NCBI GenBank assembly: GCA_032718475.1
Contig: JAUCBJ010000732.1
Location: 63,095 to 127,094, forward strand
Length of the DNA: 64,000 nt
DNA from: Nemertoderma westbladi
Taxonomy: Eukaryota; Animalia; Xenacoelomorpha
Direction: 5' to 3'
A model generated the notes under the pieces. The model did not search any database, was not told the origin of the DNA, and saw only the letters and a program-made list of their open reading frames with translations. How positions within the stretch are numbered: the stretch's first letter is position 1; every line of letters starts with the position of its first letter. Positions 1-64,000 of the stretch are shown here, in pieces. Position numbers and translations under genes: made by a program.

Positions 1-2815
1 TCCTAGAGTACTGCATGACTCTTTCTACAGATGTCATGGTTACATCTACGTCAGTTGATAGCATTACAGCAAATTCAACTGAAATAGACAATGATAGAAC
101 ATATGTCAAAGAGAGGTATGTCATGTTAGTATCTAGAAGAGAATCTGAGATTAATATACATAAACAGTAATTTATCATTGCAAACAAAGAACAGATGATA
201 TTAATGTTAATAGTGAGGAACATTTTCATTAGTTGAATCATGAACCAGGCTTCATTGTGTCTATCAAGGTGATTAAAAAACGTATTTCTGTAAGAATTTT
301 GCACTTTGTAAGAGTGTATCACAGGAAGTCCCTCCAGTGTTTGTGATATGTGATCAAATATAGGATTGCGAAGAACTCCCTCAATTCTCTTTACATCACG
401 CATAGGCCTCAATGTGATCTTCCGAACCCACCACAGCATTGCAATCAATGGGATAGTTGGTAAGAAAATCCATGGATTTACATATGCTGATATTATGATA
501 ATAATCGTTATATTAAATGATACATGCATAATATCTGTAAGTAGGTCAGGTAACATATCATCCATTACACCAATATCTTTGGAGAATCGGTTAAGAATTT
601 GCCCAATAGGTGTAAAATCAAAAAATTTCTTAGGAGCCTCAATGACTCTCTTGATTATGATGTTGTGCACTTTATGACTGGCTTTTAGAAATAGGGCATA
701 ACCTAGACAGAGACTGGCTATAGTAGTTAACCAATTAAAGGTAACGATTGCAAAGTACACAAATACTACCCAGTTCCATGTCAGCCATCCAAAAATTGTT
801 AGAATATTTGTCTTAGCTGCAACTATATACGCATTATGTGAATCTGCAGTGGCCCATCCTGCCAACCAATAATTAATAAATGGTTCGCTGCCGTGGCAAA
901 ATATAGACAGGAGCATCAATGATGTTGCCCTAGGAATGGTTATACCTGATTTCATATAATGCAAGTAAATATGTTTGCTAATGGAGCCCTTTTCAACAGG
1001 ATCTTTTGAAATCTCATTCAAATCTTCCATTATATTCAGAGTGACACTTGAAATTAACAGCCTATCTATGCTGTCTTCTGCATCTTTAGCATCGAATACA
1101 TTTTCTGAAAGAAAATCATTCCCATTAGTGCGTTTCATAAGCAAATGCAGTAAATCATATGTAACTGAATTAACTTCTGTTTGTTTACCATATGCCTTTA
1201 CCTTCCCTTTTTCTAAAAATAAAATGATATCAGCATTCAGTAAATGTTTACTATCATTAGTTACCAAAATTATAGATGAACACTTTGACATATATCCTAC
1301 CAAGCATTGCTCAAAAATAGCTCTTCCAACATTATTATCAAGTGATGAAAATGGATCATCTAATATGTAAATATCAGCACGCGAATATATGGCTCTACAC
1401 AAATTGATCCTAGCCTTCTGTCCACCAGATAGAGCTATCCCCTTTTCCCCAACAATAGTAAAGTCACTGTTGGGCATAGCTGCTATATCAGGTCTCAGTT
1501 CACACATATGAAGACATATATCGTACCATTCCTTCTCGAATTCTCTTTCAAATAAGATATTATCTCTTACTGTTCCACTAAATATCCATGGGGATTGGGG
1601 GACATATGCTACCTTTCCTGATAAAGTTACCGAACCGAATGTAACTGGAATTTCTCCTAAAATAGCTTGAAGCAAAGTTGTCTTCCCTGAACCAACTTGA
1701 CCAATAACAACTAACATTTCAGTGGCCTTCACTGATACATTGATGTTACTGATAATTTCTTCTCTGTCTAGGAAACCAGCAGATAAATTAGATAATAATA
1801 TTTCACCAACAGTGATTTCTTCTCTTTCTTCTGTTATACGCAATACGTCAAACAAGTTATCATGAGCTAAAAGAAATTTGTCAATCCTATGAAAGCTAAT
1901 ATATACTTCAGACATATTTCTTAATGCGATTCCTAATCGATCATATAAATGACATGAAAGATTAATAAGATACAGGCTGGAGAACACAGTTGTAGGATCT
2001 AAAACACCCCCAAGGCATGAGTAAGACACGAAGGCCAAGAATCCAACGAATACATTCAAGTCTATCCAATAAAAAGACCTCAAGTATAATATCTTGGAAA
2101 TTTGATTGATTTCATGTTTGCGTAATTTTTTGATGAAAGATATATAAACTTCCTCCCAAATATTCATCTTTATTACTGTGATTCCATGAATAATATCATC
2201 TATACTTGAAATCCTATTGTCAGTTAATAGAGCAGCTGTGGTTCTCATCTTAGCAAATAATTTTCCAATGCAAATCTGCAAAGGAACAATGAACAAAATC
2301 AAAAGTGCCACAATCCCTCCTGCTAAACCCAGCATGTATACAAGAATAAAAGCTATAAGTATATTTACTAAAGGAGACACTAACAAGAAACTAAAACTGC
2401 GGGACATTGTTTCTAAACGACCCAAATCATTTGAAACCAAATTAGTTATATGACCCACACTCGTATTTTTAAGGTCTGTAGTCGACAATGTAAGTATTTT
2501 ATCATAAATCAATGAACAGCATGCTGTTTGTATCTCAGTAAGTAAAAGAGTATTAAGCAATTTTGAATTGTTATTTGCTAATAATGATATTATATCTAGA
2601 AAAGCAATTAAGCACGTATACAAATAGGCATTTTGGGTAGAAATAGTACTATCTGGCATAAAGTATTTCAATATCTCACATAGAAGAATTGCCTTTATGG
2701 TCAAGCAACAATATCCCAGTAACATAATACTTGAGTTCTTCATGTAACACAGCCCGTAGGTTCGAATAATAACACATAGTAGAGATGTAGCATTCGGTTT
2801 TGTGTGAGACACTTC
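1..2815 (-). CDS. ABCC (MRP4/ABCC4-like) ABC transporter, exon 2 (TMD1-NBD1-TMD2), continues beyond the left window edge
   Basis: Acceptor TACAG| at 2816-2820 is followed by EVSHTKPNATSLLCVIIRTYG. The same frame carries Walker A GQVGSGKT (~1680-1703), signature LSGGQKARINL (~1402-1434), Walker B IYILDDPFSSLD (~1338-1375) and the end-of-TMD2 motif MTSVERVMQY (~8-37). The ORF track lists no stop-terminated ORF in this frame, consistent with it staying open to position 1. Confidence 0.93.
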
Positions 2816-3316
2816 CTGTAGAAATACAAAAAGGTTTAAGTTAGATGTAATATCGTGATTCATAATATTACAATTACCTGAAACACTCTTATCTATTCGA
2901 ATTACAATTAAAAATATTCAAAGATTCACATTTGCATCTATGATAAAATGCCATAAGTTTTTGTCTTACCATAAGGTGGCATTAGTGTCATTATCTTATT
3001 GACCATATCCACAACATTGTGTATTTGGTTATGATAAAAAAGAAATGGCGAATTAGAGTGTCACTAAACTATTTCATCCTTTTATTCAGATGGAAATAAA
3101 GTTATGTGTAAAATATAATATCAAATACAAAATCCCTATTCTAGAACTGCAAATATTAGGACCACTGTTTTGAGCCAAAGTGGCCACCAAACGCACTATT
3201 GATAGAATTGTCTTTATCTACTGTATCCTTGATTAAAATACAATAAGTAGCAAATTAAGAATAAATTACAGTTACATTTTCAATTAATGGTATTACATTA
3301 ATGGAAACATATTTAC

Positions 3317-3544
3317 CTTTCTCCAATTATTGCGAAGTTTTTCAAGACATATTCTGGAATCCAAGCATTGGGGAAGTGGACGATAGAATGTATCTGGAGT
3401 TACCAGCTTCTTGTAATGACGAATTAGGAATGGAAGTATGTAGAAATGCCATATCCTTAAGAGAGGATGTGTTGATAGATAATGGTTAGAATGACTTTCT
3501 GGTGGGTTAATTAATCGTTGTTTCTCCTCCAGATCCATTATCAT
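3317..3544 (-). CDS. ABCC (MRP4-like) transporter, coding exon 1 (N-terminal L0/lasso region, no TMD0)
   Basis: ATG at 3544 gives MIMDLEEKQ...LRIWHFYILPFLIRHYKK...DSRICLEKLRNNWRK. The donor AAG|GTAAAT at 3317/3316 splices in phase 0 to exon 2. The peptide resembles ABCC lasso-motif sequence (W..PL...YKK.L...D....W..E). Confidence 0.8.
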
Positions 3545-4689
3545 ATGGAGTTTGTTGAGGACCGCATTGGACTAGTTTGGTAGATTTTAATGACGCCACT
3601 AATAATTATTATTTAGCTTGTTGTCAACACCTAGGCAAACATCACCTAGTACAGTTTTTCATATAATAACCTAAGGCAACTGAAACCAGATAGCTTCTTT
3701 CTTGCAGCAGGGTTCGTCCCTGAAGACAAAGCTAACAAAACATCTTGTGATACATAATAAATAGGCTAGTTTAAAAAAAACCAGTACATCAATAAATAGC
3801 TAAAATAAATAGCCTACCATAGTTTATTTTCAACATTATGTCATTATTATTCTGCAATTATGAAACTTGATCGTTGAGAGATCAGATATTGATGTAAGAA
3901 CAATTTATTTATTTAATTTCCAAACAAGAAGTTAAAACATACTCGTAGGCATGTACTGTACATGCACGAGACTTAGCTTTGTGCAGTAATCTTCGATTCT
4001 ATGTTTTACATTATTCCAGATTTACAAAGGGCTGGTAGGTGAGAAGTACAGTAGTCTGGGCATACTTACTTAGTATAGCAATCATGGTGATTATATTATA
4101 TTCGGCTTAAAGTATCACAGATGAGTATAAAAGGGACCACCTATCGGATCAATTCACTCAAAAATTTTCCTTGCGACTGCCTGTAGTGCTCCCTATTTAG
4201 TGCAGTAATATGACTGACTGAGTTTGAAAGCACCCTAAAAATTTCAAAGTAAAAGGGAGAATTGATATTTAAATATTTTGTGGTCAGTCACTCTCTTAAC
4301 CAGGTCTACCGAAGTCTTTTGGTCAGTTATTTTTATAATTTAGATATTGTTGGTTGTGCTGTTATTTTCAAGTTTATTTAGATTGGTGCTATAATTTGTC
4401 TAGGTTCTGCTGTTTCCCCTGTTCACTTTCAAAATTGACAGGGCAGTATTAGTACTGCCTAAAGGAATTCAACTACTAGGTAGAGCGAACTAGGACAGTG
4501 GAAATGAGGTCCTTCAAGGTTTCCCGATTCTACATAGTTGTCCCACCATTTCGTTTTTCTCAAGTTCATTATCCCTTTCAAGCTGTTCTATATATGTTAT
4601 TATAGACGGCCATCCATGGGTTCACTTTCCATGTGTTGGTTGCCAAAGAAAGTGAATCTGGTATGACCTCGTCTTCACTTCTCCAGAAG

Positions 4690-5250
4690 TGCCCACTGAA
4701 TCATAATTTGCAATTACAGAGGGAAACAAAGGTACAAGAGTACACAAAACACAAAAGTACACTTTCCACTGTGGCTCAAAATAACATAGTCTTCAGGTGC
4801 ATGGAGAGGTCTGATTTCCAGATGGTATATATTTTTGATAGAGCCACCTATGCCTTTGCTTTCCTAACTTCTATGTATTTTTTGCTACTCTCTATCCAAT
4901 CCATGATCCAAGGTACTGGAAGTCGTCAACTTTCCTTAGTTGATTATTATCACTTGTAGTTTCCATAAACGTTAAAAGTCATAAATTCTGTGGTCTTGGT
5001 AGCATTTATATCAAACCCCCTTAGCAGCCCTCTCTACTTTATTCAATAGAAGCCGTGCATCTGCTGTGATTCCTAATTAAATATAGAATCATTTTCTTGT
5101 ATATTTTGGCAGCTACCACAAGCAGACAGATCCCACGATAGTTTGTTGATCCCCCAAGGTCTCCTTTCTTAGGGAGAGGCTTTAGTTGACCTTTAGTCCA
5201 AATTGGTGGTGGCCTTTCCCCTTCAGCATCCGGTTGCAAACATCCAATAA
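4690..5250 (-). mobile_element. Degenerate non-LTR retrotransposon (RTE-like) reverse transcriptase fragments
   Basis: WTKGQLKPLPKKGDLGGSTNYRGICLLVVAAKIYKKMIL matches the LINE RT domain-0/1 motif PLPKKGD....NYRGISLL...KI. The 4700-4900 segment gives 'RKAKA*VALSKIYTIWKSDLSMHLKTMLF*ATVESVLL', like an RTE C-terminal region, with stops. Boundaries approximate. Confidence 0.75.
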
Positions 5251-5305
5251 TGGTGTGTTTCGTGTCCTGCTTTCCATAGCTCCGCAGGGATTTCATTTTA
5301 TTTCG

Positions 5306-5494
5306 TTAGACCACACTCATGACTCATCGCTTAGGAATGTGACACCCATAGGGTGTCATTGGGTGTCTTCAATTAATTAGTACATATAATCCCTAATAGG
5401 TGTCTTACGACTCCTAATTCGGGTTTAATTCATTATTCTAATTAATCAGACCGTTTAGCGCCCTGACACCCAATGGGTCATGAGTGTTGTCTAA
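5306..5494. mobile_element. Small MITE-like element with terminal inverted repeats
   Basis: Left end TTAGACCACACTCATGAC; the right end GTCATGAGTGTTGTCTAA reverse-complements to TTAGACAACACTCATGAC (1 mismatch in 18). Internal TGACACCCA/TGGGTGTC inverted motifs. Confidence 0.6.
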
Positions 5495-5794
5495 CTGTCA
5501 CAAAGAGGACCAAAGTGAGACCACTACCCTCTTATTTATTACTATTTATTTGTATTTAATTTTAAATTAATTAATTGCATTACTTCTAGTTTATTTAATT
5601 GTATTACTTTTACTTAATTTAATTATATTACCTATTTAATTTATAAATTGATTTCTATTTTTAGAATTAACAATAAATAGTTTTATTTATTACTTACCGA
5701 ATGACCTCCTATGTTGTAATTATAAAAACGCAACTGGCCCTTGCGTTACTTGGGCCCTCCATCTACAGTAATTATAATTAATAATTACAATCCA

Positions 5795-6180
5795 CCTAGG
5801 TTTAAACTTGGTAGGCATCTACTATAGCATAGGCTATACTTTACCTAGGAGGTTGATCGATCCGCAGTACTCCAGTCTGCCACTAGAAGGCAAAATGTTT
5901 CAAAGTGAAAACCTTATCTAATTTGGTTGTTTTTAATCCTTTTGAGCTGAAACTTGAAAGACATCTACTACAGAATAGGCTATACTTCACCGAGGAGGTT
6001 GATCAACCCGCAGTTTTTCCAGTCTATCGCTAGAGCGCGAATTGTCTGATAGTGAAAACCGGATCTCATTTCATTGTTTCTAATCCATTTAGGCTGAAAG
6101 TTGGCAGGTATCTACTATGGCATAGGCTGTACTTTACTAAGGAGGTTGATCGACCCGCAGTTCTCTAGTCTGCTGTTAAA
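5795..6180. repeat. About 2.6 diverged copies of a ~147-bp tandem repeat
   Basis: Recurrent ATCTACTA..ATAGGCT.TACTT.AC...GGAGGTTGATC.A.CCGCAG at about 5816, 5962 and 6110. Confidence 0.7.
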
Positions 6181-6224
6181 GACTCGGATTTAAGACCAGA
6201 GGCAGTCCTAAAGTCTCGAGTTTT

Positions 6225-6440
6225 AGGTCTGAGGCATAGTCTGGTCCTCAGTGAGGCATCTGGGCCTCGGTGAGGCATAGTCTTGCCTTCAGTGAGGCAT
6301 AGTCTGGGCCTCAGTCTGGTGTGGCTCTTGTTGGTGCTGGTTCAATATTATTCTAGTTTGGCTCTTATTTGTGCTGGTACAATATTATTCTACTGTGGCT
6401 CTTGTTTGTGCTGGTACAATATTATTCTACTGTGGCTCTG
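6225..6440. repeat. Two short minisatellites (~22-bp TGAGGCATAGTCTGG.CCTCAG; ~37-bp TGTGGCTCTTGTTTGTGCTGGTACAATATTATTCTAC x3)
   Basis: Directly visible repeated words. Confidence 0.7.
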
Positions 6441-7529
6441 GTAGGTGGATCTTTGGACCATGATGTGACTATGGAAGGAGTTCAAACAAGTGATCATTGA
6501 AATTAATTAATTAATAATTAATTGGAAAATAATTCCCACTTACAAAAGGGAAATGTGAATGAATAACGAACGTTACAAGTGTATCAGATACCCTGTGTTA
6601 TATAAATGGAGGGGACATGGGCATGGGCGGGCATGCGCAGTTTGGATATTGTCAAAACAAACCAGGCCTGGGTATGAGGCTGCCATATAGACATAACCTT
6701 CGAACGAACCGTCCGCTGACCGGCCACATTACTAGAAACAACATATAATTGGCCTGGGACTATAATCATCACAATCGTATCCATCTATATTGGATAAATC
6801 GAAGAACAGAGTCTTCACTTCGCCAATACAGTGGCTGTATTGACTTGGGGTACCATGCAGTGGAAAGTATGTCCCCCACGTTTTCATACTACTGTACTGT
6901 AACAGGTAAGATGCATAGCAAACAAATAAATTACATTTATTGAAGTAAGTAAAAATTTAGTTTACACACTAAGGTAAGTATTTATCAAAAGTTTTATAGT
7001 ACAGTAATACTGTATATTGTAAATGATCGCCTTCACCTTTGCTAAAAACCAGCACTTGTCTTTCCTTATTACTTCTTTTATTGCGGCCTCAAATTATGTC
7101 ACTGCTGTAGAGCACAATCGAATAATCGGATCGAAATGTAAAGGTTCTTAAAGGCTTCCTTTGGCATTCTGCCCAAACTTCTTAGTCAAAATTATAGCTT
7201 CTTGTGCAAACCCCTGCTACTAAATTTAGGAAAAGTTTCGGTATTTATTTTGTGATTTTTGTTATAATCTTTTCTGTACTTATTGGTTAATAATAAGTCA
7301 ATTTATCTTTCTCCCGAATTTCTCTTAACGTTTGATTTCTACTTCCATTCAACTTCCTGGGTGCTGTCACTGTGTTGCGACACCCTAGGGCGACAGGCTT
7401 CTTCTATTCAACTTTCATTCAGTCATTTCAAAGGCCTAGGCCTACTTAAACTCAGATATCGCCACACGATACTTCCCTTCCTAGTCCAAGTATGCCACAC
7501 TTCGAACTGGATACACTTAACAATGGAGA

Positions 7530-9980
7530 ACTTCACTGAGTCTACTCTGAGAGGTTGAAAGAAATCCACTAAGGGTGCTATTATGGCACAGATTTGGGAA
7601 ATCTGTGCCCTCAACCCAACGACGGACAAACTGAAGGCGGATGTCACCCTCAACTCTACTTGCTTGTAGCAACGTAAAGCAACACTCCTCGATATCTTCG
7701 AGCTGCTACTTCTGAAGACTGCTGACGAAGGGCCGCCGAACTTCTTTCCGATGAGATGGAGTCGGAACTCGTCCTCGAGCATCCTCGAGGCCGAACTCCA
7801 CCTTCATCCGCTTCGAGGGCTGCTCTCCGCCAATGACCCGCCTTCTCCCGCCGACTGCGATTCAGTTGCGCCCTCTACTTCTGGTGTTGAGGCCCTTCTG
7901 TCAGCTTCGACTCTCCCAAAACTGTCTCTCCCCATGTTCTCTGGCAATCCTATGGATTGGAGACAGTTTCACGACCAGTTCATCGATATGTCTACTGTTT
8001 CACCTGCCACCAAGTTCGTCCATGTAAAGAACTGCCTCCGGGGTCCCGCTCTCACCGCCATGCAGGGCATCAAGTATGGTGGCGGAGCCTATGCCGCAGC
8101 CACTAAGGAACTGATTTCGCGGTTCGGGCTACCGAACGTTCTGATCGCACTCTACAGCCAGCGGATTGTGAATGCCCAAGCGGTCATGACCGACAGTCTA
8201 GACTAGTTATGAACTTTAGTGGATACCTTCTCTTCCTCCGTTCGGGAGTTAGAGTCTCTCTTCGAAGAAGTAGAGAAAACCGGACTCAATAGGGACCGAT
8301 CCCCATGCGCCTTCTCTATGAATCTAGCTGATCTCCTCCTGGCTCCGCAGCTGCTCTCAAAGCTGCCCAAGTTGATCGTCCTGGAGTGGAACTGTAGGAA
8401 CGCCGAGCCTATGGGACGTCACAACCTTGAAGCGGTACTAGATTTCCTAAAGGCCGAACTGGAGGGCCTGGAATCGTATCACCAGTCGGGTGAACCTCCC
8501 AGACTACCCATCCATCTACGAACCCAAACCAGCTGCACGCAAACCTTTGGTTAACTTCTCTTCCAAAATGCTGCGCCCCCCTAGCATTAAGGACACTCCA
8601 CCCAGAGATCGACATGCGGCCGTTCGCTCACAGAATCTCTGCACTAACTGCCTGGCATCGGGCCACTATGTTTCCGACTGCCCCCAACCGCCTAACTGAA
8701 GGACTTGCTCTCAGAAGCACCATGGACTCCTTCACCATGATCTTACTTCCCCCCCTAGGGGATTCTCTTGAGTCAGCTCGTTCGCCCCGTCGGGTGGACA
8801 CCGAACATCCCACTCTGCATCATCACATCCTCCCATGGATCCCTTGGTGCCGGAATTCCGACCCCCTCTGGTAAAGACTACTGTGGCTTGCCGACAAACG
8901 GAAACTGCCCACCTGCAGACTGCCGTGGTGACCACGAGCGACCACTGCCGAACTACTACTAGGAGGATCAGACTCCTCCTCGACACCGACTCGGAGGAGT
9001 CTTATATAACTTCCGAGCTCGCTTCCTTTCTCGGGCTGAGGATCCGGGGTACGGCTTCCTTTGCCTCCGAGGCGTTCAGTGGCATTGTCTCACCCACCCT
9101 GGATCGCTGCCAGGTGGACCTTCTGCTCAGCAAGGGCAACTCTTCCCTCAGTGTGACAGCCTGGGTAGTCGACACTATCTGTTCCCCCCTGGTCCACAGA
9201 ACCTTAGAGCCACTGACTGGCTCACGATTGACCTTGTGGACCCTGACCCCTCAGATCTCCATCCTACCGACTTCCTCATTGGAGCACTGCAGCTGCTCAC
9301 TGCAGCATGCCGATCCTAGTAGTAGTAGACTTCCTCATTGGTGCAGACCTCTTCCCACATATTCTCCTCCCTGGAATAATGGTCGAGGATGGGGTGATGG
9401 TGCAGAACACAATCTTTGGTTGGACTCTTCTAGGACGCCATTCCTCTATGAGACCAAGACTCTCTCGGTCCTTCCGCATCTGTACCAGGGGACTGGACGT
9501 CCTATGGGACCTGGAGACCATTGGAATTACGCCCGAGACTGATGACAAAGCCTCAGACTCCTTTGACCACCCACACCTTTTTGGGGGTCGTTTCGAAATA
9601 GACCTCCCCTGGATCGACGAGCGCCGCCCAGCGAGTAACTATAGTCGAGTCCCCCCGCGCCGACTCACTCCCAACCATCTCGAAGGACTCAAGTCCCGCA
9701 TGAGTCCCTGGGGTACACCGAGAGACTCGCGTCTCCACCCCCACTGCTTACTTATTGCCACACCATGCCGTGGTGCAGCATATAAGACACGAATTGTCTT
9801 CGACGGCGCCCGGAAGTCACCCAATGTGTTCGCGCTTTCAGACCTTTGGCAGTTTAACCCGCCAAATTAGGATGTCTTCTAGATAATAAATCGCTTTTAG
9901 CCTCTGACAAGTATTTGATTCACTACACTAGTTGAAACCAATCTGTGCGCGATCATTCACCCGCTGGATATACCCGGGAG
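7530..9980 (+). mobile_element. Degenerate BEL/Pao LTR retrotransposon (gag-protease-start of RT)
   Basis: Gag DUF1759-like KLSLPMFSGNPMDWRQFHDQF; zinc knuckle LCTNCLASGHYVSDC; protease RLLLDTDSEESYIT; DFLIGADLF...QNTIFGWTLLG; WDLETIGI; Pao RT start KTRIVFDGA. The coding sequence is broken by stops and frameshifts. Boundaries approximate and no LTR pair identified. Confidence 0.88.
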
Positions 9981-11099
9981 ATTGACTTCGACGGCTTAAT
10001 CGTATTGCTATGTAAGCCTACTGTATTATTCGACTGATCGTGTTATATAATCTCTGACAATATTATTCACCTTCGGGGAATATTAGCAGTTCCTTTAGGA
10101 CGTGGCGCTCTATCTATATAAACAGAGTTATGACTTAAACTACTCACAACGATATGGCTTAGTTATAATTCACATATATGGCGCATTCTTTAGGAAATGC
10201 TTCGTTATCAGTCTCACTCATACACAATGCTGCACAATACTGCACACTGATCTGCCGATCTTCACTGATTTTAGTCACATATAAAAGGAACACGGACCGA
10301 CTCATGTAGGGTCTATCAAATAACATTAGATTCACTTCAAACCACTTTAACATAAGTCGCAATCGTTATATGTAACCTGTCTCTCTTACCTTCGGTATAT
10401 CAAGAATATTGGGGTTTCGGGGTTATTTCTCGTTATTCCAATATAATATTTCATCACCATATAATGAATAATCGACAGTAAATAGCAGTATAACAATATA
10501 AAAGTATGTACAACAAGATATATGCATTGCCCAGTTGAGTTAGGTTAGTAGGTAAGTATTGAGTTGCACAGATAACGGATATATGTCCTTATAATTAAGC
10601 CTACTAGTGTTAGGCTAAAAGCAGAACAGCACAAAAATATTCCAAAGCCGTTCTTCCTGGCTCAGGACAGAATGATAACACTGCCCATAATGCATTGCGT
10701 GATTTCTCGGAAATTTCTGTACAAGAGCAGTAAAAACGCTCTGATTGGTTGACTGAACTAAGAGACACCGTAGAACAAAGAAAATCGACACAGTATGAAT
10801 ATCAGCTGTTAACCGTCGTCATAGTAACTACTGTTCAAGAGTATCTAGCCCCTTTTGCGTCACGGAATTGCCATAGAATCATCAACTATGCCTTCCACAA
10901 TACACATACGGAAGAAATAGCTCTTAGATCCTCTAAAAACACCGATACAGCAATAATACGGCCTCTTACACCTATTAAACCAACTACAGAGTATTTTACG
11001 GGAAAAATAAGGAAAAATAACCGGGCAATTCCGCAAAAGCTTTTACACCGCTCCCAGAAAATGGGATTTTCAGTCTATAAAATATAAAAATCACAGTTT

Positions 11100-11760
11100 C
11101 TAAAACATAAAGATACTCTAAACAGTTAGTTTTCTTTGCGCGGACGGCGTTTACGCAGTTTCCCGAGGCTAGCCAGAGTCCTTTTCTCTTTGGGGCGAGC
11201 CACTTTACTAGGAAGGCTATAACTCCTGGGTAAAGGGTGCAATACAATTGCATTAGAAGGTTTGGGTTACGGTCGGTGTCTCGCCCATTTCGATATGCTT
11301 CTCCTCGATCCGATTTTCCTCAGCTTGACGTTGGATACGTTCGTCCAAAACTCTCGCAGAGAATAGGGTTGTCTAAGTTCGATATCTTCTTAGAGATGCG
11401 AGATTTCCCAATCGAACTGAGATAAAGACAATTCGTTTATCGCTTGGACTTGCTGTTATAACTTACGTTTATCTGAACAAACGCAGGTTTCCTTTCTGAT
11501 CTTTGTAGAATAGCGTTTAACTAGTTTCGCACAACGTTCTCCTTCACCTTGATGAAGGGTTGTATCACGTTAAACTGGGACAACCATACGGTTGGATAGT
11601 GATATTAGGTGTCCGCGTCACAATCCGGCTAGGTAAGATGGGCGGCTAGCTAGAAATCACTGTCGGAGTGTTACCGATTAATTGTTAGGGTAGCACTAGA
11701 TCTTTGAACAGTGAATACAGTCCGCGAGGATCCGCGACACCACCAGGATGGCAGGTCTGA
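11100..11760 (-). mobile_element. Possible Polinton/Maverick-like (rve) integrase relic with chromodomain-like tail, heavily decayed
   Basis: Collinear fragments across frameshifts: HPGGVADPRGLY (cf. P.SFGGV..LY), LNAILQRSERKPAFVQ (cf. F..IL..GRKP..LQTD), LCESFGRT (cf. AERFNRT), FLVKWL (cf. chromodomain YLVKW). Motif resemblance only. Confidence 0.4.
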
Positions 11761-12098
11761 GGTCCAACTAAGGAATGAGGAGGTTCGACCGAGTATTCCG
11801 GGACTCTGATCGTAGGTTTACTCAAGGATCGTTCGAGCCGAGTGAGCATAGGTGATACGTCAAACAAGTTTCGCTCGAAACTCCAGTAAATATAACGAGC
11901 ACAACTGTGTTTAACACAACGTTTCCGTGGATGTTTATGTCTTTCCGTTTATTGGCTGGGTCCAGGGCATTTATCGTAATAATACCAAAGACGCACGTCT
12001 GGTAGGGGAAACGCGGATGATATTTATTTGTTGTTACAATGCTTCTATCAAGAATTCCAAATATATGTTGGAGTTACCGCGTTTATTTGTTTCTTTAA

Positions 12099-13650
12099 CC
12101 CTATTAGTACCGGGCTATAAAATGTTGTACAAATACCGGGAGGGGGTCATATTGACCCCCCCCTCTAAAATCTACAAATATTTACGAAAACGTCTGATTT
12201 TTTGTTTGTACGTAGGTATCACTTGTCTGGATCCGACCGAAAAAAAAAAATTTCGAAAAAATGTACTGGGGTGGTTATATTGCAGCACCAAAATTACAAG
12301 TAGTGCACAATTTTCACAAAATTTGAAAGTTACATTTTCGGCTAATTATTTTTCAATACAGGTTTTCTGGGGTGCAAAATACATTGGAAAATATTTAAAA
12401 ATGATATGATTACTATAAATGGCTGTTTAGTCCTCTCTGCGTAGGAAAAAAATGAAAAAAACAAGTAACCAGCACTTTTCAGTTAGAACACAAAATTTTT
12501 AATTCACTTATACGATGCTATAAATTCACATTTTCAGGTTTTCGAGGGCGCTGATTCTAATGGAATACATTTCTAATATGCCAGATCATTGCTACTTGTA
12601 TTTTTCGGCGTAATTTTCAAATTTTGGTGCTAGCACCAAATTTCGTACGCATCACCAAAAAGTACAAGTTTGCGATGTCCAGTGCTGTTTTTATTGATTC
12701 CATCGGATTCAGGACCCTCATAAACCCGTATAACGCAAGAAACAAGGTGATACTATCTACTTATCAATTTGCATATTTTCCAAAATTTGGTGCTGGCACA
12801 AAAATTTTCACCCACCGGCGAAAAATACAAGTTTGAGAACTCTTATGAAATTTTTACTGATTCCATTGAATTCAGAACCATCACAAACCCATATAACGCA
12901 AGAAACAAGGTGACACAATCAATTGATATATTTGATGGTTTTCAAAATTTGGTGCTAGCACCACATTTTGCACCCACATCCGAAAAATACAAGTTTGAGA
13001 TGTCTAGTTCGATAATTATATTTTCCATTGAATTAAGAACAGCCATAAACCTCTTAAAACGAAAGAAATAAATTGTCACAAGCAATTTTGTATATTGAAT
13101 GGATTTTCAAAATTTCGTGCTAGCACCAAAATTTACACACAGCACCGAAAAATACAAGTTTGATACGCTTGGTGCAACTCGTATATATTTCATCGAATCC
13201 AGAACCCCAAAAAACCCCAATTGCGTAAAAAACAAGTTTCAAACAATCAATTTACAAAATTGACTTATTTCAAAATTTGGTGCTGGCACCAAAATTTGGC
13301 ACCCATCGAAAAAAACAAGTTTGAAATTTCTAAATCAATTTATATGAATTCCATCCAATTTCTAACACCAAAAAACCGGTGTAAATCAAAAATAGAGATG
13401 TTACAATTCATATTTAATGAAATGTAATTTTCAAAAAACGTCTCAAAAAAAGTGCCAAAAGTAGGGTTAAAAAATGGTGCTATAACTCGAAAAGTACCCA
13501 ATATTTTTGAAAACGGTTTTCTCTACCATGAAGACAATAGATTTTTAGGAAAAGTCATAAAATTTCAGATTCCCAACTGCGTTTGTTTCAGAATTATAAT
13601 AAAAAAACCACGGGAGGGGTCATATTGACCCCCCCCCGGGTTTAATAGGG
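12099..13650. mobile_element. Non-autonomous piggyBac-type DNA transposon flanked by TTAA target-site duplication
   Basis: TTAA at 12095-12098 and 13651-13654. Ends CCCTATTAGTACCGGG ... CCCGGGTTTAATAGGG form an imperfect TIR with CCC/GGG termini. The subterminal near-palindrome GGGGTCATATTGACCCC occurs near both ends (~12143 and ~13616). No transposase. Confidence 0.85.
12610..13420. repeat. Five ~163-bp internal tandem repeats of the piggyBac-type element
   Basis: Near-palindrome AATTTGGTGCTAGCACCAAA recurs at about 12626, 12789, 12951, 13116 and 13279 (spacing 162-165), each followed by an AAAATACAAGTTTG-like word. Confidence 0.85.
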
Positions 13651-14839
13651 TTAATGTCTTTTCTTTCGAGTCGATTTCGAATAGGATTTTCGCATTAGAA
13701 TTTTGGTTTATCGTTTCGACTCCTCTGGGTAGGATATGTTCGACATAGTCCGTATCGTGTAAATCGATAGAATGGCCAATGGTTAAGAAGTCCATATACA
13801 TACCATTACAATGCGTGTAGCGAGCGGTGAATTTTCCATAGTCCAATTCACGCGTAAGTTACTTCCAGGAAATCGTAGGTTCGATATAACGACCATCATC
13901 CTTCGTAGTAGTTGGACTAGTATCACCGCGTATCAAGCTATCAACAAACGCTTGAAAGTAGAGTATATCGCTCCCTGATACCAAGACCATCTTCTATCAA
14001 CTCCGTCATATCTGCTATATATGAGTTTATTAATATTATAATGAGTTTATATTTAGGCTAGCGAGCGTCGCTGCCTACCCCAATCAGCCCCCGGACAGTG
14101 CGAGATCCTCAGCGCCGATGTGTCGTCGCCGCTGTACTTTCGCCAATGACGTAGCCGCACAACGACAACGACAACCGGCACAAGTCACTCGACTGTCCGT
14201 CCCAAAGGCTTAGATACACCTCAGGTTCTTACTGGAGAGTTAGGGTTACTTTCACAATTGCGACTCGCTACTGTAAACACTCCTTAGTAGTAACATTCGC
14301 CTATAAACTCACAAATACCACACACACAACTTGTCACAAATTACACACACTCGGGCCATTTGTCCGTTAGTCAATGCCTTCCAGAATGTCACTGTATTAT
14401 TATGTATCCTTGGATACTAGCAGTGCGCTATTTATTCCCTATGCTATTCAATGGGACAAGCTTTCTATTGTTCTTTTAACTCAATTCTAATTCTAGCGTG
14501 GTTGTTGCTATGGTGACATTATGTAAAGCTAGTGGTAGAATTAGGGTAATTCCAATGCATACAGATCTGGGATGTTATTTAATAGTAATTCTTTAATGGT
14601 CAATGTCCTGTTTTATACATGGCTTTATGAATTTTATCGGCTATTGACTATGTTTGGGAGACTTTCGCACACTCATACGCATAATAAGATAAATCTCCGC
14701 TCCCTTGATCTATTAATTAATGGAATTTTGGGAATGTTATAAATTGCGTAAAAATGGCAATTTATTAAATTCATTAAAAGGCATGAATTTAAATTTATTC
14801 CCTGAAATTTTATTATTTGATAATTAAATTGACATATTT

Positions 14840-15150
14840 TGATTCTAGAACATGTCTGGGGACACAAGATCCTTAATTCTATGAAAATTGTCTTTTTAAG
14901 AATATCGGTAAATGCTACGATATCTTAATTGACTAGAATTGTTGAAGGATCTGAATTTTACAGATTTTGATTTATTCGATTTGCAAATATTAAATAATTA
15001 ATATTTGAGATGGGCACCGATTTATTCCAGAACTTGTCTGGGGACGTTAACCACTGATTCTAGAATTTGTCTTTCAAGTATATCGGTGGGTGCCGCGATA
15101 TCTTAATCGACTAGAATTACAGATGGTCAAAGGGTTTAACAGATTTATTT
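14840..15150. repeat. Diverged two-copy ~181-bp direct repeat
   Basis: AGAAC.TGTCTGGGGAC ... ATATCGGT ... CGATATCTTAAT.GACTAGAATT occurs at about 14847 and 15028. Confidence 0.65.
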
Positions 15151-15672
15151 TGCGTTATACGCTACTGTTAAAGGGACATCACGCTACTATATGTATTATT
15201 TAATATACGGTATGAGAGCAATATCGCACGAAGCAATGTCAGTGTGAAGAGGCAAGTCGTTTCCAAGGTCTACCCAGAGCTTGGTTTAGCCGAGACACGA
15301 GGATCTGAACTTTGCATTCCTAATACTCTGCCTACCAATAATACTTGAATATAGTAGTGGCTTTATTGTACTTTAATAAGTACGGATATGTCATCTTACT
15401 GTAGTTACGTATTTGTAATGTAATACGGACAGTAAGGAAGGAGGAAAATAATTATTTCTCGCCATCGCACTAAATATAATATATACGTAATTAAGTAATA
15501 AACGCGAATATATATTGCACTAATCTAATAAATAATCGCTAAAATAACATTCTACTAAATGAAATTAAAGAAAACGATTATAATAAAATTACATAATAAT
15601 ACATACATAATATAAAATAATAAAAATAAATATAAAATAATATAGTCACACACACACCCACTCCGTATGTTG

Positions 15673-17198
15673 TTATGTTATGGAGTCCCTAGATATTTGT
15701 TGGATTAGGGAGGTGGTCGTGGGAAGAGTATCTTGCCTTCCATAGTTTCCGGACAGTTTTCGGTCTCTTTCCAGTAAACATAAACGACCAGCTGGGCGAT
15801 TGAGTGGTTGTGTTACTTTCTCCGCTCCCTTGGCCTGTCTAATCTTCATCGGGCTAAGATGAGGAGGCCATTCATCTTCTTTACTTAGGAAGTCGGGTCC
15901 ACCTAACCGGTCTGGAGTATCTGTAAGTTCTTGAGGAGTTGCTCCTCTGGAAGCGATGTCGGCTAGATTGATCGTCTCGGGGCAATGTCTCCATTGATCT
16001 ACATTGGAGTTGATGTCGTCATTATCTGAGGAGTATGGTGTTCCCTCAGTTGGGTCGTCAACTTCACTGCACTCTACTTCCCGTTCACTTAATTGATATA
16101 CCTGTTCTTTTGGTAATCTTTCCATAAGAGTCTACGAGAAGGGCCAGTAAAGTACCAACCTACTCTAGTTCTTCCCGCATAAACTTGTAGAGGTTGCGGT
16201 TGAGCAGGCCGTTTCTCCAATGTCTCGAGCGCTTCATGCGCATTTTGACCGATGAGTATTTGGACTCCAGGGTAATCGGTGTTAAATCTAGGTATTCCAA
16301 ACTGCTGGGTGAAATCGTCCTCATCCCAGTTATAAGGTTCCACTTGGCTGGTCGCGAAGTTCTTTATCGCTACCATTTTCACTGACCTTATACTATGTTT
16401 TCCTAGTTCATCCTGGGGTGTGGACAATGCGCCTACATAATAATCCGCTGTTACGGTGGATTTCCAAACTTGCATTATTCCTGACATGTTTAGCTTAGTT
16501 CGGTATTTGGGTTGTCCAGCAAAGATGTCCTCGGCTAGTTCTTTGTCGATGAATGTTCCTGTGCTACCGGAGTCAAGGAGGGCGTTCACTACATAACTCC
16601 TTTTAGGTCCATGGACCCTTACTTGTACTACAGGAAATTCTCGGATTCCTACATTGGAAGGTGGCGCTTTCCAATATGGTTGTCGATCAGAAGTAGTTAG
16701 GGTTAGGTCGCTGTCTGTGTCCTTTTCATACGTAAGTGCTCGATACACTGCGGTATTTGTCAGGTAACAGGATTCGTTTTCGTCGGAGAACTCGTCCGTA
16801 TAGAATCCTTCCATCTCAGATTGATCAGTGTCGTTCACATCACTGAATTGGACATGTAGTTCGGACTCACTTACCTGAATCGGGCTGTTTCGTTCGAATT
16901 CCGTGTGCAACAAGATATGATGTTTTGCGCCGCACTTTGCACACCTTGCGTCGGAGTAACAGGTTCGCCGTTGGTGTCCTCGTCTGAGGCAATTATAACA
17001 CAACCGCTTATCCCACATGACTTCACGTCTATCCTTTAGTGATTTCCTCAGGAATTTATCACACGCATTTAAACGGTGGGGCCCGTCGCACAGCACACAT
17101 TTCGGCTTGATGTTACTTACTTTAACCTGTGCTATGTGGTGCACACTTGTTCTTTCCTCGGGATTGTGAGTAAATGTATGGCATGATAAATTATCCAA
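15673..17198 (-). mobile_element. Second BEL/Pao retrotransposon remnant (gag zinc knuckles, protease, RNase H-region fragment; RT missing)
   Basis: Triple knuckle CVLCDGPHRLNAC / CYNCLRRGHQRRTC / CAKCGAKHHILLH; protease ALLDSGSTGTFI; ILIGQN...RTRVGWYFTGP. These are followed almost directly by the Pao motif QWRHCPETINLADIASRG...GPDFL...EWP. Confidence 0.88.
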
Positions 17199-17254
17199 AG
17201 TTTATGATAAAACAAACGAGTTTTCATTTAGTAGTTAATTATTGTAATATTGCA

Positions 17255-20200
17255 TTACTATTATTGTAATTATTGTTTCATCTGTTGTATTATTGTAATA
17301 GTTGTTTTATCTGTTGTATTATTGTAATTGTTGTTTTATCTGTTGTATTATTGTAATTGTTGTTTTATCTGCTGTATTATTGTAATTGTTGTTTTATCTG
17401 TTGTATTATTGTAATTGTTGTTTTATCTGTTGTATTATTGTAATTGTTGTTTTATCTGTTGTATTATTGTAATTGTTGTTTTATCTGTTGTATTATTGTA
17501 ATTGTTGTTTTATCTGCTGTATTATTGTAATTGTTGTTTTATCTGTTGTATTATTGTAATTGTTGTTTTATCTGTTGTATTATTGTAATTGTTGTTTTAT
17601 CTGTTGTATTGTTGTAATTGTTGTTTTATCTGTTGTATTATTGTAATTGTTGTTTTATCTGTTGTATTATTGTAATTGTTGTTTCATCTGTTGTATTATT
17701 GTAATTGTTGTTTCATCTGTTGTATTATTGTAATTGTTGTTTTATCTGTTGTATTATTGTAATTGTTGTTTTATCTGTTGTATTATTGTAATTGTTGTTT
17801 AATCTGTTGTATTATTGTAATTGTTGTTTTATCTGTTGTATTATTGTAATTGTTGTTTTATCTGTTGTATTATTGTAATTGTTGTTTTATCTGTTGTATT
17901 ATTGTAATTGTTGTTTTATCTGTTGTATTATTGTAATTGTTGTTTAATCTGTTGTATTATTGTAATTGTTGTTTTATCTGTTGTATTATTGTAATTGTTG
18001 TTTCATCTGTTGTATTATTGTAATTGTTGTTTCATCTGTTGTATTATTGTAATTGTTGTTTTATCTGTTGTATTATTGTAATTGTTGTTTTATCTGTTGT
18101 ATTATTGTAATTGTTGTTTTATCTGTTGTATTATTGTAATTGTTGTTTTATCTGTTGTATTATTGTAATTGTTGTTTTATCTGTTGTATTATTGTAATTG
18201 TTGTTTTATCTGTTGTATTATTGTAATTGTTGTTTTATCTGTTGTATTATTGTAATTGTTGTTTTATCTGTTGTATTATTGTAATTGTTGTTTTATCTGT
18301 TGTATTATTGTAATTGTTGTTTTATCTGTGTATTATTGTAATTGTTGTTTTATCTGTTGTATTATTGTAATTGTTGTTTTATCTGTTGTATTATTGTAAT
18401 TGTTGTTTTATCTGTTGTATTATTGTAATTGTTGTTTTATCTGTTGTATTATTGTAATTGTTGTTTTATCTGTTGTATTATTGTAATTGTTGTTTTATCT
18501 GTTGTATTATTGTAATTGTTGTTTTATCTGTTGTATTATTGTAATTGTTGTTTTATCTGTTGTATTATTGTAATTGTTGTTTTATCTGTTGTATTATTGT
18601 AATTGTTGTTTTATCTGTTGTATTATTGTAATTGTTGTTTTATCTGTTGTATTATTGTAATTGTTGTTTTATCTGTTGTATTATTGTAATTGTTGTTTTA
18701 TCTGTTGTATTATTGTAATTGTTGTTTTATCTGTTGTATTATTGTAATTGTTGTTTTATCTGTTGTATTATTGTAATTGTTGTTTTATCTGTTGTATTAT
18801 TGTAATTGTTGTTTTATCTGTTGTATTATTGTAATTGTTGTTTTATCTGTTGTATTATTGTAATTGTTGTTTTATCTGTTGTATTATTGTAATTGTTGTT
18901 TTATCTGTTGTATTATTGTAATTGTTGTTTTATCTGTTGTATTATTGTAATTGTTGTTTTATCTGTTGTATTATTGTAATTGTTGTTTTATCTGTTGTAT
19001 TATTGTAATTGTTGTTTTATCTGTTGTATTATTTTAATTGTTGTTTTATCTGTTGTATTATTGTAATTGTTGTTTTATCTGTTGTATTATTGTAATTGTT
19101 GTTTTATCTGTTGTATTATTGTAATTGTTGTTTTATCTGTTGTATTATTGTAATTGTTGTTTTATCTGTTGTATTATTGTAATTGTTGTTTTATCTGTTG
19201 TATTATTGTAATTGTTGTTTTATCTGTTGTATTGTTGTAATTGTTGTTTTATCTGTTGTATTGTTGTAATTGTTGTTTTATCTGTTGTATTATTGTAATT
19301 GTTGTTTTATCTGTTGTATTATTGTAATTGTTGTTTTATCTGTTGTATTATTGTAATTGTTGTTTTATCTGTTGTATTATTGTAATTGTTGTTTTATCTG
19401 TTGTATTATTGTAATTGTTGTTTTATCTGTTGTATTATTGTAATAGTTGTTTTATCTGTTGTATTATTGTAATTGTTGTTTTATCTGTTGTATTGTTGTA
19501 ATTGTTGTTTTATCTGTTGTATTATTGTAATTGTTGTTTTATCTGTTGTATTGTTGTAATTGTTGTTTTATCTGTTGTATTGTTGTAATTGTTGTTTTAT
19601 CTGTTGTATTATTGTAATTGTTGTTTCATCTGTTGTATTATTGTAATTGTTGTTTTATCTGTTGTATTATTGTAATTGTTGTTTTATCTGTTGTATTGTT
19701 GTAATTGTTGTTTTATCTGTTGTATTGTTGTAATTGTTGTTTTATCTGTTGTAGTATTGTAATTGTTGTTTTATCTGTTGTATTATTGTAATTGTTGTTT
19801 TATCTGTTGTATTATTGTAATTGTTGTTTCATCTGTTGTATTATTGTAATTGTTGTTTTATCTGTTGTATTATTGTAATTGTTGTTTTATCTGTTGTATT
19901 ATTGTAATTGTTGTTTTATCTGTTGTATTGTTGTAATTGTTGTTTTATCTGTTGTATTATTGTAATTGTTGTTTTATCTGTTGTAGTATTGTAATTGTTG
20001 TTTTATCTGCTGTATTATTGTAATTGTTGTTTTATCTGTTGTATTGTTGTAATTGTTGTTTTATCTGTTGTATTATTGTAATTGTTGTTTTATCTGTTGT
20101 AGTATTGTAATTGTTGTTTTATCTGCTGTATTATTGTAATTGTTGTTTTATCTGTTGTATTGTTGTAATTGTTGTTTTATCTGTTGTATTATTGTAATTG

Positions 20201-22850
20201 TTGTTTTATCTGTTGTATTGTTGTAATTGTTGTTTTATCTGCTGTATTATTGTAATTGTTGTTTTATCTGTCGTATTATTGTAATTGTTGTTTTATCTGT
20301 TGTATTATTGTAATTGTTGTTTTATCTGTTGTAGTATTGTAATTGTTGTTTTATCTGCTGTATTATTGTAATTGTTGTTTTATCTGTTGTATTGTTGTAA
20401 TTGTTGTTTTATCTGTTGTATTATTGTAATTGTTGTTTTATCTGTTGTAGTATTGTAATTGTTGTTTTATCTGCTGTATTATTGTAATTGTTGTTTTATC
20501 TGTTGTATTGTTGTAATTGTTGTTTTATCTGTTGTATTATTGTAATTGTTGTTTTATCTGTTGTATTGTTGTAATTGTTGTTTTATCTGTTGTATTATTG
20601 TAATTGTTGTTTTATCTGCTGTATTATTGTAATTGTTGTTTTATCTGCTGTATTATTGTAATTGTTGTTTTATCTGTTGTATTGTTGTAATTGTTGTTTT
20701 ATCTGTTGTATTATTGTAATTGTTGTTTTATCTGTTGTATTGTTGTAATTGTTGTTTTATCTGTTGTATTATTGTAATTGTTGTTTTATCTGTTGTATTA
20801 TTGTAATTGTTGTTTTATCTGTTGTATTATTGTAATTGTTGTTTTATCTGTTGTATTATTGTAATTGTTGTTTTATCTGTTGTATTGTTGTAATTGTTGT
20901 TTTATCTGTTGTATTGTTGTAATTGTTGTTTTATCTGTTGTATTATTGTAATTGTTGTTTTATCTGTTGTATTGTTGTAATTGTTGTTTTATCTGTTGTA
21001 TTATTGTAATTGTTGTTTCATCTGTTGTATTATTGTAATTGTTGTTTTATCTGTTGTATTATTGTAATTGTTGTTTTATCTGTTGTATTGTTGTAATTGT
21101 TGTTTTATCTGTTGTATTGTTGTAATTGTTGTTTTATCTGTTGTATTATTGTAATTGTTGTTTTATCTGTTGTATTATTGTAATTGTTGTTTTATCTGTT
21201 GTATTATTGTAATTGTTGTTTTATCTGTTGTATTATTGTAATTGTTGTTTTATCTGTTGTATTATTGTAATTGTTGTTTCATCTGTTGTATTATTGTAAT
21301 TGTTGTTTTATCTGTTGTATTATTGTAATTGTTGTTTTATCTGTTGTATTATTGTAATTGTTGTTTTATCTGTTGTATTGTTGTAATTGTTGTTTTATCT
21401 GTTGTATTATTGTAATTGTTGTTTTATCTGTTGTATTATTGTAATTGTTGTTTTATCTGTTGTATTGTTGTAATTGTTGTTTTATCTGTTGTATTGTTGT
21501 AATTGTTGTTTTATCTGTTGTATTATTGTAATTGTTGTTTCATCTGTTGTATTATTGTAATTGTTGTTTTATCTGTTGTATTATTGTAATTGTTGTTTTA
21601 TCTGTTGTATTATTGTAATTGTTGTTTTATCTGTTGTATTATTGTAATTGTTGTTTTATCTGTTGTATTATTGTAATTGTTGTTTTATCTGTTGTATTGT
21701 TGTAATTGTTGTTTTATCTGTTGTATTATTGTAATTGTTGTTTTATCTGTTGTATTATTGTAATTGTTGTTTTATCTGTTGTATTATTGTAATTGTTATT
21801 TTATCTGTTGTATTATTGTAATTGTTGTTTTATCTGTTGTATTATTGTAATTGTTGTTTTATATGTTGTATTATTGTAATTGTTGTTTTATCTGTTGTAT
21901 TATTGTAATTGTTGTTTTATCTGTTGTATTATTGTAATTGTTGTTTTATCTGTTGTATTATTGTAATTGTTGTTTTATCTGTTGTATTATTGTAATTGTT
22001 GTTTTATCTGTTGTGTTATTGTAATTGTTGTTTTATCTGTTGTATTATTGTAATTGTTGTTTTATCTGTTGTATTATTGTAATTGTTGTTTTATCTGTTG
22101 TATTATTGTAATTGTTGTTTTATCTGTTGTATTATTGTAATTGTTGTTTTATCTGTTGTATTATTGTAATTGTTGTTTTATCTGTTGTATTATTGTAATT
22201 GTTGTTTTATATGTTGTATTATTGTAATTATTGTTTCATCTGTTGTATTATTGTAATTGTTGTTTTATCTGTTGTATTGTTGTAATTGTTGTTTTATCTG
22301 TTGTATTATTGTAATTGTTGTTTTATCTGTTGTATTGTTGTAATTGTTGTTTTATCTGTTGTATTATTGTAATTGTTGTTTTATCTGTTGTATTATTGTA
22401 ATTGTTGTTTTATCTGTTGTATTATTGTAATTGTTGTTTTATCTGTTGTATTGTTGTAATTGTTGTTTTATCTGTTGTATTATTGTAATTGTTGTTTTAT
22501 CTGTTGTATTATTGTAATTGTTGTTTTATCTGTTGTATTATTGTAATTGTTGTTTTATCTGTTGTATTGTTGTAATTGTTGTTTTATCTGTTGTATTATT
22601 GTAATTGTTGTATTATCTGTTGTATTGTTGTAATTGTTGTTTTATCTGTTGTATTGTTGTAATTGTTGTTTTATCTGTTGTATTATTGTAATTGTTGTTT
22701 TATCTGTTGTATTGTTGTAATTGTTGTTTTATCTGTTGTATTATTGTAATTGTTGTTTCATCTGTTGTATTATTGTAATAGTTGTTTTATCTATTGTATT
22801 ATTGTAATTATTGTTTCATCTGTTGTATTATTGTAATTGTTGTTTTATTG
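17255..22850. repeat. Satellite, 29-bp unit TTGTTGTTTTATCTGTTGTATTATTGTAA, about 190 copies
   Basis: The 29-bp period is directly visible (2-nt register shift per 60-nt line). Very homogeneous, with a few recurrent variants (TTCATC, GCTGTA, GTTGTAA, GTAGTA). Confidence 0.98.
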
Positions 22851-22900
22851 TAATTATTATCAATGAATTAGTCTAACTATAATAAATGTATTATTTGCAG

Positions 22901-25900
22901 AAGCAATTACCGCCTATGAAAAAGATGGTAATGGTGTATATATAATTGGCAACAAGGATGCTAAAAACAAACGTATTGAGGATGCAGCCAGTGGTAAAGT
23001 GATGAGATGGAACTTTATTGACCCGTGGAATGAGTTTATAGAACAACTAAAAGATCAAATGGAGAAGTGGTTTAGTCCAATATTGTTTGACCTTTTGTTT
23101 AGCAATCACTTCCAACATCACCTAGTAGCTCTTTCTCTTCTGGAAAAGTCTTTACATAATAACCCGGACGATTTACATTCACATTTGGATTTGATACTAA
23201 AATGGATTTCATTAAGACTCTTTGACGTCTATGCAACATCTGTGCAGTTGAAAACATTAGAATTTTTACAAAATCTAATCTCTACTCTCGTCGAATTAAA
23301 TTATCAGATGCTGGACTTCGAAGGAAATATTTTTATAAAACATCTTATCAAGCGCTTATCCGACACTCGAGAAGAGATTCGAAAAAGGACGCGTTTCGTT
23401 TTGAAACAATTACAGCGCATATATTCGACAAAAAAGATATCCATGCATCTCATCAGGGGATTAACATCTCCACTACCGAGAATGAAAACACAATGCCTCA
23501 TTGAGTTACAGGGTTTAACCAACGGAATACACGATATATTGTTCCAACCAAATACTATTCAACTAGTAGCTGGTTTAACACGACATCGGGATGCCTCAGT
23601 GCGAATGCAATCACTTCAAATGTTGACGAAAATTCACGAAACCGTTGGAAAGACGATGTATAAAAATCTCGGTCCGCTGTCAGACAGCGAGAAGTACATC
23701 ATCGAGAAAAAGGTAGAACAAGCGACTGCATCACAATACAGGAAAATACCCTTAATAAAATCAAACTCAATTAGTGAAAATCTGAATGTTGGAAGATTAA
23801 AACATTCGCGAACAAGACGCCTGTCTGCTTCAGAAAAATACGAAAATAAAATAGCATCAATCGATATTGCGGCTGGTGGAGACGTAAATGACATGAATAC
23901 AGATGATGTAAATACGGACATTTCGCATAGAAATACCACTGGGGGCAAAACAGAAGACGAATCCGAGAAAATAACTAATAAATCTGAAAGGCAAACTGTG
24001 AAACCCGGTCAAAGAACAAGTAGATCGGAAAGTGCAACTGTCAAACCCGGTCAAAGAACTAGTAGATCTGAAAGCGAAACTGCCAAACCCGACCAAAGAA
24101 TTAGTAGATCTGAAAGCGAAACTGCCAAACCCGACCAAAGAATTAGTAGATCTGAAAGCGAAACTGTCAAACCCGACCAAAGAATTAGTAGATCTGAAAG
24201 CGAAACTGCCAAACCCCACCAAATAATTAGTAGATCTGAAAGCCAAACTGTTAACCCCGGTCAAACAACTGGTAGATCTGAAAGTGCAACTGTCAAATCT
24301 GGTCAGAGAACTAGTAGATCTGAAAGCGAAACTGTCAAATCTGGTCAAAGAATAAGTAGATCGGAAAGTGCAACTGTCAAACCTGGTCAAAGAATTAGTA
24401 GATCTGAAAGGCAAACTGTCAAACCCGGTCAAAGAACTGGTAGATCTGAAAGCCAAACAGTCAAACCCGGTCAAAGAACTAGTAGATCTGAAAGCGAAAC
24501 TGTCAAATCTGGTCAAAGAACTAGTAGATCTGAAAGGCAAACTGTCAAACCCGGTCAAAGAACTGGTAGATCTGAAAGCCAAACAGTCAAACCTGGTCAA
24601 AGAACTAGTAGATCTGAAAGCGAAACTGCCAAACCCGACCAAAGAATTAGTAGATCTGAAAGGCAAACTGTCAAACCCGGTCAAAGAACTGGTAGATCTG
24701 AAAGCCAAACAGTCAAACCCGGTCAAAGAACTAGTAGATCTGAAAGCGAAACTGTCAAATCTGGTCAAAGAATTAGTAGATCTGAAAGCGAAACTGCCAA
24801 ACCCGACCAAATAATTAGTAGATCTGAAAGCCAAACTGTTAACCCCGGTCAAAGAACTAGTAGATCTGAAATCGAAACTGCCAAACCCGACCAAATAATT
24901 AGTAGATCTGAAAGGCAAACTGTCAAACCCGGTCAAAGAACTGGTAGATCTGAAAGCCAAACAGTCAAACCCGGTCAAAGAACTAGTAGATCTGAAAGCG
25001 AAACTGTCAAATCTGGTCAAAGAATTAGTAGATCTGAAAGCGAAACTGCCAAACCCGACCAAATAATTAGTAGATCTGAAAGCCAAACTGTTAACCCCGG
25101 TCAAACAACTGGTAGATCTGAAAGTGCAACTGTCAAATCTGGTCAGAGAACATGTAGATCTGAAAGGCAAATTCACAAAAATGGTAAAAGCAATAGTAGG
25201 CCTACTTTTCAAACACCCGATAAAGACAACCAAAGCAATGATGATAAATCTTTATCTACAAATCGAAGTGCTAGTACGAATGAAAGTCAGGAATATAGGA
25301 GCAGTAGCAAATCCCAAGGTCAAATTGATATGAGTATCCAAAGAGCCAGTCGATCACAAAGTCGATGCTCAGATAGTAGCAGACTTCACAGATCCCAAAG
25401 TCTGCAGGAGAAATCGAATGCGACTTATAGTACAGGAGAAATACAACAGGCTTCTAGAATGTATAAGAGAAAATCCCCACCTAAACCTGAAATAAGTTTC
25501 ATGCAAAAAACTAAACCAACAATTAGTAGGATGAGGAGAAAGTCAAGCGAGGCAACCAAAGTTTATCCTGTTAGATATAAAGAAATTTTTTCTCCTGAAA
25601 CAACTACAAATAAGACGAACACCAATAACATAAATCAATGCATATATAAAAATGATAATTACCGTCTCAAAAACAAAAAAACACCAAGTATCACCAAACG
25701 CGGAGAATCTGCAACATATATGTTAAGAGATGACATCAAGCAACACTGGAACCCTGTTCGATACGTGTCCTTAGACTTCAACGCATTAGAGGAAAGATTC
25801 AACAACGAAGTTGAGTTCAGCGAGGAAATTAGAACCACAGACAGTGTTGGCGAGTCATGCAGCCTAACTTCTCAAGAGAGTTACAGACCGGTAATAACAT

Positions 25901-27189
25901 CGATTTCCGCACAAGATGTTATTAGGAAGAGACGTTTAAGAAATATGCTCAAACTTATAAAGGATGTTATAGAGACTATAGGAAGTCTTGATGATACAGA
26001 GAGTCTTCACGGGGTCTATCAGTTAGCTGCTATTATAGAAGACCCAGCTAAGTACGTTCTACTAGCAAGTTGTGTTGATATGATTATTTCAACATCATGT
26101 AAAAAACTAAAAACTGCTAATCAAACAATCCTGAACAATAAACTATCCCTGAAAATATTTCGCAGTCTCATTGCTGTTGCACTAAAACTCTTCAACAACA
26201 AAGACCTAGCTGTACATTCGAATGTTAGTTCATTGGTTCTCGCCTTGGAAACATGTCTTTTACTGGTCAAATCAAATCAGGTCAAAAATCACGACGATAG
26301 TGAGCAGCTGAGAAGAAGTTTAAATTTGTTAACCTTAAATATTCTCTCTTTTGGGAACGAAACTAACGTATATGTAACTTTGATACGAATTGCAACGATC
26401 TGCTTAGATGGAGACATATCATCCCGAATGGTATCCATGGTTCTAACATGTTTTGGTAAGAAACTGTCAACATTTTCTAATTTTATTACTAATATCAAGT
26501 TTGGGGTACTTGTTGAAGAATGCTGCGCTTTCATTGAAAAGGTCACCTTTCTGGAAGTGATAAACAAAACAAGCTTAGATCTACTTGCTAGTATAAAAAC
26601 CTTGTTATATTTCATTTGTGTTGTTATACACGACGGAATATTGATGTATGTTCCAAACAACATCAACATCCACAAGCCACTCAATATTCACTTAGATGCG
26701 TTTCTCACAAAAGCACTAAAAGCAGCCAAATACAACTCCAATACAGCCAATGGGATATCTTTCTCTCCAGCTAATCTGGCTCGATTAAAATATCAATGCG
26801 ATTTGTCCACAGTGCAATCCTTAGTGCGCAGAATATTTCTTACCAATAACCCAATACTAGCATTGCAAAATCTACAATTATTTCTAAGTCAGCGACCTTA
26901 CATGGATATCGAATTATTTCTTATGGAATCCAATGTTGAGGAACGGCGCTACATAAGTAACGGACTTTGGTTTATCAGTCTCTATGGAAAAGATTTAACG
27001 GGAAACCCTGGCAACAACGATGTGCCAGATGACGCGACTTACGAGGAAAAGCTGGACTACTACGCGGAGTGCCTCGAAGTAGATGAGGAGTACAAGGATT
27101 GTGTAGAAAGGTTGGAAGACGTACAAGATATTAAATGTGTTGCATCAGCGAAAAACAACAGATCATCATCCTACTGCAGAGTTATGTGA
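22901..27189 (+). CDS. Divergent CKAP5/ch-TOG/XMAP215-family protein: TOG5 domain, repeat-rich linker and C-terminal helical region in one large exon
   Basis: Acceptor TTATTTGCAG| at 22900. KNKRIEDAASGKVMRWNF...EFIEQLKDQM...LDLILKWISLRLFD...LKTLEFL...IRKRTRFVL...RDASVR resembles the ch-TOG TOG5 pattern as I recall it (LKVLKWNF...EYIEQLKTQM...LDLILKWLTLRFFD...RDNAVR). C-terminal EQLRRSLNLLTLNIL is like ch-TOG 'RSVNLLVVKVL'. Stop TGA ends at 27189; first in-frame ATG at 23002. Confidence 0.85.
23983..25170 (+). repeat. Coding 42-bp minisatellite (14-aa SRSESETVKPGQRT-type unit, about 28 copies) inside the CKAP5-like ORF
   Basis: Repeated AGTAGATCTGAAAGCGAAACTGTCAAACCCGGTCAAAGAACT-like units, frame preserved throughout. 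Confidence 0.95.
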
Positions 27190-27594
27190 TAAACTACCGC
27201 GGTCCCAGAAGTGATCGAAGTGGTTCAGCTTCAAGATTATTCATGGCACAAGGTGATTGTCAAATATAGGATATTGTAAGATTTATTCTAAGGTCACCAC
27301 TATAAGATTATCAGGTCTAAAAGATCCTCATCAGACCTTTGATGTAAAGCAATGGCTGGATATTTTTGTGACCATAATGTGCAAAATTGTGCAAATTGAC
27401 CGTAAAACTAACCTGAGATACAAACTTTGGATATAAGACAGATGTTAGCCACACTAATATGGTTCAGTTAATACAAAACATAGACATTGTCTTCCTGCAG
27501 AGCGAATATTATTTATTTTTCATAGTAATTTATTAAAATCAGCAAATTTGAATAATAAATTATACAAAGTAAAAGCGCTTAGTTCATTGCGAAG

Positions 27595-28483
27595 CAGGAC
27601 CTTATCGCCCCAGGAACTTATCGCCCCTGGACCTTATCGCCCCAGGACCTTATCGTCCCAGGACCTTATCGCCCCAGGACCTTATCGCCCCAGGACCTTA
27701 TCGCCCCAGGACCTTATCTCCCCAGGACCTTATCGCCCCAGGACCTTATCGCCCCAGGACCTTATCGCCCCAGGACCTTATCATCCCAGGACCTTATCAT
27801 ACCAGGACCTTATCACCCCAGGACCTTATCGTCCCAGGACTTTATCGTCCCAGGACCTTATCGCCTCAGGACCTTATCGTCCCAGGACCTTATCGCCCCA
27901 GAACCTTATTGCCACAGGACCTTATCGCCCCAGGACCTTATCGCCCCAGGACCTTATCGCCCCAGGACCTTATCGCCCCTGGGACTCTATCGCCCCTATA
28001 AATTGCATTTTTGTTGGGAACTTATCACCCCTCTGTTCTGAGTTTTTAGGAACTTATCGCCCAGAGTCTTTATCGCCCCAGGACCTTATCGCCCAAGGAC
28101 CTTATCGCACCAGTGCCTTATCGCCCCAGGACCTTATCGCCCCAGGACCTTATCATCCCAGGACCTTATTGCCCCAGGACCTTATCTTCCCAGGACCTTA
28201 TCACCCCAGGACCTTATCGTCCCAGGACCTTATCGTCCCAGGACCTTATCGCCTCAGGACCTTATCGCCCCAGGACCTTATCGCCCCAGGACCTTATCGC
28301 CCCAGGACCTTATCGCCCCAGGACCTTATCGTCCCAGGATCTTATCATCCCAGGACCTTATCGCCCCAGGACCTTATTGTCCCAGGACCTTATCGCCCCT
28401 GGGACTCTATCGCCCCTATAAATTGCATTTTTGTTGGGAACTTATCACCCCTCTGTTCTGAGTTTTTAGGAACTTATCGCCCC
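27595..28483. repeat. 16-bp minisatellite CAGGACCTTATCGCCC in two blocks (420-bp higher-order duplication)
   Basis: Directly visible. The unique spacer GGGACTCTATCGCCCCTATAAATTGC...GGAACTTATCGCCC occurs at about 27980 and again at about 28400. Confidence 0.93.
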
Positions 28484-28638
28484 TGTCATTATATACATGA
28501 TACATTCCCTCAACTTTCCCATACACTTCCTCTCAGTCACATATTTTAATTAAAAGTTTACTTTATATTTTTATACTAAAATAGTTTCTTTTAGAGGAGC
28601 CTACAATTAGAAAAATTAATATTAAATTCAAAGACTAA

Positions 28639-30212
28639 GCAGCCGTTTGATCTAATGGTAACAATCTGGGCTTTCATTTAGGAGGTCCCAGGTTCGATCC
28701 CTGGACGTCGCAGTACTTTTTGGGCAGTGGGCTTTAAATGCTACAGACTAGCTCTACCAAGGTTTTCACATTTACTGGTCGATAAATGGGAACCATTGGA
28801 AGGGTTTACTGTGGAAGATTACCCATGGTGGTGAACAGGCATTCCTTTAGGAAACAGAGTGGAAGGGTTTACTGTGGAAGATAAGCCATGGTGGTGATCA
28901 GGCATTCCTTTGGGAAACAGAGTGGAAGGGTTTACTGTGGAAGATAAGCCATGGTGGTGATCAGGCATTCCTTTGGGAAACAGAGTGGAAGGGTTTACTG
29001 TGGAAGATCACCCATGGTGGTGAACAGGCATTCCTTTAGGAAACAGAGTGGAAGGGTTTACTGTGGAAGATAAGCCATGGTGGTGATCAGGCATTCCTTT
29101 GGAAAACAGAGTGGAAGGGTTTACTGTGGAAGATCACCCATGGTGGTGAACAGGCATTCCTTTAGGAAACAGAGTGGAAGGGTTTACTGTGGAAGATCAC
29201 CCATGGTGGTGAACAGGCATTCATTTAGGAAACAGAGTGGAAGGGTTTACTGTGGAAGATAAGCCATGGTGGTGATCAGGCATTCCTTTGGAAAACAGAG
29301 TGGAAGGGTTTACTGTGGAAGATCACCCATGGTGGTGAACAGGCATTCCTTTAGGAAACAGAGTGGAATGGTTTACTGCGGAAGATCACCCATGGTGGTG
29401 AACAGGCATTTTTTAGGAAAACAGAGTTGATGGACTTAAACATCCAAGATCACCCATGGCGGTGAACAGGCATTCCTTTAGGAAACAGAGTGGAAGGGTT
29501 TACTGTGGAAGATAAGCCATGGTGGTGATCAGGCATTCCTTTGGGAAACAGAGTGGAAGGGTTTACTGTGGAAGATCACCCATGGTGGTGAACAGGCATT
29601 CCTTTAGGAAACAGAGTGGAAGGGTTTACTGTGGAAGATCACCCATGGTGGTGAACAGGCATTCCTTTAGGACAACAGAGTTGATGGACTTAAACATCCA
29701 AGATCACCCATGGCGGTGAACAGGCATTCCTTTAGGAAACAGAGTGGAAGGGTTTACTGTGGAAGATAAGCCATGGTGGTGCTCAGGCATTCCTTTGGGA
29801 AACAGAGTGGAAGGGTTTACTGTGGAAGATCACCAATGGTGGTGAACAGGCATTCCTTTAGGAAACAGAGTGGAAGGGTTTACTCTGGAAGATCACCCAT
29901 GGTGGTGAACAGGCATTCCTTTAGGAAACAGAGTGGAAGGGTTTACTGTGGAAGATCACCCATGGTGGTGAACAGGCATTCCTTTAGGAAACAGAGTGGA
30001 AGGGTTCACTGTGGAAGATCACCCATGGTGGTGAACAGGCATTCCTTTAGGAAACAGAGTGGAAGGGGTTACTGTGGAAGATCACCCATGGTGGTGAACA
30101 GGCATTCCTTTAGGAAACAGAGTGGAAGGGTTTACTGTGGAAGATCACCCATGGTGGTGAACAGGCATTCCATGTTTACTAGGCCTAAATGATTATCCCA
30201 TTCAAAATTCAT
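28639..30212 (+). mobile_element. tRNA-derived SINE (tRNA-Glu-like head) with internally amplified body
   Basis: A-box-like TGATCTAATGG (28648), GGCTTTCA anticodon-like loop, B box GGTTCGATCCC in a CCAGG/CCTGG stem (28688-28704), degenerate acceptor stem. Then GGTCGATAAATGGGAACC, resembling the central-domain word GGTCG.TAAATG.GTACC found in some metazoan SINEs. The 3' end is approximate. Confidence 0.7.
28797..30171. repeat. 63-bp minisatellite (about 22 copies) within the SINE
   Basis: Unit TGGAAGGGTTTACTGTGGAAGATCACCCATGGTGGTGAACAGGCATTCCTTTAGGAAACAGAG. Two variant units carry TTGATGGACTTAAACATCC. Confidence 0.95.
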
Positions 30213-30838
30213 ATTTGTCACAGTGGCGATAAGTTACCAGGGGGGATAAAGACCTGGGGGCGATATGTACCCAAGGGGCGATAAAGGACCATTCGGGGGG
30301 CGATAAGGCCCAGGGTCGATAAGGCCCCTACAATCACTCATTAATAGTTTGCAGGTGATAGTTGATTGATTGATTAGCATGAATAATGCGTTGTCAAATA
30401 CATACCAATTATTGAATGAAACAATAAACCTAACTGAATAAATAAAACTAAAAAAATTAAAGCAGTACTGTGTCAGTCATACGAAGGTTTATCCAACCTA
30501 AGTGTACTGGGACCAATTTTGCAAGCGAGGTGATTGTATTGTAGTATCTCGGAAGTGTAGGAGAGTTGGTTTTAAATAAAACTACTCCATACTTGGAAAT
30601 ACTACCACTCCACCACCCTTCGAAAAATAGACCCCAGTATGCATATAGTACTGGTTGCACTTGAAACTTGGACAAAGCCGCCTCCGCTTTACGGGACATT
30701 GCTGCCGCCGTGAAGACCAGCCTGTGCACAATATGGTGCTTTGGCGGCCTCATGTATAGAAAAAGCATGGTTGACAGCCCATGAGTTTCTTGAGTCGCAT
30801 CTTAAAGGACACTTGCCTTGAAGATGCGGATGATCTAT

Positions 30839-32234
30839 TATGGGTTACACTTACCTCTACAAAGTATGCTGTACACCCAGTATGGGTTACACTTACCTCT
30901 ACAAAGTGTGCTGTACACCCAGTATGGGTTACACTTACCTCTACAAAGTGTGCTGTAGACCCAGTATGGGTTACACTTACCTCTACAAAGTATGCTGTAC
31001 ACCCAGTATGGGTTACACTTACCTCTACAAAGTTTGATGTACACCCAGTATGGGTTACACTTACCTCTACAAAGTGTGCTGTACACCCAGTATGGGTTAC
31101 ACTTACCTCTACAAAGTATGCTGTACACCCAGTATGGGTTACACTTACCTCTACAAAGTGTGATGTACACCCAGTATGGGTTACACTTACCTCTACAAAG
31201 TGTGCTGTACACCCAGTATGGGTTACACTTACCTCTAGAAAGTATGCTGTACACCCAGTATGGGTTACACTTACCTCTACAAAGTGTGATGTACACCCAG
31301 TATGGGTTACACTTACCTCTACAAAGTGTGCTGTACACCCAGTATGGGTTACACTTACATCTACAAAGTGTGATGTACACCCAGTATGGGTTACACTTAC
31401 CTCTACAAAGTGTGCTGTACACCCAGTATGGGTTACACTTACCTCTACAAAGTATGCTGTACACCCAGTATGGGTTACACTTACCTCTACAAAGTGTGCT
31501 GTACACCCAGTAAGGGTTACACTTACCTCTACAAAGTGTGCTGTACACCCAGTATGGGTTACACTTACCTCTACAAAGTATGCTGTACACCCAGTATGGG
31601 TTACACTTACCTCTACAAAGTGTGATGTACACCCAGTATGGGTTACACTTACCTCTACAAAGTGTGCTGTACACCCAGTATGGGTTACACTTACCTCTAC
31701 AAAGTGTGATGTACACCCAGTATGGGTTACACTTACCTCTACAAAGTGTGCTGTACACCCAGTATGGGTTACACTTACCTCTACAAAGTGTGATGTACAC
31801 CCAGTATGGGTTACACTTACCTCTACAAAGTGTGATGTACACCCAGTATGGGTTACACTTACCTCTACAAAGTGTGCTGTACACCCAGTATGGGTTACAC
31901 TTACCTCTACAAAGTGTGATGTACACCCAGTATGGGTTACACTTACCTCTACAAAGTGTGCTGTCCACCCAGTAAGGGTTACACTTACCTCTACAAAGTG
32001 TGCTGTACACCCAGTATGGGTTACACTTACCTCTACAAAGTGTGCTGTACACCCTGTATGGGTTACACTTACCTCTACAAAGTGTGATGTACACCCAGTA
32101 TGGGTTACACTTACCTCTACAAAGTGTGCTGTCCACCCAGTAAGGGTTACACTTACCTCTACAAAGTGTGCTGTACACCCAGTATGGGTTACACTTACCT
32201 CTACAAAGTGTGCTGTACACCCAGTAAGGGTTAC
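30839..32234 (-). repeat. 42-bp tandem array (about 33 copies) made of the GART exon end plus its 5' splice site
   Basis: Sense unit GTAACCCATACTGGGTGTACAGCACACTTTGTAGAG|GTAAGT. The first copy is the real exon end (VTLTGCTAHFVE). Confidence 0.97.
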
Positions 32235-32453
32235 CCCGGCAGCGAGCACTAATTCATGGGCGTTACCACCTTTGAAGCTCGGGAGCAGTGACGGATGTAC
32301 GTTAATAAGACGGCCACGCCATTTCTCCACGAACCCGGCGGATAATATTCTCATATACCCGGCTAGACAGACCAACTCTATCCCATGAGACTCAAGGATG
32401 GCGCTCACCTTATCGTCAAATGATTCGCGTTTAAGGCCTTTATGACTTAAAAC
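32199..32453 (-). CDS. GART: Trifunctional purine biosynthetic protein, GAR transformylase domain exon
   Basis: TTCCTAG| acceptor; VLSHKGLKRESFDDKVSAILESHGIELVCLAGYMRILSAGFVEKWRGRLINVHPSLLPSFKGGNAHELVLAAGVTLTGCTAHFVE (PurN-type NxHPSLLP motif). The end shown uses the first GAG|GTAAGT donor. Confidence 0.93.
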
Positions 32454-33205
32454 CTAGGAATCGCATAACAAAACATTTATCAGATAAATCGGTTAAATTA
32501 TTGTTAAAATGGAAACGGCTTTTCAATTAAATTAAATACTCTGCGACCGCTGTATACCTAGACTCAAACTCACTTAAAAGTGGCCTCTATTGAGTGATTT
32601 ATTTTTTTTGTTAAAATTTTACTTTTGTAAATGCATAAAATTACATATCAATGGAAAGTGTTATTATTAAATATGGAACACCCAATGGCATGGAGATTGG
32701 GAGGCATTAATAAGATGATTCATTATCATATCCAATCCAGCATAACCGTGTAGTGATTGACACCGACAGGTTCAACCTGTACACATCCTTGTGGTGGTGA
32801 GAATAGACGCGGTGGGCAGCCAGTGACTTAAACGCCTGCTCAAGGACAACGGACGTGAGAATAGCTGAATGAAAAAGATGGCTGATCGGAGATCTGGGGC
32901 CGATCCGCCGGCATCGCATACGTGCTTAGTAGCAACGTAGCTTATAGCAGACGGCTTAGTGCAAGCTGAGCAATTTAAGTTAAGATGCTAGTAGCAAGTT
33001 ACAGTGGCACGTTATTCTAACCAAAACAATAAACTAAAGTCAATAGATCAGGTTAGACTTTTATTTTAGAGATTATAAGTAATCAGCTCTGTTATTTGCG
33101 TCGATTTTACCCTGGGATGAATTTTGATTGCGTCACAAATCCCCCCATCTGATGGCCGATTCAAATAATATTAATTGAATTAACACGTTGAACATTTCGG
33201 CTAAC

Positions 33206-33336
33206 CTCGGTGGGTATGTTTGCATCTCTAGCCCTTCCTAAACCTTGAACCCCTTCCTTATTGGAGAATACGAGACGAATATCGTAGGCGCAATCGTGAT
33301 TCTTTGTGTAGTCGATTATAGCTTGTAGATTAGTTC
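33206..33336 (-). CDS. GART: GART exon (start of transformylase domain)
   Basis: GTTTAG| acceptor; (G)TNLQAIIDYTKNHDCAYDIRLVFSNKEGVQGLGRARDANIPTE; donor GAG|GTTAGC. Phases match both neighbouring exons. Confidence 0.93.
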
Positions 33337-33752
33337 CTAAACAAAAACAGTTTAATCCAAAATAGTTTGAACCAAATTATTTAACGACTTTACTTAACAT
33401 AAAGGGAAGTTACATAATTAATCAAAAAATTCATATCACATTACAGCTGAACATTCAAATCGGCCACGACATACCGGCGCTATTGAGGAGGCCCTGCCTA
33501 TAAAATTAATTTAGAAACTAGAAAATATAAAATTCGTGTAATTCAGTGTCACTTCACAACAAACGTTTGATATCATGTTGTTTATTAGCAATCATTTCGT
33601 CTGTTTGGTATAAAACCGTAAACTTATTGGGCTGCAAAGTTCTTTATGATGTGCTTCTCCTCCAACATTACTCCACTAACTGCGTTGTAACAAAACAGCC
33701 ATACAACGTGCCGGTACACTAAACCAATCACTAAGTATCAGTTAACACGCAC

Positions 33753-34300
33753 CTGAACCGGAAATTAGAACAGCCAATTTCTTTTTACGAATGATCCTAT
33801 TGGTTAGCGGGAGTGGCAGTTTATAGCTGTTATCCAATGAAGACTCTAGATTAGCGATTATGACGTCATTAGCAGGACGACGAACAACCGAGCCAATCAC
33901 TGACGAGGAGATGTCGCCTTTCAGTGATTGTATTACAGTATCAACCACCGATTGGTCAACTATTAAAACAAACCCGACTCCACAGTTGAAGGTGCGAGCC
34001 ATCTCGTTGGCTGGAATGTTGCCTAACTTGTACAAATAACCCAGTATCGGCGGAATGCGCCAGGCATTGGCGTCGAGATCTACAGCCAATGAGGGCGGCA
34101 GGATTCGTGGAATATTGTCGGTTAAACCGCCGCCAGTTATGTGCGCCGCCGCTTTTATGAGGCCCTTAGTGATCAACGGCAGTACTAGAGATACATACAG
34201 ATAAGTTGGTGTGAGTAAAGTCTCGAATAAAGGTCGATCGGTTGGAGTTACCCCGGCAACAGAGTCACTGAGGCTCACTTTAGCGCATTCTAGAACCTTC
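33753..34300 (-). CDS. GART: GART exon (AIR synthetase C-terminal domain fused to transformylase N-terminus)
   Basis: TTTGCAG| acceptor; LLTPTYLYV...AAAHITGGGLTDNIPRILP...EMARTFNCGVG...KKLAVLISGS; donor TCAG|GTGCGT. Confidence 0.95.
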
Positions 34301-34637
34301 CTGCAAAAAATAAACACCAACTACATAACGCACCAGGAGTAACGCGTTAATTTGCATTACATCGGTAATACTATATAATTATGTAACTTTTTAATAATAT
34401 ACCTACTGTAAAAATTGTTAGAATACTTTTTAATTAAAATTGAATTGAAGATCCACCTTTAGTGGAAATGGAAATCCTAATCCATCGTGAGTAAAAATCA
34501 CACATAATTTCTATAGCGGTATATCTATTTATAACATTCATAATCATAAGTGCTTTTTGACATCGCCTGTAATAATACAGAATTAAAATTTATATTGAAA
34601 AGCAAAACCCAACAAATATAAAATTTATTAAACTGAC

Positions 34638-34821
34638 CTAACTAAGGAAAATCCGTTGCTATGGACCCCGGATGACGCTATTCCTATAACTGCGTCACCG
34701 GGCGTGACGTCACTGGGTTCCTTCGGCAACACGAGGGACCGCTCAACCGCACCGACGGCGAATCCGGCTACATCGTAATCGCCGTCCCGGTACATTCCCG
34801 GCATCTCGGCCGTCTCGCCAC
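34638..34821 (-). CDS. GART: GART exon (AIR synthetase)
   Basis: GTTTAG| acceptor at 34822; (G)[27 protein letters not shown]...[18 protein letters not shown]; donor TTAG|GTCAGT. Confidence 0.95.
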
Positions 34822-37800
34822 CTAAACGGGTGAGTAAAGAGCGGGAAATTCAAACACCATCTAGGGGACGTATATAGAAACACATACACCTAAACGGGTG
34901 AGTAAAGGGCGGGAAATTCAAACACCATCTAGGGGACATATATAGAAACACATACACCTAAACGGGTGAGTAAAGAGCGGTAAATTCAAACACCATCTAG
35001 GGGACGCATATAGAAACACATACACCTAAACGGGTGAGTAAAGAGCGGGAAATTCAAACACCATCTAGGGGACGCATATAGAAACACATACACCTAAACG
35101 GGTGAGTAAAGCGCGGGAAATTCAAACACCATCTAGGGGACGTATATAGAAACACATACACCTAAACGGGTGAGTAAAGAGCGGGAAATTCAAACACCAT
35201 CTAGGGGACGCATATAGAAACACATACACCTAAACGGGTGAGTAAAGAGCGGGAAATTCAAACACCATCTAGGGGACGCATATAGAAACACATACACCGA
35301 AACGGGTGAGTAAAGAGCGGGAAATTCAAACACCATCTAGGGGACGCATATAGAAACACATACACCTAAACGGGTGAGTAAAGAGCGGGAAATTCAAACA
35401 CCATCTAGGGGACGTTAATAGAAACACATACACCTAAACGGGTGAGTAAAGAGCGGGAAATTCAAACACCATCTAGGGGACGTATATAGAAACACATACA
35501 CCGAAACGGGTGAGTAAAGAGCGGGAAATTCAAACACAATCTAGGGGACGCATATAGAAACACATACACCGAAACGGGTGAGTAAAGAGCGAGACATTCA
35601 AACACCATCTAGGGGACGTATATAGAAACACATACACCTAAACGGGTGAGTAAAGAGCGGGAAATTCAAACACCATCTAGGGGACATATATAGATACACA
35701 TACACCGAAACGGGTGAGTAAAGAGCGGGAAATTCAAACACCATCTAGTGGACTAGAAACACATACACCGAAACGGGTGAGTAAAGAGCGGGAAATTCAA
35801 ACACCATCTAGGGGACGTATATAGAAACACATACACCTAAACGGGTGAGTAAAGAGCGGGAAATTCAAACACCATCTAGGGGACATATATAGATACACAT
35901 ACACCTAAACGGGTGAGTAAAGAGCGGTAAATTCAAACACCATCTAGGGGACGCATATAGAAACACATACACCTAAACGGGTGAGTAAAGAGCGGGAAAT
36001 TCAAACACCATCTAGTGGACTAGAAACACATACACCGAAACGGGTGAGTAAAGAGCGGTAAATTCAAACACCATCTAGGGGACGTATATAGAAACACATA
36101 CACCTAAACGGGTGAGTAAAGAGCGGGAAATTCAAGCACAATCAAGGGGACGTATATAGAAACACATACACCTAAACGGGTGAGTAAAGAGCGGTAAATT
36201 CAAACACCATCTAGGGGACGTATATAGAAACACATACACCTAAACGGGTGAGTAAAGAGCGGGAAATTCAAGCACAATCAAGGGGACGTATATAGAAACA
36301 CATACACCTAAACGGGTGAGTAAAGAGCGGGAAATTCAAACACAATCTAGGGGACGCATATAGAAACACATACACCTAAACGGGTGAGTAAAGAGCGGGA
36401 AATTCAAACACCATCTAGGGGACGTTAATAGAAACACATACACCTAAACGGGTGAGTAAAGAGCGGGAAATTCAAACACCATCTAGGGGACGTATATAGA
36501 AACACATACACCTAAACGGGTGAGTAAAGAGCGGGAAATTCAAACACCATCTAGGGGACGTATATAGAAACACATACACCTAAACGGGTGAGTAAAGAGC
36601 GAGACATTCAAACACCATCTAGGACACGTATATAGAAACACATACACCTAAACGGGTGAGTAAAGAGCGGGAAATTCAAGCACAATCAAGGGGACGCATA
36701 TAGAAACACATACACCTAAACGGGTGAGTAAAGAGCGGTAAATTCAAACACCATCTAGGGGACGTATATAGAAACACATACACCTAAACGGGTGAGTAAA
36801 GAGCGGGAAATTCAAACACCATCTAGGGGACGTATATAGAAACACATACACCTAAACGGGTGAGTAAAGAGCGAGACATTCAAACACCATCTAGGACACG
36901 TATATAGAAACACATACACCTAAACGGGTGAGTAAAGGGCGGGAAATTCAAACACCATCTAGGGGACGTTAATAGAAACACATACACCTAAACGGGTGAG
37001 TAAAGAGCGAGACATTCAAACACCATCTAGGGGACGTTAATAGAAACACATACACCTAAACGGGTGAGTAAAGAGCGGGAAATTCAAACACCATCTAGGG
37101 GACGTATATAGAAACACATACACCTAAACGGGTGAGTAAAGAGCGGGAAATTCAAACACCATCTAGGGGACGCTAATAGAAACACATACACCTAAACGGG
37201 TGAGTAAAGAGCGGGAAATTCAAACACCATCTAGGGGACGTTAATAGAAACACATACACCTAAACGGGTGAGTAAAGAGCGAGACATTCAAACACCATCT
37301 AGGGGACGTATATAGAAACACATACACCGAAACGGGTGAGTAAAGAGCGGTAAATTCAAACACCATCTAGGGGACGTTAATAGAAACACATACACCTAAA
37401 CGGGTGAGTAAAGAGCGAGACATTCAAACACCATCTAGGGGACGTATATAGAAACACATACACCTAAACGGGTGAGTAAAGAGCGGGAAATTCAAACACC
37501 ATCTAGGGGACGCATATAGAAACACATACACCTAAACGGGTGAGTAAAGAGCGGGAAATTCAAACACCATCTAGGGGACGCATATAGAAACACATACACC
37601 GAAACGGGTGAGTAAAGAGCGGTAAATTCAAACACCATCTAGGGGACGTTAATAGAAACACATACACCTAAACGGGTGAGTAAAGAGCGGTAAATTCAAA
37701 CACCATCTAGGGGACGTTAATAGAAACACATACACCTAAACGGGTGAGTAAAGAGCGGGAAATTCAAACACCATCTAGGGGACGCATATAGAAACACATA

Positions 37801-40800
37801 CACCGAAACGGGTGAGTAAAGAGCGGTAAATTCAAACACCATCTAGGGGACGTTAATAGAAACACATACACCTAAACGGGTGAGTAAAGATCGGTAAATT
37901 CAAACACCATCTAGGGGACGTATATAGAAACACATACACCTAAACGGGTGAGTAAAGAGCGGCAAATTCAAACACCATCTAGGGGATGTTAATAGAAACA
38001 CATACACCTAAACGGGTGAGTAAAGGGCGGGAAATTCAAACACCATCTAGGGGACGTTAATAGAAACACATACACCTAAACGGGTGAGTAAAGAGCGAGA
38101 CATTCAAACACCATCTAGGGGACGTATATAGAAACACATACACCTAAACGGGTGAGTAAAGAGCGGGAAATTCAAACACCATCTAGGGGATGTTAATAGA
38201 AACACATACACCTAAACGGGTGAGTAAAGGGCGGGAAATTCAAACACCATCTAGGGGATGTTAATAGAAACACATACACCTAAACGGGTGAGTAAAGAGC
38301 GGGAAATTCAAACACCATCTAGGGGACGCATATAGAAACACATACACCGAAACGGGTGAGTAAAGAGCGGTAAATTCAAACACCATCTAGGGGACGTTAA
38401 TAGAAACACATACACCTAAACGGGTGAGTAAAGAGCGGGAAATTCAAACACCATCTAGGGGACGTTAATAGAAACACATACACCTAAACGGGTGAGTAAA
38501 GGGCGGGAAATTCAAACACCATCTAGGGGACGCATATAGAAACACATACACCGAAACGGGTGAGTAAAGAGCGGTAAATTCAAACACCATCTAGGGGACG
38601 TTAATAGAAACACATACACCTAAACGGGTGAGTAAAGAGCGGGAAATTCAAACACCATCTAGGGGACGTATATAGAAACACATACACCGAAACGGGTGAG
38701 TAAAGAGCGGTAAATTCAAACACCATCTAGGGGACGTATATAGAAACACATACACCTAAACGGGTGAGTAAAGAGCGGGAAATTCAAGCACAATCAAGGG
38801 GACGTATATAGAAACACATACACCTAAACGGGTGAGTAAAGAGCGGGAAATTCAAACACAATCTAGGGGACGCATATAGAAACACATACACCTAAACGGG
38901 TGAGTAAAGAGCGGGAAATTCAAACACCATCTAGGGGACGTTAATAGAAACACATACACCTAAACGGGTGAGTAAAGAGCGGGAAATTCAAACACCATCT
39001 AGGGGACGTATATAGAAACACATACACCTAAACGGGTGAGTAAAGAGCGGGAAATTCAAACACCATCTAGGGGACGTATATAGAAACACATACACCTAAA
39101 CGGGTGAGTAAAGAGCGAGACATTCAAACACCATCTAGGACACGTATATAGAAACACATACACCTAAACGGGTGAGTAAAGAGCGGGAAATTCAAGCACA
39201 ATCAAGGGGACGCATATAGAAACACATACACCTAAACGGGTGAGTAAAGAGCGGTAAATTCAAACACCATCTAGGGGACGTATATAGAAACACATACACC
39301 TAAACGGGTGAGTAAAGAGCGGGAAATTCAAACACCATCTAGGGGACGTATATAGAAACACATACACCTAAACGGGTGAGTAAAGAGCGAGACATTCAAA
39401 CACCATCTAGGACACGTATATAGAAACACATACACCTAAACGGGTGAGTAAAGGGCGGGAAATTCAAACACCATCTAGGGGACGTTAATAGAAACACATA
39501 CACCTAAACGGGTGAGTAAAGAGCGAGACATTCAAACACCATCTAGGGGACGTTAATAGAAACACATACACCTAAACGGGTGAGTAAAGAGCGGGAAATT
39601 CAAACACCATCTAGGGGACGTATATAGAAACACATACACCTAAACGGGTGAGTAAAGAGCGGGAAATTCAAACACCATCTAGGGGACGTTAATAGAAACA
39701 CATACACCTAAACGGGTGAGTAAAGAGCGGGAAATTCAAACACCATCTAGGGGACGTTAATAGAAACACATACACCTAAACGGGTGAGTAAAGAGCGAGA
39801 CATTCAAACACCATCTAGGGGACGTATATAGAAACACATACACCGAAACGGGTGAGTAAAGAGCGGTAAATTCAAACACCATCTAGGGGACGTTAATAGA
39901 AACACATACACCTAAACGGGTGAGTAAAGAGCGAGACATTCAAACACCATCTAGGGGACGTATATAGAAACACATACACCTAAACGGGTGAGTAAAGAGC
40001 GGGAAATTCAAACACCATCTAGGGGACGCATATAGAAACACATACACCTAAACGGGTGAGTAAAGAGCGGGAAATTCAAACACCATCTAGGGGACGCATA
40101 TAGAAACACATACACCGAAACGGGTGAGTAAAGAGCGGTAAATTCAAACACCATCTAGGGGACGTTAATAGAAACACATACACCTAAACGGGTGAGTAAA
40201 GAGCGGTAAATTCAAACACCATCTAGGGGACGTTAATAGAAACACATACACCTAAACGGGTGAGTAAAGAGCGGGAAATTCAAACACCATCTAGGGGACG
40301 CATATAGAAACACATACACCGAAACGGGTGAGTAAAGAGCGGTAAATTCAAACACCATCTAGGGGACGTTAATAGAAACACATACACCTAAACGGGTGAG
40401 TAAAGATCGGTAAATTCAAACACCATCTAGGGGACGTATATAGAAACACATACACCTAAACGGGTGAGTAAAGAGCGGCAAATTCAAACACCATCTAGGG
40501 GATGTTAATAGAAACACATACACCTAAACGGGTGAGTAAAGGGCGGGAAATTCAAACACCATCTAGGGGACGTATATAGAAACACATACACCTAAACGGG
40601 TGAGTAAAGAGCGGGAAATTCAAACACCATCTAGGGGACGTATATAGAAACACATACACCTAAACGGGTGAGTAAAGAGCGGGAAATTCAAACACCATCT
40701 AGGGGACGTATATAGAAACACATACACCTAAACGGGTGAGTAAAGGGCGGGAAATTCAAACACCATCTAGGGGATGTTAATAGAAACACATACACCTAAA

Positions 40801-43800
40801 CGGGTGAGTAAAGAGCGGGAAATTCAAACACCATCTAGGGGACGCATATAGAAACACATACACCGAAACGGGTGAGTAAAGAGCGGTAAATTCAAACACC
40901 ATCTAGGGGACGTTAATAGAAACACATACACCTAAACGGGTGAGTAAAGAGCGGGAAATTCAAACACCATCTAGGGGACGTTAATAGAAACACATACACC
41001 TAAACGGGTGAGTAAAGAGCGGGAAATTCAAACACCATCTAGGGGACGCATATAGAAACACATACACCGAAACGGGTGAGTAAAGAGCGGTAAATTCAAA
41101 CACCATCTAGGGGACGTTAATAGAAACACATACACCTAAACGGGTGAGTAAAGAGCGGGAAATTCAAACACCATCTAGGGGACGTATATAGAAACACATA
41201 CACCGAAACGGGTGAGTAAAGAGCGGTAAATTCAAACACCATCTAGGGGACGTTAATAGAAACACATACACCTAAACGGGTGAGTAAAGAGCGAGACATT
41301 CAAACACCATCTAGGGGACGTTAATAGAAACACATACACCTATACGGGTGAGTAAAGAGCGGGAAATTCAAACACCATCTAGGGGATGTTAATAGAAACA
41401 CATACACCTAAACGGGTGAGTAAAGAGCGAGACATTCAAACACCATCTAGGGGACGTATATAGAAACACATACACCTAAACGGGTGAGTAAAGAGCGGGA
41501 AATTCAAACACCATCTAGGGGACGCATATAGAAACACATACACCGAAACGGGTGAGTAAAGAGCGGGAAATTCAAACACCATCTAGGGGACGTATATAGA
41601 TACACATACACCTAAACGGGTTAGTAAAGAGCGGTAAATTCAAACACCATCTAGGGGACGTATATAGAAACACATACACCTAAACGGGTGAGTAAAGAGC
41701 GAGACATTCAAACACCATCTAGGGGACGTATATAGAAACACATACACCTAAACGGGTGAGTAAAGAGCGGGAAATTCAAACACCATCTAGGGGACGCATA
41801 TAGAAACACATACACCTAAACGGGTGAGTAAAGAGCGGGAAATTCAAACACCATCTAGGGGACGCATATAGAAACACATACACCGAAACGGGTGAGTAAA
41901 GAGCGGGAAATTCAAACACCATCTAGGGGACGTATATAGAAACACATACACCTAAACGGGTGAGTAAAGAGCGGGAAATTCAAACACCATCTAGGGGACG
42001 TATATAGAAACACATACACCTAAACGGGTGAGTAAAGAGCGGGAAATTCAAACACCATCTAGGGGACGTTAATAGATACACATACACCTAAACGGGTGAG
42101 TAAAGAGCGGGAAATTCAAACACCATCTAGGGGATGTTAATAGAAACACATACACCTAAACGGGTGAGTAAAGAGCGGGAAATTCAAACACCATCTAGGG
42201 GACGCATATAGAAACACATACACCGAAACGGGTGAGTAAAGAGCGGGAAATTCAAACACCATCTAGGGGACGTATATAGATACACATACACCTAAACGGG
42301 TGAGTAAAGAGCGGGAAATTCAAACACCATCTAGGGGATGTTAATAGAAACACATACACCTAAACGGGTGAGTAAAGAGCGGGAAATTCAAACACCATCT
42401 AGGGGACGCATATAGAAACACATACACCTAAACGGGTGAGTAAAGAGCGGGAAATTCAAACACCATCTAGGGGATGTTAATAGAAACACATACACCTAAA
42501 CGGGTGAGTAAAGAGCGGGAAATTCAAACACCATCTAGGGGACGCATATAGAAACACATACACCGAAACGGGTGAGTAAAGAGCGGGAAATTCAAACACC
42601 ATCTAGGGGACGTATATAGATACACATACACCTAAACGGGTGAGTAAAGAGCGGGAAATTCAAACACCATCTAGGGGATGTTAATAGAAACACATACACC
42701 TAAACGGGTGAGTAAAGAGCGGGAAATTCAAACACCATCTAGGGGACGCATATAGAAACACATACACCTAAACGGGTGAGTAAAGAGCGGGAAATTCAAA
42801 CACCATCTAGGGGACGCATATAGAAACACATACACCTAAACGGGTGAGTAAAGAGCGGTAAATTCAAACACAATCTAGGGGACATATATAGATACACATA
42901 CACCTAAACGGGTGAGTAAAGAGCGGGAAATTCAAACACCATCTAGGGGACGTATATAGATACACATACACCTAAACGGGTGAGTAAAGAGAGGGAAATT
43001 CAAACACCATCTAGGGGACGCATATAGAAACACATACACCGAAACGGGTGAGTAAAGAGCGGGAAATTCAAACACCATCTAGGGGACGTATATAGAAACA
43101 CATACACCTAAACGGGTGAGTAAAGAGCGGGAAATTCAAACACCATCTAGGGGACGTATATAGAAACACATACCCCTAAACGGGTGAGTAAAGAGCGGGA
43201 AATTCAAACACCATCTAGGGGACGTATATAGAAACACATACACCTAAACGGGTGAGTAAAGAGCGGGAAATTCAAACACCATCTAGGGGACGTATATAGA
43301 AACACATACACCTAAACGGGTGAGTAAAGAGCGGGAAATTCAAACACCATCTAGGGGATGTTAATAGAAACACATACACCTAAACGGGTGAGTAAAGAGC
43401 GGGAAATTCAAACACCATCTAGGGGATGTTAATAGAAACACATACACCTAAACGGGTGAGTAAAGAGCGGGAAATTCAAACACCATCTAGGGGACGCATA
43501 TAGAAACACATACACCGAAACGGGTGAGTAAAGAGCGGTAAATTCAAACACCATCTAGGGGACGTTAATAGAAACACATACACCTAAACGGGTGAGTAAA
43601 GAGCGGGAAATTCAAACACCATCTAGGGGACGTTAATAGAAACACATACACCTAAACGGGTGAGTAAAGAGCGGGAAATTCAAACACCATCTAGGGGACG
43701 CATATAGAAACACATACACCGAAACGGGTGAGTAAAGAGCGGTAAATTCAAACACCATCTAGGGGACGTTAATAGAAACACATACACCTAAACGGGTGAG

Positions 43801-46800
43801 TAAAGAGCGGGAAATTCAAACACCATCTAGGGGACGTATATAGAAACACATACACCTAAACGGGTGAGTAAAGAGCGAGACATTCAAACACCATCTAGGG
43901 GACGTTAATAGAAACACATACACCTATACGGGTGAGTAAAGAGCGGGAAATTCAAACACCATCTAGGGGATGTTAATAGAAACACATACACCTAAACGGG
44001 TGAGTAAAGAGCGAGACATTCAAACACCATCTAGGGGACGTATATAGAAACACATACACCTAAACGGGTGAGTAAAGAGCGGGAAATTCAAACACCATCT
44101 AGGGGACGCATATAGAAACACATACACCGAAACGGGTGAGTAAAGAGCGGGAAATTCAAACACCATCTAGGGGACGTATATAGATACACATACACCTAAA
44201 CGGGTGAGTAAAGAGCGGTAAATTCAAACACCATCTAGGGGACGTATATAGAAACACATACACCTAAACGGGTGAGTAAAGAGCGAGACATTCAAACACC
44301 ATCTAGGGGACGTATATAGAAACACATACACCTAAACGGGTGAGTAAAGAGCGGGAAATTCAAACACCATCTAGGGGACGCATATAGAAACACATACACC
44401 TAAACGGGTGAGTAAAGAGCGGGAAATTCAAACACCATCTAGGGGACGTTAATAGAAACACATACACCTAAACGGGTGAGTAAAGAGCGGGAAATTCAAA
44501 CACCATCTAGGGGACGTATATAGATACACATACACCTAAACGGGTGAGTAAAGAGCGGGAAATTCAAACACCATCTAGGGGACGTATATAGAAACACATA
44601 CACCGAAACGGGTGAGTAAAGAGCGGGAAATTCAAACACCATCTAGGGGACGTTAATAGAAACACATACACCTAAACGGGTGAGTAAAGAGCGGGAAATT
44701 CAAACACCATCTAGGGGACGTATATAGATACACATACACCTAAACGGGTGAGTAAAGAGCGGGAAATTCAAACACCATCTAGGGGATGTTAATAGAAACA
44801 CATACACCTAAACGGGTGAGTAAAGAGCGGGAAATTCAAACACCATCTAGGGGACGCATATAGAAACACATACACCGAAACGGGTGAGTAAAGAGCGGGA
44901 AATTCAAACACCATCTAGGGGACGTATATAGATACACATACACCTAAACGGGTGAGTAAAGAGCGGGAAATTCAAACACCATCTAGGGGATGTTAATAGA
45001 AACACATACACCTAAACGGGTGAGTAAAGAGCGGGAAATTCAAACACCATCTAGGGGACGCATATAGAAACACATACACCTAAACGGGTGAGTAAAGGGC
45101 GGTAAATTCAAACACAATCTAGGGGACATATATAGATACACATACACCTAAACGGGTGAGTAAAGAGCGGGAAATTCAAACACCATCTAGGGGACGTATA
45201 TAGATACACATACACCTAAACGGGTGAGTAAAGAGAGGGAAATTCAAACACCATCTAGGGGACGCATATAGAAACACATACACCGAAACGGGTGAGTAAA
45301 GAGCGGGAAATTCAAACACCATCTAGGGGACGTATATAGAAACACATACACCTAAACGGGTGAGTAAAGAGCGGGAAATTCAAACACCATCTAGGGGACG
45401 TATATAGAAACACATACCCCTAAACGGGTGAGTAAAGAGCGGGAAATTCAAACACCATCTAGGGGACGTATATAGAAACACATACACCTAAACGGGTGAG
45501 TAAAGAGCGGGAAATTCAAACACCATCTAGGGGACGCATATAGAAACACATACACCTAAACGGGTGAGTAAAGAGCGGGAAATTCAAACACCATCTAGGG
45601 GACGCATATAGAAACACATACACCGAAACGGGTGAGTAAAGAGCGGGAAATTCAAACACCATCTAGGGGACGTATATAGATATACATACACCTAAACGGG
45701 TGAGTAAAGAGCGGGAAATTCAAACACCATCTAGGGGACGCATATAGATATACATACACCGAAACGGGTGAGTAAAGAGCGGGAAATTCAAACACAATCT
45801 AGGGGACGCATATAGATATACATACACCTAAACGGGTGAGTAAAGATCGGGAAATTCAAACACAATCTAGGGGACGCATATAGATATACATACACCGAAA
45901 CGGGTGAGTAAAGAGCAGGAAATTCAAACACCATCTAGGGGACGTATATAGAAACACATACACCGAAACGGGTGAGTAAAGAGCGGGAAATTCAAACACC
46001 ATCTAGGGGACGTATATAGATACACATACACCTAAACGGGTGAGTAAAGAGCGGGAAATTCAAACACCATCTAGTGGACGTATATAGAAACACATACACC
46101 TAAACTGGTGAGTAAAGAGCGGTAAATTCAAACACCATCTAGGGGACGTTAATAGAAACACATACACCTAAACGGGTGAGTAAAGAGCGGGAAATTCAAA
46201 CACCATCTAGGGGACGTTAATAGAAACACATACACCTAAACGGGTGAGTAAAGAGCGGGAAATTCAAACACCATCTAGTGGACGTATATAGAAACACATA
46301 CACCTAAACGGGTGAGTAAAGAGCGGGAAATTCAAGCACAATCAAGGGGACGTATATAGAAACACATACACCTAAACGGGTGAGTAAAGAGCGGGAAATT
46401 CAAACACCATCTAGGGGACGCATATAGATATACATACACCGAAACGGGTGAGTAAAGAGCGGGAAATTCAAACACAATCTAGGGGACGCATATAGATATA
46501 CATACACCTAAACGGGTGAGTAAAGATCGGGAAATTCAAACACAATCTAGGGGACGCATATAGATATACATACACCGAAACGGGTGAGTAAAGAGCAGGA
46601 AATTCAAACACCATCTAGGGGACGTATATAGAAACACATACACCGAAACGGGTGAGTAAAGAGCGGGAAATTCAAACACCATCTAGGGGACGTATATAGA
46701 AACACATACACCTAAACGGGTGAGTAAAGAGCGGGAAATTCAAACACCATCTAGGGGACGTTAATAGAAACACATACACCTAAACGGGTGAGTAAAGAGC

Positions 46801-49800
46801 GGGAAATTCAAACACCATCTAGGGGACGTATATAGATACACATACACCTAAACGGGTGAGTAAAGAGCGGGAAATTCAAACACCATCTAGTGGACGTATA
46901 TAGAAACACATACACCTAAACTGGTGAGTAAAGAGCGGTAAATTCAAACACCATCTAGGGGACGTTAATAGAAACACATACACCTAAACGGGTGAGTAAA
47001 GAGCGGGAAATTCAAACACAATCTAGGGGACGCATATAGAAACACATACACCTAAACGGGTGAGTAAAGAGCGGGAAATTCAAACACCATCTAGGGGACG
47101 CATATAGAAACACATACACCTAAACGGGTGAGTAAAGAGCGGGAAATTCAAACACCATCTAGGGGACGTAATATAGATACACATACACCGAAACGGGTGA
47201 GTAAAGAGCGGGAAATTCAAACACAATCTAGGGGACGTTAATAGAAACACATACACCTAAACGGGTGAGTAAAGAGCGGGAAATTCAAACACCATCTAGT
47301 GGACGTATATAGAAACACATACACCTAAACGGGTGAGTAAAGAGCGAGACATTCAAACACCATCTAGGGGACGCCTATAGAAACACATACACCTAAACGG
47401 GTGAGTAAAGAGCGGGAAATTCAAACACCATCTAGGGGACGCATATAGAAACACATACACCGAAACGGGTGAGTAAAGAGCGGGAAATTCAAACACAATC
47501 TAGGGGACGTTAATAGAAACACATACACCTAAACGGGTGACTAAAGAGCGGGAAATTCAAACACCATCTAGTGGACGTATATAGAAACACATACACCTAA
47601 ACGGGTGAGTAAAGAGTGGGAAATTCAAACACCATCTAGGGGACGTTAATAGAAACACATACACCTAAACGGGTGAGTAAAGAGCGAGACATTCAAACAC
47701 CATCTAGGGGACGCATATAGAAACACATACACCTAAACGGGTGAGTAAAGAGCGGGAAATTCAAACACCATCTAGGGGACGCATATAGAAACACATACAC
47801 CTAAACGGGTGAGTAAAGAGCGGGAAATTCAAACACCATCTAGGGGACGTATATAGATACACATACACCGAAACGGGTGAGTAAAGAGCGGGAAATTCAA
47901 ACACAATCTAGGGGACGTTAATAGAAACACATACACCTAAACGGGTGAGTAAAGAGCGGGAAATTCAAACACCATCTAGTGGACGTATATAGAAACACAT
48001 ACACCTAAACGGGTGAGTAAAGAGCGAGACATTCAAACACCATCTAGGGGACGTATATAGAAACACATACACCTAAACGGGTGAGTAAAGAGCGGGAAAT
48101 TCAAACACCATCTAGGGGACGCATATAGAAACACATACACCGAAACGGGTGAGTAAAGAGCGGGAAATTCAAACACCATCTAGGGGACGTTAATAGAAAC
48201 ACATACACCTAAACGGGTGACTAAAGAGCGGGAAATTCAAACACCATCTAGTGGACGTATATAGAAACACATACACCTAAACGGGTGAGTAAAGAGTGGG
48301 AAATTCAAACACCATCTAGGGGACGTTAATAGAAACACATACACCTAAACGGGTGAGTAAAGAGCGAGACATTCAAACACCATCTAGGGGACGCATATAG
48401 AAACACATACACCTAAACGGGTGAGTAAAGAGCGGGAAATTCAAACACCATCTAGGGGACGCATATAGAAACACATACACCTAAACGGGTGAGTAAAGAG
48501 CGGGAAATTCAAACACCATCTAGGGGACGTATATAGATACACATACACCGAAACGGGTGAGTAAAGAGCGGGAAATTCAAACACAATCTAGGGGACGTTA
48601 ATAGAAACACATACACCTAAACGGGTGAGTAAAGAGCGGGAAATTCAAACACCATCTAGTGGACGTATATAGAAACACATACACCTAAACGGGTGAGTAA
48701 AGAGCGAGACATTCAAACACCATCTAGGGGACGCCTATAGAAACACATACACCTAAACGGGTGAGTAAAGAGCGGGAAATTCAAACACCATCTAGGGGAC
48801 GCATATAGAAACACATACACCTAAACGGGTGAGTAAAGAGCGGGAAATTCAAACACCATCTAGGGGATGTTAATAGAAACACATACACCTAAACGGGTGA
48901 GTAAAGAGCGAGACATTCAAACACCATCTAGGGGACGTTAATAGAAACACATACACCTAAACGGGTGAGTAAAGAGCGGGAAATTCAAACACCATCTAGG
49001 GGACGTATATAGAAACACATACACCGAAACGGGTGAGTAAAGAGCGGGAAATTCAAACACCATCTAGTGGACGTATATAGAAACACATACACCTAAACGG
49101 GTGAGTAAAGAGCGAGACATTCAAACACCATCTAGGGGACGCCTATAGAAACACATACACCTAAACGGGTGAGTAAAGAGCGGGAAATTCAAACACCATC
49201 TAGGGGACGCATATAGATACACATACACCGAAACGGGTGAGTAAAGAGCGGGAAATTCAAACACAATCTAGGGGACGTTAATAGAAACACATACACCTAA
49301 ACGGGTGAGTAAAGAGCGGGAAATTCAAACACCATCTAGTGGACGTATATAGAAACACATACACCTAAACGGGTGAGTAAAGAGCGAGACATTCAAACAC
49401 CATCTAGGGGACGCCTATAGAAACACATACACCTAAACGGGTGAGTAAAGAGCGGGAAATTCAAACACCATCTAGGGGACGCATATAGAAACACATACAC
49501 CTAAACGGGTGAGTAAAGAGCGGGAAATTCAAACACCATCTAGGGGATGTTAATAGAAACACATACACCTAAACGGGTGAGTAAAGAGCGAGACATTCAA
49601 ACACCATCTAGGGGACGTTAATAGAAACACATACACCTAAACGGGTGAGTAAAGAGCGGGAAATTCAAACACCATCTAGGGGACGTATATAGATACACAT
49701 ACACCTAAACGGGTGAGTAAAGAGCGGGAAATTCAAACACCATCTAGTGGACGTATATAGAAACACATACACCTAAACTGGTGAGTAAAGAGCGGTAAAT

Positions 49801-52800
49801 TCAAACACCATCTAGGGGACGTTAATAGAAACACATACACCTAAACGGGTGAGTAAAGAGCGGGAAATTCAAACACCATCTAGGGGACGTTAATAGAAAC
49901 ACATACACCTAAACGGGTGAGTAAAGAGCGGGAAATTCAAACACCATCTAGTGGACGTATATAGAAACACATACACCTAAACGGGTGAGTAAAGAGCGAG
50001 ACATTCAAACACCATCTAGGGGACGCCTATAGAAACACATACACCTAAACGGGTGAGTAAAGAGCGGGAAATTCAAACACCATCTAGGGGACGCATATAG
50101 AAACACATACACCTAAACGGGTGAGTAAAGAGCGGGAAATTCAAACACCATCTAGGGGATGTTAATAGAAACACATACACCTAAACGGGTGAGTAAAGAG
50201 CGAGACATTCAAACACCATCTAGGGGACGCCTATAGAAACACATACACCTAAACGGGTGAGTAAAGAGCGGGAAATTCAAACACCATCTAGGGGACGCAT
50301 ATAGAAACACATACACCGAAACGGGTGAGTAAAGAGCGGGAAATTCAAACACAATCTAGGGGACGTTAATAGAAACACATACACCTAAACGGGTGACTAA
50401 AGAGCGGGAAATTCAAACACCATCTAGTGGACGTATATAGAAACACATACACCTAAACGGGTGAGTAAAGAGTGGGAAATTCAAACACCATCTAGGGGAC
50501 GTTAATAGAAACACATACACCTAAACGGGTGAGTAAAGAGCGAGACATTCAAACACCATCTAGGGGACGCATATAGAAACACATACACCTAAACGGGTGA
50601 GTAAAGAGCGGGAAATTCAAACACCATCTAGGGGACGCATATAGAAACACATACACCTAAACGGGTGAGTAAAGAGCGGGAAATTCAAACACCATCTAGG
50701 GGACGTATATAGATACACATACACCGAAACGGGTGAGTAAAGAGCGGGAAATTCAAACACAATCTAGGGGACGTTAATAGAAACACATACACCTAAACGG
50801 GTGAGTAAAGAGCGGGAAATTCAAACACCATCTAGTGGACGTATATAGAAACACATACACCTAAACGGGTGAGTAAAGAGCGAGACATTCAAACACCATC
50901 TAGGGGACGCCTATAGAAACACATACACCTAAACGGGTGAGTAAAGAGCGGGAAATTCAAACACCATCTAGGGGACGCATATAGAAACACATACACCTAA
51001 ACGGGTGAGTAAAGAGCGGGAAATTCAAACACCATCTAGGGGATGTTAATAGAAACACATACACCTAAACGGGTGAGTAAAGAGCGAGACATTCAAACAC
51101 CATCTAGGGGACGTTAATAGAAACACATACACCTAAACGGGTGAGTAAAGAGCGGGAAATTCAAACACCATCTAGGGGACGTATATAGAAACACATACAC
51201 CGAAACGGGTGAGTAAAGAGCGGGAAATTCAAACACCATCTAGTGGACGTATATAGAAACACATACACCTAAACGGGTGAGTAAAGAGCGAGACATTCAA
51301 ACACCATCTAGGGGACGCCTATAGAAACACATACACCTAAACGGGTGAGTAAAGAGCGGGAAATTCAAACACCATCTAGGGGACGCATATAGAAACACAT
51401 ACACCGAAACGGGTGAGTAAAGAGCGGGAAATTCAAACACAATCTAGGGGACGTTAATAGAAACACATACACCTAAACGGGTGACTAAAGAGCGGGAAAT
51501 TCAAACACAATCTAGTGGACGTATATAGAAACACATACACCTAAACGGGTGAGTAAAGAGTGGGAAATTCAAACACCATCTAGGGGACGTTAATAGAAAC
51601 ACATACACCTAAACGGGTGAGTAAAGAGCGAGACATTCAAACACCATCTAGGGGACGCATATAGAAACACATACACCTAAACGGGTGAGTAAAGAGCGGG
51701 AAATTCAAACACCATCTAGGGGACGCATATAGAAACACATACACCTAAACGGGTGAGTAAAGAGCGGGAAATTCAAACACCATCTAGGGGACGTATATAG
51801 ATACACATACACCGAAACGGGTGAGTAAAGAGCGGGAAATTCAAACACAATCTAGGGGACGTTAATAGAAACACATACACCTAAACGGGTGAGTAAAGAG
51901 CGGGAAATTCAAACACCATCTAGTGGACGTATATAGAAACACATACACCTAAACGGGTGAGTAAAGAGCGAGACATTCAAACACCATCTAGGGGACGCCT
52001 ATAGAAACACATACACCTAAACGGGTGAGTAAAGAGCGGGAAATTCAAACACCATCTAGGGGACGCATATAGAAACACATACACCTAAACGGGTGAGTAA
52101 AGAGCGGGAAATTCAAACACCATCTAGGGGATGTTAATAGAAACACATACACCTAAACGGGTGAGTAAAGAGCGAGACATTCAAACACCATCTAGGGGAC
52201 GTTAATAGAAACACATACACCTAAACGGGTGAGTAAAGAGCGGGAAATTCAAACACCATCTAGGGGACGTATATAGATACACATACACCTAAACGGGTGA
52301 GTAAAGAGCGGGAAATTCAAACACCATCTAGTGGACGTATATAGAAACACATACACCTAAACTGGTGAGTAAAGAGCGGTAAATTCAAACACCATCTAGG
52401 GGACGTTAATAGAAACACATACACCTAAACGGGTGAGTAAAGAGCGGGAAATTCAAACACCATCTAGGGGACGTTAATAGAAACACATACACCTAAACGG
52501 GTGAGTAAAGAGCGGGAAATTCAAACACCATCTAGTGGACGTATATAGAAACACATACACCTAAACGGGTGAGTAAAGAGCGAGACATTCAAACACCATC
52601 TAGGGGACGCCTATAGAAACACATACACCTAAACGGGTGAGTAAAGAGCGGGAAATTCAAACACCATCTAGGGGACGCATATAGAAACACATACACCTAA
52701 ACGGGTGAGTAAAGAGCGGGAAATTCAAACACCATCTAGGGGATGTTAATAGAAACACATACACCTAAACGGGTGAGTAAAGAGCGAGACATTCAAACAC

Positions 52801-55800
52801 CATCTAGGGGACGTTAATAGAAACACATACACCTAAACGGGTGAGTAAAGAGCGGGAAATTCAAACACCATCTAGGGGACGTATATAGAAACACATACAC
52901 CGAAACGGGTGAGTAAAGAGCGGGAAATTCAAACACCATCTAGTGGACGTATATAGAAACACATACACCTAAACGGGTGAGTAAAGAGTGGGAAATTCAA
53001 ACACCATCTAGGGGACGTTAATAGAAACACATACACCTAAACGGGTGAGTAAAGAGCGAGACATTCAAACACCATCTAGGGGACGCATATAGAAACACAT
53101 ACACCTAAACGGGTGAGTAAAGAGCGGGAAATTCAAACACCATCTAGGGGACGCATATAGAAACACATACACCTAAACGGGTGAGTAAAGAGCGGGAAAT
53201 TCAAACACCATCTAGGGGACGTATATAGATACACATACACCGAAACGGGTGAGTAAAGAGCGGGAAATTCAAACACAATCTAGGGGACGTTAATAGAAAC
53301 ACATACACCTAAACGGGTGAGTAAAGAGCGGGAAATTCAAACACCATCTAGTGGACGTATATAGAAACACATACACCTAAACGGGTGAGTAAAGAGCGAG
53401 ACATTCAAACACCATCTAGGGGACGCCTATAGAAACACATACACCTAAACGGGTGAGTAAAGAGCGGGAAATTCAAACACCATCTAGGGGACGCATATAG
53501 AAACACATACACCTAAACGGGTGAGTAAAGAGCGGGAAATTCAAACACCATCTAGGGGATGTTAATAGAAACACATACACCTAAACGGGTGAGTAAAGAG
53601 CGAGACATTCAAACACCATCTAGGGGACGTTAATAGAAACACATACACCTAAACGGGTGAGTAAAGAGCGGGAAATTCAAACACCATCTAGGGGACGTAT
53701 ATAGATACACATACACCTAAACGGGTGAGTAAAGAGCGGGAAATTCAAACACCATCTAGTGGACGTATATAGAAACACATACACCTAAACTGGTGAGTAA
53801 AGAGCGGTAAATTCAAACACCATCTAGGGGACGTTAATAGAAACACATACACCTAAACGGGTGAGTAAAGAGCGGGAAATTCAAACACCATCTAGGGGAC
53901 GTTAATAGAAACACATACACCTAAACGGGTGAGTAAAGAGCGGGAAATTCAAACACCATCTAGTGGACGTATATAGAAACACATACACCTAAACGGGTGA
54001 GTAAAGAGCGGGAAATTCAAGCACAATCAAGGGGACGTATATAGAAACACATACACCTAAACGGGTGAGTAAAGAGCGGGAAATTCAAACACCATCTAGG
54101 GGACGCATATAGATATACATACACCGAAACGGGTGAGTAAAGAGCGGGAAATTCAAACACAATCTAGGGGACGCATATAGATATACATACACCTAAACGG
54201 GTGAGTAAAGATCGGGAAATTCAAACACAATCTAGGGGACGCATATAGATATACATACACCGAAACGGGTGAGTAAAGAGCAGGAAATTCAAACACCATC
54301 TAGGGGACGTATATAGAAACACATACACCGAAACGGGTGAGTAAAGAGCGGGAAATTCAAACACCATCTAGGGGACGTATATAGAAACACATACACCTAA
54401 ACGGGTGAGTAAAGAGCGGGAAATTCAAACACCATCTAGGGGACGTTAATAGAAACACATACACCTAAACGGGTGAGTAAAGAGCGGGAAATTCAAACAC
54501 CATCTAGGGGACGTATATAGATACACATACACCTAAACGGGTGAGTAAAGAGCGGGAAATTCAAACACCATCTAGTGGACGTATATAGAAACACATACAC
54601 CTAAACTGGTGAGTAAAGAGCGGTAAATTCAAACACCATCTAGGGGACGTTAATAGAAACACATACACCTAAACGGGTGAGTAAAGAGCGGGAAATTCAA
54701 ACACAATCTAGGGGACGCATATAGAAACACATACACCTAAACGGGTGAGTAAAGAGCGGGAAATTCAAACACCATCTAGGGGACGCATATAGAAACACAT
54801 ACACCTAAACGGGTGAGTAAAGAGCGGGAAATTCAAACACCATCTAGGGGACGTATATAGATACACATACACCGAAACGGGTGAGTAAAGAGCGGGAAAT
54901 TCAAACACAATCTAGGGGACGTTAATAGAAACACATACACCTAAACGGGTGAGTAAAGAGCGGGAAATTCAAACACCATCTAGTGGACGTATATAGAAAC
55001 ACATACACCTAAACGGGTGAGTAAAGAGCGAGACATTCAAACACCATCTAGGGGACGCCTATAGAAACACATACACCTAAACGGGTGAGTAAAGAGCGGG
55101 AAATTCAAACACCATCTAGGGGACGCATATAGAAACACATACACCGAAACGGGTGAGTAAAGAGCGGGAAATTCAAACACAATCTAGGGGACGTTAATAG
55201 AAACACATACACCTAAACGGGTGACTAAAGAGCGGGAAATTCAAACACCATCTAGTGGACGTATATAGAAACACATACACCTAAACGGGTGAGTAAAGAG
55301 TGGGAAATTCAAACACCATCTAGGGGACGTTAATAGAAACACATACACCTAAACGGGTGAGTAAAGAGCGAGACATTCAAACACCATCTAGGGGACGCAT
55401 ATAGAAACACATACACCTAAACGGGTGAGTAAAGAGCGGGAAATTCAAACACCATCTAGGGGACGCATATAGAAACACATACACCTAAACGGGTGAGTAA
55501 AGAGCGGGAAATTCAAACACCATCTAGGGGACGTATATAGATACACATACACCGAAACGGGTGAGTAAAGAGCGGGAAATTCAAACACAATCTAGGGGAC
55601 GTTAATAGAAACACATACACCTAAACGGGTGAGTAAAGAGCGGGAAATTCAAACACCATCTAGTGGACGTATATAGAAACACATACACCTAAACGGGTGA
55701 GTAAAGAGCGAGACATTCAAACACCATCTAGGGGACGCCTATAGAAACACATACACCTAAACGGGTGAGTAAAGAGCGGGAAATTCAAACACCATCTAGG

Positions 55801-58800
55801 GGACGCATATAGAAACACATACACCTAAACGGGTGAGTAAAGAGCGGGAAATTCAAACACCATCTAGGGGATGTTAATAGAAACACATACACCTAAACGG
55901 GTGAGTAAAGAGCGAGACATTCAAACACCATCTAGGGGACGTTAATAGAAACACATACACCTAAACGGGTGAGTAAAGAGCGGGACATTCAAACACCATC
56001 TAGGGGACGTTAATAGAAACACATACACCTAAACGGGTGAGTAAAGAGCGAGACATTCAAACACCATCTAGGGGACGCATATAGAAACACATACACCTAA
56101 ACGGGTGAGTAAAGAGCGGGAAATTCAAACACCATCTAGGGGACGCATATAGAAACACATACACCTAAACGGGTGAGTAAAGAGCGGGAAATTCAAACAC
56201 CATCTAGGGGACGTATATAGATACACATACACCGAAACGGGTGAGTAAAGAGCGGGAAATTCAAACACAATCTAGGGGACGTTAATAGAAACACATACAC
56301 CTAAACGGGTGAGTAAAGAGCGGGAAATTCAAACACCATCTAGTGGACGTATATAGAAACACATACACCTAAACGGGTGAGTAAAGAGCGAGACATTCAA
56401 ACACCATCTAGGGGACGCCTATAGAAACACATACACCTAAACGGGTGAGTAAAGAGCGGGAAATTCAAACACCATCTAGGGGACGCATATAGAAACACAT
56501 ACACCTAAACGGGTGAGTAAAGAGCGGGAAATTCAAACACCATCTAGGGGACGCATATAGAAACACATACACCTAAACGGGTGAGTAAAGAGCGGGAAAT
56601 TCAAACACCATCTAGTGGACGTATATAGAAACACATACACCTAAACGGGTGAGTAAAGAGCGAGACATTCAAACACCATCTAGGGGACGCCTATAGAAAC
56701 ACATACACCTAAACGGGTGAGTAAAGAGCGGGAAATTCAAACACCATCTAGGGGACGCATATAGAAACACATACACCGAAACGGGTGAGTAAAGAGCGGG
56801 AAATTCAAACACAATCTAGGGGACGTTAATAGAAACACATACACCTAAACGGGTGAGTAAAGAGCGGGAAATTCAAACACCATCTAGTGGACGTATATAG
56901 AAACACATACACCTAAACGGGTGAGTAAAGAGTGGGAAATTCAAACACCATCTAGGGGACGTTAATAGAAACACATACACCTAAACGGGTGAGTAAAGAG
57001 CGAGACATTCAAACACCATCTAGGGGACGCATATAGAAACACATACACCTAAACGGGTGAGTAAAGAGCGGGAAATTCAAACACCATCTAGGGGACGCAT
57101 ATAGAAACACATACACCTAAACGGGTGAGTAAAGAGCGGGAAATTCAAACACCATCTAGGGGACGTATATAGATACACATACACCTAAACGGGTGAGTAA
57201 AGAGCGGGAAATTCAAACACCATCTAGGGGACGTTAATAGAAACACATACACCTAAACGGGTGAGTAAAGAGCGGGAAATTCAAACACCATCTAGTGGAC
57301 GTATATAGAAACACATACACCTAAACGGGTGAGTAAAGAGCGGGAAATTCAAACACCATCTAGGGGACGTATATAGATACACATACACCGAAACGGGTGA
57401 GTAAAGAGCGGGAAATTCAAACACCATCTAGGGGACGTTAATAGAAACACATACACCTAAACGGGTGAGTAAAGAGCGGGAAATTCAAACACCATCTAGG
57501 GGACGTATATAGATACACATACACCGAAACGGGTGAGTAAAGAGCGGGAAATTCAAACACAATCTAGGGGACGTTAATAGAAACACATACACCTAAACGG
57601 GTGAGTAAAGAGCGGGAAATTCAAACACCATCTAGTGGACGTATATAGAAACACATACACCTAAACGGGTGAGTAAAGAGCGAGACATTCAAACACCATC
57701 TAGGGGACGCCTATAGAAACACATACACCTAAACGGGTGAGTAAAGAGCGGGAAATTCAAACACCATCTAGGGGACGCATATAGAAACACATACACCTAA
57801 ACGGGTGAGTAAAGAGCGGGAAATTCAAACACCATCTAGGGGATGTTAATAGAAACACATACACCTAAACGGGTGAGTAAAGAGCGAGACATTCAAACAC
57901 CATCTAGGGGACGTTAATAGAAACACATACACCTAAACGGGTGAGTAAAGAGCGGGAAATTCAAACACCATCTAGGGGACGTTAATAGAAACACATACAC
58001 CTAAACGGGTGAGTAAAGAGCGAGACATTCAAACACCATCTAGGGGACGCATATAGAAACACATACACCTAAACGGGTGAGTAAAGAGCGGGAAATTCAA
58101 ACACCATCTAGGGGACGCATATAGAAACACATACACCTAAACGGGTGAGTAAAGAGCGGGAAATTCAAACACCATCTAGGGGACGTATATAGATACACAT
58201 ACACCGAAACGGGTGAGTAAAGAGCGGGAAATTCAAACACAATCTAGGGGACGTTAATAGAAACACATACACCTAAACGGGTGAGTAAAGAGCGGGAAAT
58301 TCAAACACCATCTAGTGGACGTATATAGAAACACATACACCTAAACGGGTGAGTAAAGAGCGAGACATTCAAACACCATCTAGGGGACGCCTATAGAAAC
58401 ACATACACCTAAACGGGTGAGTAAAGAGCGGGAAATTCAAACACCATCTAGGGGACGCATATAGAAACACATACACCTAAACGGGTGAGTAAAGAGCGGG
58501 AAATTCAAACACCATCTAGGGGACGTATATAGAAACACATACACCTAAACGGGTGAGTAAAGAGCGGAAATTCAAACACCATCTAGGGGACGTTAATAGA
58601 AACACATACACCTAAACGGGTGAGTAAAGAGCGGGAAATTCAAACACCATCTAGGGGACGTATATAGAAACACATACACCGAAACGGGTGAGTAAAGAGC
58701 GGGAAATTCAAACACCATCTAGTGGACGTATATAGAAACACATACACCTAAACGGGTGAGTAAAGAGCGAGACATTCAAACACCATCTAGGGGACGCCTA

Positions 58801-61800
58801 TAGAAACACATACACCTAAACGGGTGAGTAAAGAGCGGGAAATTCAAACACCATCTAGGGGACGCATATAGAAACACATACACCGAAACGGGTGAGTAAA
58901 GAGCGGGAAATTCAAACACAATCTAGGGGACGTTAATAGAAACACATACACCTAAACGGGTGACTAAAGAGCGGGAAATTCAAACACAATCTAGTGGACG
59001 TATATAGAAACACATACACCTAAACGGGTGAGTAAAGAGTGGGAAATTCAAACACCATCTAGGGGACGTTAATAGAAACACATACACCTAAACGGGTGAG
59101 TAAAGAGCGAGACATTCAAACACCATCTAGGGGACGCATATAGAAACACATACACCTAAACGGGTGAGTAAAGAGCGGGAAATTCAAACACCATCTAGGG
59201 GACGCATATAGAAACACATACACCTAAACGGGTGAGTAAAGAGCGGGAAATTCAAACACCATCTAGGGGACGTATATAGATACACATACACCGAAACGGG
59301 TGAGTAAAGAGCGGGAAATTCAAACACAATCTAGGGGACGTTAATAGAAACACATACACCTAAACGGGTGAGTAAAGAGCGGGAAATTCAAACACCATCT
59401 AGTGGACGTATATAGAAACACATACACCTAAACGGGTGAGTAAAGAGCGAGACATTCAAACACCATCTAGGGGACGCCTATAGAAACACATACACCTAAA
59501 CGGGTGAGTAAAGAGCGGGAAATTCAAACACCATCTAGGGGACGCATATAGAAACACATACACCTAAACGGGTGAGTAAAGAGCGGGAAATTCAAACACC
59601 ATCTAGGGGATGTTAATAGAAACACATACACCTAAACGGGTGAGTAAAGAGCGAGACATTCAAACACCATCTAGGGGACGTTAATAGAAACACATACACC
59701 TAAACGGGTGAGTAAAGAGCGGGAAATTCAAACACCATCTAGGGGACGTATATAGAAAACATACACCGAAACGGGTGAGTAAAGAGCGGGAAATTCAAAC
59801 ACAATCTAGGGGACGTTAATAGAAACACATACACCTAAACGGGTGAGTAAAGAGCGGGAAATTCAAACACCATCTAGTGGACGTATATAGAAACACATAC
59901 ACCTAAACGGGTGAGTAAAGAGCGGGAAATTCAAACACCATCTAGGGGACGTTAATAGAAACACATACACCTAAACGGGTGAGTAAAGAGCGGGAAATTC
60001 AAACACCATCTAGGGGACGTTAATAGAAACACATACACCTAAACGGGTGAGTAAAGAGCGGGAAATTCAAACACCATCTAGGGGACGTTAATAGAAACAC
60101 ATACACCTAAACGGGTGAGTAAAGAGCGAGACATTCAAACACCATCTAGGGGACGTTAATAGAAACACATACACCTAAACGGGTGAGTAAAGAGCGGGAA
60201 ATTCAAACACCATCTAGGGGACGTATATAGAAACACATACACCGAAACGGGTGAGTAAAGAGCGGGAAATTCAAACACCATCTAGTGGACGTATATAGAA
60301 ACACATACACCTAAACGGGTGAGTAAAGAGCGAGACATTCAAACACCATCTAGGGGACGCCTATAGAAACACATACACCTAAACGGGTGAGTAAAGAGCG
60401 GGAAATTCAAACACCATCTAGGGGACGCATATAGAAACACATACACCGAAACGGGTGAGTAAAGAGCGGGAAATTCAAACACAATCTAGGGGACGTTAAT
60501 AGAAACACATACACCTAAACGGGTGACTAAAGAGCGGGAAATTCAAACACAATCTAGTGGACGTATATAGAAACACATACACCTAAACGGGTGAGTAAAG
60601 AGTGGGAAATTCAAACACCATCTAGGGGACGTTAATAGAAACACATACACCTAAACGGGTGAGTAAAGAGCGAGACATTCAAACACCATCTAGGGGACGC
60701 ATATAGAAACACATACACCTAAACGGGTGAGTAAAGAGCGGGAAATTCAAACACCATCTAGGGGACGCATATAGAAACACATACACCTAAACGGGTGAGT
60801 AAAGAGCGGGAAATTCAAACACCATCTAGGGGACGTATATAGATACACATACACCGAAACGGGTGAGTAAAGAGCGGGAAATTCAAACACAATCTAGGGG
60901 ACGTTAATAGAAACACATACACCTAAACGGGTGAGTAAAGAGCGGGAAATTCAAACACCATCTAGTGGACGTATATAGAAACACATACACCTAAACGGGT
61001 GAGTAAAGAGCGAGACATTCAAACACCATCTAGGGGACGCCTATAGAAACACATACACCTAAACGGGTGAGTAAAGAGCGGGAAATTCAAACACCATCTA
61101 GGGGACGCATATAGAAACACATACACCTAAACGGGTGAGTAAAGAGCGGGAAATTCAAACACCATCTAGGGGACGTTAATAGAAACACATACACCTAAAC
61201 GGGTGAGTAAAGAGCGGGAAATTCAAACACCATCTAGGGGACGTATATAGAAACACATACACCGAAACGGGTGAGTAAAGAGCGGGAAATTCAAACACAA
61301 TCTAGGGGACGTTAATAGAAACACATACACCTAAACGGGTGAGTAAAGAGCGGGAAATTCAAACACCATCTAGGGGACGCATATAGAAACACATACACCT
61401 AAACGGGTGAGTAAAGAGCGGGAAATTCAAACACCATCTAGGGGACGTTAATAGAAACACATACACCTAAACGGGTGAGTAAAGAGCGGGAAATTCAAAC
61501 ACCATCTAGGGGACGTATATAGAAACACATACACCGAAACGGGTGAGTAAAGAGCGGGAAATTCAAACACCATCTAGGGGACGTCTATAGAAACACATAC
61601 ACCTAAACGGGTGAGTAAAGAGCGGGAAATTCAAACACCATCTAGGGGACGTTAATAGAAACACATACACCTAAACGGGTGAGTAAAGAGCGGGAAATTC
61701 AAACACCATCTAGGGGACGCATATAGAAACACATACACCTAAACGGGTGAGTAAAGAGCGGGAAATTCAAACACCATCTAGGGGACGTATATAGAAACAC

Positions 61801-62577
61801 ATACACCTAAACGGGTGAGTAAAGAGCGGTAAATTCAAACACCATCTAGGGGACGTTAATAGAAACACATACACCTAAACGGGTGAGTAAAGAGCGAGAC
61901 ATTCAAACACCATCTAGGGGACGCCTATAGAAACACATACACCTAAACGGGTGAGTAAAGAGCGGGAAATTCAAACACCATCTAGGGGACGCATATAGAA
62001 ACACATACACCTAAACGGGTGAGTAAAGAGCGGGAAATTCAAACACCATCTAGGGGATGTTAATAGAAACACATACACCTAAACGGGTGAGTAAAGAGCG
62101 AGACATTCAAACACCATCTAGGGGACGCCTATAGAAACACATACACCTAAACGGGTGAGTAAAGAGCGGGAAATTCAAACACCATCTAGGGGACGCATAT
62201 AGAAACACATACACCGAAACGGGTGAGTAAAGAGCGGGAAATTCAAACACAATCTAGGGGACGTTAATAGAAACACATACACCTAAACGGGTGACTAAAG
62301 AGCGGGAAATTCAAACACCATCTAGTGGACGTATATAGAAACACATACACCTAAACGGGTGAGTAAAGAGTGGGAAATTCAAACACCATCTAGGGGACGT
62401 TAATAGAAACACATACACCTAAACGGGTGAGTAAAGAGCGAGACATTCAAACACCATCTAGGGGACGCATATAGAAACACATACACCTAAACGGGTGAGT
62501 AAAGAGCGGGAAATTCAAACACCATCTAGGGGACGCATATAGAAACACATACACCGAAACGGGTGAGTAAAGAGCGG
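34819..62577 (-). repeat. 27.8-kb intronic satellite, 68-bp unit (about 408 copies) containing the intron's putative branch point and 3' splice site
   Basis: Plus-strand unit CACCTAAACGGGTGAGTAAAGAGCGGGAAATTCAAACACCATCTAGGGGACGTATATAGAAACACATA (copies at 34819, 34887, ...). The last sense copy is the functional acceptor of exon 34638-34821. Confidence 0.98.
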
Positions 62578-62643
62578 TTAAATCGTGCTACGGCATAGAG
62601 GAACAGTGAGTGACAATAATTAGCATCAACTATCACAACCCAC

Positions 62644-62842
62644 CAATCAAGGCACATCCGCAATCTTTGCAAGCCTTGGCGACGCTTTTAACTACAGACG
62701 TTGCCACGGCTACATCCAATCGGGAGCAGGCGTAGTAATCAAGGAAGAATAAGGGTTCGGCCCCCACAGTGAGGATGTCGTTGACGCACATAGCAACCAA
62801 ATCCTGCCCAATGGTGTCATGGAAACCGGCCTCCAACGCAAT
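62644..62842 (-). CDS. GART: GART exon (AIR synthetase N-terminal domain)
   Basis: TGTAG| acceptor; [39 protein letters not shown]...CGCALI(G). Donor ATTG|GTGGGT (phase 1) joins GT GGC GAG to give the conserved [11 protein letters not shown]. Confidence 0.95.
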
Positions 62843-63303
62843 CTACAGCACAACCAACCACCAATTAGAGTTTAGAGTTAAATTCTGCTATTCAATTTAA
62901 CATTTCGTTAAACCCAAATGTTACCCAAGGGTATGACAAATCGTAATGTGTTCATGGTAAACACGGTTAATTCAAACCAAAACAATAAAGAAATTAGTGA
63001 GTGGAATGGTAACATGAAATTAATTCAGCAATATAAAACAATGCCTACGTACAACTAGTTATGAATATTGATAAATTAATAATTAAGTAGGATCAAAAAT
63101 ACTTTTCAGGTAGTGAAAAAACTTTACTCATACTCGAAACTGGAGGAGACTACAGGGGATTCCAGAACCTCGAGTATTGCTTCAAGTATCGGCGTTCTGT
63201 ACGTTTAGATATAATCGTAATCGATACTAGATAATAGTCATAGAAAAAAAAATATAAAATGCAAAAAGATTAAGACCCCCCCCCCCCCCCCCCCCGTACT
63301 TAC

Positions 63304-63542
63304 TTTGAGTTTAGTGCCGACTCCGTCTGTGCCAGCGACCAATAAAGGATCCCGGTACCCCACCGCCTTCATATCGAATAGGCCGCCAAACCCTCCAATG
63401 GCTGCGGTGTATCCAGGGCGTTGCGTAGCGGCAGCCAATGGTTTAATGGCGCGCACCAGCTGATCCGCTGATTCGATACTGACACCCGAATCGGAATAAA
63501 GCAACCTGGGTTGGGAGAAAATCGAACTGGCACCGCCGCTCA
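63304..63542 (-). CDS. GART: GART exon (linker plus start of AIR synthetase); upstream GAR synthetase exons presumably lie beyond the right edge
   Basis: [21 protein letters not shown]...[32 protein letters not shown] (PurM motifs); donor AAA|GTAAGT at 63303; probable acceptor CTTAG| at 63543. No in-frame ATG upstream before a stop. Confidence 0.9.
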
Positions 63543-64000
63543 CTAAGCATCGTCATTGTGTCACCAATAAAGTAAGTTTTGTAGAAATAATCGACAAAGA
63601 TTGCATTTCTAATGCTAATACTAACAATATCTCCGAGAATCTAGCACAATATCCGAGAATCTAGCACAATATCAACAAGAAATTCACAATCAAAGCGACC
63701 TCACTGTATTTTTTATTATGAAATATTAAATTAAGGCGTTATTACTTTTAAAATACAACTAAAATTTAAATAGTACTAAAAATTTAAAATACTATAAATT
63801 AAATTAAAATTATAAAATAAAATAAACTAAAAATTATTTTTTTACACATTTCTTGTATATATTCCTTGACTTTTCCCTGATTTATCCAATTTTTACTAGA
63901 ATTCCATGTAATTTCAAGAAAAAATGAAATTCCCTGACTATTCCAGTCCAGAATGAGTGGCAATCCTGTTAGTGCCAGTATAGAGATTGTGCTGTATATT

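What the first reader, a model, noticed from the sequence alone, without database searches (positions are those of the whole stretch)
34819..62643. A 27.8-kb intron built from about 408 copies of its own branch point and 3' splice site, each forming an AG|GT recursive-splice-like site
Seen: in transcript sense each unit reads ...TTTGAATTTCCCGCTCTTTACTCACCCGTTTAG|GTGTATGTG. That is a pyrimidine tract, a TACTCAC branch-like motif and the same TTTAG|GTG as the true acceptor at 34822. Only about 66 nt of the intron, next to the donor, is unique, so a roughly 100-nt intron has grown over 200-fold. Splicing the upstream exon to any internal AG regenerates ATTG|GTGTAT, similar to the native donor ATTG|GTGGGT, and a GTATGT donor word lies 2 nt further. 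A recurrent variant (GTTTCGGTG), including the unit nearest the donor, destroys the AG. Known: recursive splicing uses zero-length AG|GT sites. Inference: this housekeeping gene either ratchets through the array or relies on strict exon definition to ignore hundreds of decoys.
Basis: partly seen in the sequence, partly recalled or inferred. Interest (0 to 1): 0.85.

Follow-up and report, generated by a model that had tools for sequence, protein, structure and literature searches.

The report
Giant self-masking splice-acceptor repeat in GART
One intron of an animal's purine-synthesis gene (GART) holds 408 tandem copies of its own splice-acceptor signal, yet the assembled RNA joins to the last one, likely because each spare copy is predicted to fold into a hairpin that hides its signal; this is an oversized case of a repeat type known from lancelets and likely not a stepwise splicing ladder.

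Summary
The array is real: 408 units of 68 nt fill a 27,822-nt GT-AG intron of GART. Of 408 internal junctions 334 read AG|GT and 72 have lost the AG. Read depths fit the assembly and suggest about 17 to several hundred copies between samples. One RNA-like run joins the upstream exon straight to the last AG; no joint to an internal unit appears, but contigs drop rare forms. Recursion is unlikely: the regenerated donor lacks the +5 G of all six GART donors, a rival donor word at +2 would shift the frame, and the CG in the donor-nearest unit is polymorphic. New here: every internal AG|GT is predicted to sit in an RNA hairpin with the next unit (z about -4.5 to -4.9, transcript strand only); 0 of 336 internal AGs are as open as the true one. 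I found no sign of selection on the hairpin. The gene also has a 33-copy donor array. The closest known class is the lancelet 'mirage' (3-7 copies in the passages read). The scan noted many similar giant arrays in this genome and others (unchecked). Verdict: new variant of a known kind.

The parts
62644..62842 (-). GART exon B (AIRS N-terminal part), upstream of the giant intron; donor TTG|GTGGGT
   Evidence: tblastn; Pfam PF00586; covered by X4 contig
34822..62643 (-). Giant intron, 27,822 nt, GT...AG, phase 1
   Evidence: X4 contig joins 62644 to 34821
62578..62643 (-). Unique 66-nt 5' part of the intron; no detectable homology to the repeat filler
   Evidence: shuffle p 0.35 global, 0.61 local
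62555..62577 (-). First, partial unit (23 nt); CG instead of AG in this assembly, AG inferred in run X3
   Evidence: contig ends
34819..62577 (-). 68-nt minisatellite, 408 units plus a partial one; unit = GTG + 42-nt filler + 23-nt acceptor end; 336 internal AG, 72 CG
34855..34900 (-). Example of the predicted junction hairpin (last internal acceptor): the acceptor end and the GT/GTATGT words pair with the next unit's filler; it repeats at every internal junction
   Evidence: -16.9 kcal/mol, z -4.88, 0 of 200 shuffles
34638..34821 (-). GART exon C (184 nt, about 60% GC); its acceptor TTTAG|GTGGCG is the end of the last unit and the one used
30839..32234 (-). Second junction array in the same gene: 42-nt unit x 33 = last 36 nt of exon F plus GTAAGT; the RNA-like contig leaves at the first copy
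32199..32453 (-). GART exon F (formyltransferase domain)
   Evidence: Pfam PF00551

Best explanation
The array is a length-variable minisatellite that copies the intron's own acceptor, and the cell likely removes the whole intron in one step to the last AG, which is predicted to be the only exposed one and is the only one followed by a real exon. Shown: the anatomy, the intact frame, and an exon-B-to-exon-C junction in one RNA-like run. Predicted: as each unit is transcribed, its filler pairs back onto the preceding acceptor (about 16 bp with G-U pairs), burying the AG and the GT/GTATGT words behind it; the last acceptor has no filler after it and stays partly open. Inferred: exon C (65% GC and 16% U in its first 68 nt, against 44% and 41% for a unit, with a good donor 184 nt on) is recognised across the exon; any splice to an internal AG meets a stop within 10 codons and would be removed by nonsense-mediated decay. 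Inferred origin: a local duplication over the junction, then ordinary repeat turnover, tolerated because the copies are silent. The array is likely a passenger.
For: X4 covers exons only and joins three short GT-AG introns; its 759-nt contig (depth 430) runs from exon B directly into exon C with no differences. Hairpin: z -4.88 and -4.51 on the transcript strand, -0.54 on the other strand, +0.02 at the true acceptor; 0 of 400 filler shuffles match it for either of the two commonest units; best of 11 scorable array-strand scans run the same way (-4.38, next -3.28; a twelfth gave no value) and absent with DNA parameters. Folding the whole region: mean AG unpaired probability 0.055-0.059 for 336 internal AGs, 0.34-0.36 for the true one, 0 of 336 as open. 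407 of 408 units give a stop within the first unit in exon-B frame. Copy number differs between runs (about 17 in X3, about 200 in X2, hundreds in X1; rough). Precedent: lancelet mirages do not disturb the mRNA (PMC3087553, PMC3902484, passages); structure can mask potential 3' splice sites (PMC3239191, abstract).
Against: The hairpin is a prediction, found after looking. The true AG's openness depends on the window: 0.00-0.65 over the windows tried, and near 0 when the upstream partner is cut off or only 10 exon bases are present. One other acceptor in the window (ABCC, inferred) is also predicted closed, at 0.01. No selection signal: no two-sided compensatory change in 16 pairs over 402 junctions, observed variants are no milder than all single changes (p 0.60), and AG loss sits in stronger, not weaker, hairpin contexts (copies are not independent). 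The RNA evidence is one run, on record as 'DNA?', held as contigs that drop rare forms, and its own array length is unknown. The scan's unchecked notes report other giant acceptor arrays in this genome that are skipped although their units include exon sequence, so exon definition may suffice without a hairpin.
Confidence: 0.65

Rival explanations
1. Recursive removal: exon B is spliced to an internal AG, the new junction acts as a donor, and the intron is removed in several or many steps.
For: 334 of 408 internal junctions read AG|GT, the minimal recursive motif; the intron is long; the regenerated site equals the native donor in raw U1-pairing count; intermediates would be invisible in mature RNA and in contigs; tandem AGGT sites are used in human UBC (PMC10809524, abstract and discussion).
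Against: No +5 G, unlike 6 of 6 GART donors; the competing +2 donor word scores higher and would leave 2 or 70 extra bases, whereas known ratchet points have the stronger donor and are ultraconserved (PMC8605326, introduction); 72 of 408 sites have lost the AG; the sites are predicted to be buried; no such joint among the 2 X4 contigs laid at the donor end (weak).
Confidence: 0.15
2. Leaky decoys with decay: internal AGs are used often, the products are destroyed by nonsense-mediated decay, and array length therefore tunes GART output.
For: Nearly every internal splice creates an early stop (407 of 408); the unit is present in the RNA-like run at depth 203 while single-copy intron parts are not assembled; length varies between samples.
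Against: Contig depth across the B-C junction (430) is close to that of the downstream exons (548); depth 203 spread over many copies fits ordinary pre-mRNA or DNA carry-over (about 1.3 per copy if X4's array resembled this one); the decoys are predicted closed.
Confidence: 0.12
3. The nascent array RNA acts as a sponge or condensate seed for splicing factors, as described for the chicken LL2R repeat.
For: Hundreds of splice-signal words in one transcribed intron; precedent in bioRxiv 10.64898/2026.03.19.712899 (abstract only).
Against: LL2R is a separate non-coding unit rich in donors; here the signals are predicted to be paired; copy number ranges widely; nothing was tested.
Confidence: 0.05
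4. The array is inflated by the assembly.
For: No laid contig spans it; X1 may be the source; the donor-side flank has an unexplained low depth in X1 (3.4 against 19-22.5); X3 suggests only about 17 copies.
Against: For three X1 variant contigs, depth divided by multiplicity in the assembly is 17.1, 17.8 and 18.7 against a single-copy depth of 19-22.5 (one assignment fixed by geometry, two chosen as best fit among six listed candidates each; two other contigs tried gave no clear fit); the array has ordered higher-order variant blocks; X2, from another study, also shows about 200 times single-copy depth.
Confidence: 0.03

Closest known systems
Amphioxus 'mirage' minisatellites (Adh3, troponin C, globins BflGb6/BflGb9, PGBD5; PMC3087553 and PMC3902484, passages read; the original Adh3 paper not read)
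   Same: Tandem copies of an intron-exon border, many but not all keeping AG/GT, length-variable, with no visible harm to the mRNA; both acceptor-side and donor-side forms, as in this gene.
   Different: 408 copies over 27.8 kb against 3-7 in the passages read; the unit holds only 3 exon bases plus a 42-nt filler unrelated to the exon; a predicted masking hairpin, not mentioned in the passages read; the host is an animal not placed further here.
Human donor-spanning VNTRs: F7 intron 7 (37 bp, 5-9 copies), CBS intron 13, IFI6/6-16, LMNB2, PDGF (PMC1557585, passages read)
   Same: Identical splice sites repeated into the intron and normally silent. The 42-nt donor array at 30839-32234 is a direct counterpart (first site used).
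   Different: These are donor-side, explained by first-come 5'-to-3' scanning. For an acceptor array first-come would choose the wrong (first) AG, so another rule is needed.
Recursive splice sites / ratchet points (Drosophila Ubx, kuz, Bx; PMC8605326 introduction; PMC10156609 passages)
   Same: YAG|GT inside a long intron.
   Different: Weak donor without +5 G, not conserved, hundreds of copies 68 nt apart instead of isolated sites, no intermediate seen.
Tandem dual-specific AGGT sites (human UBC, VCX3A; PMC10809524, abstract and discussion)
   Same: Repeat units that each carry AGGT.
   Different: There both intron ends lie in repeats and isoforms vary in unit number; here the donor is unique, units are out of frame and carry a stop, and one mRNA form was seen.

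Membership tests
Mirage (junction-spanning minisatellite) | Tandem unit spans an intron-exon boundary of the host gene | tested here: met
   Array ends 3 nt inside exon C and each unit repeats the last 23 intron bases plus GTG; the exon share is only 3 nt
Mirage (junction-spanning minisatellite) | Many but not all units keep the splice signal | tested here: met
   336 AG and 72 CG among 408 internal positions
Mirage (junction-spanning minisatellite) | Length instability between haplotypes or individuals | tested here: met
   Unit depth over flank depth about 17 (X3), about 200 (X2), hundreds (X1); rough, from contig depths
Mirage (junction-spanning minisatellite) | Normal mRNA is still made from the authentic site | tested here: met
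   X4 contig joins exon B to exon C; one run, contigs only
Recursive splice site (ratchet point) | Juxtaposed acceptor and donor, YAG|GT, in a long intron | tested here: met
   334 of 408 junctions are AG|GT
Recursive splice site (ratchet point) | Regenerated donor is strong and outcompetes downstream donors | tested here: not met
   TTG|GTGTAT: 5+2 U1 pairs, no +5 G; the +2 site scores 6+2; crude count, no species model
Recursive splice site (ratchet point) | Strong conservation of the site | tested here: not met
   AG lost at 72 of 408 positions; A67 is among the most variable columns; copy number varies
Recursive splice site (ratchet point) | Intermediates: exon-to-site junction reads, internal lariats, saw-tooth coverage | not testable with these tools
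   Only contigs were served; no joint among the X4 contigs laid, which cannot show absence
Tandem dual-specific splice-site array (UBC type) | Both intron ends lie in repeat units and isoforms vary in unit number | tested here: not met
   Donor lies in unique sequence; one mRNA contig form

The most novel reading that the evidence does not exclude
A self-silencing satellite: each unit folds in the nascent RNA so that it hides the acceptor and donor words it has just copied, leaving only the terminal acceptor visible. This RNA-level property is what allowed a splice-site repeat to grow to hundreds of copies inside a core metabolic gene, and such masking may be a general filter on the many giant junction satellites that the scan reports in this genome.
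Probability: 0.3. Interest if true: 0.68.

Novelty: new variant of a known kind. Interest (0 to 1): 0.45.

Why it matters
How a spliceosome picks one 3' splice site among identical candidates is an old question. The donor-side answer (first-come scanning, F7) predicts the wrong site for acceptors. Here 336 near-identical acceptors precede the true one, alleles appear to range from about 17 to hundreds of copies, and the sequence gives a concrete, cheap test: break and restore one stem in a minigene. If masking holds, RNA folding would set which tandem repeats can expand at exon borders. If not, the locus is still a strong natural control for exon definition. The class itself is known, and the scan has met it many times.

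Tried and rejected
No whole genome is held, so genome-wide enrichment and other arrays could not be checked. No RNA holder listed by record; X4 was recognised as RNA-like only from its exon-only cover. Whole-intron tandem duplication as origin: the unique 66 nt do not align to the 45-nt unit head better than shuffles (p 0.35 and 0.61); rejected as unsupported. Selection against the donor-nearest AG: not supported, since X3 appears to carry AG there and X2 both forms (inferred from contig ends). Selection to keep the hairpin: no support. A DNA hairpin as driver of expansion: not supported (best -2.8 kcal/mol, z about -2 on either strand). Dispersed satellite family: the only loose ends in X1-X3 at the unit are exon C, so it looks locus-specific. 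Taxon: three protein searches gave only distant animal hits; not placed. The last GART exon was not found in the window by tblastn or HMM. No paper describing hundreds of acceptor copies or a self-masking unit turned up in searches; the library lacks most subscription papers, and I opened no supplements (the mirage alignments in the supplement of PMC3087553 could bear on hairpins).

Full report
Observation. Tandem Repeats Finder gives one array at 34819-62577, period 68, 408.4 copies. It lies on the minus strand in an intron of GART, the trifunctional purine-synthesis gene: six exons match animal GART by tblastn, and three carry the expected Pfam domains AIRS, AIRS_C and Formyl_trans_N. The intron runs from 62643 to 34822 (27,822 nt, GT...AG) and its removal gives an intact frame. 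It consists of 66 unique bases, a 23-nt partial unit and 408 units. In transcript sense a unit is GTG, a 42-nt filler and the last 23 intron bases. Of the 408 internal acceptor positions 336 end in AG and 72 in CG; 334 read AG|GT. Other candidates lie at -14 and about -29; I could not decide among them. The host is an animal with divergent proteins that I could not place further.

Is it real? Eight runs were listed, four hold the locus, and I laid those four on both ends of the array. For three X1 contigs that match variant units, depth divided by the variant's multiplicity in the assembly is 17.1, 17.8 and 18.7, against 19-22.5 for single-copy flanks. One assignment is fixed by geometry and two are best fits among candidates; two further contigs tried gave no clear fit. 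X1 may be the source sample, and its donor-side flank has an unexplained depth of 3.4. X2, from another study, has about 200 times single-copy depth over the unit (summed contigs, rough). X3 has one 98-nt contig, a closed 68-step cycle, at depth 348 against about 20, so about 17 uniform copies. The tool warns that depth is not copy number, so these are orders of magnitude. The only loose ends are exon C, so the repeat looks locus-specific. The array has ordered blocks of variants. I conclude that it is a real, length-variable minisatellite.

How is it spliced? X4 is on record as 'DNA?' but covers exons only and joins three short GT-AG introns, so it behaves as RNA. Its 759-nt contig (depth 430) covers exon B and continues directly into exon C, that is, to the last AG. 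Only two X4 contigs lie on the donor end, this one and the unit cycle (depth 203); no joint from exon B to a unit is listed. Contigs drop rare forms, so this shows the main product and not the path. The unit RNA at depth 203 would be about 1.3 per copy if X4's array were like this one (mean word multiplicity 161), or about 12 per copy if it had 17 copies; I cannot tell which.

Recursion. Known ratchet points have ultraconserved acceptor-donor pairs whose donor is generally stronger than the downstream one (PMC8605326, introduction). Here the regenerated donor TTG|GTGTAT ties the native TTG|GTGGGT in a crude count against the recalled U1-complementary consensus (5 matches plus 2 G-U). But it lacks the +5 G present in 6 of 6 GART donors; one inferred ABCC donor in the window also lacks it but is otherwise near-perfect. 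The word two bases on, GGT|GTATGT, scores 6+2; its use would leave 2 or 70 extra bases and break the frame. A splice to an internal AG without re-splicing meets a stop within the first unit in 407 of 408 units. The AG is lost at 72 of 408 positions. Recursion is therefore unlikely as a rule but not excluded as an occasional path.

A predicted masking hairpin. Folding shows each internal acceptor end, with the GT and GTATGT words after it, paired to the filler of the next unit. Two junction windows give -16.9 and -16.1 kcal/mol, z -4.88 and -4.51, 0 of 200 shuffles each; the opposite strand gives z -0.54 and the true acceptor window z 0.02. Keeping the acceptor and shuffling only the filler, 0 of 400 shuffles reach the observed energy or closure for either of the two commonest units. 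The same phase scan over six arrays of the window on both strands ranks this strand first (-4.38; next -3.28; one of 12 gave no value), and DNA parameters do not give the fold. Folding the 28.6-kb region with two window settings, the 336 internal AGs have a mean unpaired probability of 0.055-0.059 (maximum 0.27) and the true AG 0.34-0.36; none of 336 is as open. The logic is simple: a filler pairs with the acceptor transcribed just before it, so the last acceptor has no partner after it. Against this: the true AG can pair with the filler of its own unit, and its openness ranged from 0.00 to 0.65 over the local windows tried; one other acceptor of the window is also predicted closed; no pair shows a two-sided compensatory change over 402 junctions; the 18 observed variants are no milder than all single changes (p 0.60); and AG loss is found beside stronger rather than weaker partners (copies not independent). 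So the hairpin is well predicted, but selection on it is not shown. It may be a by-product of origin that happened to make the repeat tolerable. Masking of potential 3' splice sites by structure has precedent in yeast (PMC3239191, abstract). Independently, only the last AG is followed by exon-like sequence (65% GC, 16% U, against 44% and 41%) and a good donor 184 nt on, which fits exon definition (established knowledge).

Origin. A duplication of the whole old intron is not supported. The filler has no clear source in the unique part or in exon C beyond GTG; its partial self-complementarity to the junction suggests a fold-back event or a decayed inverted copy (inference, untested). With other GART introns of 337-752 nt, a 40-80-nt duplication in a short intron will often touch a splice site, and only arrays that leave splicing intact survive, so no special targeting is needed (inference).

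Context. The same gene carries a second junction array: 33 copies of 42 nt at 30839-32234, each the last 36 nt of exon F plus GTAAGT. The X4 contig leaves at the first copy, as in human F7. The scan's unchecked notes list many giant junction arrays in this genome (63 of 79 notes fit my words; acceptor cases) and some in other genomes. I could not test them. They agree with a passenger reading and suggest that last-acceptor choice may not need a hairpin.

Comparison. It meets the four features of a 'mirage' as described for lancelet Adh3, globins, troponin C and PGBD5 (PMC3087553 and PMC3902484, passages), and mirrors the donor VNTRs of human F7, CBS, IFI6, LMNB2 and PDGF (PMC1557585, passages). 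It fails two tested features of ratchet points and differs from UBC-type dual-site arrays (PMC10809524, abstract and discussion). It differs from published mirages in size (408 against 3-7 copies in the passages read), in holding only 3 exon bases, and in the predicted hairpin. Searches showed no paper on such a size or on self-masking; the library is incomplete and I opened no supplements.

Verdict. Observation confirmed with small corrections; recursion unlikely (0.15); tolerated mirage spliced to the last AG, helped by predicted self-masking (0.65). New variant of a known kind, interest 0.45.

Noticed in passing
window 30839-32234 (-): Donor-side junction array in the same GART gene: 33 x 42 nt, 33 GTAAGT words, open in the exon's frame (14-residue repeat); the RNA-like contig uses the first donor.
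   Followed up: partly
window 1-32198: The last GART exon is not in the window, though the X4 contig has 566 more bases beyond exon F. Either the last intron exceeds 32 kb and holds an opposite-strand TOG gene and a same-strand ABCC gene, or the scaffold is misjoined or rearranged here.
   Followed up: partly
window 22901-27189 (+): A 4.3-kb open exon of an XMAP215/mini-spindles-like gene (weak Pfam hit) with a coding 42-nt repeat, 28.5 copies, at 23969-25166.
   Followed up: partly
window 17259-22848: 29-nt T-rich array, 193 copies, ending about 50 nt before the apparent acceptor of the TOG-gene exon without including it.
   Followed up: no
window 1-3540 (-): Intron-poor ABCC4-like transporter gene with a 2.8-kb exon, only about 30% identical to its best hits.
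   Followed up: partly
window 7670-9870 (+) and 16089-17201 (-): Broken retrotransposon-like remnants (DUF1759; weak aspartyl protease hit); the Bel/Pao label is recalled, not tested.
   Followed up: partly
window about 32993-33070: A short stretch of the exon E-F intron matches thousands of contigs in all four runs, so it is a very high-copy dispersed element.
   Followed up: no
window 62549-62900: In run X1 the donor-side flank has depth 3.4 against 19-22.5 on the other side of the array; unexplained.
   Followed up: no
runs X2 and X3 on window 33026-34869: Listed as one sample, yet X3 differs from the window at 35 of 1838 letters and X2 at 3 of 908, and their arrays differ about tenfold in depth; they look like different genotypes.
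   Followed up: no
window 27595-28416 and 28797-30171: Two more minisatellites (16 nt x 51; 63 nt x 22) with no splice site that I could assign.
   Followed up: no
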